64,000 nucleotides of DNA from Desulfuromonadales bacterium (GTDB taxonomy: Bacteria; Desulfobacterota; Desulfuromonadia; Desulfuromonadales; SZUA-540): NCBI GenBank assembly GCA_033549025.1, contig JAWSUS010000004.1:32001-96000 (forward strand), given 5' to 3'. Below, piece by piece: positions 1 through 64,000 of this stretch. The notes under the pieces were generated by a model. It saw only the letters and a list, made by a program, of their open reading frames with translations. It had not been told where the DNA came from and searched no databases. Made by a program: the position numbers and the translations under genes. How positions within the stretch are numbered: the stretch's first letter is position 1; each line of letters begins with the position of its first letter.

Positions 1-69
1 GGTGCCGGGAGCGAAGGGCGAGTAGCCGAGACCGGCGTTGCTGGAGAGAAAAAGGACAAAAGGTCGCAC
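1..69 (-). CDS. pgpA: Phosphatidylglycerophosphatase A, 5' end only (runs off the window start)
   Basis: Not in the ORF track. My translation from GTG at 69 gives MRPFVLFLSSNAGLGYSPFAPGT, matching the PgpA GxGxxPxAPGT motif. GGAGG RBS at 81-85, just after the larC stop. Confidence 0.8.
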   Translation of the reverse strand, partial: MRPFVLFLSSNAGLGYSPFAPGT

Positions 70-75
70 GGCTTA

Positions 76-1260
76 TCAGGCCTCCCCGGAAAAAAGGTGA
101 TCGGCAGCGCGCTCCACCAGCCGATAGACTTCCGGCAGGGGCAAGCCGCTGCTCTGGGCCAGGCGCCGGCAGCTGTCGAACTCGGGGGTGACGCGCAGCA
201 GGCGGCCGTCCTGGTAAAAAAGTTTGACTTCGGCCGGCCCCAGCGGCGTGTCAAGGCGGCGCTGCTCGCGGGGGAGCTTGAGGCGGCGAACCTGCTGCAG
301 GCGCACGCCGCTGGCGCTGCTTTCGCGCAGGAGCAGGGTCGCCAGTTCTTCGCTGCGCTCCACCGGCGCGATGACGGTGAGACCCACGCCGGGGCGGTTC
401 TTCTTCATCTGCAGGGGAGAAAAGGCGATGTCCAGGGCTCCTGCGGCGAGCAGATGCTCCATGAGGGCGCCGAGCCATTCCGGGTTGGCGTCATCGAGAT
501 GCGTCTCCAGAACGCTGACGCAATCGCTCTGGGTGCTGGCCTCGTCGGTCGTGCGGCCGAGGATCCCCCGCAGCAGGTTGGGACGATCCGCCAGGTCGCG
601 GCTGCCGACCCCATAGCCGGTGCGCTCCACCGTCATGGCCTCCAGGGGCGCAAAACGGGCGATTTCGGCGGCGATGGCGGCGCCGGTGGGCGTCACCAGT
701 TCCTGGTCGCAGCGGCCGTCGACAACGGGCAAGCCCTGGAGGATTTCGAGGGTGGCCGGCGCCGGCAGGGGGATGGCGCCGTGGGCGCAGTGGACGGTGC
801 CGTGACTCAGGGGCAGTGGGTCGCAGAGGATTTGGTCGATGTGCAGCTGCTCCAGGGCGAGGGCGGCGCCGACGATGTCGACGATGGAGTCGATGGCGCC
901 CACCTCGTGGAAATGGACCTTGGCCAGGTCGACGCCGTGTACTTTGGCCTCCGCTACGCCCACCCGGCGGAAGATGCGCCGGGCCAACTCCCGGGTCGCG
1001 ACCGGCAGCGGACTCTCCGCCAGCAGGCGGTCGATGTCGGCCCAGGTGCGGTGATGGTGCGACTCCTCAAAGAGGACATCGACCTTGGTGCCGGTGATTC
1101 CCCGGCGTTGCTGGCGGCTGCTCCGCAGTTGCCAGCCTTGGATGGGCAGGGTGGCCAGGCCCGCTTCGATGGCCTGCAGATCGACGCCGAGATCGACCAT
1201 CAGGCCGAGAAACATATCACCGGAAATACCGGAAAAGGGGTCGAGATAGAGTATCTTCAT
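76..1260 (-). CDS. larC: Nickel-pincer cofactor biosynthesis protein LarC (nickel insertase)
   Basis: N-terminal YLDPFSGISGDMFLG, VHFHEVGAIDSIVD, ELVTPTGAA, MKKNRPG and PEFD motifs. Confidence 0.93.
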   Translation of the reverse strand: MKILYLDPFSGISGDMFLGLMVDLGVDLQAIEAGLATLPIQGWQLRSSRQQRRGITGTKVDVLFEESHHHRTWADIDRLLAESPLPVATRELARRIFRRVGVAEAKVHGVDLAKVHFHEVGAIDSIVDIVGAALALEQLHIDQILCDPLPLSHGTVHCAHGAIPLPAPATLEILQGLPVVDGRCDQELVTPTGAAIAAEIARFAPLEAMTVERTGYGVGSRDLADRPNLLRGILGRTTDEASTQSDCVSVLETHLDDANPEWLGALMEHLLAAGALDIAFSPLQMKKNRPGVGLTVIAPVERSEELATLLLRESSASGVRLQQVRRLKLPREQRRLDTPLGPAEVKLFYQDGRLLRVTPEFDSCRRLAQSSGLPLPEVYRLVERAADHLFSGEA

Positions 1261-2015
1261 GAGACTGTCGTTTTGATGATGCGGCTGGCGGCAAAGGCGG
1301 CGCCGAAGCCGTTGTCGATGTTGACCACGGTGACGCCGCTGGCACAGGAATTGAGCATGCCGAGCAGGGCCGCCACGCCGCCGAAAGCCGCTCCGTACCC
1401 GACGGAGGTGGGTACGGCGATGACCGGTACGCGCACGAGGCCACCGACCACGGAGGGCAGGGCGCCTTCCATGCCGGCGACGACGATGATCACGGCGGCC
1501 TTCTGCAGTTGGTCGGTGCGCGCCAGCAGGCGGTGGATACCGGCCACACCCACGTCGACCACTTCCTCGACCTGCAGGCCGAGCATACGGGCCGTCACGC
1601 TGGCTTCGCGGGCCACGGGCAGGTCGGAGGTGCCGGCGCAGACCACCAGGACCGCTCCAGTCGGCGGGGAGGTCTGCGGGTTCTGCACCAGGGTGAAGGT
1701 ACGGGCGAGTTCGTCGTATTCCCCCCGCGGGAAGGCGGTTCGCAGCGGTTCGGCGCGATCCGGCGGCAGGCGCGTCACCAGCACGTTGCTCCCCCGCTCC
1801 GCCATCTTGCCGACGATGGCCACCAGTTGCTCTGCCGTCTTGCGTTCGCCCAGGATGATCTCGGGGGCGCCTTGGCGCAGCTCGCGGTGATGGTCAATCT
1901 GGGCGATGCCGATATCCTCGAAGGGGAGAGCGCGCAGCCGCGCCATCCCTTCGTCGATGGAAAGGTGCTGATCGCGGATGGCGCTGAGCAGTTTATGGAG
2001 TTCGTCCTGGTTCAC
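1257..2015 (-). CDS. larB: Nickel-pincer cofactor biosynthesis protein LarB (PurE-like carboxylase)
   Basis: DHHRELRQGAPE, CAGTSDLPVA, AGMEGALPSVVGG, PTSVGYGA and VNIDNGFGAA motifs. Overlaps larC by 4 nt. Confidence 0.95.
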   Translation of the reverse strand: MNQDELHKLLSAIRDQHLSIDEGMARLRALPFEDIGIAQIDHHRELRQGAPEIILGERKTAEQLVAIVGKMAERGSNVLVTRLPPDRAEPLRTAFPRGEYDELARTFTLVQNPQTSPPTGAVLVVCAGTSDLPVAREASVTARMLGLQVEEVVDVGVAGIHRLLARTDQLQKAAVIIVVAGMEGALPSVVGGLVRVPVIAVPTSVGYGAAFGGVAALLGMLNSCASGVTVVNIDNGFGAAFAASRIIKTTVS

Positions 2016-2101
2016 GTCTTAACGGCCTTTGCGGACTGCGGAAGATTGAGCTGTAAAGAATAGCAAGGAACGGATGCTTTTCAACGTGGGGCTTGGGGAT
2101 G

Positions 2102-4381
<2,280 letters not shown>

Positions 4382-4396
4382 AGGGGTGAAACCTCG

Positions 4397-5188
4397 CTAT
4401 AGGGAGAGGGTCAAAACCAGGCTCCCGATCAGCCAACAGTAGATGGCGAAATAGAAGAGTCGGCGGCGGCGGATGATGGCCATCAGAAAGTGGATGGACA
4501 GCAACCCCGTAATAAATGCAATTCCCGCGCCAGCCAGGTAGAGGGGGAGACTGCCGGCGGGTACCGCCGAGAGGTCTCGCAGGGACAGCAGGGCGGCGCC
4601 GAATACGGCGGGCAGGGCCATGAGAAAAGAGAAGCGGGCCGCCGTTTCGCCGTCGACCCCCTTGAAGAGCAGGGTGGCGATGGTCGAGCCGGAGCGTGAA
4701 ATGCCGGGAATGATGGCCAGTCCCTGTACGGCCCCGACCACCAGGGCGTCAGACAGGGTGAGGGCCTCTTCCTTGCGCCCCTGCCGACGAAAGCGTTCGG
4801 CCAGAAAGAGGAGCAGGCCCGAGACCAGCAGCATCGAGCCGACGACAATAATGTTTTCAAAGAGTCCCTCGAAAAAGTCTTTAAAGGTCAGGCCGATGAT
4901 GGCCGTCGGCACGCTGGCCGCGATCAGGAGCAGCAGCAGGCGGCGATAGACGGCCGCCTCTTCGTTGCGGCGGAAGGGGGAGAGGGCCAGCAGGGCGATT
5001 TCACGGCGGAAATAGAAGATGACGGCGACCATGGTGCCAACGTGCAGCAGCACGTCGAAGAGGACGCCCGGTTGATGGAAGTCCGTCATATAGTGCTGGG
5101 CGATGGCTAGGTGTCCCGAAGAGGAGATGGGGAGAAATTCGCTGAGGCCCTGGATGAAGCCGAGGAAGATGGCCTGAAGTAGAGTCAT
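4397..5188 (-). CDS. uppP: Undecaprenyl-diphosphate phosphatase
   Basis: QGLSEFLPISSSGHL and PGISRSGSTI motifs; polytopic membrane protein. Confidence 0.95.
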   Translation of the reverse strand: MTLLQAIFLGFIQGLSEFLPISSSGHLAIAQHYMTDFHQPGVLFDVLLHVGTMVAVIFYFRREIALLALSPFRRNEEAAVYRRLLLLLIAASVPTAIIGLTFKDFFEGLFENIIVVGSMLLVSGLLLFLAERFRRQGRKEEALTLSDALVVGAVQGLAIIPGISRSGSTIATLLFKGVDGETAARFSFLMALPAVFGAALLSLRDLSAVPAGSLPLYLAGAGIAFITGLLSIHFLMAIIRRRRLFYFAIYCWLIGSLVLTLSL

Positions 5189-5258
5189 GAAGAAGTTCCT
5201 TTATCTGTTCGCTTGAAGTCTGTCGCTGTAACGGTTGGGAAATGGCGATGGTCGCCTG

Positions 5259-6941
5259 TCAGAGTTCGAGGATGACAGGCAGAATGAGGGGCCGGCGCTC
5301 GATGGTCTTGTTGAAAAAGCGGCGCAGGGTCTTGCGCACTTCGACGCGTAACTCCTCCCAATCGGTGATGGTTTCGAGGTTGTGCTCGGCCAGCATGGCG
5401 CTGACCGCCTGGGCGGCTTCGTCCAGATAGGGGCGGCTTTCGTCTTCCGGCACGAAGCCGCGACTGAAGAGCTCGGGGCCGTAGAGGATGCGGCCGCTGG
5501 ACTGGTTGAGGGCCAGCAGAACCACCACCAGACCATGGTTGGCCAGGTGGCTGCGGTCGCGCAGTTCCATGGTGCCCACATCGCCGACCCCCTTGCCGTC
5601 GATGAAGACCCGCCCCGTCTCTACCTTTTCTTCCAGGGTGACGCCGTTGCGCGAAAGGGCCAGCGGGGTGCCATTTTCCAGTACCAGGGTGTTCGAAGGG
5701 GCCATCCCCATGGACTGGGCGAGCTGGGCATGCTTGACGAGGTGACGATACTCGCCATGGACGGGCACGAAATAGCGTGGCCGAACCAGGGAATGCACCA
5801 GCTTCAGTTCTTCGCGGCTGGCGTGACCGGAGACATGAATTTCACTGGTGCTTTCGTAGAAAACCTCGGCGCCGCGCCGGTAAAGATGGTTGATCACCTC
5901 GCTGATGGCCTTTTCGTTGCCCGGGATGAACTTGGAGGAGAGGATGACCGTATCCCCCTGCTCCAGCTTGATCTGCTTGTGATCGTCCATGGCGATGCGG
6001 GAGAGGGCGCTGCGGGGTTCCCCCTGGCTGCCGGTGGCGATAATGAGCAGCTTGTCCGCCGGGAGATGGCGGGCCTGACCGGGATCGACAAGAATGTCGT
6101 CCGGCATTTGCAGGTAGCCGAGCTGGCGGGCGATGGCGATGTTGGCCAGCATGCTGCGGCCGATGACCAGAATCTGGCGCCCCGCCGCCACGGCGGCGTC
6201 GGCCACCTGCTGAATGCGGTGGATGTTGGAGGAAAAGGTGGAGACCAGCACTTTGCCCGGGCAGCGCGGCACGATCTCCTGCAGGGCCTCGCCCACGGTG
6301 CGCTCCGACAGGGTGTATCCCTCTCTTTCCACGTTGGTGGAGTCGGCCAGCAGCAGCAGGACGCCCTCCTGCCCGTAGGCGGCCAGACGGGCCAGATCGG
6401 TATGCTGGCTGTCGACGGGGGTCAGGTCGAGCTTGAAATCGCCCGTGTGAACGATAAGGCCGGCCGGCGTGCGGATGGCAAAGCCGACACCATCGACGAT
6501 GGAGTGGGCGACCCGGAAGGGTTCGATGCCGAAACAGCCCAGGGTGAATGGCACGCCGGGTTCGATGGGGTTCAGGCTCGCCTTTTCCAGCAGATGGTGT
6601 TCGTCGAGCTTGTTCTGCAGCAGTCCGAGGGTAAGGGGCGTCCCGAAGATCGGCGGATTGCCCAGGGTATCGAGCAGAAAGGGGATGGCGCCGATGTGAT
6701 CCTCATGGCCGTGGGTCAGCACCAGCCCGCGGATGTCCTTCATCCGCTCCAGCAGGGGGGTGACGTCGGGGATGACCAGGTCGATCCCCATCATGTAGGC
6801 TTCCGGGAACATCAGGCCACAGTCGATGAGCAGCAAATCGCCGCGGCATTCGACGGCCATCATGTTCAGACCGATTTCGCCCAGGCCCCCCAGCGGGAGC
6901 AGTCGCACGGCATCGGGATGCAGAGGGGTATGGAGACTCAT
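5259..6941 (-). CDS. rnj: Ribonuclease J
   Basis: PLGGLGEIGLNM, THGHEDHIG, HTGDFK, TGSQGEP, HVSGHA and PVHGEYRH motifs. Confidence 0.96.
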   Translation of the reverse strand: MSLHTPLHPDAVRLLPLGGLGEIGLNMMAVECRGDLLLIDCGLMFPEAYMMGIDLVIPDVTPLLERMKDIRGLVLTHGHEDHIGAIPFLLDTLGNPPIFGTPLTLGLLQNKLDEHHLLEKASLNPIEPGVPFTLGCFGIEPFRVAHSIVDGVGFAIRTPAGLIVHTGDFKLDLTPVDSQHTDLARLAAYGQEGVLLLLADSTNVEREGYTLSERTVGEALQEIVPRCPGKVLVSTFSSNIHRIQQVADAAVAAGRQILVIGRSMLANIAIARQLGYLQMPDDILVDPGQARHLPADKLLIIATGSQGEPRSALSRIAMDDHKQIKLEQGDTVILSSKFIPGNEKAISEVINHLYRRGAEVFYESTSEIHVSGHASREELKLVHSLVRPRYFVPVHGEYRHLVKHAQLAQSMGMAPSNTLVLENGTPLALSRNGVTLEEKVETGRVFIDGKGVGDVGTMELRDRSHLANHGLVVVLLALNQSSGRILYGPELFSRGFVPEDESRPYLDEAAQAVSAMLAEHNLETITDWEELRVEVRKTLRRFFNKTIERRPLILPVILEL

Positions 6942-7654
6942 GCCGCTGAATCCTCGACTGATTGTCCGAGTGCGGCGGCGATGGGCTGCCGCACTTCTTC
7001 GATGAGGCGGTCCCGGTCAGCCGTCTGTCGGCCTGCCGTAGCTACCACGGGAAAGAAGCGGATGTGGATGTCGCCGGGTCTGAACGCCAGCCGACCTTTG
7101 CGCATAACGTCGCGGCTGCCGCCAATGGCGACGGGAACGATAGGGGTCTGGGCCGAAAGGGCGAGCAGAAAGCCGCCTTTTTTGAAAGGCAGCAGCCGAC
7201 CGTCCGCAGAGCGCGTTCCTTCGGGGAAGATGATCACCGAGGTGCCGGCGGCAATGCGCTGCGCCGCCACGGCCATGCTTTTGGCGGCCTGGCGCCGGTC
7301 GGAGCGATTGATGGGGATATAGCCGGTACGGGCCATGGCATAACCGAAAAGCGGGATGCGGAAGAGCTCCTCCTTGGCCATCCAGCGGAATTGCCCGGGG
7401 ATGCCGGCAAAGAGCGCCAGGATATCAACGTTGCTCTGATGGTTGGGCATGTAGACGACGGGTCGGGAGGCGTCGAGATGCTCGGTCCCCTCCACGATGA
7501 GCCTCACCCCGATGAGAGCCAGACCGAAACGGGCCCAGATCTTGGCGTAGGCGTGGAGCCAGTCCGGATTGATGAAGGATAGGGGGACTCCGGTAAGGAT
7601 GACGAAAAGGGTCCAGGGGATGAAAACGATCCAGGCGACCAGGGTGCGAAACAT
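6938..7654 (-). CDS. plsC: 1-acyl-sn-glycerol-3-phosphate acyltransferase (lysophospholipid acyltransferase)
   Basis: NHQSNVD (HX4D) and FPEGTRS...PFKKGGF motifs. Confidence 0.9.
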   Translation of the reverse strand: MFRTLVAWIVFIPWTLFVILTGVPLSFINPDWLHAYAKIWARFGLALIGVRLIVEGTEHLDASRPVVYMPNHQSNVDILALFAGIPGQFRWMAKEELFRIPLFGYAMARTGYIPINRSDRRQAAKSMAVAAQRIAAGTSVIIFPEGTRSADGRLLPFKKGGFLLALSAQTPIVPVAIGGSRDVMRKGRLAFRPGDIHIRFFPVVATAGRQTADRDRLIEEVRQPIAAALGQSVEDSAA

Positions 7655-7795
7655 GCTGCCAAGCTCCTAACTTATTGAATAGGTGAGTGTACGAGAGATG
7701 GCGGCAGGGAGTCAAACCTTTTTCGGCAAAGGCCTTTACACCCCGGGGTATTTTGGGTAAACTCGCCCCATTCCCCTTTTTGGAGGTCTTTTTTT

Positions 7796-8269
7796 ATGTC
7801 CGTGAACAAAGTTATTCTTGTCGGCAACCTGGGTAAAGATCCTGAGTTGCGTTACACTCCCTCCGGGGCGGCCGTGGCCAATTTCACCATCGCCACCACC
7901 GAACGCTACAAAGACCGCGACGGCCAGACGCAGGAAAAGACCGAGTGGCACAACATCGTCGCCTGGCGTCAGCTCGCCGAGATCTGCGGCAAATATCTGC
8001 ACAAAGGCAAACAGGTCTACATCGAAGGAAAGATTCAGACGCGCTCCTACGACGATCGCGACGGCAACAAACGCTACATCACCGAGATTGTTGCCGACCA
8101 GATGCAGATGCTCGGCCGGGCCGGCGATGACAACAACGCCAACTACGGTCAGCAGCGCAACGCCGCTCCTCGCTCCAACCGCCCGGCGCCCGCCGCTTCT
8201 TCCGGGGCCCCGGCCTACGAGGACTACGCCGATCCCCCCTTTAACCCGGATGACGATATTCCCTTTTAA
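7796..8269 (+). CDS. ssb: Single-stranded DNA-binding protein
   Basis: [20 protein letters not shown], and acidic tail DDDIPF. GGAGG RBS upstream. Confidence 0.97.
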
Positions 8270-8339
8270 TTTCCAGTTTTTACAGCACGCGTCAGCCAGG
8301 TAAGCGAGAATGAAAACTCCTTGATGCGGGAGCCCGACT

Positions 8340-8915
8340 GTGGAAGCAGGTGAGTTGAGAAAAAAGGTGTTGCTGAAGGCTCTGAATGATCCTGAGGACG
8401 CCGTGCGTCAAGCCGCTTCACAGGCTCTGGAGAAGATCGAAGCCTCCTGGTCGCTTTCCCATATCACCGCCCTGCTCAAGGAGGGGAACCGGGGCCAGCA
8501 GGTCAAGGCGCTCATCGCCCTGGAACGCATCGACAGTCTGCAGATATTCCCCCTGCTGCTGACTGCTCTCAAAAATCCCGATGCCGATATCCGGGCCGCC
8601 GCTGTGCAGGTGCTGGGTCACAAGGCGCATCCCAAAACCCTGGGTAACCTGGTCAAATACCTCAAGGATCCGCATCCGGCGGTACGGGTCCACTGTGCCG
8701 ACGCCCTGGGGAACTTCGCGGACGCCCGGCTGGTTCCCCTACTGGGGGCCTGTCTGCAGGATGCCGACGATGCCCTGGTGGTCAGCGCGGCGCGCTCCCT
8801 GGGTAAAATCGGCTCTCCGCAGGCGGAAGAGGCCCTGGCGACCGCGGCGGACGATCCCCGTGCCGCGGTACGGGCAGCGGCACTCCTGGCTCTGGCCGAA
8901 CTGAAGACCGCGTAA
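8340..8915 (+). CDS. HEAT/PBS-lyase repeat protein
   Basis: Repeated LxDxxxxVRxxAAxALG units. Confidence 0.85.
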   Translation: MEAGELRKKVLLKALNDPEDAVRQAASQALEKIEASWSLSHITALLKEGNRGQQVKALIALERIDSLQIFPLLLTALKNPDADIRAAAVQVLGHKAHPKTLGNLVKYLKDPHPAVRVHCADALGNFADARLVPLLGACLQDADDALVVSAARSLGKIGSPQAEEALATAADDPRAAVRAAALLALAELKTA

Positions 8916-8944
8916 CATCTTTTCCGACAAGATAAGATTCAATC

Positions 8945-8980
8945 CAAAGAGGCCGACACAGCAATGTGTCGGCCTCTTTG
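8945..8980. terminator. Bidirectional intrinsic terminator between convergent genes
   Basis: Perfect 16-bp inverted repeat CAAAGAGGCCGACACA-gcaa-TGTGTCGGCCTCTTTG. Confidence 0.85.
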
Positions 8981-8982
8981 CT

Positions 8983-10317
8983 TCAATCAAGATAGTCGGC
9001 GATTTCGATCCCTTTACTGAAGGGGTCCACTTCGCCGACGATTTGCAGCTCATCAGCGGAACCGGGGCAGAAGAGTCGGGGCGGGTCGAGCTTGTTGCCT
9101 TCGGCGTCGAAGAGGATTTTCAGCCGGGTGGCGGAGCTGGCGTCACCGCCGACGGCGGTAACCAGCCCGATTTCATTGTTCTGCAGACGCACGAGACTGC
9201 CGACGGGGTAGGGCCCCAGGGCCTGGATGAACAGTTCGACGAACTGAGGGTGCAGCCTGGTACCGGCATTGTCCCGCAGCAGTTTGACGGCCTGCCGCGG
9301 CGTCACCGGCCGCTGGTAGGAGCGCAGGGTGGTGATGGCGTCGTAGGCGTCGGCGATGGACGCCATGTCCACCAGGGGAGACAGGCGTTTGCCGCGGCTG
9401 TCGGCCGGGTAGCCCTTGCGGTCGTACTGCAGATGGTGACACAGGGCGATGTCGACGACTACGGCGGGGATATCCTCCATTTGCTGCAGAATGTCAGCGC
9501 CGTCGCGCGGATGTTTTTTGATCTGTTCGAATTCCCCCTCGGTCAGGCGGCCGGGTTTGGTGATGATGCCGACATCCACTTTGAGCTTGCCCAGATCGTG
9601 CAGCATGCCGCCCAGGCCGATAATGCGCAGTTCTTCGGCCGAGAGGCCGCAGGCGCGTCCGACCGCCAGGGCGATGACCGAGACATTGACCGAATGGGTG
9701 AAGGTGTAGTTGTCGTAGTCCTTGATGAGGGAGAGAGCGAAAAGGGCATGGGGGTCGGACAGGGTGACTTCGACCATCCCCTTGACCGCCTGCATCGCTC
9801 CTTCCGAAGACGGAATTTTGCCCAGGCGCACGTCGTGGAAGATATCTTCCATGACGCGCAAGGCCCGGTCGTAGACCTTGCGGGGTTTGCGGGCGAACTC
9901 GTCATCGTCCGTCTTGTCGACGGAGGAGGGGCGGATGTGATGAACCCCCTTCTTGAGCAGGGCCGCTTCCAGGTCTTCGCCCTTGACGTCTCCTGCCCGG
10001 ACGATTTCCAGAAAGGACAGGATTTCCCCTCCCGTCAGGCCAGAGATAAATTCCAATCCCTCCACTTCCAGGGTTCGCAACGCCTGGGCCACGTCCTCTT
10101 CCGCCGGGGAGGGGTAGGCAAAGAGTTCCTCATCAAAAAAAAGCGTGTCGTCCATCAAGCCGAGTTTCAGGCGGGCCTTGTGGAGAAACAACCCGGCCAG
10201 CGTGGCCATAAGATCCTGCACCTGCTTCTGGATGGTCGGATGCGACGGCGCGTAAAGGCGCATGCCCTGAAAAGTGCGGGAAATTTTCTGGATGGCGTCT
10301 TTGTAAATCGTCTGCAT
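8983..10317 (-). CDS. HD-GYP cyclic-dinucleotide phosphodiesterase with an N-terminal domain of unknown function
   Basis: YTFTHSVNV, LHDLGK, KKHP, HHLQYDRKGYP and ADAYDAIT motifs; C-terminal YPVGSLVRL extension. Confidence 0.9.
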   Translation of the reverse strand: MQTIYKDAIQKISRTFQGMRLYAPSHPTIQKQVQDLMATLAGLFLHKARLKLGLMDDTLFFDEELFAYPSPAEEDVAQALRTLEVEGLEFISGLTGGEILSFLEIVRAGDVKGEDLEAALLKKGVHHIRPSSVDKTDDDEFARKPRKVYDRALRVMEDIFHDVRLGKIPSSEGAMQAVKGMVEVTLSDPHALFALSLIKDYDNYTFTHSVNVSVIALAVGRACGLSAEELRIIGLGGMLHDLGKLKVDVGIITKPGRLTEGEFEQIKKHPRDGADILQQMEDIPAVVVDIALCHHLQYDRKGYPADSRGKRLSPLVDMASIADAYDAITTLRSYQRPVTPRQAVKLLRDNAGTRLHPQFVELFIQALGPYPVGSLVRLQNNEIGLVTAVGGDASSATRLKILFDAEGNKLDPPRLFCPGSADELQIVGEVDPFSKGIEIADYLD

Positions 10318-10321
10318 GAGT

Positions 10322-11902
10322 TCAGCCTTTTTTGAGTTGCTTCAGCGACTGGACTGCCGTGCGGGCCACCTGTTGGGCGGGATCTTCCGTGGCTTCCTCC
10401 AGGGCGCTAATGACCTCCGGGATGGGAAAACTGGCCAATGCCCCCGCCGCGGCGGCACGCAGATCATTAAAGCGAGAACGCTTCCAGAACTTTTTGCGGT
10501 GCAGCACTTCCAGCAGATGGGGCCAGGAGTCGGGGGCGGCAATTTCTCCCAGGGCACGGATGGCCTCTTTCTTCTCGTCCAGTTTTTTGACCAGAAAATC
10601 ATTCGACCGGATCACTTTCAGGAGAAAGGGGACGGCTGCCGGTTCCTTCATGGCTCCCAGAGAGAGAAAGGCCAGGCGGCGTAGATCCGGATCCTCGTCT
10701 TCGGCGACCTGCAGCAAAATGGCGAGGGCCTTGGGTCCGCCGATGCGGGAGAGGGAGCGAATCGCTTCGCGGCCAACGCGCACATCTTCGTGATTGAGCA
10801 GCGGGGTGAGAGCGGGGATGGCGGCGGGGTGGCGGATCTCGCCGAGAATGAAGACGACGTTGCGCTTGACATACCAGCGCTCGTCCTTGAGGTAGCTGGA
10901 CAGGATGGGGATCGCTTCCCCCCCCTGGCGTGACAGCAGTTCGGTAAGACAGCGCCTGGCCTGGCCACCTTTTTCGGCCGAAAGGCGCTCCATGGCGCGG
11001 CCGACGATGCGGCTGCCGTAAAACAGCAGAATGGTAATGATGGCTTCCTGTTCCTGGCGGGTGGCCAGGGGCAGGCAGAGCAGATCGACGAGATAGTCCA
11101 GGACATCGTCCATCCCCAGTTCGTCCAGGGTTTTGCGGGCGGCCTCACGACGCGGGACGGAGACCTGTTCCGACTGGGAATGCGTCAGCAGCAGGGCGAG
11201 AGCTTCGATGACCAGGTGACGTCCTTCGCTGTTCAGAACCTGGCGCAGTTGGGGCGGCAGTTCAAGCAGCAGGAGACGGTAACGGTCGTCCGAGATGTCC
11301 TGCTGAAGATTGCGCAGCAGTTCTTTCAGGTCGCGCAACTCCTTCGGCGTTTCTTCCGGCTTCTCGGCTGTTTCTTCGAGCAGAGGCTCGTCCCACTGAC
11401 GTGCGGCGCCGTCTGTGCCGGGATTGGCGGCGAGGGTCTTCTCGGCCTCCTCTCTGCGCTTGGCGATGCGGTCCAGTTGCAGCTCATTGAACCAGAGCGT
11501 CATTACCCGGGCCTGCAGCAGCAGCTCCTCGATACCGCCTTTTTGGGCGACAACCTCGGGGCGAATCGCCAGGGCGCGGGCGAGCCCCAACAGGTCGCGG
11601 TCCGAGAAGTCGGGCATCACCAGAACTTTCTGGACGCGACGGGCGAAAAAGGCCGTGGCCAACGGGGGAAGAAAGGGGACATTTTTTCCCACGTGCACGT
11701 CATTGAGAAGAAAATGGTCCCTGCGGACGGAAAAGATCAGGTTGCCCTCGGACAGCAGGGGGCGCCAGGCTTTTAACCCTTCCAGAATCTGGGCCCGGAG
11801 AGCGGGGTGGCCGGGAGGGTAGAAACTGGCCGCCTTCATGACCCGCGCCAGGGATCGGAGGGCGTTTTCGAGAAGAATGGGGTTGGGCTGGGGGTTGTCC
11901 AT
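10322..11902 (-). CDS. HEAT-repeat protein with N-terminal YPxxHP domain
   Basis: C-terminal HEAT repeats (LKDERWYVKRNVVFILGEI and similar). Lies 4 nt upstream of the HD-GYP gene. Confidence 0.85.
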   Translation of the reverse strand: MDNPQPNPILLENALRSLARVMKAASFYPPGHPALRAQILEGLKAWRPLLSEGNLIFSVRRDHFLLNDVHVGKNVPFLPPLATAFFARRVQKVLVMPDFSDRDLLGLARALAIRPEVVAQKGGIEELLLQARVMTLWFNELQLDRIAKRREEAEKTLAANPGTDGAARQWDEPLLEETAEKPEETPKELRDLKELLRNLQQDISDDRYRLLLLELPPQLRQVLNSEGRHLVIEALALLLTHSQSEQVSVPRREAARKTLDELGMDDVLDYLVDLLCLPLATRQEQEAIITILLFYGSRIVGRAMERLSAEKGGQARRCLTELLSRQGGEAIPILSSYLKDERWYVKRNVVFILGEIRHPAAIPALTPLLNHEDVRVGREAIRSLSRIGGPKALAILLQVAEDEDPDLRRLAFLSLGAMKEPAAVPFLLKVIRSNDFLVKKLDEKKEAIRALGEIAAPDSWPHLLEVLHRKKFWKRSRFNDLRAAAAGALASFPIPEVISALEEATEDPAQQVARTAVQSLKQLKKG

Positions 11903-11965
11903 TCAGGGTTAATCCTTCGGTTTGTTCATTTATGGTCGCAGTCGTGCTTCACGAAAACTCCCGTT

Positions 11966-12535
11966 TCAGCGATCCTTGATCAGCGCCGAAACCGCCTTGA
12001 ATTCAGCGGTGCCCGCTTTTTGCAGCAGTTGGAAAAGCGCCATTTCCGTGGTCGTCACTGTGGCCCCGGCCAACCGGGCGCTGTCGAGGGCGGTGAGGAA
12101 ATCCGTCTTGTTTCGGGAGCAGATAGCGTCCCGGACCAGATGCACCTGATAACCCCGGCCCTGCAGATCGAGCAGGGTCTGAAAGACGCAGACATGCGCT
12201 TCCATGCCGACCAGCAGGATCTGGCGCGCCTTTTTTTCTTCCAGTGCGTCAAGAAAACTCTCTTCGCCGCAGCAGCTGAAACTGTTTTTCTCGATGATCG
12301 GGCCTTGAGCGTAGGAGGCGAGTTCCGGCACAGTGCCGCCCAGCCCTTTCGGATACTGCTCGGTGGCCAGGACGGGCAGGCCGATGATGCCGGCGGCCTC
12401 GGCGATGGCACGGATGTTGGTGATCACCTGCTGGCGGATGCGCTCATCCATGGCCGGCACCAGCCGCTCCTGCACATCGACAATGACCAGAACCGTACCG
12501 TCTTTTTTCAGCCAGAGTTTCTTGATCATATCCAT
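11966..12535 (-). CDS. Isochorismatase-family cysteine hydrolase
   Basis: VIVDVQERL, TEQYPKGLG, KNSFSC and GMEAHVCVFQT motifs. Start moved to ATG 12535, which follows an AGGAGG RBS. Confidence 0.9.
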   Translation of the reverse strand: MDMIKKLWLKKDGTVLVIVDVQERLVPAMDERIRQQVITNIRAIAEAAGIIGLPVLATEQYPKGLGGTVPELASYAQGPIIEKNSFSCCGEESFLDALEEKKARQILLVGMEAHVCVFQTLLDLQGRGYQVHLVRDAICSRNKTDFLTALDSARLAGATVTTTEMALFQLLQKAGTAEFKAVSALIKDR

Positions 12536-12536
12536 A

Positions 12537-14381
12537 TCAATCCTCCTTCTCCGCGTCCGTGAGGTTTTCAACAATGCAGAAACCGGCATCGTGGATGCCT
12601 TTATCCTTCGCAATATACATGCCTTCCAGGATTTTGTTAAAGTTTTTTGCCACCACCTTCCGCTTTATCTTGAGCGTAGGGGTGATTTCATCCTCTTCTT
12701 TGCTGAAATCCCGGGAGAGGAGGGTGAAGCGTTTGACCCGCTGAAAAGAGGCCAGATTCTCCTGCAGCCGATCGATGCGTCGGCGGATGAGGTTAAGGAC
12801 CTTCGGATGGTTGACCAAGTCGCAGGGGGTCAGAAAGTCGATATTCTTGTAGCGGGCGTATTTCTCCAGATTTTCGAAATTGGGCACCAGCAGGGCGGTG
12901 AGGTAGGGCTTGCGGTCTCCGTAAACCATGGCATTGGAGAGGTATTTGTCCGTCTTGAACAGGCCTTCGAGCATCTGGGGGGCGACATTCTCGCCGCCGG
13001 CCGTCACCAGCAGGTCCTTCTTGCGGTCGGTGATGGCAAGAAAGCCGTCCGCATCGAGTTGGCCGATATCGCCGGTTTTGAACCAACCGTCGGTGAAAGC
13101 CTCCCGGGTCTCCTCGGACAGATTCCAGTAGCCGGAGAAGACGTTGGGGCCGCGTACCAGGATCTCGTCGTCTTCTCCCAGGCGGACCTCGACGTTGTCC
13201 AGGGGGCGTCCCACGGTGCCGAGGCGCAGAGCGTCTGGGTAGTTGCAGGCGATGACGGGAGAGGTCTCCGTCAGGCCGTATCCCTCATAAATAGGGATGC
13301 CGGCGGCCAGGAAGAATTCGGCCACGTTTTCCGTCAGGGGTGCGCCGCCGGAAACAAAAAAGCGCAGTCGCCCCCCCAGGTGTTTCTTGATAGGGGCGAA
13401 CACCACTTTGCGGGCGAGGGCGACGCCGCCGCGCAGCAGGGCGGAAGGGCTTTCGCCGGCCTGCTGCTGACGGACCAGTTTGCGGCCGGAATTCAGGGCG
13501 CTGAAAAACATCTGTTTTTTAAGCCAGGGGCCGGAGACGACGCGGTCCATGACCCGGGCAAACATCTTCTCATACAGGCGGGGGACGCTGATGGCCACGG
13601 TGGGCGCCACCTCCACCAGGTTGGCCGGTACGGAGTCGATCCCTTCGGCGTAGGCGATGACGGCTCCCTGGTAGAGCATGAAATAGTAGCCCGCCATCCG
13701 TTCGAAGACATGGGAGAGGGGGAGAAAGGACAGGCACATGTCCTTGTCACTGATGTCGAAACGCTTGCAGCATTCCTCGATATTGGCGAGAAAGTTGTTG
13801 TGCGTCAGCAGCACGCCCTTGGGTGGGCCGGTGGTGCCCGAGGTGTAGACGATGGTGGCCACCTCGTCGGGTTTTCCTTCCTCCAACCGTTCGTTTAGCT
13901 GACTCTCTGGCACTTTTTCCGCCTCCTGGAGAAAAGAGGCCAGCGAGGTGAAGCGGGGGTGGTCCAGTTCGTCGTCGATGAGGATGATCTTTTCAAGGTG
14001 AGGCACCTCGTCGAGTTTTTCCGCCAGCTCCTCGGCGATATAGAGAGAGTAAAGAAAGAGAACGCGGCTGGAGGAATTCTGCAGGATATAGAGGACGGTG
14101 TCGATTCCCTCCGTATGGTAGACGGGTACGGAAAGGGCGCCGCACGCCATGGCGCCCAGATCGGCGTAGACCCATTCGGGGCAGTTGGGGGCCATGATGG
14201 CCACCCGGTCTTCAGGCTGGACGCCCAGGTTGATGAGGCCGCGGCCGCACAGGCGGGTCTGGCGCGCCAGGGTTTTCCACGAAATCCCCACGTACTGTCC
14301 GTCTTCCTTGCGGCGGAGCGCTTCCTGGTCGCCGCGGCGGGCCGCTTTATCCAGCAGAATCTGGGGCAGTGTTTTGGTCAT
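12537..14381 (-). CDS. Long-chain fatty-acid--CoA ligase (AMP-dependent synthetase)
   Basis: YTSGTTGPPKG, FLPLSHVFER, YEGYGLTE, GWFKTGDIG and ITPTLKIKR motifs. Confidence 0.92.
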   Translation of the reverse strand: MTKTLPQILLDKAARRGDQEALRRKEDGQYVGISWKTLARQTRLCGRGLINLGVQPEDRVAIMAPNCPEWVYADLGAMACGALSVPVYHTEGIDTVLYILQNSSSRVLFLYSLYIAEELAEKLDEVPHLEKIILIDDELDHPRFTSLASFLQEAEKVPESQLNERLEEGKPDEVATIVYTSGTTGPPKGVLLTHNNFLANIEECCKRFDISDKDMCLSFLPLSHVFERMAGYYFMLYQGAVIAYAEGIDSVPANLVEVAPTVAISVPRLYEKMFARVMDRVVSGPWLKKQMFFSALNSGRKLVRQQQAGESPSALLRGGVALARKVVFAPIKKHLGGRLRFFVSGGAPLTENVAEFFLAAGIPIYEGYGLTETSPVIACNYPDALRLGTVGRPLDNVEVRLGEDDEILVRGPNVFSGYWNLSEETREAFTDGWFKTGDIGQLDADGFLAITDRKKDLLVTAGGENVAPQMLEGLFKTDKYLSNAMVYGDRKPYLTALLVPNFENLEKYARYKNIDFLTPCDLVNHPKVLNLIRRRIDRLQENLASFQRVKRFTLLSRDFSKEEDEITPTLKIKRKVVAKNFNKILEGMYIAKDKGIHDAGFCIVENLTDAEKED

Positions 14382-14491
14382 GGGATACCTCCTGTCGCCT
14401 GGGGTGGGGGTGTTGCCTTGCGGGGAAGCGTTGGAATTGACAACGCCCCGGGATTGTGAAAGTTTATATCGCCAGAACCGGAAAGGACAAG

Positions 14492-15127
14492 ATGATGGTT
14501 GTCGGAGTGACGGGCGGAATCGCCACGGGAAAAAGCGCTGTCGTCGAGCAGTTTCGCCAACTGGGGGCAGCGGTCATCAGCGCGGACGAGCTGGCGCGGG
14601 AAATCGTGCGGCCGGGGGAGGAAGCCCTGGTGCGTCTGGTGGCGCGATTTGGTCAGGACATTTTGCAGGCGGACGGAACCCTGGATCGCAAGGCCTTGGC
14701 AGAGATCATCTTTGCCGACCCGGCGGCGCGCCAGGATTTGAATCGGATCACCCATCCGGCCATTGCCCGGCTGGCGGCGGACCGCATCGCCTCTCTGCAG
14801 CGTCAGGGGGAGACGCTGGTGATCTACGAGGCCCCGCTGCTTTTCGAGGCGGGTGCCGAAAGCCGCGTGGACCGCATCGTCGTGGTGACGGCCCCTGCCG
14901 CGGTGCAGCGCCGCCGTCTGATGGCCAGGGACGGTCTGGATGACCAGGCGGCACAAGCCCGGATCGCGGCGCAGATGCCCCTGGCGGACAAGGTGCGCAG
15001 GGCTGATTTCGTCGTGGAGAACGCTGGCTCCATCGACGACCTGGCCGCCCAGGTCAGGGAGCTCTATGGCCGTCTGCTGAGACTGGCGCGGAATCTTCCT
15101 GACGCCCCGCCAGAAACTGCAGGCTGA
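14492..15127 (+). CDS. coaE: Dephospho-CoA kinase
   Basis: VGVTGGIATGKS, LDRKALA, ITHPAI, PLLFE and AQMPL motifs. Start taken at ATG 14492 after GAAAGGA. Confidence 0.95.
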   Translation: MMVVGVTGGIATGKSAVVEQFRQLGAAVISADELAREIVRPGEEALVRLVARFGQDILQADGTLDRKALAEIIFADPAARQDLNRITHPAIARLAADRIASLQRQGETLVIYEAPLLFEAGAESRVDRIVVVTAPAAVQRRRLMARDGLDDQAAQARIAAQMPLADKVRRADFVVENAGSIDDLAAQVRELYGRLLRLARNLPDAPPETAG

Positions 15128-15866
15128 GGGCCAGGACCGACCGCCATCTCGGGTTCTCTTCCGTACACAGTACATGGGGAACCTCCGGTCCGTACAGGTG
15201 ATACTCTTTGTGACGGCTGCCCAGGAACGTAAAGAGGGCCTGCCCGCTCTCAACCCGGATGGTCTGGTCACCGCTGCCGTTGATCGCCAGGGCCGGGGTG
15301 GAAATCTTCCCGAGCCGGGGGCGCAGGTGGCGGATCAGGCGGTGAATCTGGTGAACGCCATTGAGGGGGCGGCTCTCGTAATAGCGCAAGGCCGCCTCGG
15401 GTGGGAGAGGCCGGTGGTGGTAGGGCTTGATATGCCGGAGCCACCAGGCGCTCCTGGCGAGGCGGTGACGGAGCCGCAGATAGGGGGAGAGCAGGACCAT
15501 CCCTGCTATCTCCACCCGAGCGGCCAGGGCCAGTACCAGCAGGGCCCCGGTGCTCAGCCCCATCCCGAAAATCGTGGTCTCTTCCTTCTTCAATTCCCGG
15601 TAGCCCTCTTCGACAGCTTCCAGCCAGTCCTCGTAGCGTTTGGTCGCCAGGTCCTGAGGTGAGGTGCCATGGCCCGGCAGCAGGATCGCCAACACGGTAT
15701 AGCCCTGGTCGCAGAGAGCCTGGCCGAACAGCCTCATTTCCTGCGGGGTGGCGGAAAACCCATGCACCAGAAGCACGCCGGCCCCTCTTGGCGTAGAGGG
15801 CCGCAGCAAAAAGGGGGCCGCATCATCATGGGGCTTCGAATTCCGCCGTGTTGGTCCTGTAGGCAT
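15054..15866 (-). CDS. Alpha/beta-fold hydrolase (carboxylesterase/monoacylglycerol lipase-like)
   Basis: LLVHGFSATP, LPGHGT, GLSTG nucleophile elbow, and downstream Asp/His. Start uncertain. The 3' end overlaps coaE convergently by 74 nt. Confidence 0.85.
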   Translation of the reverse strand: MPTGPTRRNSKPHDDAAPFLLRPSTPRGAGVLLVHGFSATPQEMRLFGQALCDQGYTVLAILLPGHGTSPQDLATKRYEDWLEAVEEGYRELKKEETTIFGMGLSTGALLVLALAARVEIAGMVLLSPYLRLRHRLARSAWWLRHIKPYHHRPLPPEAALRYYESRPLNGVHQIHRLIRHLRPRLGKISTPALAINGSGDQTIRVESGQALFTFLGSRHKEYHLYGPEVPHVLCTEENPRWRSVLALSLQFLAGRQEDSAPVSADGHRAP

Positions 15867-15958
15867 GAAACCCGCCTTTCTCATTGAAATCAAAGGGGAA
15901 AAGCCTCTAATGAAGTGTAGCAGCCGTCCGTTTTCTGTCAATCCAGTGGCCAGAAACA

Positions 15959-15986
15959 CAAAATCCCCCTGAAAAGGGGGATTTTG
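15959..15986 (-). terminator. Intrinsic terminator downstream of the IclR gene
   Basis: Perfect stem CAAAATCCCCCT-gaaa-AGGGGGATTTTG with T-rich ends. Confidence 0.75.
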
Positions 15987-16007
15987 AAGATTCGCAGAAG
16001 CAGGCGC

Positions 16008-16790
16008 CTACTTGTGAAAGCCGAGGCGGGTGGAGAGGTCTTCGCCGGCCTTGAGGACCAGGGGGACCAGCTCCTTCTCGATCCGTTCATCGGGAAAGCG
16101 CATGGATGGTCCTGAGATGCTGACGGCCCCGACGATCCGACGGGTATAGTCACGAATGGGGGCAGCCAGGCAGCGCACGCCGGGATCAAGTTCCTCGTTG
16201 TCGATGGCATAGCCCTGCTCGGCAATCTTTTTCAGGTCCTTTTTGAGCACCTCGCGATCCGTGTAGGTCGTCGGGGTATAGCCCTTGAGTTCGCTGTTGG
16301 GGAGAATGCTGTCGATCTCCTCGTCGGACATGTAGGCCAGGTGAACTTTGCCGGAGGCCGTGCAGTGTGCCGGCAGACGGCTGCCGACCCGGGACACTAC
16401 CCTGACGGTGAGATTCGTTTCAACGACGTCCAGGTAGACGATGTACCCTTCCTTAAAAATGGCGACATAGGCCGTTTCGTTGCAGTCGTTGACGATGTCT
16501 TCCAGGATCGGTTTGGCCTGGCGCAGCAGACCCATCTGCTTGATGAAAGTCTGCCCAAGTTCCAGGGCGTTGAGTCCGAGGCGGTAGTTTTCCGTCGCTT
16601 TGTTCTGCTCGATGTATCCACGGGACTCGAGAGTCGCCAGCAGGCGGAAGACATTGTTTTTGTGAAGCTTCAGCCTCTTGCTGAGTTCGGTGACACCCAG
16701 TTCGTCCACATCCCCGTGGAACTGTTCCAGCAGGTCAAGAGCGTGGGAAACAGCCTGGATTATATATTCTGACTTCTCTTTCTTGGCCAT
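16008..16790 (-). CDS. IclR-family transcriptional regulator
   Basis: HTH GVTELSKRLKLHKNNVFRLLATL, plus PAHCTASGK and GYAIDNEE...GVRCLAAP. Start taken at ATG 16790 after AGAGGA. Confidence 0.93.
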   Translation of the reverse strand: MAKKEKSEYIIQAVSHALDLLEQFHGDVDELGVTELSKRLKLHKNNVFRLLATLESRGYIEQNKATENYRLGLNALELGQTFIKQMGLLRQAKPILEDIVNDCNETAYVAIFKEGYIVYLDVVETNLTVRVVSRVGSRLPAHCTASGKVHLAYMSDEEIDSILPNSELKGYTPTTYTDREVLKKDLKKIAEQGYAIDNEELDPGVRCLAAPIRDYTRRIVGAVSISGPSMRFPDERIEKELVPLVLKAGEDLSTRLGFHK

Positions 16791-16838
16791 GGCGGTTGTG
16801 TCCTCTTTTAATGAAAACTCAAAAAGCAAATTGCGGGG

Positions 16839-16985
16839 ATTCTATCGACCCCGATAAAAAGATGTCAAGATAAACCGGAATGATTTTTCCTGAAGAGTCC
16901 GTTTTTTTGGGTCTTGCGAGGAAAAAGGTTCCTTTGCCGGCCAATCGTTGTCGAAAATAATAGAATGTTGTTTTAGTTAAGTCAA
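16839..16985 (-). promoter_or_regulatory. Two candidate sigma-70 promoters for the IclR gene
   Basis: Minus strand: TTGACT(16985-16980)-17-TATTAT(16962-16957), and TTGACA(16868-16863)-18-TAGAAT(16844-16839). Confidence 0.55.
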
Positions 16986-17036
16986 TATCCCCTTGTTAAT
17001 TGTCTGCTGTCGAATCAGGGAGGGGTGGCCTTCCTG

Positions 17037-17065
17037 TTGACAGTCGGTAGCCATTCGGCTAGATT
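17037..17065 (+). promoter_or_regulatory. Candidate sigma-70 promoter for the USP gene
   Basis: TTGACA-17 nt-TAGATT, about 20 nt upstream of the start. Confidence 0.65.
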
Positions 17066-17086
17066 TGACAGGCCCTTGACGCGGAG

Positions 17087-17545
17087 GTGGCCATGTTGAA
17101 TCTCAGTAAAAAAATACTCGTCGCCATTGATGGCTCACCTCAATCGGACAAGGCGGCCGAAGAGGCGGTACGTCTGGCTATGGCTTCAGGCTCACGATTT
17201 AAGAGCAAAGTATATGCCATTCTGGCGCTTCCCGGCATGCGAAACCCCTCCTTCACCGATTTTTTCCCTTCTTTGCCCGCGACAGAGCGTCCTGACTGGG
17301 AAGAAAAACGCCAACGCATCTTTTACGTGGTGGAAAAAGCGGCGGCCGAGGCGGATATCCCGTTGACGAGTGAGGTCGTTTACGGTGATGCCGCTGAGGA
17401 GATTCTGTCATATGCCGATCAGCAGGAAGTCGATGTCATCGTCATCGGCTCCTCCGGCTCCGGGCGGGTCAAGCGCACCCTGATGGGCAGCGTCTCCACC
17501 AAAGTCGCCATGCACGCCCGCTGCTCCGTCTATATCGTGCGGTAA
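17087..17545 (+). CDS. Universal stress protein
   Basis: KKILVAIDGS, GDAAEEI and VIGSSG...LMGSVS motifs. Confidence 0.92.
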   Translation: MAMLNLSKKILVAIDGSPQSDKAAEEAVRLAMASGSRFKSKVYAILALPGMRNPSFTDFFPSLPATERPDWEEKRQRIFYVVEKAAAEADIPLTSEVVYGDAAEEILSYADQQEVDVIVIGSSGSGRVKRTLMGSVSTKVAMHARCSVYIVR

Positions 17546-17590
17546 AAAGGACGCCGCGACGAATCTTTTTCGGTGCGCCCCAGCTGCTTC

Positions 17591-18481
17591 CTATCCCAGC
17601 CCATCTTGCCAGTCCCTTTTTTCGTCTTCTTTGCTGCCGGCCGGAGAGCTTTCGCGCCGTCGGTCCGCTAGCGGGCAATAGGACCCGTCTGGTGGGTTGA
17701 AGCGCGTCTCCTTGCACAGATAGTCGAAAATTTCAGCCATACTTTCGCGAATAAGGGATTCCTCCTTGGGAAATTCGTGGGGGGAGAGTTCCAGAGTGAG
17801 CGCGTCGTTGTAGGCGGTCTGTCGCAGGTGGTTCAAAAAGCGGGTCAGGGGGAGGACGCCATGGCCGGGAAGAAGATGCTCGCGGCCATAGCCGTAGTCG
17901 GAAAAATGGATATTGCGCATTTTGCCCGAATCGTAGAAGAGATGAAAATCGTGCAGGAAGTTGGCTTTTGACGAGCCCATGTGGGCGGTGTCGAAGGTCA
18001 GGTAGAGGTTTTTCTCCTGCATGAAGCGGATCATTTTCTCCGTCTGCCCGAGAATGTAGGGGTTGGTTTTAAAGGCGCCGGTGCTGGGCATGTTTTCCAT
18101 GGTGATGATCACCTGATGCTGGCCGACCTCTTCCTGAAAATCCTTGACCTTGTTGAGCCAGCGCCAGAATTTGAGTTCGAGTCCCATCCAGGAGGGGGGA
18201 TGAAAGTTGATCAGGGGGATGCCCGCCTCCATGGCGAGGGTAGTGGTGCGGAACAGCTGGTCGATCTTGTTGCCCCAGCCGTCCAGGTCGAAAAAGGGCG
18301 CATGGAGCGAGGCCACCGGCAGAATCTGCTGCAGATCCCGGATGAGGGCCAGGCTGTCCTGGTACTGGAAGTCATAGCTGATGATCACTTCCATGCCGTC
18401 AAAGCCTGTATCCCGGGCGATTTCAAAAACCTTGGGAAGGGGCAGGGTATAGAGGCTGCCCGCTGAAAGTATAAGCTTCAT
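17591..18481 (-). CDS. Sugar-phosphate isomerase/epimerase family TIM-barrel protein (AP endonuclease 2 fold)
   Basis: GFDGME, SLHAP, ENMP, FDTAH, IHFSD, HLLPGHG and LEL metal-binding pattern. Confidence 0.8.
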   Translation of the reverse strand: MKLILSAGSLYTLPLPKVFEIARDTGFDGMEVIISYDFQYQDSLALIRDLQQILPVASLHAPFFDLDGWGNKIDQLFRTTTLAMEAGIPLINFHPPSWMGLELKFWRWLNKVKDFQEEVGQHQVIITMENMPSTGAFKTNPYILGQTEKMIRFMQEKNLYLTFDTAHMGSSKANFLHDFHLFYDSGKMRNIHFSDYGYGREHLLPGHGVLPLTRFLNHLRQTAYNDALTLELSPHEFPKEESLIRESMAEIFDYLCKETRFNPPDGSYCPLADRRRESSPAGSKEDEKRDWQDGLG

Positions 18482-18544
18482 GGCTGACTCGCAGGATGAT
18501 TAAATTGCCACATGTCTGAAGGCCTCTCTGCAGGCCTTCATGCC

Positions 18545-20068
18545 TCAGGGGGTATGGACCTTCTCCAGAAGGAAACGGCGGATGCGGTCAGGTGGCGGCG
18601 GGGTGAGCAGCGAGACGCCAATCGTCACGAGAATAACCAGCGGAGCCCCGATCAGAGCCGAACCGGTCGGCGGCAGAACAGCGGTCAGCCAGGGCAGCCA
18701 CTGGCCGAAGATCACCGGGGTGAATGTGATGACCAGCCCCAAAAGCATGCCGGCGATGGCCCCCTGTTTGTTGGTGCGATCCCACCAGATACCGAGCAGG
18801 AAGATGGGAAAGAGGGTGTTGCCGGCCAGGGCGAAGGCCACGGCGGTGATTTCGGCAATGAGGCCGGGCGGGTTGGCGGCGACGATCAGAACCAGCATGG
18901 CCAAGACCAGGGTAGTGATCTTGGCGACCATCATGCGTTGGCGTTCGGTGGCCTTGGGGTTGATGAGCTGGTAGTAGATGTCGTAGGAAAAAGCCCCGGC
19001 GCCGGTGATGAGCAGGCCGGTAATGGTGGAAAAGGCGGCGAGGATGGCGGCCAAGGCCACGATGCCGGTGATCCAGACCGGCAGGCCGGCCCACTCGGCC
19101 GCCTTGATGACGATAATGTCGGCGATGGCTTTGGCGGTGGCGGGGTCGGTGACCAAACCATGGCGCAGTTCCCAGAGTTTGGCGAAGGTGGCGTAGGCCG
19201 GCGCGCTCCAGTAGAGCAGACCGATAAAGACCAGCCCCCACATGACGCTCCAGCGGGCGTCGCGGACGTTGGGAACGGTATAGAAGCGGGACAGGACATG
19301 GGGCAGGCCGGCGGTGCCGACCATGAGGGTGAAGCAGAGAGCGATCCACTGATAGGGGGTGCCATGGAGCCAGGGCGCCGTGCCGGCGTTGTCGGCATGA
19401 AAGGCGATCTCCTGCAGGGCCGCTCCGTAACCGACCTGGGGAACCAGCCAGAAAAAACCCATCTTGCGGGCTACCAGCACCAGAGGGAGGATGAAGCAGA
19501 GGATCAGCACCGTGTAGTGAAAGCGCTGGTTGCGCAGGGCGCCGAGGGTGCCGGACAGCACCAGGTAGGAGATGACCACCGCGGTGCCGAAGAGCAGGCT
19601 GGGGGTGTAATCCAGGCCGAAAATCCAGGAGAAGACCAGCCCCACCCCCTTGTACTGGGCCACACAGTAGACCAGGGAGATGAGGATGGCGATGCTGGCC
19701 GAAAGCACCCTCGCAATGGGCGATTCATAGCGGGCTTCGACGAATTCCGGCGCGGTATATTTGCCGAAACGGCGGATCTGGGCGCCCATGAGGATGAGCA
19801 GGAGAACGTAGCCGCCGGTCCAGCCGATAATATAGGCAAAGGCGAAATAGCCCTGCAGGTAGAAGATGCCGGCGATGCCGAGAATGGAGGCGGCGCTCAT
19901 CCAGTTGGAGGCAATGGCGGCCCCGATGCCGACGCGGCCGACGGAGCGGCCGGAGACCAGGTAGTATTCGCCCTTGGCGGTCCGGCTGGCCAGGCCAACG
20001 AAGATGAAGAGGGCCAGAACGGCGAAAAGAAGCAGGGCCGGCGCCAGTTTCAGGTGTTCAGCGAGCAT
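18545..20068 (-). CDS. Sodium:solute symporter, ActP/cation-acetate-permease-like
   Basis: ASNWMSAAS, GWTGGY, RRFGKYT and LMVGTAGLPHVLSRFYTVP motifs; ~13 TM segments. Confidence 0.9.
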   Translation of the reverse strand: MLAEHLKLAPALLLFAVLALFIFVGLASRTAKGEYYLVSGRSVGRVGIGAAIASNWMSAASILGIAGIFYLQGYFAFAYIIGWTGGYVLLLILMGAQIRRFGKYTAPEFVEARYESPIARVLSASIAILISLVYCVAQYKGVGLVFSWIFGLDYTPSLLFGTAVVISYLVLSGTLGALRNQRFHYTVLILCFILPLVLVARKMGFFWLVPQVGYGAALQEIAFHADNAGTAPWLHGTPYQWIALCFTLMVGTAGLPHVLSRFYTVPNVRDARWSVMWGLVFIGLLYWSAPAYATFAKLWELRHGLVTDPATAKAIADIIVIKAAEWAGLPVWITGIVALAAILAAFSTITGLLITGAGAFSYDIYYQLINPKATERQRMMVAKITTLVLAMLVLIVAANPPGLIAEITAVAFALAGNTLFPIFLLGIWWDRTNKQGAIAGMLLGLVITFTPVIFGQWLPWLTAVLPPTGSALIGAPLVILVTIGVSLLTPPPPDRIRRFLLEKVHTP

Positions 20069-20078
20069 GGTGCCTCCT

Positions 20079-20411
20079 TTATTTGCGCTTCCGGTACTCG
20101 TTGGTCAGTTTGTCGACGAAGAGGTTGTAGAGCAGGCAAAGCAGAATGAACCAGAGGATGAGAAACTGGCCGGAAAACCAATAGTGAAAGGGAAAGCCGA
20201 GGAAGCGAGTCGTCGTCAGCTGGCTGCAGCCGGCCGGACCTTCCTGCAGAAGCACGAGAATGAATTGAAAACCGAAGGTAAAAGCGGCCCAGCTGGCCAG
20301 CAGTATCCAAATGTAATGCACCTTCTTGCGCATGAAGCCGGGGAGGGGACGGAAAAAGTTGACCCTGCCCTGGCCGCTGGGGTGTCCTTGTGAACTCGGA
20401 TCCTGTGTCAC
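20079..20411 (-). CDS. DUF4212-type small membrane subunit of the solute symporter
   Basis: Two TM helices and FLGFPFHYWF. Directly upstream of the SSS gene. Start taken at GTG 20411 after AAGGAGG. Confidence 0.8.
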   Translation of the reverse strand: MTQDPSSQGHPSGQGRVNFFRPLPGFMRKKVHYIWILLASWAAFTFGFQFILVLLQEGPAGCSQLTTTRFLGFPFHYWFSGQFLILWFILLCLLYNLFVDKLTNEYRKRK

Positions 20412-20460
20412 CCTGTCCTCCTTTATCGGTTGTGGCCCAAAGGCCGACGACAAGCCTGCT

Positions 20461-21696
20461 TTAATATTCCGTGGGGCGCGCTGAGGTTGTGGCGGGCGGA
20501 TCTTCCTCAGATTTCATGACTTCGGCCAAAACGCTGGTCGCATAACTGCCGCGCGGGAGACTGAAGGACAGCCGCAGATCCTGGTCTTCCAAGCCGACCT
20601 GGTATTCCCCGAGGGGGACGCGCAGGGGGCGTCTTTCCCCCTCCATGCCCAGACCTTCCGACAGCCGGAAGTCCTGCAGGGAGAGCTTTTCCTTGGCCAG
20701 CAGGCCTTCCTCCAGGATGCCGGCCTGTCCCCGGGCCAGGGAGACCTTGTACCCGTAGAGAGGGGCGGAGGGGCTGATTTCCAGGCTGTCGGCGCGCGGC
20801 TGTTCTTTGGCGGGGTCTTCCACGATAAAGCAGGCTCCGTTGTCGTGTTTGCAGGCGTAATCCCCGGCCCAGAGCGTGTCGAGGGTGTCGAGGCGCATAT
20901 CGACCAGGCGATCGAAGAGGCTGGACTGATAGGCCGACAGGTAGAGGCGCAGGCGGTTGCGGGGCATCGTGAACACCGCCTCTCTGACGTCGCCCCCCTT
21001 TAGCAATGCGGTCACCAGGTTGCGCTCGTCGCGGAAGCGCCCTGGCAACGCGGCCAGGGTACCGTTAAGGTCGCCCTGCCCAAAGCGTTCCGCTGCCTCG
21101 CGCCAACGTTCCTGGGTGATGCTCTGCGGATCGCCGATGATCAGCCGGCTGGCCAGTTCGTAGTCCTGCCGCAGCAGGGCGCGGCCGATCAGGTGCGAAT
21201 TGCCCAGCACGCCGTAGCGCTGCTGGCCGAAACGGTTGGGCACGCCGACGGTCTTGAGCACGTGCAGGATGTCTTCGGCCTTTTCCAGCGCGCCCGCTTT
21301 GACCGCGCGGATACGGATCGTGAAACGGTTTCCCGCCAGGTGACCCAGACGCAGTTTGTTGCGGTGCCAGGCGCAGGACAACACCCGAATGCCCGGCAGC
21401 TGCAGGCTCTCGACCTGGGCCGGTGTCACCCTCTGCAGAGACAGGCGCTGCCGGGTGGTGGCTCGGGCATCCTTGAGGCCGGCGTAGCCGATATCGCGGC
21501 TGCGAATCTTCAGCGCACCGGCGACCTTCTGGATCAGATCGAAGGTCGTCAGGCCGGTCTTTTCCACCTCGACGTACAGGTGCTCGCCCTCGCCGCAGGG
21601 AAGATAGAGAGGGATCTCCTCGACCAGAAAGTCCTCGGGACTCTCCTTGATCTGTCCTCCTGTTCCCTCCAGGGAGGCGCTGAGATATCTAGCCAT
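20461..21696 (-). CDS. truD: tRNA pseudouridine(13) synthase
   Basis: PEDFLVEE, GYAGLKDARATTRQ, GHLAGNRF, PNRFGQQRYG and FSLPRGSYAT motifs. Confidence 0.95.
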   Translation of the reverse strand: MARYLSASLEGTGGQIKESPEDFLVEEIPLYLPCGEGEHLYVEVEKTGLTTFDLIQKVAGALKIRSRDIGYAGLKDARATTRQRLSLQRVTPAQVESLQLPGIRVLSCAWHRNKLRLGHLAGNRFTIRIRAVKAGALEKAEDILHVLKTVGVPNRFGQQRYGVLGNSHLIGRALLRQDYELASRLIIGDPQSITQERWREAAERFGQGDLNGTLAALPGRFRDERNLVTALLKGGDVREAVFTMPRNRLRLYLSAYQSSLFDRLVDMRLDTLDTLWAGDYACKHDNGACFIVEDPAKEQPRADSLEISPSAPLYGYKVSLARGQAGILEEGLLAKEKLSLQDFRLSEGLGMEGERRPLRVPLGEYQVGLEDQDLRLSFSLPRGSYATSVLAEVMKSEEDPPATTSARPTEY

Positions 21697-22387
21697 TCTC
21701 CACCTGCTCCCACTTCAGGCGAAATCCCTGTGAAAGGTGCACCTCCGTGTCGGCTATGGTGCAATCGGGCCGCTTGCGGTAATGCACGAAATAGATGGGA
21801 AGGCCCTGATCGAGGAAGCGGCGCATGTATTTGGAAACGGGATAGCCGGGGCGCGTCGTGCTCAAAGCTTCGGTCTGGCAGTTGGTATAGCCGTCCATGG
21901 CGGCGATGGTGTCGGCGACATCTTCGGCGTAATCCTGAAAGTCGGTGGCAAAGTTCAGCTCTCCGCCGGGGCGAAGATAAAGAAGGGCCATCTGCAGAAA
22001 GGCCGCGTTCAGCAGCCGCCGGGAGCGGTGGCGTTTTTTGGGCCAGGGGTCGGGGCAGTTGATGTAAATGGCCTCCAGGCTCTCTTTGGGGATGAAATTG
22101 GCCAGCAGGTAGCGGGCTTCGGACCGCATGACGCGTACGTTTTTGAGGCCGGCCTGGTCAATTTTTTTACAGGTCTTGTAGCAGCCCTTGTTGTAGATGT
22201 CGATGGCCAGGTAGTTGCGCTCCGGGTGGCGGGCGGCCAGCTGCGTGATAAAATCGCCGATGCCGCAGCCGATTTCCAGACAGAGGGGCTGGTCGTTGTC
22301 AAAAAAAGAAGAGATGTCCTCCCCCGCGGCGAGCATCGGCTCGGTGAGGAAGGATTCGGAGGTGATCTCGATTACGCGCTGCGTCAT
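21689..22387 (-). CDS. trmB: tRNA (guanine-N7)-methyltransferase
   Basis: LEIGCGIGDF, PDPWPKKRH and ATD motifs. Start taken at ATG 22387. Confidence 0.93.
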   Translation of the reverse strand: MTQRVIEITSESFLTEPMLAAGEDISSFFDNDQPLCLEIGCGIGDFITQLAARHPERNYLAIDIYNKGCYKTCKKIDQAGLKNVRVMRSEARYLLANFIPKESLEAIYINCPDPWPKKRHRSRRLLNAAFLQMALLYLRPGGELNFATDFQDYAEDVADTIAAMDGYTNCQTEALSTTRPGYPVSKYMRRFLDQGLPIYFVHYRKRPDCTIADTEVHLSQGFRLKWEQVENG

Positions 22388-22473
22388 GTGGTGCCTTTCT
22401 GAATGTCCTGTTTTGACGCAGAAAACTAGCACAGGCCGCGGCATTTTTCAATGATGGCGGCCAGACCTGACGG

Positions 22474-22797
22474 TTATTTCCGACTGGACAGAAAGTCGAC
22501 CAGGGCTCTGAGGTCCTCCGCCGAGAGATGCGTCATGCCCGGCATGATGGAGTCGGGGTTGCGGGCTTTGGGATTGAGAAGCTGTTGCTCGATCTGGTCG
22601 GCCTCCAGGCGTCTGCCCACCCCGTCGAGGGCCGGTCCCCTGTTGCCGCCGCTCCCTTCCAGGCTGTGACACCCCTTGCATCCCTGGGCGTTGATGAGTC
22701 GGCGGGCGGTGCTCTCGTCAGCCCCGGCCAGGGTCGTCAGCAGGAGCAGGCTTACCAGCAGGGCGAATCCGCACTTTATGGGGGCGAAGTCTTTCAT
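22474..22797 (-). CDS. Periplasmic monoheme cytochrome c
   Basis: Signal peptide, single CKGCH heme motif, GPALDG, and distal Met in SIMP. Confidence 0.88.
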   Translation of the reverse strand: MKDFAPIKCGFALLVSLLLLTTLAGADESTARRLINAQGCKGCHSLEGSGGNRGPALDGVGRRLEADQIEQQLLNPKARNPDSIMPGMTHLSAEDLRALVDFLSSRK

Positions 22798-23019
22798 GAC
22801 AAATCCTCTCTGTACACGGAAGTCGTGGAAAAAGGCGGCGATCTGGTCAGGATACTCGACGATACCCGAATTGCAACAGGGCTTTGGCTGTCACTCTGAC
22901 AAAAAAGTTGAATTCTTTCCGGGGGGTGGCTAATCTAAGCCGTTGTCGCCACGGTTTTGTGTCAGAAAGGCGGAAAACCGTTTCAGGGGAAGAAGGCGCT
23001 TTGCCAAGGAGTCTGGATT

Positions 23020-24030
23020 ATGCTTATCGTCATGGACCACAATGCCACCGACCAACAGATCGACGCCGTCAAAAAAGCCATCGAGGCGATGGGCCTGCGG
23101 GCCGAACCCATTCCCGGCAGTCTGCGCACCGCGATCGGCGTGCTGGGAAACCAGGGTTATGTCGACGATACCTCCATCCGCGAACTTCCCGGCGTGCGCG
23201 AAACCATCCATGTCAGCAAACCATACAAGATGGTCTCCCGCGATTTTCATCCTGTTTCGACGGTCGTCAAGGTCGGCGACATCGCCATTGGCGATGGGCA
23301 TCCGCCCGTCATCATCGCCGGTCCCTGCTCCATCGAGACCGAAGAACAGATGCTGGCCGCCGCCCACCTGGTCAAAGCCGCCGGTGCCCACATCCTGCGC
23401 GGTGGGGCCTTCAAACCGCGTACCGGTCCTCACTCCTTTCAGGGGTTGGGCGTCGACGGACTCAAATATCTGCGCCAGGCGGGCGATGCGGCCGGACTGC
23501 CGGTCATCACCGAGGTCATGCGTATCGAGCAGCTTGAACCCGTCTGCCGCTATGCCGATGTTCTGCAGATCGGCGCCCGCAACATGCAGAACTTTGACCT
23601 GCTTAAAGAGGTCGGCAAGCTCAAATGTCCCGTGCTGCTCAAGCGCGGCATGAGCGCCACTCTGGAGGAGTTCCTCGCCGCCGCCGAGTACATCGTCGCC
23701 GAGGGGAACAATCAGGTCATCCTCTGCGAACGCGGCATCCGCACCTTTGAACGAGCCACCCGCAACACCCTGGACCTTTCCGTTGTCCCCCTCATCCGGG
23801 AGATGAGCCACCTGCCCATCATCGTCGATCCCAGCCATGCCACGGGCAAACGCTCGCTGGTGCCGGTCATGGGCAAGGCCGCGCTGGTGGCCGGCGCCCA
23901 CGGCCTGATGATCGAGGTGCATCCCGAACCGGAAAAAGCCCTGTGCGACGGCGCCCAGAGCCTCAACGGGCCGGGCTTCGGCCAATTGATGGAGGAAATC
24001 CGCCGCCTGCAGCAGTTCCTCGACGCCTAG
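23020..24030 (+). CDS. aroF: 3-deoxy-7-phosphoheptulonate (DAHP) synthase, type I-beta
   Basis: [38 protein letters not shown] and DPSH motifs. Start at ATG 23020 after AAGGAG. Confidence 0.95.
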
Positions 24031-24890
24031 CCCTCGGCCTTGCCGGTCAGGTTAAAGAGGGTGATTTCCGGCCGGCAGAGAAAGCGGACGGGAAGCAGGC
24101 TGGTGCCGATGCCCCGATTGACATAAAGGGGTGTGGCGGTGGGGCCGACGCGGTAGAGGCCGCTGACGAAGCCACCCGTATAGCGGGGGAGGTAGAGGGG
24201 GGAGAAAAAAGGCAGACGAACCTGACCGCCGTGGGTGTGACCGCAGCAGATCAGGTCGATGCGGCCATCCAGTTTTTCATGGCTGAAGGCCGGCACATGG
24301 GAGAGGAGCAGATTCACCCGTTCAGGGTTCGCCTGTTCCTGAAGGGCCAGGAGGTCGCTTTCCCGCGACGGGTAGTCAAGTCCCAGCAGCGACAGTTCCA
24401 TCCCCCCGGCTTGCACATCCTCCCGCTGGTTGGTGAGCAGGGTGATGCCGATTTTTTTGAAATGTCGGCGCAGGGGCTCTCCTTCGATGCGCGCCCAGTA
24501 CTCCCAGTTCCCCTGCACGGCGAAGATGCCGGCCGACGCCCGCAGAAGTCTGAGAAACTCCAGCGCCGCCGGCAGGTTGCGGCTTTCCTCGATGTAGTCG
24601 CCGGTGAGCAGGATGATATCCGGCTGCAGTGCGTTGGCGACCTCGGCTACCCGGCGGAAATAGGGGCGGAACTGGCCGATGTGAGTGTCGGAGAGTTGAA
24701 CGACCCGCACCTGCGTGCCGGCGGGCGCCTTGGACAGGGGGGTGTCCAGCCGCTCGATCTGCAGGGCCGTCGGTTCGCGCAGAAAGGCGTTGCCCAGGGC
24801 TGCTCCTCCCAGGCCCAGGCCTGTCCACTGCAAAAACCGTCGCCGGGACAGCCCCCTTGACGGACTTTTAGGTGTTTTTTCTTTCTTCAC
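24027..24890 (-). CDS. Metallophosphoesterase with Tat signal peptide
   Basis: SRRRFL twin-arginine motif; DTH, GDY, GNWE and GHTHGGQV motifs. Confidence 0.88.
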   Translation of the reverse strand: MKKEKTPKSPSRGLSRRRFLQWTGLGLGGAALGNAFLREPTALQIERLDTPLSKAPAGTQVRVVQLSDTHIGQFRPYFRRVAEVANALQPDIILLTGDYIEESRNLPAALEFLRLLRASAGIFAVQGNWEYWARIEGEPLRRHFKKIGITLLTNQREDVQAGGMELSLLGLDYPSRESDLLALQEQANPERVNLLLSHVPAFSHEKLDGRIDLICCGHTHGGQVRLPFFSPLYLPRYTGGFVSGLYRVGPTATPLYVNRGIGTSLLPVRFLCRPEITLFNLTGKAEG

Positions 24891-25083
24891 GCTCTCTCCC
24901 CAGCAGATCGGATTTCATGGGAATGACGGTGGCCGCCAGCGATGAGGGCACAGTATAATCCACCTGCCGGCCGATGACCAGCGCCACCCCCTGTCTTGCC
25001 CCTGCCGGTGGCCTGATATATAGTTTAACCCTGTTTGGATTAATTTTGACAGACAACCCCGTTTGAGCAAGGGAGAGAAGACC

Positions 25084-26286
25084 ATGAGTCAAGGACGAGA
25101 GATCTGCCCGGGCGTCTACTGGACCGGCGTGAAAAATCCTGACCTGCAGGTGTTCGACGAACTTTTTCCCACCCGTCAGGGAACGACGTACAACGCCTAC
25201 CTGGTCAAGGGCAAGGACAAAACCGCCCTGATCGATACGGTGAAGGAAGAGTTTTCAAAAGAATATTTCACCATTCTTGCCGACATCATTGCCACGGAAA
25301 AGATCGACCTGGTGGTGGTCAACCACACCGAGCCCGATCATACCGGCGCGCTGGAAGAGCTGGTGCAACGGCATCCCGAGATCGAGATCTACTGCACCCG
25401 CGCCGCCGACAATTTTCTCAAGCAGCTCATCGATATTCCCCTCAAGACCCATGTGGTGGCCGAGGGGGACGAGATCGATCTGGGCGGGCGTACGCTGCGC
25501 TTCATTCTCGCCCCGAATCTGCACTGGCCCGACACCATGTTCACCTATCTGCCCGAGGAGGAAATCCTCTTCAGCTGCGATGCCTTTGGCGCCCATTTCT
25601 GTGGCGACGGTCTCTACGACGATCAGGTCGGGGATTTCTCGGAAGAATACCGCTTCTACTTCGATACCATCATGCGCCCCTTCAAGGAGAAGATCCGCGA
25701 GGCGGTCAGCAAGGTGGCTTCCCTGCCCATACGCCTGGTCTGCCCGTCCCACGGACCCCTGCGCCGCCAGGGAGCCAAAGAGTCTATCGACGGTTACGCC
25801 CGCATGGCGGCCCCCCCGGCAGACGAGGGCCTGCGCGCGCTGACCCTGACCCTGTCTCCCCACGGCAATACCCGCACCATGGCCGCCGCGGTACGTCGGG
25901 GTCTGGAAGAGTTCGGGGTCAAGGTGGTGGAGTTGGCCCTCTATGAGGCCGAGGAGGGCGAAATCCGCGATGAACTGGAGCAGGCCGACGCCCTGCTGAT
26001 GGCGACGCCGACCATCAATCGCGATGCACCGCCGCCGGTGTGGAAGGCCCTCTCCCTGCTTTCCACCGTAACCCCAAGGGGGAAGATCGCCGGTGTCTTT
26101 GGTTCCTACGGCTGGAGCGGCGAGGCGGTCAAGTTGGTGGAGGATCGTCTGGCCGGTCTTAAATACACGCTACCCGAAGAGGGGATTCACTTCCGCTTCA
26201 AGCCGACGGAGGCCGACGTGCAGGCCTGTCAGGAGTTCGGCCGCAAAATCGGGCGCTATCTGGCCGAACACCATAAGGCTGGTTGA
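25084..26286 (+). CDS. fprA: Flavodiiron protein (FprA/A-type flavoprotein; O2/NO reductase)
   Basis: GTTYNAY, NHTEPDH, LHWPD, SCDAFG, PSHG, and flavodoxin FGSYGWSGEA. Confidence 0.92.
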   Translation: MSQGREICPGVYWTGVKNPDLQVFDELFPTRQGTTYNAYLVKGKDKTALIDTVKEEFSKEYFTILADIIATEKIDLVVVNHTEPDHTGALEELVQRHPEIEIYCTRAADNFLKQLIDIPLKTHVVAEGDEIDLGGRTLRFILAPNLHWPDTMFTYLPEEEILFSCDAFGAHFCGDGLYDDQVGDFSEEYRFYFDTIMRPFKEKIREAVSKVASLPIRLVCPSHGPLRRQGAKESIDGYARMAAPPADEGLRALTLTLSPHGNTRTMAAAVRRGLEEFGVKVVELALYEAEEGEIRDELEQADALLMATPTINRDAPPPVWKALSLLSTVTPRGKIAGVFGSYGWSGEAVKLVEDRLAGLKYTLPEEGIHFRFKPTEADVQACQEFGRKIGRYLAEHHKAG

Positions 26287-26386
26287 GGCTGACGCCATGT
26301 TGCCCATGCCATGCCCCGACGGAGGACTCTCCTTCGCCGGGGTTTCTGTGTCCATCTCATTGTGATTAAAGGAAAGGTGACTCGTT

Positions 26387-27727
26387 TTGCTCTCTCACAT
26401 CATGTCCACCGTCAATGGATTTGTCTGGGGCCCGGTGATGCTGGCTTTTCTGGTCGGCACCGGCGTCTATCTGAGTTTTCGTCTCGGGTTTCTGCAGTTC
26501 CGTCAGTTGCCGCGGGCACTGCGACTGGTTTTCATAAAGCCGGACGGCGAGGCCCTTGAAGGGGACATCTCGCCCTTTCAGGCGCTGACCACCGCCCTGT
26601 CGGCGACTATCGGCACCGGCAATATCGCCGGTGTGGCCACCGCCATTTTTCTCGGTGGGCCAGGCGCCATCTTCTGGATGTGGGTCTGCGCTCTGTTCGG
26701 TATGGCCACCAAGTACGCCGAGGCGGTGCTGGCCGTCAAATATCGCGAGCATCTGCCCGACGGCACCATGCAGGGCGGCCCCATGCGCTATATTGCCGAA
26801 GGGTTGGGCCTCAAATGGCTCGGCTGGATTTTTGCTCTTTTCGGCAGCATCGCCGCCTTCGGCATCGGCAGCATGGTGCAGTCGAATTCGGTGGCCCTGG
26901 CCCTTGAAGACGCCTGGGGGGTCTCGCCCCTGGCCAGCGGCATTGTCCTGGCTGTGCTGACCGGTATCGTCATCATCGGCGGCATCCGCCGCATCGGCAA
27001 GGTGACCGAAAAGCTGGTGCCGATCATGGGCGTTTTCTACGTGGCCGGCGCTCTGCTTATCCTCGTTCTCAATGCCGACAAGGTTCCCGGCGCCTTCGCC
27101 CTGATATTCAGTCACGCCTTCGCCCCGGCCTCGGCGGCGGGAGGTTTTGCCGGGGCCGCCGTCTCCGCCGCCATCCGCTTCGGCGTGGCCCGGGGGGTCT
27201 TCTCCAACGAGGCGGGCCTGGGCAGCGCCCCCATCGCCCATGCCGCCGCCAGGACCAAAAGCCCGGTGCGTCAGGGGCTCATCGCCATGACGGGGGTCTT
27301 TTTCGACACCATCATCGTCTGTTCCATGACGGCCCTGGTCATTCTGTCCACGGGCGTGTGGACTAGTGGCGCCACCTCCAGTGCCCTGACTCAGGCGGCC
27401 TTCAACGCCGGTATGCCCGGCCCCGGCGGGCTCATCGTCACCATTGGCATCGCCGTCTTCGCCTATTCAACCATGATCGGTTGGGCCTACTACGGTGAAG
27501 AGTGCATCGAATATCTCTTCGGCATGAAGGCTCGCACCCCCTACCGCTACATCTTCTGTCTGGTTATCGCCATCGGCGCCGTGCAGAAGGTCGGCTTTGT
27601 CTGGGATTTCAGCGACACCATGAATGGCGCGATGGCCATCCCCAACCTCATCGGCCTGATCGGCCTCTCCGGGGTGGTGGTAAAGGTGACCCGTGAGGCC
27701 CTGAGCGAACCGGAGAAATACCTCTGA
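26387..27727 (+). CDS. Alanine/glycine:cation symporter (AGCS family)
   Basis: TIGTGNIAGVA, GGPGAIFWMW, GGPMRYI and RGVFSNEAGLGSAPIAHA motifs. Confidence 0.95.
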   Translation: MLSHIMSTVNGFVWGPVMLAFLVGTGVYLSFRLGFLQFRQLPRALRLVFIKPDGEALEGDISPFQALTTALSATIGTGNIAGVATAIFLGGPGAIFWMWVCALFGMATKYAEAVLAVKYREHLPDGTMQGGPMRYIAEGLGLKWLGWIFALFGSIAAFGIGSMVQSNSVALALEDAWGVSPLASGIVLAVLTGIVIIGGIRRIGKVTEKLVPIMGVFYVAGALLILVLNADKVPGAFALIFSHAFAPASAAGGFAGAAVSAAIRFGVARGVFSNEAGLGSAPIAHAAARTKSPVRQGLIAMTGVFFDTIIVCSMTALVILSTGVWTSGATSSALTQAAFNAGMPGPGGLIVTIGIAVFAYSTMIGWAYYGEECIEYLFGMKARTPYRYIFCLVIAIGAVQKVGFVWDFSDTMNGAMAIPNLIGLIGLSGVVVKVTREALSEPEKYL

Positions 27728-27756
27728 TCACCAAGGATGACAAAGGGGCGGCTTGC

Positions 27757-29940
27757 CTGATTGCCACCGTCGCCGTGGCTGCCCCTCTCGATAAGACGCT
27801 CGCCTATCGGGTACCGGCGGCCCTGGTCTCTGCGGCCCGGGTCGGCTTGCGGGTGCGGGTGCCGCTGGGGAGGCGGCAGGCCACCGGTTATCTGCTCGAG
27901 GTAAGGGAAGGGGAGGGCGAGAGTCTCAAAGAGGTCGCCGAGATCCTCGACCGCGAGCCCCTTTTCAGCCAGGAGTTGGCGGCCTTTTACCTGCGCGCGG
28001 CGGACTACTACCTCTACCCGCCGGGCGAGGCCGTGCGCACGGCGCTGCCCGCCGGACTGTCCGGACGTGGGGCCGATGTGGCGGTGCTGCGCGAGCGCGT
28101 CTATTTTCCTCTCGAACAGGAGGGGCAGCCTTCGGGGGGGCGCCAGCGGGAGATTTTCGCTTACGTTCGCCTCCAGGGTCGGGCCACCCTGACGGACATT
28201 CGGGGGCAGTTTCCTTCCCCCTATGCACCCTTGGCCCGCCTGGTCGAGTTGGGCTTTGTCCGGGAAGACGAGGTGGAGAAGGTGCGCGACCCTTTCTTCG
28301 CCGCCCCTGTGCCCGCCGACGTGCCCGTGGAACCCTCACCTGATCAAGCCGAAGCCCTGCGGGCCATCGAGAGCGCCCTGGAGACCGGCGGCTTCGCGCC
28401 CTTTCTGCTGCACGGCGTCACCGGCAGCGGCAAAACAGAAGTCTATCTGCGGGCCATCGCCCGGGCTGTGGCACTCGGCCGCACGGCCTTGGTGCTGGTG
28501 CCGGAAATCGCTTTGACTCCCCAGCTGGTCGGCCGCTTTCGGGCCCGTTTCCGCGACGGCGGACCGGCCATTGCCGTGCTGCACAGCGGCTTGTCCGACG
28601 GCGAACGCTACGATGCCTGGCGGGCCATTGCCCGTGGTGAAGTGTCTATCGTCATCGGCGCCCGCTCGGCCCTCTTCGCTCCCCTGGCCGACCTCGGCAT
28701 CATCGTGGTGGACGAGGAACACGAGGCCAGCTACAAACAGGGGGAGGGGTTTCGCTACAACGCCCGCGATCTCGCTCTCATGCGGGCCCAGATGAGCCAG
28801 GCGACCATCGTGCTGGGCAGCGCCACCCCGGCGGTCACCACCTGTCACCGGGCTCTGGACGGTCAGATGGGGTATCTGCGTCTGACGGGACGGGTTTCGG
28901 ATCGCTCGCTGCCGGCCGTCGAGCTGGTGGACATGCGGGGCGAAGCCCTGACCGGCGCCCTCTCGCCGTCCCTGACTGGCGCCCTCGAAGTCAATCTGGA
29001 GAAGGGGGAGCAGTCCCTGCTGTTGCTGAACCGCCGCGGGTTTTCCCCCTACCTGCTCTGCGCTGATTGCGGCGCCACCTTCCGTTGCCCCAACTGCGAA
29101 ATCACCCTCACCTATCACCAGGGCGCCCGCCAGCTGCGCTGCCACTATTGCGACTACCACCTGACGCCACCCGACCTCTGCCCCTCCTGCCGGGGCGGTT
29201 CCATCCTGCCCGAGGGGACAGGTACCGAGCGGCTGGAAGAGGAGTTGCGCGGCCTTTTTCCGAAGGCCCGCATTGCCCGCATGGATCGGGATACCATGGG
29301 GCGCAAGGGAGCCCATGGGCAGCTGGTGTCCCGCATGGAGGCGGGCGAAGTCGATATCCTGGTCGGCACCCAGATGATCGCCAAGGGGCTCGATTTTCCC
29401 GGGGTGACCCTGGTCGGGGTCGTCAATGCCGATTCTACCCTCAATTTTCCCGACTTTCGCTGTGCCGAGCGCACCTTTTCCCTGCTCACCCAGGTGGCGG
29501 GCCGGGCCGGGCGGGGGGAGAAGGCGGGGCGCGTTCTCATCCAGACCTATTCCCCCGAGCACTATGCCCTGACCTGCGCCGCCAACCACGATTATGGCGA
29601 CTTTTACCAGCAGGAAATCGGTTTTCGCCAGGAGCTGGGCTACCCCCCTTTCGGCTATCTGGCCAACCTGGTTCTCGCCGGCAACGAGGCGGGAAAAGTG
29701 CAGAGCGCGGCGGATACCCTGGCCCAGACTCTGGCCGAAACGGCCGGCCCGGTCGAGGTCCTCGGTCCGGCTCCCTGCCCGCTGTCCCGTCTGCGTGGCA
29801 AAACCCGCGTTCAGATTCTGCTCAAATCCCCCCAACGCCCCCCGCTGCGCCGCCTTCTGCACCGGCTCGCCGTTATGCGGCATAAAGTCGGGGCGGGCGT
29901 CCTTCTCTCCATTGATGTCGATCCTCTCGACATGCTGTGA
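27757..29940 (+). CDS. priA: Primosomal protein N' (replication restart helicase)
   Basis: LHGVTGSGKTEVY, DEEH, two CxxC..CxxC Zn motifs, and QVAGRAGR. The ORF track starts at GTG 27775, but the frame extends to CTG 27757 (LIATVAVAAPL). Confidence 0.95.
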   Translation: MIATVAVAAPLDKTLAYRVPAALVSAARVGLRVRVPLGRRQATGYLLEVREGEGESLKEVAEILDREPLFSQELAAFYLRAADYYLYPPGEAVRTALPAGLSGRGADVAVLRERVYFPLEQEGQPSGGRQREIFAYVRLQGRATLTDIRGQFPSPYAPLARLVELGFVREDEVEKVRDPFFAAPVPADVPVEPSPDQAEALRAIESALETGGFAPFLLHGVTGSGKTEVYLRAIARAVALGRTALVLVPEIALTPQLVGRFRARFRDGGPAIAVLHSGLSDGERYDAWRAIARGEVSIVIGARSALFAPLADLGIIVVDEEHEASYKQGEGFRYNARDLALMRAQMSQATIVLGSATPAVTTCHRALDGQMGYLRLTGRVSDRSLPAVELVDMRGEALTGALSPSLTGALEVNLEKGEQSLLLLNRRGFSPYLLCADCGATFRCPNCEITLTYHQGARQLRCHYCDYHLTPPDLCPSCRGGSILPEGTGTERLEEELRGLFPKARIARMDRDTMGRKGAHGQLVSRMEAGEVDILVGTQMIAKGLDFPGVTLVGVVNADSTLNFPDFRCAERTFSLLTQVAGRAGRGEKAGRVLIQTYSPEHYALTCAANHDYGDFYQQEIGFRQELGYPPFGYLANLVLAGNEAGKVQSAADTLAQTLAETAGPVEVLGPAPCPLSRLRGKTRVQILLKSPQRPPLRRLLHRLAVMRHKVGAGVLLSIDVDPLDML

Positions 29941-29988
29941 TTAAAAAATAGCCAGCACGCCTATCCTTCCGGGCCTCGAACTTTTTTC

Positions 29989-30005
29989 TGCGCAATCATT
30001 GTGCA
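29989..30005. promoter_or_regulatory. NtrC-type enhancer-binding-protein site upstream of gdhA
   Basis: TGCGCAATCATTGTGCA closely matches the TGCAC-N7-GTGCA palindrome, ~145 bp upstream of a sigma-54-like element. Confidence 0.6.
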
Positions 30006-30147
30006 GACAGCGGCCGTCCTTGAGTAATCGCTGAGCAACTCATGTACTCAGTGGTTAAGATGAAGGCAGATTGGTCTTGGCTAAGACAAGGAGAATTTTC
30101 CTTTTTGATTAATATGTTAGCAGTAATTTTATAATAAAAGGGCTTTG

Positions 30148-30163
30148 TGGCACGGATCGTGGA
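30148..30163 (+). promoter_or_regulatory. Candidate sigma-54 promoter of gdhA
   Basis: TGGCACG-GATC-GTGGA: perfect -24 box, but GG in place of GC at -12. AT-rich tract upstream. Confidence 0.55.
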
Positions 30164-30172
30164 TTAGATTGA

Positions 30173-31594
<1,422 letters not shown>

Positions 31595-31626
31595 AAGCAC
31601 CAATCAATCTATATACCGCACCTTCG

Positions 31627-31656
31627 AGGGCCCGGCTTGCCGGGCCCTTTTTTTTT
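31627..31656 (+). terminator. Intrinsic terminator of gdhA
   Basis: AGGGCCCGGC-tt-GCCGGGCCCT followed by a T run. Confidence 0.9.
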
Positions 31657-31910
31657 GGGTCAGGCATGGCGCGTAGCGCCTTGACTGATACTGCTCTAGC
31701 TTTTGCGATAACGCAGATGACAAATGTTGGCTCGGGGGGTTGTTAAATGACGGCAATAGGTAGCAGGATTTGCCCTTCAACGGAGGGAATTTCTCGTTTC
31801 AAGACAAAAAAATCTTTTTTATAACCCTCGCATGTGACCCCCATGGCAGCGCTGTTATCAGGAGTTATCCCAAAATAGAGTCACGTTTTCCTGCCAGGAT
31901 TGGTGCAGGT

Positions 31911-31926
31911 TGGAACGCTTTGTGCT
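31911..31926 (+). promoter_or_regulatory. Sigma-54 (-24/-12) promoter upstream of the riboswitch
   Basis: TGGAACGCTTTGTGCT: GG-N10-GC in exact RpoN spacing. Predicted start near 31937, just before the aptamer. Confidence 0.7.
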
Positions 31927-31949
31927 CAGGTGGAGATTCCGTTTTAAAA

Positions 31950-32034
31950 TTCTCCGAACGGGCAAAGCCAGAGTGATCTGGTGACGCAAAGCTACGGGTC
32001 CTGTTTTTCAGGATAGCCGGGTTGCCGAAGAGAT
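31950..32034 (+). ncRNA. Cyclic di-GMP-I (GEMM) riboswitch aptamer
   Basis: GGGCAAA; P2 stem GCCAGA-GTGA(GNRA)-TCTGGT; GACGCAAAGC junction; P3 GGGTCCTG...CAGGATAGCC; closing GGGTTGCCGAA. All match GEMM-I hallmarks. Confidence 0.9.
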
Positions 32035-32072
32035 GAGACATGCATCTAGGCACCCGTGCGGGTTTATTGACC

Positions 32073-32117
32073 AAGAGCGCTCTCATCCTCGGAAGATGAG
32101 AGCGCTCTTTTGTTTTT
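32073..32117 (+). terminator. Leader (attenuator) terminator, the riboswitch expression platform
   Basis: 15-bp stem AAGAGCGCTCTCATC-ctcggaa-GATGAGAGCGCTCTT followed by TTGTTTTT, ~45 nt before the first ORF. Confidence 0.85.
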
Positions 32118-32159
32118 GCGTCTGCAATTTCTTTATTTGAGGCTGGGTACATACTGATC

Positions 32160-35100
32160 ATGCAGTCAATGCGGGCCGTATTGGAAAATTTGAGCATGTT
32201 GGTCGACGCCTTCTCGGGGGATGGTGAGAAGCGTAGAGGGTGTAGATCGGAAACATGCGGGGGTTCTGCGGGCAACCGGGAAGGGCTTCAGGCCGGAACG
32301 TCCGGTAAGGTAGAACGGTTCCCTTATCCTCGTTTTCTCAAGGGGTTGATGTCGGTCGGGTTCGCCATCTCTGTTTTTTTCCTGGCGATGGGGGGCTTTT
32401 CGCCGGCCATGGCGGGGACGGAATTTTGCTCGGATTACAAAAAAAATCCTGACGACATGATTGCGGTTATCGATGGCAATGACCCCTACGTTCAGGCCAA
32501 CCTGCCCAGCAGTTCCTTCGGGATTGACATGAACTGCGAATTTCGCAATTTCTCGATATCAACCATTTGGCCTAACGGCCTGACGCCTACCCTGAACTTT
32601 TATACTCCGACCAAAACCGAAATCTATCTGGTTGCCTTTGACAATGTCTGGTTCTCCGGCAATATGGCGTGCGCCAACATCGATCACAAACTGTGGGTGG
32701 TCAACTCCGAGGAAGGAGCATTCAGCGGGGCTTGCCAGGATATTATGATCCCGGCAGAAACCATCGACAAGCAGTCGCCTGCGGCCACCGCCAGCGTTGG
32801 CGTGCCCTTCACTTATGAGCTCACCCTGCCGTCCATGAATTATCCCGCTGGCACGCCCTCATCCAACGATTTGGGAACGATCACCGTGGTGGATGATCTC
32901 GCCGCTACCGGGGCCGATCTGACGCTGGTGAGTCTGAGTGCCTACAATAAAGGGACCGCGACCGCTATTCCGATCACGAATTTTTCCGACAGCACCGATA
33001 CCTATCTGCACTTTGCTTTGCCGAATATTAATGCCGGGGATCAGGTCGTTGTCGAGTTGACGGTCGTTCTCAACGATACGCCAGTCAACCAGACAGGCAG
33101 ACAGTTTACCAATACGGCAAAGTGGTCGTTTTCACGTTGGATCGATCTTGACGAAGATGGTATTCAGGATGCCAATGAATACTTTAATCCGCTGCCGGGC
33201 GAGTCAGGAATTTCGACGACGATGACCATCGTCGCACCGAATCTGGTGGTCAACAAGACAAGCAATACGACAGCCCTGAACGTGGGGGATCCGGCCACCT
33301 TCACCATCGATGTGCAGAACAGCGGGGGCGGCGCGGCCTGGAATGCGACCATCCTCGACCGGATTCCGACCGGCATGTGCGTCAACGACCCTACTGGCGT
33401 CACGCCAGGTCTGGATGCCAAACTCGTTGATGCCGACGGAACCACCTTGGTTAAAGACCTGGTTGCTGGTGCTGACTATACCGCCACCTACGCCGGCTGT
33501 GAACTTAGCCTGACTCTGACCGATAGCGCCCCGATTGCACCGGAACAGCGTCTGATCATCAACTACACGACCCAAATAGATCCCCTTGACAGCCCGGATT
33601 TTCCAGAGGACGGTGCTCTGTTGACGAACATTGCCGGGGCCACTCGCTGGTTCAGCGGGGATAGCGGGCATGAAGGTCGGCAGGAGTTCGTCAGGACACT
33701 TACCGACGGCACTCCGGGTGTGGTGGATTTCCAGGATAGCCAGACCGTCATGGCGGCCATGCATGGCTACTTTTTCGAGAAAACCGTCCAGAATCTGACC
33801 AGCTTGGCCAACCCCGCCACTATCGCGGCACCGGGTGATACTCTCCGCTACCGGCTGCGTGTTTTTAATGTCGATCAGAATATCCAGAGTATCGTCATCG
33901 ATGATTTGCTCGATCTGGACGTCTTCGATCCGTCCAGTTTTGACAATGTGGCGATTACGGCTGGAACTGGATACAACGCCAATTGGAGCTTCGAGCCTGA
34001 CACGGGTCACCTGCAAGTCAGCGGGGCGCCAACGTTAAACGTCGATGTGCATGGCGAACTCGTGGTGCATTTTGACATAACGCTGCGCTCAGATCTCGCC
34101 AACGATACCTCGGTGTCCAACCAGGCCAGTCTGACCGCCATTGATTTCAAGGCGTTAAGCGATGATCCCTACATTAACGGGGTGTCTTCGCCGGATGTGG
34201 CGGGAGACGAAGATCCGACCGTGGTGACAATCCAGACCCCGGGCCCCTTGGCCAAGGCGAATACCCAGACCACCGCTACAATTGGGGAGCGGTTCGAGTA
34301 CACCATCACTGTTCCCGCCATTCCCAGTACGGTGCCGCTCTACGACGTGCAGATTCTGGATACGCTGCCCGACAACCTGAAGTTTGTGAGCGCCCGGGTA
34401 GTTACGAGCGGTGCCTGGACCCTGGACAATATGGGCTCCGGCAACTCTCTGGTGCTGGAAGACCCCGTCACCGGCATCGATATCCCGACCGGAGGCCAGG
34501 CCAAGATTGCCATCACTGTGGAATTGCTGAACGCGAGTACCAACCAGGGAAGCGTGCTCTTCAGCAACAGTGCGACCTACACTTACAACCGGGCCAACGG
34601 TGTCGACAGTACGCAATTGCCCGGGGGCGGAAATGCCACCCCGAACATGACGGTGTTTGAACCACTCCTGGCGGCGGTCAAGACGGCCAGCTTCGCTGCC
34701 CCGGCCGGAAAACCGGCTTCCGATCCTGCCACGGTGGGTGATGTGCTGGAATATCAGGTAAGCATACGCAATAACGGTAAATCGACCGCCTTCGATACCA
34801 ACATTGTCGATACCCTGCCGGCAAATCTGGAGCCGCTCCCGGACTCCGCCACCGCCACAATTAACGGTGTCGCGATCAGTGATTTTGTCGTGAATCCGTC
34901 CACCCCTGCAGGATCGATCCTTGTTTGGGGGCGTGAAAATGGCGACGGCAGTCTCGATATCCCCGCCGGGCAGACCCTGGTGCTCACCTATCAGGTAACA
35001 GTGGTGGACGCCTCCTCGGTGAGTTCCTTCACCAACAGCGCCTATGTGGACTGGACTTCTCTTGACGAGGATTATCCCATAGATCCCTTCGATAATCCCG

Positions 35101-38100
35101 CGCCGGGCCGGGAACGCACCGGCACGGGGTGTGGCACGACCGGGATTGTTCAGCCGAACGACTATTGCAGCGGCCCGGCCAATTTCACGGTATACACGGT
35201 CGACAACACCGCCATCACCAAGTCGGTCTGGGCCGATTCCTATGCCGAGACCCCTGAGAGTACAGCCGATCCCATCCTTCGCGTCGGTGACACCGTTACC
35301 TATGATCTGACCCTTCATCTGCAGGAATATACCACGCGCCAGGTCGTGGTCGAGGACGTGCTGCCGGAGGGGCTGGTGCTGGAGAGCTTTGCGATCCTCG
35401 CTGGGACAAATTTTGCCTACTCGCCGGGGAGCCAGCCTGCGGCCGCGGCCACCGGTACCCTGCGTTGGGAATTCGGCGACATCATCAATACGCCGAACGG
35501 TATTTCGACCGACGATGATCTGGTCATCCGCTACACGGCCAGGGTGGTTATCGACGCGCCGGCCCTGGGGGTAAACTACGACCCCTCCAACCTGCTCGAC
35601 AACCAGGTGAAACTCTTTTATGCCGGTGGTGATCCGGTTGCCTATCCCGCCCGACTGACCGCGACCGCGCGAATTGACGTACGGCAACCCCTGATGACAG
35701 CCCTCAGCAAGACCGGGGCGACGGTCGGTCGCAGTGCCAGCGGCGATGGCTCCAGCGCCAACCCCTATCAGGTCGACATCGCCAACGATGTCATGCAGTT
35801 CCAGCTGCAGTCGTGCAACAACGGGCTGGCACCGGCCTATAACGTGCAGATCACCGACCTGCTCGCCAGCCAACTGGACGAAACCAGGCTGAGCACACCG
35901 GTCGTGACGCTGGGCGGCTCGGTGCTGGCTGCCGGGAGCGACTACACCTACACCCCGCCGAGCGGACGGGGGGGCGCCCTGGAGTTTGGGCTGAATACGC
36001 CAGTCGCGCCGGGCCAGTGCGCCCGGGTAGACTATACGATCGGTTTTTATACTGATCTGACCGCCGGAGAGGACTGGTCCAATCAGGCCAAGGTGACAGA
36101 GTACGAATCGCTGCCTGAAAATGGACGTCTTTATGCATCTACGGAGATGGCGCAGGTCTGGATGACCAATCAGTCCAGTGTTCAGCCGCTGGCAAAGGCC
36201 TTGTTTTCCTCGGCAACGGCGACCATCGGCGAGACCGTCACCTACCAGATCACCGTGCCGGGAACGCCGGTCAATGCCGCGCTCGACAACGTGGTGATTA
36301 CCGACACCCTCGATGCGGCACTGGTCTATGTCGGTGCCAGCGTATCCGCACCCTTTACGATGAACGCGAGTTCGTCCGCGCAGAATGTCAGCCTCGTTAT
36401 TGACCGGATTCCGGCCGGAGAACAGGCCGTCATTACCCTGACCGCCCGTGTCGCCAACAATGCCCAGGCCAATGCCGGTTACAGTTTTACCAATACGGCA
36501 GACTATACCTATACCGATATCCCGGCCGGGGCGGTGACCAGTGGCAGCAGTGCTCCCCTGACCATTGCCGAGCCGGCTGTCACCGTGAACAAGGCGGTCA
36601 CCCCTGACCGTGCGCCCACCGCCGGGGATATCCTGACCTATACGGTACAGATGGCCGCGGCGGCGGGATCTCAGTACTCCAGCGCCTATGATCTGGTTCT
36701 GACTGACTCGCTGGGGGCGGGGCTGGCCTACGTTGCGGGCAGTGCGTCGCTCAACGGCGTGGCAGTCGCTGACCCTGAAATTGACGGACAGGAGCTCTCC
36801 TGGCTTGGCGGCATCGATATCCCCGAGGGCACGACTGCCTCCCTGCTCTATCAGGTGCGCGTCCTCGACAGTGTCGCTATCGGCCAGATTCTGACCAACA
36901 GTGTCACTGCCCGCTGGACCAGCCTTGACGGCTCCAGTGCCGACGAGCGCACAGGCAGCGGCGTCGCCCCTGATGATTACGTGGCCACCGCCAGCACCAC
37001 CCTGGTCGTGGGCGACAGCACCACCTTCGCCAAGGTGCGGGTGAGCGACAGCTATGGCGAGACCGATAACAATGTTCGCATTGGCGATCTGATCGATTAT
37101 GAGTTGCGCTTGGGGCTGCAGGAAGGCACCCATACCGGCATCAGCGTCACTGATCAGCTACCCGTCGGCCTCCAGTATGTCGAAATGGTCAGTGCCACCT
37201 CCTTTGGCACGCCCCTGCTCACTCCCCCGGCTCCGGTCATCAATGGACAGACCCTGTCCTGGGCCTTGGGGTCGGTGACGAATCCCGTGGACGGTGATGC
37301 CAGCAACGATGTCCTGGTGCTCCGGTATCGGGTGCGCGTGTTAAAGGACACTCTGGCCCAGACGCCGGTCAACCAGACCCTGAGCAACAATGCCACCCTG
37401 ACCTACGAAGTGGCCGGAAATACGGTGTCGCGTTCTGGCAGCGCCAGTGTTGTCGCGCTGCAGCCGATGCTGACGGTGGCCAAGAGTGTGGCGCCAGCCG
37501 GCGGGGATACGGTCATCGGCGCCGGGGAAATCCTCACCTACACGGTCAATATCGCCAACAGCGGCGCCGCGCCGGCCTATGACACGATACTCATCGACAC
37601 CTTGCCCCTCGGACTGCGCCAGGGCGAGATCACTGTGTCGGCCATGACGCTGGTCAATAGCGGCAGCAGTCTGCCGCCCCTGGCGCCGAGCTATGAGCCG
37701 GCCACCGGTGTGGCCACCTGGAATTTCGATAGCAACAGCGCAAACACCTACACCATTCCTGCCGGCGAAACCCTGCGCGTCGTCTATACGGTCAGGGCCG
37801 ACGACGATCTCGGTCCTGGGCTGACCCTGACCAACACCGCCCAGGTCACGCTTTACCATTCCTTGGACGACGAAGCGGTGCCCTCGGGCACGACGGTCAA
37901 CGACCGCCAGGTCTACGGTCCCACCAATATGGCACAGCAGACCCTGACTTCACCGGAGCCAGGGGGGCTGCTCAAGGAGAACCCGTCGATTCCGGCTGTC
38001 ACCATCGGGCAGGAGTTCACCTATACCATCACCGTCCCGGCAGTGCCGCAGCCGATCGCCCTGCACGATGTGCGCATTTTCGATGATCTCGGCCTCACCG

Positions 38101-40706
38101 GCGTCGATTTGGGCCTGATCAGCATCAGCAAACTCGCTGGCACGCAACCCTGGAATCCGGTCAATACCGGATCCCCGACCAGTCTGGTGATCGAGGATGT
38201 CGGCGCCGGTATCGAAATTCCGGCCAATGAGCAGATCGTCATCGGGGTGACGGTGCGCCTGAACAATGTTGCTGCCAATAGCGCCGGTCTGACCTTCAGC
38301 AACACCGCCGCCTATACCTATAACCAGGTCGACGGTGATGCCGCGACGCTGAAGGAGGGGGGCAGCAATACCACCGTGGCCCTGCGGGTGGTGGAGCCCG
38401 CGGTGACTGTTCACAAGAGCGTGGTGCCCGAGACTCCTCCCCAAAACGGCGACATCCTGACTTATACCGTCACCTTGACGGCTGCGGCGGGCGCTGATTT
38501 TTCCGATGCCTTTGATACTACCCTGGTCGACATCCTGAGTCCGGAACTGCTCTATGTCAGCGACAGCGCGCGGGTGGGTGGCGTTTCTGTTGAACCGACC
38601 CTGAGCCATGACGGAGTCAACAACCTGCTTACCTGGGGCGGTGGCATTGATGTCGCGGCCGGAACAAGGGTCGATGTCACCTATCAGGTTCGGGTGAGTG
38701 ATACGGCCAATGCCGGCCAGACCCTGACCAACAGCGTGACGGCCCGCTGGAGCAGTCTTGACGGCAGCAGTCCCGACGAGCGCACCGGTAGCGGCGTCCC
38801 CGCCTATAACGATTACGTGGCCACGGCCGCTGCTCCACCGCTGACCATCCCGACTCCGACTCTGACGTTGCAGAAGAGTGTGGACAAGCCGATTGCCAAT
38901 CCCGGCGACCTGCTGCACTACACCCTGGCCATCCACAACCCGACAGCCATTCGGCTGGCCGATTTTTCCCTGATCGACGTGCTGGATCCGACCTTCTTCC
39001 AGACTGGCTCGATCCACATGCTCACCCTTCCCGATGGGGCCACGGCTACGGTCAGCGGCGACACCCTGACCATCACGAATTTGACTGTCACACCGAATGC
39101 CGACCTGACAATCGCGTTCGAGGCGCGCCTGAGAACGGACCTCAAGAGTGGTGCCGTTGTTCTGAACCAGGCGGAATTGCAGGGGCCCTGGCCGACACCT
39201 ATCAAGAGCGATGACCCGAGCGTGGACGGAACGGTGGACCCGACGCAGACCCTTATCCCGGCCGATGGCGTCGTCTATGATGTGGTGGAACGCAAACCGC
39301 TTGCCGGGGTAACGCTCACCATGCGCCTCGCCTCCACCGGGGCTGATCTGCCCGCAAGCTGTTTTGTCGATCCGTCCCAGCAGAACCAGCTGACACCGGC
39401 CGATGGCACCTACAAGTTCGATCTCACCTTTGGCCAGCCCGAATGTCCGGAAGGGGCGGACTATGTCCTTGCCGTCTCGGCGGTGCCCGCGAACTTCGTC
39501 GCGGAGCCTTCCTTGGTTCTGCCGCCTGCCAGCAGTACGGCCTATTCCGTGCCGGTGTGCGCCAACGACGCCATCCCTGACACGGCGCAATGCGAGGCGT
39601 CTGCCTCAGCGGTAGTCCCCACCACGGCGGATGCCACCTACTATCTGCAGCTCACCCTCGATTCAACGGCCAACCAGCTGTTCAATAACCTCATCCCGGT
39701 TGATCCCTATGTCGAGGAAAAGATCTATATCTCCAAGACGACGCCTCAGGTCAATGTCACCCGCGGCCAGCTGGTTCCCTACACGATTACCTTCGTCAAC
39801 ACCCTGCGCAGCACCCTACCTGAGCTGAGCCTGATCGATACGCTGCCCGCCGGCTTCAAATATGTGACCGGTTCTGCCCGGCTTGACGGCACACCGCTTG
39901 AGCCGCTGGTCAGTGGCCGGCAGCTGCAGTGGGACAACCTTGAGGTTGACTATCGGCAAAAGCACACCCTCCAGCTTCTGGCCATCGTGGGTGCCGGTGT
40001 AACCGAAGGCAAGTATGTCAATCAGGCGCAGCTGATCAAAGCCGACACGGGTGGGATCTTCTCTGAAGTGGCCACCGCCACGGTACGCGTCATCCCCGAT
40101 ACGACCTTCGACTGTACCGACGTGATCGGCAAGGTCTTTGACGACCGCAATCTCAACGGCGTTCAGGATGTTGGCGAGCCCGGCCTCTCCGGTGCCCGAC
40201 TGGTCACCGCCCGTGGGCTGATTGCCACCGCCGATGAGCATGGGCGTTTCCACCTGACCTGTGCGGCGGTTCCTGACGAAGACCGTGGCAGCAATTTCAT
40301 TCTTAAGCTGGATGATCGTAGCCTGCCGAGCGGGTATCGCATCACTACGGAAAATCCGCAGGTACAGCGCCTGACGCGCGGCAAAACCGCACGTTTTAAT
40401 TACGGTGCCACTGTTCATCGTGTGGTCAGCCTTGATCTTGCGGAAGGGGTTTTCGAGCCGGAGTCGACCGAAATGCGCCTTCAATGGATCCCAAGGATTG
40501 GCCTTTTGGTCGAAGAGTTGAAAAAAGCGCCTTCAGTCCTGCGGCTGTCGTATCTGGCAGATGTCGAATCGGAAGCGATCGTGCGTCAGCGTCTCAAAAC
40601 GCTCAAGCAGGAAATAGAGCGCCACTGGAAGTTGTCTAAGGGGGGTTACCGCTTGACGATTGAGACCGAAGTATTCTGGCGTCGTGGCGGGCCCATGTCG
40701 CGCTGA
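32160..40706 (+). CDS. Giant secreted fibrillar surface protein with ~15 DUF11/isopeptide-forming fimbrial modules, an SdrD-B-like domain and a degenerate C-terminal OmpA-like domain
   Basis: Hydrophobic signal ending SPAMA. Repeated xxK(T/S)...GDxxxY...xDxLPxG...xNxA modules. VIGKVFDDRNLNGVQDVGEPGL. True start is uncertain (32160 or a downstream Met). Confidence 0.85.
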   Translation: MQSMRAVLENLSMLVDAFSGDGEKRRGCRSETCGGSAGNREGLQAGTSGKVERFPYPRFLKGLMSVGFAISVFFLAMGGFSPAMAGTEFCSDYKKNPDDMIAVIDGNDPYVQANLPSSSFGIDMNCEFRNFSISTIWPNGLTPTLNFYTPTKTEIYLVAFDNVWFSGNMACANIDHKLWVVNSEEGAFSGACQDIMIPAETIDKQSPAATASVGVPFTYELTLPSMNYPAGTPSSNDLGTITVVDDLAATGADLTLVSLSAYNKGTATAIPITNFSDSTDTYLHFALPNINAGDQVVVELTVVLNDTPVNQTGRQFTNTAKWSFSRWIDLDEDGIQDANEYFNPLPGESGISTTMTIVAPNLVVNKTSNTTALNVGDPATFTIDVQNSGGGAAWNATILDRIPTGMCVNDPTGVTPGLDAKLVDADGTTLVKDLVAGADYTATYAGCELSLTLTDSAPIAPEQRLIINYTTQIDPLDSPDFPEDGALLTNIAGATRWFSGDSGHEGRQEFVRTLTDGTPGVVDFQDSQTVMAAMHGYFFEKTVQNLTSLANPATIAAPGDTLRYRLRVFNVDQNIQSIVIDDLLDLDVFDPSSFDNVAITAGTGYNANWSFEPDTGHLQVSGAPTLNVDVHGELVVHFDITLRSDLANDTSVSNQASLTAIDFKALSDDPYINGVSSPDVAGDEDPTVVTIQTPGPLAKANTQTTATIGERFEYTITVPAIPSTVPLYDVQILDTLPDNLKFVSARVVTSGAWTLDNMGSGNSLVLEDPVTGIDIPTGGQAKIAITVELLNASTNQGSVLFSNSATYTYNRANGVDSTQLPGGGNATPNMTVFEPLLAAVKTASFAAPAGKPASDPATVGDVLEYQVSIRNNGKSTAFDTNIVDTLPANLEPLPDSATATINGVAISDFVVNPSTPAGSILVWGRENGDGSLDIPAGQTLVLTYQVTVVDASSVSSFTNSAYVDWTSLDEDYPIDPFDNPAPGRERTGTGCGTTGIVQPNDYCSGPANFTVYTVDNTAITKSVWADSYAETPESTADPILRVGDTVTYDLTLHLQEYTTRQVVVEDVLPEGLVLESFAILAGTNFAYSPGSQPAAAATGTLRWEFGDIINTPNGISTDDDLVIRYTARVVIDAPALGVNYDPSNLLDNQVKLFYAGGDPVAYPARLTATARIDVRQPLMTALSKTGATVGRSASGDGSSANPYQVDIANDVMQFQLQSCNNGLAPAYNVQITDLLASQLDETRLSTPVVTLGGSVLAAGSDYTYTPPSGRGGALEFGLNTPVAPGQCARVDYTIGFYTDLTAGEDWSNQAKVTEYESLPENGRLYASTEMAQVWMTNQSSVQPLAKALFSSATATIGETVTYQITVPGTPVNAALDNVVITDTLDAALVYVGASVSAPFTMNASSSAQNVSLVIDRIPAGEQAVITLTARVANNAQANAGYSFTNTADYTYTDIPAGAVTSGSSAPLTIAEPAVTVNKAVTPDRAPTAGDILTYTVQMAAAAGSQYSSAYDLVLTDSLGAGLAYVAGSASLNGVAVADPEIDGQELSWLGGIDIPEGTTASLLYQVRVLDSVAIGQILTNSVTARWTSLDGSSADERTGSGVAPDDYVATASTTLVVGDSTTFAKVRVSDSYGETDNNVRIGDLIDYELRLGLQEGTHTGISVTDQLPVGLQYVEMVSATSFGTPLLTPPAPVINGQTLSWALGSVTNPVDGDASNDVLVLRYRVRVLKDTLAQTPVNQTLSNNATLTYEVAGNTVSRSGSASVVALQPMLTVAKSVAPAGGDTVIGAGEILTYTVNIANSGAAPAYDTILIDTLPLGLRQGEITVSAMTLVNSGSSLPPLAPSYEPATGVATWNFDSNSANTYTIPAGETLRVVYTVRADDDLGPGLTLTNTAQVTLYHSLDDEAVPSGTTVNDRQVYGPTNMAQQTLTSPEPGGLLKENPSIPAVTIGQEFTYTITVPAVPQPIALHDVRIFDDLGLTGVDLGLISISKLAGTQPWNPVNTGSPTSLVIEDVGAGIEIPANEQIVIGVTVRLNNVAANSAGLTFSNTAAYTYNQVDGDAATLKEGGSNTTVALRVVEPAVTVHKSVVPETPPQNGDILTYTVTLTAAAGADFSDAFDTTLVDILSPELLYVSDSARVGGVSVEPTLSHDGVNNLLTWGGGIDVAAGTRVDVTYQVRVSDTANAGQTLTNSVTARWSSLDGSSPDERTGSGVPAYNDYVATAAAPPLTIPTPTLTLQKSVDKPIANPGDLLHYTLAIHNPTAIRLADFSLIDVLDPTFFQTGSIHMLTLPDGATATVSGDTLTITNLTVTPNADLTIAFEARLRTDLKSGAVVLNQAELQGPWPTPIKSDDPSVDGTVDPTQTLIPADGVVYDVVERKPLAGVTLTMRLASTGADLPASCFVDPSQQNQLTPADGTYKFDLTFGQPECPEGADYVLAVSAVPANFVAEPSLVLPPASSTAYSVPVCANDAIPDTAQCEASASAVVPTTADATYYLQLTLDSTANQLFNNLIPVDPYVEEKIYISKTTPQVNVTRGQLVPYTITFVNTLRSTLPELSLIDTLPAGFKYVTGSARLDGTPLEPLVSGRQLQWDNLEVDYRQKHTLQLLAIVGAGVTEGKYVNQAQLIKADTGGIFSEVATATVRVIPDTTFDCTDVIGKVFDDRNLNGVQDVGEPGLSGARLVTARGLIATADEHGRFHLTCAAVPDEDRGSNFILKLDDRSLPSGYRITTENPQVQRLTRGKTARFNYGATVHRVVSLDLAEGVFEPESTEMRLQWIPRIGLLVEELKKAPSVLRLSYLADVESEAIVRQRLKTLKQEIERHWKLSKGGYRLTIETEVFWRRGGPMSR

Positions 40707-40787
40707 ACCGGGCGTCATGGTGCCGGCTCCTGAGACAGGATCGGGTGCAATGGGATGTACATGCCTCTTAAGCATAGATGGAATTAA

Positions 40788-43700
40788 ATGTTGAATCGCA
40801 GTTTCATAATCCTTTTTTTCTGCATTGCCCTGGTGACAGGAGCCGATGCCTCCAGGGCGGCTGACGCGGCCTCGTTTCTGGCGACGCCTGACCTGGGAGT
40901 TCGGGAAACCACCCCCCGTGGTGAGGCGGTGGAAATGCATTTGCCAACCGACGAGACGTATACGCCCTGGCTCCACGACCCTGACCTTTTCATGGAGGAG
41001 CAGGGTGATCGGGTGGAGACGCATGAGGTGGTGGAGGAAGATGTCAACACGATCAAGCTCGACAACTTGGTGCCGCCGATCCACTTCCAGCTCGGGGCGG
41101 TGGACATCCCCGAGGAATACATCGAAAAACTGCGGGATGTTCTGCACGGCATGCGTGATAGGGACAATGTGCGTCTGCATTTCGTCGGCCACAGTGACTC
41201 CCTGCAACTGAGCCCGGCACTGCAAGAGCGCTATGGTGACAATGTTGGTCTGTCCCGGGAGCGTGCCGGAACAACGGCCGAGTACTTTCAGCAGGCTCTC
41301 GCTCTTCCCCCGGAAGCCATTTCCTATGAGGGCATGGGCGACAGCCAGCCCGTCGCCAGTAATGCGACCGAAGCTGACCGCGCTCTTAACCGGCGTGTGG
41401 AAGTCCAGGTCTGGTATGACGAGATTACCGAAAGGATGGTTGAGAAGGAAGTCATCGTCCCGCGTGAGGTCAGTCTTGTCCAGGTATGCCGTAGCGAGAC
41501 CGTCTGCAAGTTGCGCTACAAGGAGGGGCATGCCCATCGGGCCCGGGTTAAAAATCTCATTGTTCCCCTGCGCTACGACGAGGGGATGATAACCGTTCCC
41601 GAGGAATTTGTGCAGCAGGTGGGGCAGGCGTTGAAGAATCTCGACCGCAAGCAGAACGTGGTCGTTAAGTTCATCGCCTATACGGACAATTCACGGCTTT
41701 TTGGCCGGGACGAGCGTATCTACGGCAATCAGCTCGGGTTGTCGAAAGCCGTCGCCCGCCGGGTGTCCCTGGCTGTTCAGGAGGCGCTCGGTCTGCCCAA
41801 CATTGCCGTTGAAAGCGAGGGCAAGGGGGCGGTAAGCCCGGTTGCGTCCAATGAGACGGAACAGGGTCGCGCTTTGAACCGTCGGGTTGAAGTGGAATTC
41901 TGGCATGATGACCCGCTGCAGGATCTGCCGGATGAACCGCAGCTCTGCCCGGAAGACGCTGGCGCCGAAACCCTGACCCGGGTGTACCATTCCCCTTCCG
42001 GTGAGATCGAGCCGATCCTGTTCGAAAACGGCAAGCCGGTTATTCCGGCAGGCACAGCCGAACATCTGCGCCGGATCATGGATGAAATAACGGACAAGGC
42101 CAATGCGCGTCTGCGTTTTGTCGGCTATGCCAGCAACGAGCGTCTGGATCGACGCACGGCCGCGGTTTACGGGGATGATATCGGCCTCTCCACGTCAAGG
42201 GCCCGCCGAACCATGGAAGCCTTGCGCGGCCAAATGGGGCTTGGTGAGCAGCAGGTGGAATTCGAAGGGCGGGGGTATGTGCAATCCGATGACGTGGTGA
42301 ACAGCGGCTTTGTCGAGTCCGATACCTCGCGCGTCGTCGTGCAAGTGGTTTATGACGAGTTGGTTGCCCTTGATGATTACGAGGGGGTCGATATCGTCCG
42401 TTTAACGCGTGAAGTCGTCACCGGCAACCCCTTTGCGTTGAATCTGATGCGCATTTCCGTGGATGGCAAACCGATTGACGACCCGGGCAAAAGTATTCCG
42501 GATGTACAGCGCTGCATCGACGTAGCCCTTGACGAGGCGCACATCGAATTCACACACGACAGTCTGAAGCTGCAGCCGCGTCTTAATGTGACCGCCTGGC
42601 CCCGTGTCATCCGCTATCAAGATCGGGATGATACGGAATTTGCCGAAAATCAGGTTCATTTCCGTCTTTACAGCAACTATCGCAGTTTCATCGAGCGGGC
42701 CGAGGTCAGGATCTTTGCTGAAGAGCAGTCCGAGCGCGATGTGCCCTATGCCGTCATCGAGATGGATTCGGCAGGCATGGCCCAGTGGCAGGCTGATTTT
42801 CAGACCTTTAGCGCGCCGGGGCGTAAACTGAAGTACCTGGTGCGAGTCTATGACACGGCAGGACGCTTCGATGAGACCTCCGCCCAGTGGTTGGCCATCA
42901 TGGACGAGATCGATCCGGCGGTGACCGCCACGAACCCTCAGGAGGAACTGTTGGTTGGATATGGCGAGAGCCGTATTGCCAGCCGGAATATTCCCCTGCA
43001 GGGTGGCACGGTCAAAGCCCTGGGCACGTCCATTCCGGCGGAGCATGGCGTCTGGCTGGCCGGCAACAGCGTACCGGTGGATAAAAACGGACACTTTGTG
43101 GCCGAAGAAATCCTGCCGGATGGACTGCATACCGTTGAGGTGGCAGTGCTTGACAAGGCCGGAAACGGACATCTTTATCTGCGGGATCTGTCGCTGGATA
43201 AGAATGACTGGTTCTATGTGGGGATCGCCGATCTGACCGCTTCGGCCAACAAGACCAACGGCCCGGCCAAACTCCTTGCACCGGACAAACCACAATATAG
43301 CGATGATCTGAGTGTTCAGGGGAGACTGGCCTTCTATACCAAAGGGAAGTTCGGAGACGGCTGGGGATTGACTGCCAGCGCCGACACCCGGGAAGGGGCG
43401 CTTGACGAAATCTTCTCCAATTTCCTGGACAAGTCGCCGGAGGCCCTGTTCCGGCGCATCGATCCCGAGTACCACTTGCCGACCTATGGAGACGACAGCA
43501 CCGTTACCGAAGACGCGCCGACCCTGGGCAAGTTTTATCTGCGCTTGGCCAAGGACAATAATTACGCTCATTGGGGCAATTTCAAGATCAGCTACCTCGA
43601 CAATACCATCGCCCACGTTGATCGTGGACTGTACGGCGCCAATCTGCACTATCAGACCGAGTCCACGACCAGCTTCGGCGAGCAACGTTTCCTGGCAGAC

Positions 43701-45938
43701 GGTTTTGCCGCCGAACCGGGGACGGTGGCCGGGCGGGACGAATTCAGGGGGACGGGAGGCTCCCTCTACTTTCTGCGTCGTCAGGATGTTCTGCAGGGAT
43801 CGGAGCGGATCCGCATCGAGGTTCGCGATAAAGATTCCGGGTTGGTGTTGGAGGCCAAGAACCTTACTCCGGGGCTCGATTACGATTTTGACTACCTGCA
43901 GGGACGTGTCCTGTTGGCTCAGCCCCTCTCCGCCACGGCCGACGATAATCTGTTGGTGAAAAGCGACGGGCTCAGTGGCCATGCGGTTTATCTGGTCGTC
44001 CGTTATGAGTTCACCCCGGGCGTGGACGACCTGGACAAAATGGCGACAGGCGGACGGCTCCATTACTGGTTCAATGATCTCCTCAAGGTCGGCCTGACGA
44101 CCAGCAATCAGGAGGACATCGACGGAGAAAGCAAACTCAACGCCGCGGATGTGACTCTGCGTAAATCGTCCGAATCCTGGCTCAAGCTTGAAGCGGGCAG
44201 TAGTGAAGGCGCCGGAGAACGGAACACAACCTCCAATGACGGTGGCTATGCCTTCAACGAAGCTCCACTTCTGGAGGCGGGCACCAAGGCCATGGGGTAT
44301 CGCCTGGACACCAGCGTGGGCTTCAAGGACTTTTTCGCGAAGGGGCGAGGCCGACTGACGTTCTACCATCAGAGCCTCGAAGCCGGCTACGCGACTCCCG
44401 GCCACATCACGAACCGCGATCTTACCCAGTATGGCGGCACTCTGGCTGTTCCACTGTCTGACCAAGTGGAAATGCAACTCAAGGCTGATAAGGCCGAGCA
44501 AAAAGAGGGCCTTGAGACGACCTCGGGCGAACTCAACGCCGACTACAAACTGGATGAACATTGGACGCTCAGTTCGGGAGTCCGGTATGACAGCCGTGAA
44601 GACAACTCGGCGGTGGTGCCTGAAACCCAGGAGGAAGGGAAGCGCACCGATCTGGTCGCCCGTCTGCTGTATGATTCCAGGTCTCGCTGGACTGCCTACG
44701 GTTACGTCCAGGAATCGTTGCAAACGACCCGAAATCGTGACGACAACGGGCGGCTGGGCGCTGGCGGCAGCTATCGCTTGACGGATCGCTTCAGCCTCAG
44801 CGGCGAGGCCTCGGCCGGGGACCTCGGCGCCGGCGGGCAGCTCGGCACGGAGTACCTTTATTCGGATCGAACCACCCTCTACCTCAACTATGCCCTGGAG
44901 AACGAGCGCACGGACAACGGCCTGCGTGCCCGTCAGGGGAATCTGGCCTCGGGCTTCCGCACCCGCTATTCCGACAGCGCCAGCATCTATCTTGAAGAGC
45001 GCTATACTCATGGCGATGTCCCTACCGGCCTGATGCACTCCACCGGCGTTGATCTCGCCCCATTCGATCATGTCAACCTGGGGGCAAACCTCGATTTCGG
45101 CACCCTCAAGGATTACCAGACCGGGGCAGAAACCCAGCGTACGGCCATCGGCGTCAGTGCCGGCTACGGGATCGAAAAACTCAAACTTGCCACGGCTGTC
45201 GAATACCGGGTGGATGAGGCGGAGATGGAGGATGCGAGCAGCTCCAAGCGCACCACCTGGCTTCTAAAGAACAGTCTCAAGTTCCAGTTGTCGGCGGACT
45301 GGCGTCTCCTCGGCAAATTCAACTATTCCCACAGTGAGAGTTCTCAGGGGCAATTCTATGATGGTGAATACACTGAAGCCGTCCTTGGTTACGCCTATCG
45401 CCCGATCCGGTTTGACCGGTTGAATGCGCTCTTTAAATACACCTATTTTTATAATGTGCCGGCTCCTGAGCAGTCGAGTGGACTGCAGGAAAACCAGCCT
45501 TACGAGGAGGTGATCGTGTCGGACAGTTCCTCGACATCTCCTGCCACGAGTGTAATCCAGCGCAGCCATATCTGGTCTGCTGATGTGATGTTCGATCTGA
45601 CCTCGCGTTGGACCATAGGGGCCAAGTACGCCTACCGTCAGGGCGAGGTGAGCATGGAGCGGGAAGATCCGGATTTCTTCACCAGCCGTGCCCATCTTTA
45701 CGTTGTGCGCGTGGATTGGCGTTTCCTCCATCGCTGGGATGCCCTCATCGAGGGTCGGCAACTTGACCTGCCCGACGCGCATGACCAACGCCGGGGTGTC
45801 CTGGTTGGTCTCTATCGCCACCTGGGTCAGCATGTCAAAGTCGGCGCCGGCTACAACTTCGCGGATTTCTCCGACGACCTGACCGATCTGAGTTATAGGC
45901 ACCAGGGATTGTTTATCAATATTGTCGGGATGATGTAG
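40788..45938 (+). CDS. Outer-membrane protein with three tandem OmpA-like domains and a very large predicted beta-barrel
   Basis: Signal peptide. FVGHSD...GLSRERA...NRRVEV, IAYTDN...GLSKAVA...NRRVEV and FVGYAS...GLSTSRA. The C-terminal ~900 aa alternate like amphipathic beta-strands, ending VGAGYNFADFSDDL...GLFINIVG. Confidence 0.8.
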   Translation: MLNRSFIILFFCIALVTGADASRAADAASFLATPDLGVRETTPRGEAVEMHLPTDETYTPWLHDPDLFMEEQGDRVETHEVVEEDVNTIKLDNLVPPIHFQLGAVDIPEEYIEKLRDVLHGMRDRDNVRLHFVGHSDSLQLSPALQERYGDNVGLSRERAGTTAEYFQQALALPPEAISYEGMGDSQPVASNATEADRALNRRVEVQVWYDEITERMVEKEVIVPREVSLVQVCRSETVCKLRYKEGHAHRARVKNLIVPLRYDEGMITVPEEFVQQVGQALKNLDRKQNVVVKFIAYTDNSRLFGRDERIYGNQLGLSKAVARRVSLAVQEALGLPNIAVESEGKGAVSPVASNETEQGRALNRRVEVEFWHDDPLQDLPDEPQLCPEDAGAETLTRVYHSPSGEIEPILFENGKPVIPAGTAEHLRRIMDEITDKANARLRFVGYASNERLDRRTAAVYGDDIGLSTSRARRTMEALRGQMGLGEQQVEFEGRGYVQSDDVVNSGFVESDTSRVVVQVVYDELVALDDYEGVDIVRLTREVVTGNPFALNLMRISVDGKPIDDPGKSIPDVQRCIDVALDEAHIEFTHDSLKLQPRLNVTAWPRVIRYQDRDDTEFAENQVHFRLYSNYRSFIERAEVRIFAEEQSERDVPYAVIEMDSAGMAQWQADFQTFSAPGRKLKYLVRVYDTAGRFDETSAQWLAIMDEIDPAVTATNPQEELLVGYGESRIASRNIPLQGGTVKALGTSIPAEHGVWLAGNSVPVDKNGHFVAEEILPDGLHTVEVAVLDKAGNGHLYLRDLSLDKNDWFYVGIADLTASANKTNGPAKLLAPDKPQYSDDLSVQGRLAFYTKGKFGDGWGLTASADTREGALDEIFSNFLDKSPEALFRRIDPEYHLPTYGDDSTVTEDAPTLGKFYLRLAKDNNYAHWGNFKISYLDNTIAHVDRGLYGANLHYQTESTTSFGEQRFLADGFAAEPGTVAGRDEFRGTGGSLYFLRRQDVLQGSERIRIEVRDKDSGLVLEAKNLTPGLDYDFDYLQGRVLLAQPLSATADDNLLVKSDGLSGHAVYLVVRYEFTPGVDDLDKMATGGRLHYWFNDLLKVGLTTSNQEDIDGESKLNAADVTLRKSSESWLKLEAGSSEGAGERNTTSNDGGYAFNEAPLLEAGTKAMGYRLDTSVGFKDFFAKGRGRLTFYHQSLEAGYATPGHITNRDLTQYGGTLAVPLSDQVEMQLKADKAEQKEGLETTSGELNADYKLDEHWTLSSGVRYDSREDNSAVVPETQEEGKRTDLVARLLYDSRSRWTAYGYVQESLQTTRNRDDNGRLGAGGSYRLTDRFSLSGEASAGDLGAGGQLGTEYLYSDRTTLYLNYALENERTDNGLRARQGNLASGFRTRYSDSASIYLEERYTHGDVPTGLMHSTGVDLAPFDHVNLGANLDFGTLKDYQTGAETQRTAIGVSAGYGIEKLKLATAVEYRVDEAEMEDASSSKRTTWLLKNSLKFQLSADWRLLGKFNYSHSESSQGQFYDGEYTEAVLGYAYRPIRFDRLNALFKYTYFYNVPAPEQSSGLQENQPYEEVIVSDSSSTSPATSVIQRSHIWSADVMFDLTSRWTIGAKYAYRQGEVSMEREDPDFFTSRAHLYVVRVDWRFLHRWDALIEGRQLDLPDAHDQRRGVLVGLYRHLGQHVKVGAGYNFADFSDDLTDLSYRHQGLFINIVGMM

Positions 45939-45986
45939 CTCGATGCTGTTCGAGATATCCAGACCGCAAACGGAAATTAACCACAG

Positions 45987-46526
45987 GTGACAGTTATGCT
46001 CAAAGTTTTGAAAATGATCATTGTGGGGTTAGCGGCAGTGCTGTTGATCCAGCCGGCCTTCGGGCAGGAAGTTTCCAAGGAAGAGATCAAGGGCCTGGAC
46101 GAACAGGTGCAGGAAATCAAGACGGATGTGCTAGGTATCGCGGCAGAACTGAGCCGTCTTGAAGAAAAGCTGCTCTATCCATCCGACACCCAGATCGCTA
46201 TTTTTGTGTCCCTGGCCGAGGGCGAAACCTTTCGGCTCGATGCGGTGGACATCGAACTCGATGGCAAGGAAGTCGCACATCACCTTTATACCTTCAAGGA
46301 ACTCGAAGCTCTGCAAAAAGGCGGGGTGCAGCGCATTTATGTGGGTAACGTCAGAACGGGAGAACATGCCCTGCAGGTTACGGTCAGCGGTAAGTCCGGG
46401 GGAGGTTCCGATTTCCGGAAGCAGGAGAGCTTTACCGTCAGCAAGGATATCGGTCCGCGTCTGGTCGGCCTGGTTCTGGCTGACACCGGCATCGGCAGCC
46501 GACCCATTACCTTGAAGGTTTGGTAG
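45987..46526 (+). CDS. Conserved periplasmic protein of Agl-Glt-like clusters (signal peptide, coiled coil, beta domain)
   Basis: Signal peptide ending PAFG, coiled coil, LEEKLLYP and HLYTxxELxALxxGGVQRIY. No HTH is visible. Start may be ATG 45996. Confidence 0.65.
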   Translation: MTVMLKVLKMIIVGLAAVLLIQPAFGQEVSKEEIKGLDEQVQEIKTDVLGIAAELSRLEEKLLYPSDTQIAIFVSLAEGETFRLDAVDIELDGKEVAHHLYTFKELEALQKGGVQRIYVGNVRTGEHALQVTVSGKSGGGSDFRKQESFTVSKDIGPRLVGLVLADTGIGSRPITLKVW

Positions 46527-46529
46527 TTC

Positions 46530-48419
46530 ATGGCCAGGTTGATTCTCATACTGGCTGGTCTGTTGTTAGCGACCCCGTCGCTCGCAGCCAGCAAAGCCCC
46601 CTCCGCTGCCCTGCGGGATGTTTATTTCGGGGAGGCGCTCTATCATGCCTATCAGGGGGAGTGGTTTGACGCCATCGCACGTCTTGATACCGAGCTGGGG
46701 CAGTACTACGGGCTGGATGAGCCTGAGCTCGATACCCTCCATTTCCATGTCAATCATGCGAAATTTTCCGTCGGTGACTTCGAGCTGGCCTATCGCATGC
46801 ATCATCGGGCCGGGCGGGCAATCTCGGCGGTGATAGAGGGAAATGTCGAGGAACCCGTTCGCAACGAGGCGATTTATCGCCTGTCCCGAATCTATTTTCA
46901 GAAGGATCAGCCCGTCAATGCCCTGCATGCCCTGGAACGCCTGCGCGGTGAGATTCCCAGCACCATTCGTGACGACGTCGAGTTTCTGCGCGGCCAGATT
47001 TTGCTGGCGGTCGGACGTTTTCAGGAGGCGGCCGGGATCTTCAAGGATTTGCAGGGCTCCAAAAAATATGCGGGTTTTTCCACCTACAACCTCGGCATCG
47101 CTTTGATCAAAGAGGGCCAGGAAGTTGAGGGGCGACAGTTCCTGGATCGCACCGGCCAGTTGCTCAGCGAGGAACCGGCCACGTTGGCCATCAAGGATAA
47201 AGCGAATCTTGCCCTTGGTTACAAACTGCTCGATGATCATGCCGATGAAAGCGCCAGCGCCGTGTTGGAGCGTGTTCGCCTGAACGGGCCCTTCTCCAAT
47301 CGCGCCCTTCTGGGCTGGGGGTGGGCCGATGCCTCGCAAGGCCGTTTTGAACGGGCCCTTGTCCCTTGGAACATCCTGGCGCAGCGCGAGGTGACCGATC
47401 CCGCCGTGCAGGAAGCCTTGCTGGCCGCACCCTATGCCTATGGAAAACTCAACGTTTTTGGTCGGGCGGCGGTGCTGTATGGCAAGGCGCTGGAGGCTTT
47501 CGGACAAGAGATAGACCGGCTCAGTGCCTCGATCAAGTCGGTGCGGGAGGGGAAGTTTCTGGAGGCGCTGACGCGGGAAGAACTGAAGCAGGATGCCAAC
47601 TGGGTGGTCAAACTGCGTCAGCTGCCGGAGACGCCCGAAACCTATTACCTTCTCGAGTTGATGTCGTCCCACGACTTCCAAGAGTCCCTGAAGAACTACC
47701 TCGATCTGGATGTGCTAGAGAAGAAGCTGAGCACCTGGGAGGGTGGCCTGGATGCCTTTGAGGATATTATCCGGCATCGTCGCGCCTATTATGAGCCGCT
47801 GCTCCCCGAAATCGACCAAGCCTTCCGGCAGCTCGACTCACAGATTCGGCTGCGCCTTGAACAAAGGGATCGGATCGAGAAACGCCTGCAGTCCATGTTG
47901 GTGGCACCGCGCCCTGATTACCTTGCCACGGCCCAGGAGCGGATTGTTTTGGAGCGCCTACGGCAGCTGGAGCAGACGATGACTGCCAGCGACGCCGCCG
48001 CAGCCGACAAGGCGCGGGAACGCATCAAGCGATTGCGGGGACTGCTGGCCTGGGACATCGCCACGGAATACGACCAGCGTCTCACGGAAACCTATAAAAA
48101 CCTGGATGAGTTGAATGAAGTGGTGGAACAGTTGAAGAAGCAGTACAACGCCTTTGTTCGGACTCGTCAGGCGGCGACGCAAAGCTATGAAGGGTATGGG
48201 GACGGAATCGGCCGGCAGCGAATTCTTATTGCGGCGGCCAGGGAGAGGGTCAGGATCCTGGGTGCGCGCCAGGGAGACATGCTTGAAACCATGGCGGTCA
48301 ATGAACTCTCCAAACGTCGCGAGCGACTGGAGCAGTACCAGATCACGGCGCGTTTTGCCATCGCCGACAGCTATGACCGGGCCACCAAGGCACAGAATCA
48401 GAAGAGTGTTGGCGAATGA
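46530..48419 (+). CDS. Periplasmic TPR and coiled-coil protein (GltC-like)
   Basis: Signal peptide, TPR helices, ALLGWGWA, long C-terminal coiled coil ending ARFAIADSYD. Position in cluster. Confidence 0.7.
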   Translation: MARLILILAGLLLATPSLAASKAPSAALRDVYFGEALYHAYQGEWFDAIARLDTELGQYYGLDEPELDTLHFHVNHAKFSVGDFELAYRMHHRAGRAISAVIEGNVEEPVRNEAIYRLSRIYFQKDQPVNALHALERLRGEIPSTIRDDVEFLRGQILLAVGRFQEAAGIFKDLQGSKKYAGFSTYNLGIALIKEGQEVEGRQFLDRTGQLLSEEPATLAIKDKANLALGYKLLDDHADESASAVLERVRLNGPFSNRALLGWGWADASQGRFERALVPWNILAQREVTDPAVQEALLAAPYAYGKLNVFGRAAVLYGKALEAFGQEIDRLSASIKSVREGKFLEALTREELKQDANWVVKLRQLPETPETYYLLELMSSHDFQESLKNYLDLDVLEKKLSTWEGGLDAFEDIIRHRRAYYEPLLPEIDQAFRQLDSQIRLRLEQRDRIEKRLQSMLVAPRPDYLATAQERIVLERLRQLEQTMTASDAAAADKARERIKRLRGLLAWDIATEYDQRLTETYKNLDELNEVVEQLKKQYNAFVRTRQAATQSYEGYGDGIGRQRILIAAARERVRILGARQGDMLETMAVNELSKRRERLEQYQITARFAIADSYDRATKAQNQKSVGE

Positions 48420-51400
48420 AGCGATTGCGACTGATTTTTATAGCCGTACCTGTGTTACTTGCCGCCTGCCAATCAGGCAGCAGCAGGGAAACGATCGCCC
48501 AGTTGCGCCATGTAAAGATCGATATTCAAGAAGAGGCAATCGCTGGCGGCCTTGAAAAAGCCATGGAGAGTTATCGGCGTTTTCTGGAAGAAACGCCCGA
48601 ATCGGCGTTGACACCAGAGGCGATTCGGCGTCTGGCTGACTTGAAAATTGAGCGGGAGTATGGTTTCGCCAGCGAAGCGGACACCAACCGGGATGACAGC
48701 GAGGTTTCGGTGTTGCCCGCTCCGGAGAGGGCTCAGGGGGCGAAGATCACCGCACCGACCGCGGAAGAAGAGCCGCTCGCTGCCCGGATTGAAACGCAGA
48801 CGGATTTTGAACAGCGGGCGACCCAGGCTGAATCCATCGCCCCTTCCGAAACGAGCGCTGAGGGGCTTCCCGGAGAGATTGAAGAGCTCGAACGGGCTGG
48901 GGCGCGGGAGGCGATTGAACTGTATCAGAAGTTGCTGGCCAAATATCCCCTGTATGAGCGCAACGACCAGGTATTGTACCAGATGTCCAGAGCCTATGAA
49001 GAATTGGGACAGGTCGAAGAGGCCATGGAAGTGATGAATCGCCTGGTCCGAGACTTTCCACACTCCCGTTATATCGACGAGGTGCAGTTCAGGCGTGCGG
49101 AGTTCTTTTTTACCCGCAAACATTATCTCGACGCGGAAGAATCCTACAAACGTGTTGTGGAAATGGGCGTCAGTTCCACATATTTCGAGCTCGCGCTATA
49201 CAAACTGGGATGGGCCTATTACAAACAGGAACTCTACGAAGAGGCCGTGCATAATTTCGTTGCCTTGCTGGATCACAAGGTCTCTAGGGGGTATGACTTT
49301 GCCCAGTCCCACGATGATCTCGAGCGCAAGCGTATTGACGATACCTTCCGCGTCATCAGCCAGAGTTTCTCGTACCTTGGCGGCGCCGATTCCGTCATGG
49401 AATACCTCGATAATTACGGCAAACGCAGCTATGAGGATCTCCTCTTCAGCAATTTAGGTGAATTCTATTTCGAAAAGCGGCGTTACAGCGATTCCGCGGC
49501 CGCTTACAATGCCTTTATCAGTCGCAATCCTTACCATCGCGTGTCGCCGCAGTTCCACATGCGCGTCATTGAGATTCACATGGCCGGAGGCTTCCCGACC
49601 CTGGTCATCGAGTCCAAGAAATCCTTTGCCCGCAATTACGGACTCAAGGCTGACTACTGGGAATATTTCGAACCGACGGATCGTCCCGATGTTATGGGAC
49701 TTCTGAAAGGCAATTTGACTGATCTGGCCCAGCATTATCATGCGTTGTACCAGGATCCCAAACAGGTCAAGGAAAAGGGGGAGAACTTCAGGGAGGCGCA
49801 GCACTGGTACGAGGAGTTTCTGGTCTCATTCCCGCAGGATGTTGAATCGCCGGGGATCAACTATCAATTGGCTGAGCTGCTGCTGGAGAATCATTCCTTT
49901 GCCCGGGCGGCGGTGGAATACGAAAAGACGGCCTACAACTACCCCCGTCACGACAAATCGTCCGCCGCTGGTTACGCGGCCATCTATGCCTATCGCGAAT
50001 ATCTGCGCGTTGCTGCCCCGGAGGAGAAGAGCAGGGTCAGACGCGAGACCGTGCGCAGTTCGCTTACCTTTGCCGAGACGTTTCCCGAGCACGAAAAGGC
50101 TGCCATCGTCCTGGGAGCGGCTGCGGATGATCTGTTTGATATGAAGGACTTTGAACAGGCTCTTGCCGCGGCACGCCGACTGCTGGAGGTGTTCCCTGAA
50201 GCCGCCCAAAAGGTCCGTCGCTCGGCCTGGATCGTCGTCGGACATTCCTGCTATGAGCTTGAGCGTTACGCCGAGGCTGAAGCCGGCTACGTGCAGGTTC
50301 TCGCTCTGCTTTCCCCCGAGGACAAGAATCGCCCCGGCTTTATCGACAATCTGGCGGCGGCCATTTACAGGCAGGGGGAGGAGGCCAATGTCCGGCAGGA
50401 TTATCGTGCAGCCGCCGATCATTTTCTGCGTGTCGGACGCATGGCACCGGCTTCCAAAATCCGGGAGAATGCCGAATACGATGCTGCGGCCGCCCTGATT
50501 CAGCTCAAGGACTGGAACGCCGCCGCCACGGTGCTGGTCGGTTTTCGGGAACTTTTTCCCGGGCACGCGCTGCAGCCCGAAGTGACCAAAAAAATAGCCT
50601 TTGTTTACAGGGAAGACGGTCAGCTGGCCATGGCTGCCGGCGAATACGAACGTGTCGAGCGGGAATCCAAGGATGACGAGGTAAGACGAGGCGCTCTCCT
50701 GCTGGCCGCGGAGCTGTATCAGCAGGCCGGGGACAGCCGACAGACGCTTGTGGTCTATCGACGTTTTGTGACTTATTTCCCCCAGCCCGTCGAGATGAAT
50801 CTGGAAATGCGCAACAAAATCGCGGTCATTCTGAAGGAGGAAGGGGATCAGAAAAACTACTTGCTCGAGCTTAAAGATATCGTCGCCATTGATGCAGGCG
50901 CGGGGCGTGAACGGACCGCAAGAACGCGCTATCTGGCCGGCACGGCTGCGCTTGTCTTGGCCGAGCAGACTTTTGACCGGTTCGTGGAAGCACGGCTGGT
51001 CGCGCCCTTCGAGGTCAATTTGCGCAAGAAGCAGGAATTACTGAAGGCCTCGACTCAGGCCTTCAATAAGCTGATCGAGTATGAGGTTGGCGAGGTCACA
51101 GCGGCGGCCACATTTTATCTGGCCGAGATTTACGCGCACTTCAGCAAGGCCTTGATGGAGTCCGAGCGTCCTTCCGGCCTGAATGCCCTGGAGCGGGAAG
51201 AGTATGAACTGGCGCTTGAAGAGCAGGCGTATCCTTTTGAGGAAAGAGCGATTCAGATCCACGAGAAAAATCTGGAGCTGATCATGATCGGCATCTATAA
51301 CCCCTGGATTGAGCAGAGCCTCGCCAAGCTGGCCGTGTTCGTGCCGGCACGTTATGACAAGTCGGAAGTTTCGGCCGAGGTCATTGCTTCTCTGGAGACA

Positions 51401-51604
51401 TACAGCTTCGAGATCGAGAAACCGGTATTGCCGCCCCCCGTGCCCGAGGTCGAGAATGTGCCAGCCGCAGAAACGACTGACTCAACGGTGGAGGGTGGCC
51501 TCGCCGAGGATGTAGACGGACATGACGACTTGGGCACCTCCGATACGGTGCCGCCATCGCAGGAGCCTTCCCCTCAAGAGGAAGCCCAGGCGCCTTCGGT
51601 GTGA
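48416..51604 (+). CDS. Large TPR lipoprotein (GltD/AgmU-like)
   Basis: Lipobox LAAC; many TPRs (DQVLYQMSRAY, ALYKLGWAYY); C-terminal EYELALEEQAYPFEERAI...YNPW; acidic tail. Confidence 0.75.
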   Translation: MKRLRLIFIAVPVLLAACQSGSSRETIAQLRHVKIDIQEEAIAGGLEKAMESYRRFLEETPESALTPEAIRRLADLKIEREYGFASEADTNRDDSEVSVLPAPERAQGAKITAPTAEEEPLAARIETQTDFEQRATQAESIAPSETSAEGLPGEIEELERAGAREAIELYQKLLAKYPLYERNDQVLYQMSRAYEELGQVEEAMEVMNRLVRDFPHSRYIDEVQFRRAEFFFTRKHYLDAEESYKRVVEMGVSSTYFELALYKLGWAYYKQELYEEAVHNFVALLDHKVSRGYDFAQSHDDLERKRIDDTFRVISQSFSYLGGADSVMEYLDNYGKRSYEDLLFSNLGEFYFEKRRYSDSAAAYNAFISRNPYHRVSPQFHMRVIEIHMAGGFPTLVIESKKSFARNYGLKADYWEYFEPTDRPDVMGLLKGNLTDLAQHYHALYQDPKQVKEKGENFREAQHWYEEFLVSFPQDVESPGINYQLAELLLENHSFARAAVEYEKTAYNYPRHDKSSAAGYAAIYAYREYLRVAAPEEKSRVRRETVRSSLTFAETFPEHEKAAIVLGAAADDLFDMKDFEQALAAARRLLEVFPEAAQKVRRSAWIVVGHSCYELERYAEAEAGYVQVLALLSPEDKNRPGFIDNLAAAIYRQGEEANVRQDYRAAADHFLRVGRMAPASKIRENAEYDAAAALIQLKDWNAAATVLVGFRELFPGHALQPEVTKKIAFVYREDGQLAMAAGEYERVERESKDDEVRRGALLLAAELYQQAGDSRQTLVVYRRFVTYFPQPVEMNLEMRNKIAVILKEEGDQKNYLLELKDIVAIDAGAGRERTARTRYLAGTAALVLAEQTFDRFVEARLVAPFEVNLRKKQELLKASTQAFNKLIEYEVGEVTAAATFYLAEIYAHFSKALMESERPSGLNALEREEYELALEEQAYPFEERAIQIHEKNLELIMIGIYNPWIEQSLAKLAVFVPARYDKSEVSAEVIASLETYSFEIEKPVLPPPVPEVENVPAAETTDSTVEGGLAEDVDGHDDLGTSDTVPPSQEPSPQEEAQAPSV

Positions 51605-51626
51605 CACAGGTAAGGATTAACATTCG

Positions 51627-52352
51627 ATGGATCTCATGATGGGGACAAAACGGAAAAGAATGGCCTCCTGCCTCCGCTGGTCGGCAAGCCGCGTCACCTT
51701 GGTGGCGGTGTTGGGTGGGATGGCACTTGGCGGATGTGCCGCCGTAGGAAAGAGCAAGGAGGCCATTGTGGAACCCTCACCCGTAGTGGCTGTTGAGGCG
51801 ATGGCCGAATCCGCCGGTCCCGGTGTGCGGCATTTTACCGATGGACGGGAAGGTTTCGTGATCTCGGAACCGTCCACGCTTAATACGCGATTGCGCGCGG
51901 AATTCGATGAGGCCGTGACTCTGATCCAGGAAACTCAGTATGACCAGGCCATCGACGCTTTGAAGAGGGTGGTGGCGCAGGCCCCGGAGATCTCGGCGCC
52001 CCGCATCAATCTCGCCATTGCCTACAGACTGTCTAATCAACCGGAGCAGGCTGAGTCGGAGTTGAAAACGGCCTTGGAGTTGATAGAAGGGCATCCGGTG
52101 GCTAGCCATGAATATGGTTTACTACTGCGCCAAGCCGGACGTTTTGCCGAGGCACGGGTAATATACGAAAACGCCCTGGACCAGTTTCCCGAATATTATC
52201 CTTTACACAGAAATCTAGGCATTTTGTGCGACCTGTATCTGAAGGATTTGGCCTGTGCCGTGAGCCATTACGAAAGCTACAGCAAGGCTGTACCCAAAAA
52301 CGACCAGGTAAAGCTCTGGATTGCTGATCTGAATGCCCGGTTGGGACGCTAG
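51627..52352 (+). CDS. TPR lipoprotein (GltE-like)
   Basis: Lipobox LGGC; TPRs ending NLGILCDLYL...WIADL. Confidence 0.7.
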   Translation: MDLMMGTKRKRMASCLRWSASRVTLVAVLGGMALGGCAAVGKSKEAIVEPSPVVAVEAMAESAGPGVRHFTDGREGFVISEPSTLNTRLRAEFDEAVTLIQETQYDQAIDALKRVVAQAPEISAPRINLAIAYRLSNQPEQAESELKTALELIEGHPVASHEYGLLLRQAGRFAEARVIYENALDQFPEYYPLHRNLGILCDLYLKDLACAVSHYESYSKAVPKNDQVKLWIADLNARLGR

Positions 52353-52418
52353 CCGGCTGTGGTGAAAAGCATTTTGGGCGAGACTTGGAAGGAAGTTGTT
52401 CGCTTATTGGAGTTGTCA

Positions 52419-52727
52419 ATGAATCGAAAACTGATTGTCTGCTGTTGTCTGGTTCTGCTGTGGGTCAGCCAGGCCATGGCGGAAGAACAGCAGGCCGCTG
52501 GGTCAACTGCAAATGGTGAAGACGGGGCCAAAATGATTTCCGGCATGTCGATTGTCGGCAATGATGAAGCGCCGAAGTCGCTCTTTATCGTTCCATGGAA
52601 AAGTTCCGAATTGGGCGTCGAAACCAGTCTGACTCGAACCTTGGACGAGCGAGATGTGCCAGTGGATAGGGATGTCTTTATGCGCCAGCTGGATTTTTAT
52701 GAAGTCAGTACCGGAGGAAACAACTGA
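52419..52727 (+). CDS. Small secreted protein (GltF-like by position)
   Basis: Signal peptide ending AMA; SIVGNDEAPKSLFIVPWK motif. ATG 52419 after GGAG. Confidence 0.6.
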   Translation: MNRKLIVCCCLVLLWVSQAMAEEQQAAGSTANGEDGAKMISGMSIVGNDEAPKSLFIVPWKSSELGVETSLTRTLDERDVPVDRDVFMRQLDFYEVSTGGNN

Positions 52728-52857
52728 AGACCAACCCTGTTTCAGGAGGATAATAGATGGAGTGAGCAGTGCGGACGCTACAAGCGATTTATGGAGTAAC
52801 CAGGGTTTTTGCGGGTTTGATGCACGCTATATATCAGGCAAAAAAGGAGCTAACGTC

Positions 52858-53493
52858 ATGAACACTATTGTTAAATTTATCATGGAAGGGGGCGTTTTCA
52901 TGTACCCCATTTTACTCGTTGGCGCTGCCGGCGCGGCCATCGGGGCAGAACGTTGGTGGTATCTCAGGCGCACCCGGAATGCCAGTCGCGCCATGTGGAA
53001 AGAACTGCAACCGGTGTTGGCCGAGGGGGATTTCGACAAGGCCCGCGAGATGACCACCGACGACAAGGCAGCCATCTCCCAGATGCTGTCCATGGGGCTG
53101 GCTGTGCAAGGAGCGGTCCGACGGCGTCAGGATATTGAAATCGCCATGGAAGAGAGCCTGATGGAAATTACGCCTCAGCTGGAAAAACGAACCCCCTATG
53201 TCGGGCTGCTGGCCAATATCTCGACCTTGCTAGGTCTTCTCGGGACCATCATGGGTCTGATCCAGGCGTTTACCGCCGTCGCCAATGCCAATCCTGCCGA
53301 AAAAGCTGACCTGCTTTCTGCCAGTATCTCGACAGCCATGAATACTACGGCTTTTGGGCTGATCGTCGCAATTCCTCTGCTGATTCTGCATGCCATGTTG
53401 ACAACTACGGCCGGCCAGATCCTCGATAGCCTCGAGATGGCCTCGGTCAAGGCACTGAACAGTATGTCCAGGGCATCCAAACACCAGTATTAA
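52858..53493 (+). CDS. MotA/TolQ/ExbB proton-channel subunit (AglR-like)
   Basis: GGVFMYPI, TLLGLLGTIMGLIQAF and TTAFGLIVAIP motifs. ATG 52858 after AAGGAG. Confidence 0.9.
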   Translation: MNTIVKFIMEGGVFMYPILLVGAAGAAIGAERWWYLRRTRNASRAMWKELQPVLAEGDFDKAREMTTDDKAAISQMLSMGLAVQGAVRRRQDIEIAMEESLMEITPQLEKRTPYVGLLANISTLLGLLGTIMGLIQAFTAVANANPAEKADLLSASISTAMNTTAFGLIVAIPLLILHAMLTTTAGQILDSLEMASVKALNSMSRASKHQY

Positions 53494-53507
53494 TAAGCGA
53501 GTTTATT

Positions 53508-53993
53508 ATGGCTAGACGTCGCAAAAGAGGATCGCAAGAAGCGCCAGAACTGGATATCACCACATTCCTTAATTTGATGGTGGTGTTGATCCCGTTTCTG
53601 CTCCTTAGTGCCGTGTTCTCCCGCATAACGATCATGGAACTGAGCGTGCCGACGGCGGCAGGTGGAGGGGCAGCAAATAAACCGAGCTTCACCATAGAGG
53701 TCATTGTCCGCAGCACCGGTTTCGAGCTGGCCAACGGTACGCAGGTGGTGGCGGCCGTTCCAAAAGCCAATGACGAGTATGACCTGAAAAAGCTGTCACA
53801 AATGCTCATCAATCTGAAGAACGATTATCCTGAAAAAGAGGATGCGACCGTTTTAGTGGAACCCAGGATCGAATACAACTACCTGATTCAGATCATGGAT
53901 ACCGTGCGCGGCACCGAAGTCATACTGCCGGGGGAATCCGAAGTGCAGAAAATGGCTCTTTTCCCGACCATTTCGATTGGAGACGCGCCATGA
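53508..53993 (+). CDS. ExbD/TolR-family subunit 1 (AglQ/S-like)
   Basis: Basic N-terminus, ELDITTFLNLMVVLIPFLL TM segment, and YNYLIQIMD. Confidence 0.85.
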   Translation: MARRRKRGSQEAPELDITTFLNLMVVLIPFLLLSAVFSRITIMELSVPTAAGGGAANKPSFTIEVIVRSTGFELANGTQVVAAVPKANDEYDLKKLSQMLINLKNDYPEKEDATVLVEPRIEYNYLIQIMDTVRGTEVILPGESEVQKMALFPTISIGDAP

Positions 53994-54484
53994 GTGAGAA
54001 CAGACGCATAAAAAGGATGGCGCGCAGGAACAAAAAAACACCTGGGCTGAACTTAACGTCCTTGATGGATGTATTCACCATTCTGGTCTTTTTTCTGCTG
54101 TTCAACTCTGGGGCCGGTGAAGTGCTGGAAGCCCCCAAGACCATCAAGTTACCTGATTCCTCGGTTGAATCCAAACCCAGGGAAACGGTCATTATCATCG
54201 TCGCTCCGGACACGGTGCTGGTCCAGGGTGAAGAGGTGGCCTCCACGCCAGAAGTCCTTGCTTCTTCCAGCGATATGATTGGCGGGGTCGCGGAGCGCCT
54301 GAATCAACTTGAACGCAATATTATCGGGGATGCTACCCGAGCTGCTGTTGACAATAAAGAAGTCACCATCCTTGCGGACAAGGCCATCCCTTTTGTCGTG
54401 CTCAAAAAAATCATGACTACCTGCACGGGTGCCGGATACGGAAAGATTTCTTTGGCGGTCAACCAGAAACCTTCGGAAAGCTAG
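53990..54484 (+). CDS. ExbD/TolR-family subunit 2 (AglS/Q-like)
   Basis: LNLTSLMDVFTILVFFLL, IKLPDS and ADKAIPF...KIMTTC motifs. Confidence 0.88.
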   Translation: MSENRRIKRMARRNKKTPGLNLTSLMDVFTILVFFLLFNSGAGEVLEAPKTIKLPDSSVESKPRETVIIIVAPDTVLVQGEEVASTPEVLASSSDMIGGVAERLNQLERNIIGDATRAAVDNKEVTILADKAIPFVVLKKIMTTCTGAGYGKISLAVNQKPSES

Positions 54485-54496
54485 TGTGGATATATT

Positions 54497-55906
54497 GTGA
54501 CTACTTCCTTACTATCAGAAGAATTGGAGCCCCTGAAGGCGGAAATAGAGCAAGTTCAGCTTCGGCTTGCGGCATTGAAAAGCGAGTTGGTTGCCGCAGA
54601 CACGGACGCCGAGGTCTTTGCTCTTGAGCGGCAACGCTTTGATGCCTTGCGGGACGTCTGCAATGCGATCGACCGCCTGGATGAATTTGAAGCTGTCGAA
54701 CTCTTTTGGGAGGGATTGTCGACCCATGCTGACGGCGTTCAGCATTTAGGCCGGCTGCGCGAGCGTATTGACCAGTTTGAGGGAGAAATCCAGGGGGTCC
54801 TTGACCGGCAGCAATCGCTGCAACGTCAGATTCGGCACTGTTTGGATCAACTGGAGATTCTGGACGAAGAAGTAAGCCAAGCCTACGCCCGCGAAGAGCG
54901 ACGACAGGACGAACTCGTCGTTGAGAGAGAGGCCTCGCCGATTCCATATCGACCGATGATCATGCCCTGGAGCAATGACAGCGAGAGCGAAAAGCGATAC
55001 CGCTTCGCCCTGCTCATTGCCCTGGTCCTGTCGCTTGGCTTCGGAGGAATCGTCAATGTTTGGAAATTGCCGGAACCCGATCTGTCGGCACCGCTCGTCA
55101 TCCCGGAGCGCTTGGCGATGCTGGTCAAGAAACAGCAGGAAAAGCCGAAGGAGGTGCCCAAGCCCAAGCAGAAAAAAGAAGAAATAAAGCCGGAAGAACA
55201 AGTCGCGGAAACGCCGAAGGAGCAGAAGGTCAAGGCGACTCCTGCCGAACGGGTGGCGGCGCGCACCAAAGTGGAAAGTACCGGTGTCATGGCCTTTAAG
55301 AGCAGCTTCAAGGATCTCATGGATGAAACTCCGGTGGCCGGTCTTGGTCTTGAAGCCCGTCTGAGCAACACTCCTGCCGCACCGGCAGGTTCAGCACAGG
55401 CGAGCCGTTCCTTGGTAGCGATGGCGGCGGGAAGTGGTTCCGGCAGTGGTGGAATAAGCAATGCTGCTGTGAGCACCAATCTTGGCCGTGGTGCCGGCGG
55501 TGGCGGTGGAAGTGGCATTGGTCGTGAGGGTGTCGCTTTCACGCGGGTCCAGAGTGATATCGCCAGCCTGGCAGGCGAAGAGGCACGGCCGCTCAGTGAA
55601 GGAGCGGGGCCGGCGCGCACCGACGAAGAGATTCAAATTCTGTTTGATCGTTACAAGGCGGCGCTTTACCGGATATATAACAAGGAATTGCGCAAAGATC
55701 CGACCCTGCGAGGAAAGATGGTCCTGCGCATTACCATCGAGCCGAGTGGTGAGGTTTCCGCCTGTAAGGTGGAGTCGAGCAATATCAACTCCCCTGAATT
55801 GGAAAAACAGGTAGTTGCGCGGGTCGCGAGGATCAATTTCGGACCCAAGGAAGGGGTGCCCAAGACGACCATCCTTTATCCGATCGATTTTCTCCCCGCC
55901 GGATAA
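54497..55906 (+). CDS. TonB-like energy transducer with AgmX/PglI C-terminal domain (GltG-like)
   Basis: N-terminal coiled coil, one TM helix, K/E/P-rich then G/S-rich linker, and C-terminal RTDEEIQ...YNKELRKDPTLRGKMVLRITIEPSGEV. Confidence 0.82.
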   Translation: MTTSLLSEELEPLKAEIEQVQLRLAALKSELVAADTDAEVFALERQRFDALRDVCNAIDRLDEFEAVELFWEGLSTHADGVQHLGRLRERIDQFEGEIQGVLDRQQSLQRQIRHCLDQLEILDEEVSQAYAREERRQDELVVEREASPIPYRPMIMPWSNDSESEKRYRFALLIALVLSLGFGGIVNVWKLPEPDLSAPLVIPERLAMLVKKQQEKPKEVPKPKQKKEEIKPEEQVAETPKEQKVKATPAERVAARTKVESTGVMAFKSSFKDLMDETPVAGLGLEARLSNTPAAPAGSAQASRSLVAMAAGSGSGSGGISNAAVSTNLGRGAGGGGGSGIGREGVAFTRVQSDIASLAGEEARPLSEGAGPARTDEEIQILFDRYKAALYRIYNKELRKDPTLRGKMVLRITIEPSGEVSACKVESSNINSPELEKQVVARVARINFGPKEGVPKTTILYPIDFLPAG

Positions 55907-55952
55907 AAATTCGGGAGAGGGGAAGGGCTTACCCTTTCCAACGGGTTTCATG

Positions 55953-55992
55953 ACATAAAAGCCCTGGCCTTGTTTGGCTGGGGCTTTTGTGT
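55953..55992. terminator. Probable intrinsic terminator closing the large operon
   Basis: ACATAAAAGCCCTGGCC pairs with GGCTGGGGCTTTTGTGT over 17 bp (including G-U pairs). Confidence 0.7.
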
Positions 55993-56459
55993 GTGCGGTT
56001 ACAGCCATGGGATTGACTGTAGCCGTTGCTTGATCTTTTAAGAAAGGGTGCGTCTCTTTGGCCCTTGATGGATTTCAGGTGCTTCGCCTGGCAACGACGT
56101 GTTTCATATTGGTGCATCGCGCCAACTTCTATCCTGTGTCATGGCGCACATGTGTGCTCTCCCGGTGAGGCAAAACGCCGCCACATTTCTTTCCGGGGGT
56201 GGCGCTGGGGGTGGTGACGATGCCGGTACAGTCTTCGATCATGCCCCAACTCGCTCGCAAGGCCTGAGATTGTCTTAATTTGATCGCTTTATGGGTTAGC
56301 GCTGAAACCAAAGAAAAGATAAGGTGCTTCGAAGCCTGAAACGGCATGACTTTTGGATAAAAGGCTTTCGAGGTATTGAAAAACGTCTCCCCTTTGGTGA
56401 AATGCCCGACCCCAGTGTCGGGAGATGCGGTTACTTTTTCGTTCGTATCAAGGCTGCCC

Positions 56460-59198
56460 ATGCTGCGATTACTGCTATTTTTGATTCTATTGCTTCACGC
56501 CGCTCCAGTCTTCGCCGCGCCGTTAACGGTGGCTTTCTATTACGCCGACAACCCGCCGGCTGCCGAGCTGCAGGCTTTCGATATCGCCGTAGTCGATCCC
56601 TCTGCCGGCTTGTCTCCCTCAGAATATCGATCCCATCACAGTGAGCTATTTGCCTACGTCAGTGTTGGTGAGGCAGAACCCTTCCGTTCTTACTACGCCG
56701 AGCTGGAGCCCGCCTGGCTCCTGGGGGAAAATCCCGCTTGGAAGACCAAAATCCTCGATGTTGCCGACCCGGCTTTTCAGGCTTTTTTTCTTGAGCGAAT
56801 CATCGATCCTCTGTGGGAGGCGGGGTATCGGGGCTTTTTTTTAGACACCCTCGATTCCTACCTGATTCTGAACGAAGACAAACGCCAAAACGCCTTGCGT
56901 GCCGGTCTTATCACCATGATTCGCGGGATCAGGGAGCGCTACCCGGAAGCGCGTCTCATTTTGAACCGGGGCTTTGAAATTATGGATGAGGTCAGGGATG
57001 TGACCCTGGCCGTGGCCGCCGAATCTCTTTTTCGCCGTTTTGATCCCCTGACCGGTATTTACGGCGAGGTGTCTGAGGCGGACCGGCAGTGGCTGCTGCA
57101 ACGGTTGAACGAGGTCCGCAGGGCCGGACTGCCGGTCATCGGCATCGATTATGTTCCCCCTGACCAAAGGGAGTTGGCTCGTGCCACCGCTGGTCAAATC
57201 AAGGAACTTGGCTTCATCCCCTGGGTAACGGATAAGGATCTGGCTTCTCTGGGGGTTGGCGCGGTGGAGGTGGTGCCGCGCCGCATCCTCGGACTCTACG
57301 ACGGTAGTGAGGGGCCCGATCCGGTCTACAGCAATCTGCAGCGCTACGCGGTGATGCCTTTAAACCATCTGGGCTATCAGGTCGAGCTCCACGACCTGCG
57401 TGAACCGTTGCCGTCTGGGATTCTGGCGGGCCGCTATGCGGGGGTCGTGGTTTGGCCCAATTCCGACAGCTCCGGTGGCAGGCAGGGCTTGGCGCCCTGG
57501 CTGGAGCGGATCATGGCGGAAGGGATCAAGGTGGTTTTTCTTGACCGCTTTGGTCTGCCGGTTTCTAGCATGACCCGCTTTGGTCTCCACGATCTGACGC
57601 CTACCGCTCCTGCAGGGGACGTGCAGATCGAACACCGCGATCCCTTGGTCGGCTATGAAATAGCGCCCCGCCCCCGACCCTCAAATATCCTACCGATTCG
57701 TGTCGGTCCGCAGGATCGTTCTCTGCTGGTTCTGGGAAGTGGCACCGAAACTCTGTCGGATGCCGTGGCCATCACCTCGTGGGGGGGGTACGCTCTGGAG
57801 CCCTTCGTTATCACGGAGACGGTGGGGGATCGCGCGCACTGGGTCATTGATCCCTTTGCCTTTTTTCAGCAGGCCCTTCGCCTGCCCCTGGTGACGGCTC
57901 CCGATGTCACCACGGAAAACGGGGTGCGGCTACTGCTGACCCATATCGATGCCGATGGCTTTGAAAGCCGGGTAGAGCGTCCCGGCACCCCCCTGGCCGC
58001 TACCGAGTTACGGAAGCGTATTCTGGAGCGGTATCGTCTGCCGACCACTTTTTCCGTCATCACCAGCACCCTGGGGGATCGTGGTGACGTCTCCGATGAG
58101 GCGGCCCAGTGGCGAGAAGAGGCTCGCCAGGCATTTGCCCTTCCCTGGGTCGAGGCAGGCAGTCATACTTTTTCGCACCCTTTTTACTGGCAGGATACTC
58201 TCAGGGCCCGGGAAGACTATCCGGAAAAATACCTGCCCGTTCCCGGTTATTCCTTCAATCTGGAAGCGGAGATTGCCGGCTCCATCCGGTTTATGGAGGA
58301 AAATCTGCTGCCGCCCGGAAAAAACGTCAAGCTCCTGCAGTGGTCTGGCGATTGTATGCCGGGCGCTGATGCCCTGGCCGCGGCCTATGCAGCCGGCGTC
58401 GGCAATATCAACGGCGGCAATACCATCATCACCGAATCGGATCGCAGCCTGACCTCCGTCGCTCCTCTGGGCGTGGCCCGTGGCGGCTACTACCAGGTCT
58501 TTGCCCCCAATCAGAACGAGAACATCTATACCAATCTGTGGACCGGGCCCTTTTACGGCTACCGGCGCGTCATCGAGACCTTCCGTCTCACTGATTCTCC
58601 CCGGCGGCTCAAGCCCATCAACATCTATTACCATGTTTATTCCGCCACCAAAGAGGCCTCCCGTCAGGCCTTGGAGGATGTCTATGACTGGGCCCTGTCC
58701 CAGCGTCCCCATGCCATTTATACCTCGTCCTATGTAGACAAAGTGCTGGATTTCAACCGCACGGTGGTCGCTCGCCAGCAAGGCGGCTGGCTCATTCGTA
58801 ATGCTGGTGAATTACGGCAGCTGCGTCTGCCCCAGACAGCCGGCTATCCGGATCTGGCCCAAAGCCGCAATGTCCTGGGGTGGTCCGACCATGGTGACAG
58901 CCGCTACATCCATCTCGGCCCCGGGGGGGAGGCCTTGCTGGTGCTTTCGAACGATCCGCCCCGCCTTCCATATCTGCGATCGGTGGGGGCTGAAGTTCTG
59001 GCCTGGAAACGTCATGACAGGGGTATCCGTCTTGAGATCGAGGCCCATTTGCAGACCAGGGCGACGTTCGTCGCGCCAAAACAGTGCCGCTTGAGAGGGA
59101 TGGCCGGCCAGTCGACTTTTTCGACCACGGACAAGGGATCCTTGCATACCGCTGAACTGCCGGAGGGTAGACATGTTCTTGAACTTCTCTGCCCTTGA
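56460..59198 (+). CDS. pelA: Pel polysaccharide bifunctional hydrolase/deacetylase PelA
   Basis: Signal peptide; hydrolase domain AYVSVGE, GFFLDTLDSY, LNRGFE, AAES; deacetylase PDVTTENG, THIDADG, SHTFSHPF, WSGDC, YYHVYS. Start taken at ATG 56460. Confidence 0.93.
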   Translation: MLRLLLFLILLLHAAPVFAAPLTVAFYYADNPPAAELQAFDIAVVDPSAGLSPSEYRSHHSELFAYVSVGEAEPFRSYYAELEPAWLLGENPAWKTKILDVADPAFQAFFLERIIDPLWEAGYRGFFLDTLDSYLILNEDKRQNALRAGLITMIRGIRERYPEARLILNRGFEIMDEVRDVTLAVAAESLFRRFDPLTGIYGEVSEADRQWLLQRLNEVRRAGLPVIGIDYVPPDQRELARATAGQIKELGFIPWVTDKDLASLGVGAVEVVPRRILGLYDGSEGPDPVYSNLQRYAVMPLNHLGYQVELHDLREPLPSGILAGRYAGVVVWPNSDSSGGRQGLAPWLERIMAEGIKVVFLDRFGLPVSSMTRFGLHDLTPTAPAGDVQIEHRDPLVGYEIAPRPRPSNILPIRVGPQDRSLLVLGSGTETLSDAVAITSWGGYALEPFVITETVGDRAHWVIDPFAFFQQALRLPLVTAPDVTTENGVRLLLTHIDADGFESRVERPGTPLAATELRKRILERYRLPTTFSVITSTLGDRGDVSDEAAQWREEARQAFALPWVEAGSHTFSHPFYWQDTLRAREDYPEKYLPVPGYSFNLEAEIAGSIRFMEENLLPPGKNVKLLQWSGDCMPGADALAAAYAAGVGNINGGNTIITESDRSLTSVAPLGVARGGYYQVFAPNQNENIYTNLWTGPFYGYRRVIETFRLTDSPRRLKPINIYYHVYSATKEASRQALEDVYDWALSQRPHAIYTSSYVDKVLDFNRTVVARQQGGWLIRNAGELRQLRLPQTAGYPDLAQSRNVLGWSDHGDSRYIHLGPGGEALLVLSNDPPRLPYLRSVGAEVLAWKRHDRGIRLEIEAHLQTRATFVAPKQCRLRGMAGQSTFSTTDKGSLHTAELPEGRHVLELLCP

Positions 59199-59904
59199 AA
59201 ATCCTTCGCGGCGGGAGCGGTTTTCCCGACCTCTCGCCGTTATTGGCACTGCTGTCGCTTTTATGGGGGTTTTGGCGCTTTTCTACCCTGAACAGGAGCT
59301 GTTGAACCTGGTGCGGCAGGATGATACCAAAGGGCCGGCCACCCGGATTTATCTGCAGGCGCTTTTGCGGACCCGGCCGCAGGATCATGATATCCGCCTG
59401 CGGCTGGCGGCCCAATATATGGATGTGGAACAGTATCGCCAGGCCCTGCGGGTGCTGGACGCCGCGGTCGGGGAAGTCTCCGCCGCGGAGCGCGAACGCT
59501 ATGCCGAGCTCATCGTGGCCAGCCTCGAACGGCTCTTCGCCCTGGACCAGGCCGAAGGCTGGCGTCAGCGATTGGAGGCGCTGGGGCGAAACGTCGAGAC
59601 CACCGATCCGACTGAACCGGATGCTTACCGCCGCCGTGCCCAACATGTTTTTGACCAGATGAGCACCGCCACCAGTCTGGAGCAGCGCCGTTCCCTGTTT
59701 TTCAGGGCGCTAAGGATTTTGCAGGAGGGCAATCTTCTGCTGGAGGCTCTGGCGGCCGCGGATGCCCATATCGGTCGACTTGCCGGCGACCGCGAGACGC
59801 TGATCTTCCTCACCCGGCTGGCCCTGTCCGCCAATCGGCCTGACCTGGCGCAAGTGTTTGTCCGCCGGGCTCTTGGCCTGCCGAGTCCGGGAGGGAACCC
59901 ATGA
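59173..59904 (+). CDS. PelB N-terminal-like membrane-anchored TPR protein
   Basis: N-terminal TM helix, then YLQALLRTRPQDHDIRLRLA, resembling the start of Pseudomonas PelB. Lies between pelA and the barrel gene. Confidence 0.65.
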   Translation: MFLNFSALENPSRRERFSRPLAVIGTAVAFMGVLALFYPEQELLNLVRQDDTKGPATRIYLQALLRTRPQDHDIRLRLAAQYMDVEQYRQALRVLDAAVGEVSAAERERYAELIVASLERLFALDQAEGWRQRLEALGRNVETTDPTEPDAYRRRAQHVFDQMSTATSLEQRRSLFFRALRILQEGNLLLEALAAADAHIGRLAGDRETLIFLTRLALSANRPDLAQVFVRRALGLPSPGGNP

Positions 59905-62693
59905 GATGGCTCGCTGTTCTGACCCTGGGCGGCCTGCTGATCATCTCAACCCTGTTCATCGGGGAAGGGCGGGCCGAGAACGGGATCACCGCCCCCTATG
60001 ATCAGGAACTCTATGACTTGAGCTACGAGGTTTTTCTGGCCAACAGCAAACCGGCCGATGCCCTCGGGGTGGCGGAAAAGGCTCTGGCCCAGCAGCCGGG
60101 TCACCGGGGTTGGCTGCGGCGGGCGGCCCAGGCCGCCGACTGGTCCAATGAGCCGGAAAAGGCGCTTCGCTACTGGTTTACCCTGGCTTCGCGCAACGAA
60201 GCCGCAACCGTCCGTGCCATCCAACTTGCTCGTAGTCTGAACGATCTGCCCCGTCTCAAGGTGCTGATCGGTTATCAGCTCGCTCGCCACGACGATCCTG
60301 ATCTTCTGCTAGAGTACATTCGTCTGGCCGAGGAAACCGGCCGACCGGAAGAAGCCCTTCGCCGTCTGCAACAAACCGCCGCAGGCTGGCCGGAGACCCT
60401 GGTTCTGGAGCAGCAATTCCGTCTGCTGGATCAAAGCGGCTATCCCCTTGAAGCGCTGGCGACCCTGGAAAAGCTGGCAGACATAAGACCCTTGACGGCG
60501 GCTGAAGCCTTGAGAGGTGCCGGCCTGTGGGCAGGGGTAGGGCAGCCGGAGAAGGCCTGGGAATTGCTGCAACGGACAGCTCCTTCCATGGATGTTGGGG
60601 AAAGCCTCTTCTGGGAAGGGGTCAGTGATCTGGGTTGGGGGCTGGGTCATACGGAGATGGCCGGCAACGCCTCGAAAATACTGGTCGATAATGGGGTAGG
60701 GCGGTTTCAGGATTATCAGCGTCTGGTCGAACTGTGGCGGGAAGAAAATCCCGAAGCTGGTTACGAGACGGCTCTGGCCGGCTGGGTTAAGCACCGCTAT
60801 CCCTACCTTCTGCTGGTGGCCCTGGATACCGGCATCGCCCTGGGCCGGTGGGAACAGCTTGACCGCACCCTCAATGGTCTCTCTCCGCAAGAGCGCGCGG
60901 CTTTGGAAGAATTGGCCATCTATTGGCAATACAAAGCCCAGATTGCCCGCCATCGGGGAGAAACGGAACTCGTTCGCCACTACAGCCTGGAAGCTTTGCG
61001 CCGAGAGCCAGCCAATGAAGCCATCATGGCGTCTCATCTATGGCTCCTGCTTGACATCGGCGCGGTTGGCGAGGCGGCGCGCCTGGCCGACGAATGGGGT
61101 GCATCCGCAGAATCCGCCTTCTTTCTGCAGGAGACCCTGGGAGTCGTTTACCTGGCCGCCGGAAAACCCCTGCAGGCCCTGGCCTTTTACCGCGCGGCGC
61201 TGGCGAGACAGCGCGACAACCCCTTCTGGCTGGCCTCCTACGCCGATCTGCTGGAACAGGCCGGATACCACCGAACATCCTACCAGGCCAGGCTGACGGC
61301 CTTGCGTATCCTGCGCCGTCAGGGGGGGCAGTCCTGGAGTGCGGTCGAGAAGAAAGAGCGTGACCGGCTGATTGCCCAACTGGGTTTGCAGATGAAACCC
61401 GGGGATGCCCATGACGCGCTGATGCGTCGCCTGGCCGAAGGTCGGGAGGCGCCCGCCCGCGACCTGGTGACCGGCTGGCTTCTCTCCCGGGGCTGGCCCG
61501 ATCAGGCGAGGCTGTGGTTCCTGCGGGCCTATGTTCGTTCAACGGAGAAACCCGACTGGGCCGAACTGGATCTCGCCCTGCAGGACAATGATCGTCCCGC
61601 CATGGCCAGACTGCTGTCACAAACGCCGGAACGTCTGCCGGTGCCGGCGGTTGTGGAGGCCAGCCGTCGTCTCGGCCAGTTGCCGCAGGCGGAGACGCTG
61701 GCCTTCGAACACTTTCAACGTCAGGCGCAGGATTCTCTCTTCGATGCCCAGGTGCGGGATCTCTTCGATGACCGACGCTCCGAGGTCTCCTATCGGTTCG
61801 GTCTTCTTGAGCAGGATGGCGCCGTTTTTGTGGAGAACCAACTGGCGGTCGCAGCACGTGCCAATGATCGCTGGTCCGCCCTGGTGGAGGCCTTCCGGAT
61901 TGAACAGCCCGCCGCCGAAGCCGGCAAATTGGCCAATCCCCCGGACGCGGCTACAGGCTTTCGGCTGGGGGCTTCACGCCTCCATCCCGAGGGCAAGCTC
62001 ACTCTCATCGGCGGGCGCAGCGAGGCAGTCTATCCTTTCTGGACACTGGCCTTTTCCGCCGAACAGAGGGTCTCTTCCCGCCTGACGCTGAATGCGGGCC
62101 TGGCTCTCGGGGTACAGGCAGAAGAGAATGTTCCCTTACGGGTCGGGGGGCTTAAAGATGAGGCGACGCTGGAAGCTTTTTGGACCCTGGCTCCGCGCAC
62201 CGGTCTCGGGGGGCGTCTTAGTCTGCTGGCCCTTCGGGATCAGGCCCGACGGTCTCTGGCGGAAGGAACCGGGGCGGATATCGAGCTGACCCATCGCCTG
62301 GCGGTGGCCTGGCCGGACTTGGGATTGCGTCTGTTCGGAGGCTATCACGACTATGGCCATGCCGGTCTGCCCCAGGGCCGTACCCTTGCTCTGGTTCCGG
62401 CGGGAGCAGACCCCGGCAGCTTTTTCGTACCGGAAAGTTATGCCCAGTTCGGCGCGGGGCTCTTCTTTGGTCAGGACTGGAGGTCGGCCTATACGAGAGA
62501 CTGGAAGGCCTTTGGCGCGGCGGATAGCCGCTGGAACAGCGTGTCGGGCATGGGGTATCGCTATGAACTGGGCGCCGTCGGGCCCCTGTTCGGTCTCGAC
62601 GCCCTGCAGATTTCTTTCTCACAGGACAGCGGTTCCTTCGGACGCGGCGATGTGGCAACCCAGTTTATGTTGAATTATCGGATGTATTTTTAA
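59901..62693 (+). CDS. pelB: Pel export outer-membrane TPR/beta-barrel protein PelB (main part)
   Basis: Own signal peptide, TPRs, C-terminal beta-strands (AEENVPLRVGGLKD, GPLFGLDAL), and terminal YRMYF. Confidence 0.85.
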   Translation: MRWLAVLTLGGLLIISTLFIGEGRAENGITAPYDQELYDLSYEVFLANSKPADALGVAEKALAQQPGHRGWLRRAAQAADWSNEPEKALRYWFTLASRNEAATVRAIQLARSLNDLPRLKVLIGYQLARHDDPDLLLEYIRLAEETGRPEEALRRLQQTAAGWPETLVLEQQFRLLDQSGYPLEALATLEKLADIRPLTAAEALRGAGLWAGVGQPEKAWELLQRTAPSMDVGESLFWEGVSDLGWGLGHTEMAGNASKILVDNGVGRFQDYQRLVELWREENPEAGYETALAGWVKHRYPYLLLVALDTGIALGRWEQLDRTLNGLSPQERAALEELAIYWQYKAQIARHRGETELVRHYSLEALRREPANEAIMASHLWLLLDIGAVGEAARLADEWGASAESAFFLQETLGVVYLAAGKPLQALAFYRAALARQRDNPFWLASYADLLEQAGYHRTSYQARLTALRILRRQGGQSWSAVEKKERDRLIAQLGLQMKPGDAHDALMRRLAEGREAPARDLVTGWLLSRGWPDQARLWFLRAYVRSTEKPDWAELDLALQDNDRPAMARLLSQTPERLPVPAVVEASRRLGQLPQAETLAFEHFQRQAQDSLFDAQVRDLFDDRRSEVSYRFGLLEQDGAVFVENQLAVAARANDRWSALVEAFRIEQPAAEAGKLANPPDAATGFRLGASRLHPEGKLTLIGGRSEAVYPFWTLAFSAEQRVSSRLTLNAGLALGVQAEENVPLRVGGLKDEATLEAFWTLAPRTGLGGRLSLLALRDQARRSLAEGTGADIELTHRLAVAWPDLGLRLFGGYHDYGHAGLPQGRTLALVPAGADPGSFFVPESYAQFGAGLFFGQDWRSAYTRDWKAFGAADSRWNSVSGMGYRYELGAVGPLFGLDALQISFSQDSGSFGRGDVATQFMLNYRMYF

Positions 62694-62718
62694 CGGTATG
62701 AAGGATACGGAGGTAATT

Positions 62719-63243
62719 ATGAAGAGACTCGTGTTTCTGGTCATCACCCTGATGTTGCTGGCCGCCGGCTGCACCACTATCCACCAGTCAGCCCGAGGGA
62801 CCGTTCCGCTGGAGGCGGAATGGGTGGTGCTGCCCTTTGTCAACAACACGGAGACACCCTACGCCGCCGAACGGGCCGAAGCCATTACTACGGCGCTGCT
62901 CTACGCGCGCGGCGTGCAGCAGGTGAAGCTCGTCCCGGCCGAGGTTCTGCAGGAGGACTCGCTTCTGCCCAGCCGTGGTGAAAAGAACCTGCAGACGGCT
63001 CTGCAGTGGGCTCAGAATCGGGGCATCGCGTATGCCGTTTCCGGCACAGTCACCGAATGGCGCTATAAGGTCGGTCTCGATGGCGAGCCGGTCGCCGGCG
63101 TGACCCTGCAGGTTCTGGCCCTGCCCGGCGGGGAGGTCGTCTGGTCGGGGAGCGCCAGCAAAAGCGGCTGGAGCCGGGCTTCGGTCAGCGCGGTGGGACA
63201 GCAGATACTGGAGAAACTCATTTCTTCCATTGAGGTTCGCTGA
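62719..63243 (+). CDS. pelC: Pel export outer-membrane lipoprotein PelC
   Basis: Lipobox LAAGC; LPFVNNTETPYAAERAE, EWRYKVGLDGEPVAG and GWSR motifs. ATG 62719 after GGAGG. Confidence 0.93.
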   Translation: MKRLVFLVITLMLLAAGCTTIHQSARGTVPLEAEWVVLPFVNNTETPYAAERAEAITTALLYARGVQQVKLVPAEVLQEDSLLPSRGEKNLQTALQWAQNRGIAYAVSGTVTEWRYKVGLDGEPVAGVTLQVLALPGGEVVWSGSASKSGWSRASVSAVGQQILEKLISSIEVR

Positions 63244-63246
63244 CCT

Positions 63247-64000
63247 ATGCGCTGGTTTCCCGAACGGGGTTCACAGTTGACGGCTTCGGCCTGGGTGGAG
63301 AGCCTGGTCATCGTGCTCGTCGTTCTGGGGTTGGGGTTTTTTCTCCGTCCGCAGGATCCCTTCTTTTTACAGGCGGACTTCCCCTGGCTCTGGTTCGCGC
63401 CTCTTTTAGTGGCTCTGCGCTACGGCATGGCGCCGGCGATGACTTCGGTAGCCCTGTTGGCTGCGGCCTGGCTGCTTGCCCGCTGGGCTGGGCATGTCGC
63501 CGGTGATTTTCCGTTACTGCCCATGGCTGGAGGGGTTCTGTTGACCCTGGTGAGCGCTCAGTTCAGTACCGTCTGGAATCAGCGACTGCGGCGGGCCAAA
63601 CAGGTGGCCAGCCACGCAGAGGAGCGCTTTGAGCAGCTTTCCCGCGCCTATTTCATGGTGCGTCAATCCCATGACCGACTGGAGCAGAACCTGATCAGCA
63701 AGCCGGTCACCTTGCGTCAGGCCATGATGGACCTCCGGCAATTGCTGAGCCAAACAGACGGTGGTCTGCAGCGGGATACCGCTACTGAGCTTCTGGGCAT
63801 TTTGTCTACCTACTGTTCGCTTGAAAGTGCGGCTATTCACGAGGTGGTCAACGGAAAGGTCGCGGCTGAACCCCTGGCTTTTTGCGGCCGAGGGGGACTT
63901 TTCGTGGAAGACGACCAATTACTCAAGGCCGCCGTGGAATCGGGCAATATGGCTTACCAGGCGGTCAACCGCCTTCGCCGCGAAGAGCGCAGTCACTACC
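63247..64000 (+). CDS. pelD: c-di-GMP receptor PelD (truncated by the window end)
   Basis: Not in the ORF track. My translation from ATG 63247 gives ...PQDPFFLQADFPWLWFAPLLVALRYG...VRQSHDRLEQNLISKPVTLR, typical of PelD. Confidence 0.9.
   Translation, partial: MRWFPERGSQLTASAWVESLVIVLVVLGLGFFLRPQDPFFLQADFPWLWFAPLLVALRYGMAPAMTSVALLAAAWLLARWAGHVAGDFPLLPMAGGVLLTLVSAQFSTVWNQRLRRAKQVASHAEERFEQLSRAYFMVRQSHDRLEQNLISKPVTLRQAMMDLRQLLSQTDGGLQRDTATELLGILSTYCSLESAAIHEVVNGKVAAEPLAFCGRGGLFVEDDQLLKAAVESGNMAYQAVNRLRREERSHY

Follow-up and report, generated by a model that had tools for sequence, protein, structure and literature searches.

A giant OmpA-bearing barrel and a DUF11 repeat fibre encoded beside an Agl-Glt-type motor core in Desulfuromonadales

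Introduction

What the Agl-Glt core does in bacteria that do not glide has been an open question since 2011, and one that bears on the origin of myxobacterial gliding; this core, a proton-driven envelope motor, is the ancestral one from which Myxococcus built its gliding machine. The 'core complex', consisting of gltC, gltD, gltE, gltG, aglR, aglQ and aglS together with one extra gene, is given as being of unknown function in the excerpted text of its description (Luciano 2011, PMC3169522). The locus considered here lies in a 64,000-nucleotide stretch of contig JAWSUS010000004.1 from a Desulfuromonadales bacterium (GCA_033549025.1), referred to below as the window, and raises the question of what such a motor would be doing beside genes for a giant fibre and a giant outer-membrane barrel. 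Neither the barrel nor its pairing with the core was found described in the literature outside subscription journals. A giant adhesin display unit as partner gives the motor a concrete target that is testable in cultured carriers.

The gene cluster and its leader

Eleven open reading frames occupy positions 32160-55906 in one orientation (+), separated from gene 1 to gene 11 by 81, 48, 3, -4, 22, 6, -74, 14, -4 and 12 nt; the -74 overlap is removed if gene 8 is taken from the ATG at 52858, which follows a GGAG ribosome site and yields 211 aa. Open reading frames, sizes and domain matches all agreed with the sequence-only reading, which had listed eleven co-oriented genes with short gaps or overlaps running from the fibre to a TonB-like protein. 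That reading had also set the cluster between a sigma-54 promoter with a riboswitch leader and a terminator, of which the riboswitch alone stood. The leader contains a c-di-GMP-I clan aptamer at 31952..32030 (+; Rfam RF03168, c-di-GMP-I-UAU, 67 bits, gathering cut-off 65.9), and 3' of it a long hairpin with a U run at about 32074-32118 (+; leader fold z = -5.0) is predicted from sequence and fold to be the intrinsic terminator of the riboswitch expression platform. One relative (G529) has two tandem aptamers 5' of the fibre gene, with a similar hairpin 3' of each. The putative sigma-54 site at 31911 has two mismatches and was rejected, since the window holds 75 such matches where chance would give 69.9 +/- 7.6; TTGACA boxes precede the riboswitches in its place in a relative. 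The 3' terminator candidate (55966-55985) is a weak hairpin and was rejected likewise, three such hairpins being found against 1.5 +/- 1.1 in shuffles.

Metatranscriptome contigs from four sediment or crude-oil runs (two studies) cover 27, 21, 9 and 12 of 30 bins of the cluster, in libraries that may contain DNA and as coverage that is no evidence for a single transcript. Among the matches listed (32 of 86 pieces), some contigs span genes 3/4 and 6/7, and none spans the fibre/barrel or barrel/gene 3 junction. A pel-type operon lies 3' of the cluster in the window; a Pel polysaccharide link as a general feature was rejected, pelA/B following the core in 0 of 49 loci, each read for at least 1 kb beyond the core and in most cases for about 2 kb.

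The fibre and the giant barrel

Gene 1 (32160..40706, +) encodes a 2848-aa protein that begins with a hydrophobic signal segment and continues into an N-terminal region of no known family, for the first 450 aa of which a sequence search returned no solved relative. At least 11 DUF11/CLIPPER repeats follow (PF01345 in 8 stretches, E 3.8e-68; TIGR04226 in 6 stretches, E 9.5e-81), and 11 Lys motifs with matching Asn motifs were located by pattern. Tandem DUF11 with a Lys/Asp/Asn triad marks the protein as a DUF11/CLIPPER fibre of predicted isopeptide type, and a repeat model can be superposed on PDB 9IFR (Z 12.9, rmsd 3.0, 120 aligned). The C-terminal 500 aa are conserved and comprise Ig, DUF11 and SdrD-B-like domains and a final alpha/beta domain. 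An OmpA-like identity for this last domain fits in secondary-structure order and has profiles in register, and was set aside as insignificant (probability 0.3, E 0.19).

Gene 2 (40788..45938, +) encodes, on domain matches and a structure model, a 1716-aa outer-membrane protein with two Ig-like domains and with three OmpA-like domains ahead of a predicted 40-strand beta-barrel (approximately residues 807-1716). The Asp and Arg of the first OmpA domain, which we take to be the peptidoglycan-binding pair, are kept in all 107 of 107 homologues. A triple-OmpA N-terminus is distinct to motor-linked barrels, motor-free members having 0-1 OmpA domains; a model of the N-terminal barrel segment likewise matches motor-clade barrels only, having been built from the same clade and so not being independent. 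The family amounts to 3,366 clusters at 50% identity and has neither a family model nor a solved relative in the libraries searched. Foldseek with the barrel model returned only generic barrels at TM-scores below 0.2. SprA aligned to the model over 676 residues, about twice the length for any other chain (Z 15.8, tied with porins; rmsd 14.9), a likeness that may reflect nothing but barrel size; homology to SprA, suggested by a motif resemblance, went unconfirmed by solved-structure profile search, by a search with the insert alone and by NCBIfam at E up to 5. SprA/Sov has 36 strands, a number that the predicted 40 would surpass. A recent account, in its accessible part, ranks SprA/Sov as the largest barrel so far known from bacteria (PMC12421860). 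The fibre C-terminus is carried on the barrel itself in 18 of 26 long homologues, the OmpA domains lying between passenger and barrel, and two such fusions fall inside the triple-OmpA subfamily of the motor clade.

The motor core

On gene order, size and domain content, genes 4-11 correspond to the published Agl-Glt core complex: in the excerpted text of Luciano 2011 (PMC3169522) the order is the same and the sizes are near-identical to those of Gura_3077-3070, order, size and domain being the sole criteria by which genes 5-11 were assigned to their Gura counterparts. Ahead of them, gene 3 (45987..46526, +) encodes a secreted protein of 179 aa that falls into no known family in domain searches. 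It immediately precedes gene 4 in 75 of 75 close loci (the close loci being 80 of 113 found, picked by likeness to the query) and in 38 of 38 loci of a gammaproteobacterial sample with upstream DNA; gene 3 is a ninth core gene, part of the core rather than of the barrel module. Gene 4 (46530..48419, +), which occupies the GltC position, encodes a TPR protein of 629 aa that shares 74% identity with a protein of equal length from Geotalea uraniireducens, and Gura_3077 (629 aa) appears as a GltC homologue in the accessible part of the same source (Luciano 2011, PMC3169522). The GltC model NF033756 matched neither gene 4 nor 8 homologues, and a true myxobacterial GltC was absent from ten genomes searched. 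Genes 5 (48416..51604, +; 1062 aa, lipobox Cys18) and 6 (51627..52352, +; 241 aa, lipobox Cys37) encode predicted TPR lipoproteins in the GltD and GltE positions; the former agrees with Gura_3076 in order and size and the latter with Gura_3075 in size, its weak match to the GltE model (E 8.7e-5) being of generic TPR character. Gene 7 (52359..52727, +; likely start 52419) encodes a small secreted protein at the place of the core's 'additional gene', with a conserved strand motif in 64 sequences and no family match in domain searches, GltF included. The sequence-only reading had likened genes 4-11 to the Agl-Glt core of Myxococcus; the core complex held on order and sizes, the naming of gene 7 as GltF found no support, and direct homology to GltC, GltE and GltF went undetected by HMM.

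Gene 8 (52858..53493, +; longest frame from 52654) encodes a MotA/TolQ/ExbB stator subunit in the AglR position (PF01618, E 1.2e-23), with two positions that are Thr in every one of 64 matches. The ExbD/TolR subunits encoded by genes 9 (53508..53993, +) and 10 (53990..54484, +), both matching PF02472, differ at the transmembrane Asp position, which is Asn in the former and kept as Asp in the latter, a pairing present in 52 of 59 loci; the gene 10 Asp occurs in 76 of 76 matches. One of the two ExbD subunits is usually without the proton-accepting Asp, which we counted against the explanation preferred below. Gene 11 (54497..55906, +) encodes a predicted GltG-like transducer of TonB/TolA type with one membrane helix, a charged linker and an AgmX/PglI C-terminal domain (NF033768, 67.4 bits, cut-off 40), this being the only strong AgmX/PglI domain in the genome. 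Its match to the GltG model NF033760 (E 1.9e-16) is far below cut-off and confined to positions 400-649, and an FHA domain was absent in the domain search. Complex models weakly suggest that gene 7 could be a TonB-box-like ligand of gene 11: the pairing with the gene 11 C-terminal domain scored 0.42 against 0.00 for the best control, runs agreed in at least 94% of contacts, and partner pLDDT was at least 47. The mark applied was attained for 116 of 157 solved pairs and for 2 of 215 mismatches; at scores of 0.60 or below, the solved pairs attaining it number just 18 of 157, whereas both mismatches fall in this range.

Linkage and distribution

In 69 of the 71 close loci that extend far enough, the barrel gene immediately precedes genes 3-4, and both exceptions have it nearby in another arrangement; the fibre C-terminus precedes the barrel in 51 of 52 and the core is complete in 50 of 50. 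Eight genomes of the gammaproteobacterial sample show the reverse order (core, fibre, barrel); barrel and fibre co-occur with the core across phyla and in two gene orders. The barrel-fibre pair is common without the motor: among 301 genomes sampled from the phylum to which the window belongs, the barrel family was found in 25 and the core in 2, with 23 of the 25 barrel-positive genomes lacking a gene 4 match. In the gammaproteobacterial sample most cores are without a mega-barrel, which is found within 26 kb in 8 of 74 core-positive genomes; of the 32 genomes with a strong barrel match, 11 (counted by hand) have no core, and core and barrel lie apart in two genomes (G109 and G266). Plasmid records number 26 for the barrel and 0 for core gene 4. 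Fibres of comparable length are present in genomes without a gene 4 match, for example as open frames of 4,321 aa and 4,280 aa.

The fibre and barrel are an older, often fused module that mostly exists without the motor. Being common in motor-free form and often fused, the pair probably exports by itself, and fibre export probably does not require the motor. The earlier proposal of a dedicated energised export system is upheld in the association of barrel, fibre and core and weakened in its reading as export.

Two core clades and their outer-membrane partners

A quick tree of gene 4, in which one locus (L076) was labelled as mega-barrel from a genome-level match, separates a mega-barrel side of 28 rows (SH-aLRT 93) from a small-barrel side of 31. 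The latter yielded no mega-barrel in 31 upstream regions or in 20 downstream ones, three of the downstream regions (L183, L186 and L189) being without any core gene, and no small-barrel module was present in the 80 close loci. Within the regions read, a core clade is accompanied either by the mega-barrel or by small barrels of GltA/B type, and the two were never found together; homologues of the other clade's small barrels were also not found in the own genome of the locus. Loci of the sister clade contain small barrels, DUF3570, thioredoxin, ApbE and a haem-motif protein. The small barrel was not seen upstream of 10 of the 31 small-barrel-side cores, and cores can therefore lack an adjacent partner. 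The absence of small GltA/B/H-type barrel genes from the cluster was confirmed: none of GltA/B type occurs in it, and the one genomic match to TIGR04565 above cut-off, located elsewhere among housekeeping genes, is an ordinary OmpA-type protein with a barrel and repeats. Mutual exclusion between the clades supports the idea that mega-barrel and fibre take the outer-membrane role of the small barrels.

In the barrel tree the motor clade (19 rows, support 100) is nested among motor-free barrels. Gene 4 and barrel distances correlate at r = 0.90 over 21 taxa, among them G109, in which gene 4 and the barrel gene occupy separate contigs, and the two trees share 6 supported splits of 13 and 12, respectively. 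Linkage and mirrored trees would equally follow from inheritance of a single cassette, related loci not being independent.

A proposed mechanism and its alternatives

The explanation we prefer, and hold with belief and doubt in about equal parts, is that two older modules were joined once, the barrel displaying the fibre and the motor working on the mounted complex. Module A (genes 1-2) would be a self-sufficient adhesin display unit, in which the fibre is exported by Sec and, we infer, its stalk of repeats reaches the outside by way of the 40-strand barrel, the conserved C-terminal domains staying at the barrel and the OmpA domains tethering it to peptidoglycan. Module B (genes 3-11) would be the Agl-Glt core: proton flow through the AglR/Q/S-type stator would move the GltG-like arm, which probably takes hold of gene 7, and force may be relayed by the TPR proteins together with gene 3 to the periplasmic face of the barrel, much like the GltC-GltA/B contact of Myxococcus. 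The motor would then deploy, tension, reposition or release the mounted complex rather than act as an obligate export engine, and control of the leader by a cyclic-dinucleotide riboswitch would fit surface attachment. Since two core clades have different outer-membrane partners, the core resembles a general-purpose force transducer to which different outer modules can be fitted.

The strongest alternative, which we nevertheless regard as unlikely, is an energised translocon resembling the T9SS, with the motor driving a fibre of 2,800-4,400 aa through the barrel or releasing it from the lumen. The barrel is of SprA size, with the long SprA alignment, and the T9SS likewise joins a giant barrel to a proton motor in the accessible part of its description (PMC12421860); motor-free barrels having 0-1 OmpA domains, the distinct triple-OmpA subfamily could be motor-dependent for export. 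However, motor-free barrels serve equally long fibres, fibre-barrel fusions occur inside the motor clade, and nearly all barrel-positive genomes of the phylum sample lack gene 4. A broader version, that the 40-strand barrel and the C-terminal domain of its cargo form an undescribed, widespread export system for which the Agl-Glt core was recruited to give a proton-powered translocon or adhesin mover, we think possible though rather doubtful; if true, it would be a counterpart of the T9SS assembled from different components, its barrel exceeding in size every single-chain barrel solved so far and its stator being asymmetric, with a single proton-accepting Asp.

A purely genetic linkage, in which one riboswitch controls an adhesion island while the core acts on another substrate, such as exopolysaccharide (as Nfs does) or an outer-membrane protein encoded elsewhere, seems to us distinctly improbable. 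The modules mostly occur alone and a pel-type operon follows the cluster in the window, but the association persists where the gene order is inverted or rearranged, the two kinds of partner, mega-barrel and small barrel, are mutually exclusive by clade, the other clade's small barrels have no homologue found in the same genome, and pelA/B followed the core in 0 of the 49 loci read for at least 1 kb beyond it. Least credible, with very little in its favour overall, is a minimal gliding machine whose motor moves the barrel and fibre along the cell like SprB or CglB and so propels it: the motor family is that of Agl-Glt and a long adhesin sits on an outer-membrane platform replacing GltA/B, but the invariant OmpA Asp/Arg pair should pin the barrel, gene 11 is without FHA, and GltI/GltJ and CglB genes are absent from the cluster.

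Comparison with known systems

The core complex as excerpted from Luciano 2011 (PMC3169522) has no outer-membrane partner named, whereas the present locus adds a ninth core gene and joins the core to a giant barrel and a fibre. With the Agl-Glt and Agl-Nfs systems of Myxococcus, so far as the accessible parts of their descriptions extend (PMC9946355, PMC3858216), the cluster shares a TolQR-type stator with two ExbD proteins, a GltG-type arm, TPR proteins and an outer-membrane platform holding an adhesin. GltA/B/H/K, GltI/GltJ and CglB are absent from the cluster, and the CglB and CglE models found no match in the genome; the platform here is instead one giant, predicted wall-anchored barrel, and the adhesin a repeat fibre. 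The CLIPPER (DUF11) adhesins likewise consist of CnaA-like repeats in tandem that bear Lys, Asp and Asn motifs; in the available excerpt of their description the words 'barrel' and 'secretion' do not occur and no export route or motor is offered (bioRxiv 10.1101/2025.04.25.650565).

Domain searches of the cluster bore out a gene content unlike that of the T1SS, T5SS or T9SS. The T1SS exports cargo without a Sec signal, whereas the fibre has an N-terminal signal segment, and no ABC transporter, membrane fusion protein or TolC is present in the cluster. Type V secretion has in common a passenger and barrel in one protein or two adjacent genes, Sec export and, in most members of the barrel family, apparently no dedicated energy source. 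Type V barrels have 12 or 16 strands, in contrast to the approximately 40 predicted here, and autotransporter and Omp85/POTRA domains had no Pfam or NCBIfam match in the cluster. The T9SS (SprA/Sov, GldLM/PorLM) shares a very large single-chain barrel, a proton motor, a TPR lipoprotein and a large adhesin with a conserved C-terminal domain; its GldL/M motor, GldK/N ring, PorV-type gene and C-terminal signal (11 proteins searched) are absent from the cluster, in which the motor is instead of TolQR/TonB type and the barrel carries OmpA domains and belongs to a family often fused to its cargo.

The Gene Cluster and Its Surroundings

The eleven open reading frames lie on the + strand between 32160 and 55906 and have the sizes given by the sequence-only reading; no intergenic gap exceeds 81 nt. 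The riboswitch leader it described was also recovered, as a predicted c-di-GMP-I clan riboswitch at 31952-32030 (Rfam, just over the gathering score) with a strong hairpin and a run of U on its 3' side, but its sigma-54 site and 3' terminator did not rise above chance. The relative G529 has two riboswitches of the same kind with similar hairpins 5' of its fibre gene, and none was found in six gammaproteobacterial-sample regions scanned together with it. The G529 leader (L162:10683-11200) is a tandem pair of near-identical promoter-riboswitch-terminator units directly after a tRNA gene.

The closest hits indicate that the host is probably a Desulfuromonadales bacterium. The cluster lies between a gene for glutamate dehydrogenase and a pel-type operon. 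Upstream DNA (1-31594) is housekeeping: nickel insertion and AIR-carboxylase-like genes, ftsK, bacA, RNase J, HD-domain and HEAT-repeat proteins, acyl-CoA ligase, an IclR regulator, truD, a tRNA methyltransferase, a flavodiiron protein, an alanine symporter, priA and gdhA. Directly 3' (56376-63243), the pel-type operon encodes a GH114/deacetylase PelA-like protein, a TPR protein, a PelB barrel and a PelC-like lipoprotein; its linkage to the cluster was not seen in other loci.

The Core Genes

Luciano et al. (2011; PMC3169522) describe gltC, D, E, G and aglR, Q, S as clustered, in Geobacter and several Proteobacteria, with one extra gene lacking a homologue in Myxococcales, and give the function of this core cluster as unknown. 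Genes 4, 5, 6, 8, 9, 10 and 11 agree in order and size with Gura_3077, 3076, 3075, 3073, 3072, 3071 and 3070 as listed there (629, 1108, 240, 211, 166, 166 and 484 aa). Gene 4 is 74% identical to the 629-aa G. uraniireducens protein, and gene 11 scores above the AgmX/PglI domain cut-off. HMM tests gave no specific match to Myxococcus GltC, GltE or GltF in the window's core proteins, so these names rest on Luciano et al. (2011). Gene 3 immediately precedes gene 4 in 75/75 close and 38/38 distant loci and is thus the ninth gene of the core. On five contigs (G219:C5, G037:C47, G262:C26, G102:C41 and G387:C79) gene-4 matches fall within open frames of 1,418-1,595 aa, possibly fusions of the GltC- and GltD-position proteins.

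The stator is asymmetric: within 53508-54484 Asn replaces, in the first ExbD, the transmembrane Asp that the second retains. The same holds for 52 of 59 loci; in the other seven, most of which bear a Nitrospirota label, both subunits have the Asp. In Myxococcus, AglQ D28N is reported to paralyse the motor (PMC3858216).

The Fibre and the Barrel

The DUF11 repeats of the fibre number at least 11 and contain Lys and Asn motifs. Its C-terminal 500 aa are conserved irrespective of passenger, and their model (pLDDT 81.8) matches Gram-positive pilins and CLIPPER domain 9IFR. At the start of the gene (32160-32420), about 58 residues precede the hydrophobic signal segment; the signal peptide is extended, or else the true start lies further on.

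An AlphaFold2 model of gene 2 residues 590-1716 (61 sequences; pLDDT 84.9, pTM 0.80) has two Ig-like domains, then 40 membrane strands. Hydrophobicity alternates in 37 of these across 114 homologues, and loops exceeding 11 residues occur only after odd-numbered strands, which is what closure of a 40-strand barrel demands. Gene 2 is thus predicted to form such a barrel, although the count, taken from the model's secondary-structure list rather than coordinates, may be off by one pair. In the first OmpA domain Asp137 and Arg159, which we take to be the peptidoglycan-binding pair, are kept in 107/107 close homologues; domains 2 and 3 each lack one residue of the pair. The family comprises 3,366 clusters at 50% identity, and no family model beyond OmpA was found to cover it. 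Short relatives, with open frames of just ~810 aa, occur in G580, G520, G550 and G489.

In 21/21 barrel loci read, the barrel is fused to, or follows, a protein with the fibre C-terminus, which also occurs in 18 of the 26 representatives of at least 2,000 aa among 150 listed; fibre and barrel therefore form one functional unit. DUF11 was present in 12 of 15 representatives scanned. The open frame around one barrel match (G134:C2:461371-462426) runs to 11,777 aa and probably encodes a giant fusion of fibre and barrel. Motor-free homologues, without core genes, are found on plasmids of tractable bacteria, namely Sinorhizobium meliloti (NZ_CP021805.1, NZ_CP021807.1) and Eleftheria (NZ_CP106953.1), the latter with genes for a two-component system and a FecR-domain protein 5' of the fibre. 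Many plasmid homologues are annotated as TonB-dependent receptors, an annotation that the fold does not bear out.

Linkage of Barrel and Core

Close loci (80 of 113 found) carry unchecked MAG labels of Desulfobacterota type, Nitrospirota, Alpha- and Gammaproteobacteria, Gemmatimonadota and others. Where DNA sufficed, the barrel lies immediately 5' of genes 3-4 in 69 of 71; in the remaining two it is nearby, in changed order or divergent. In the gammaproteobacterial sample, drawn from the class of a Thiohalomonas genome, gene 4 was matched in 74/400 scored genomes and the barrel in 47/401; by hand count 24 genomes have both, and eight have core, fibre and barrel in that order within 26 kb. Among relatives the cluster is patchy (11/31, own genome counted), and it was not found in the covered bases of two complete same-genus genomes.

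Other cores of the Thiohalomonas class mostly adjoin a different module, with a TIGR04565 small barrel, SH3-barrel, DUF3570, thioredoxin, ApbE, and haem-motif and LamG proteins. In this sister clade of the core (L092-L122, e.g., L109:9896-12712 and L122:3936-9476, and L174) the recurring neighbour module comprises a TIGR04565 small barrel, SH3-barrel, DUF3570, DUF4266, TlpA-like thioredoxin, ApbE, a LamG protein and a beta-propeller protein of 900 aa that carries a hydrazine-synthase-alpha-like domain and a doubled CXXCH. Its haem, thiol and flavin genes suggest that the sister-clade core serves redox-related cargo. One branch of the gene-4 tree separates mega-barrel from small-barrel cores, and in the regions read no mega-barrel was found beside small-barrel-side cores, or the reverse. 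In the barrel tree the motor-linked barrels, all multi-OmpA, are nested among motor-free ones, and the barrel and gene-4 trees mirror each other (r = 0.90; 6 supported splits in common, of 13 and 12).

Proposed Mechanism

The preferred reading, which has about an even chance of being right, is that the barrel alone would export and anchor the fibre, without help from the core, and that GltG, gene 7 and the TPR proteins would transmit the pull of the core to the mounted fibre-barrel complex. A predicted complex of the GltG C-domain with gene 7 scored 0.42 against 0.00 for the best control, weak support, in a range where predictions fail more often than they hold unless the pairing is likely beforehand; the score may be due to resemblance to solved TonB-box complexes.

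That fibre export in the motor-linked subfamily depends on the motor is unlikely. Several findings speak against obligate energised export. In the own-phylum sample the barrel family was found in 25/301 genomes against two for gene 4, and motor-free barrels serve fibres of more than 4,000 aa. Plasmid records with the barrel number 26 against none with gene 4. In Myxococcus, the adhesin CglB is reported not to need Glt for reaching the surface; Glt acts afterwards, exposing and retaining it. Slightly less likely is that core and barrel are linked without contact. A gliding machine is the least probable reading.

Comparison With Known Systems

The alignment of SprA with the barrel model spans 676 residues, roughly double that of any other chain, but at an rmsd of 14.9 and with a Z tied with porins; no sequence link between the two was found. 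Distant barrel relatives in L143-L158 (~2,000 aa) contain, in fusion, one OmpA and a short DUF11/SdrD-B part. Several free-standing DUF11 proteins surround them, among which a secreted single-domain protein of ~165 aa is conserved; the arrangement resembles that of an usher and its pilin-like subunits, and no core gene was seen around them. In L108 and L120 a VWA-FHA protein precedes the core; the Myxococcus adhesin CglB has a domain of the VWA type, and FHA is absent from the GltG-like gene 11. No description of the core's partners, its ninth gene or the barrel family was found in searches of the openly accessible literature. The core cluster itself is already published (Luciano et al., 2011; PMC3169522), and within this variant of it the export system is possibly new.
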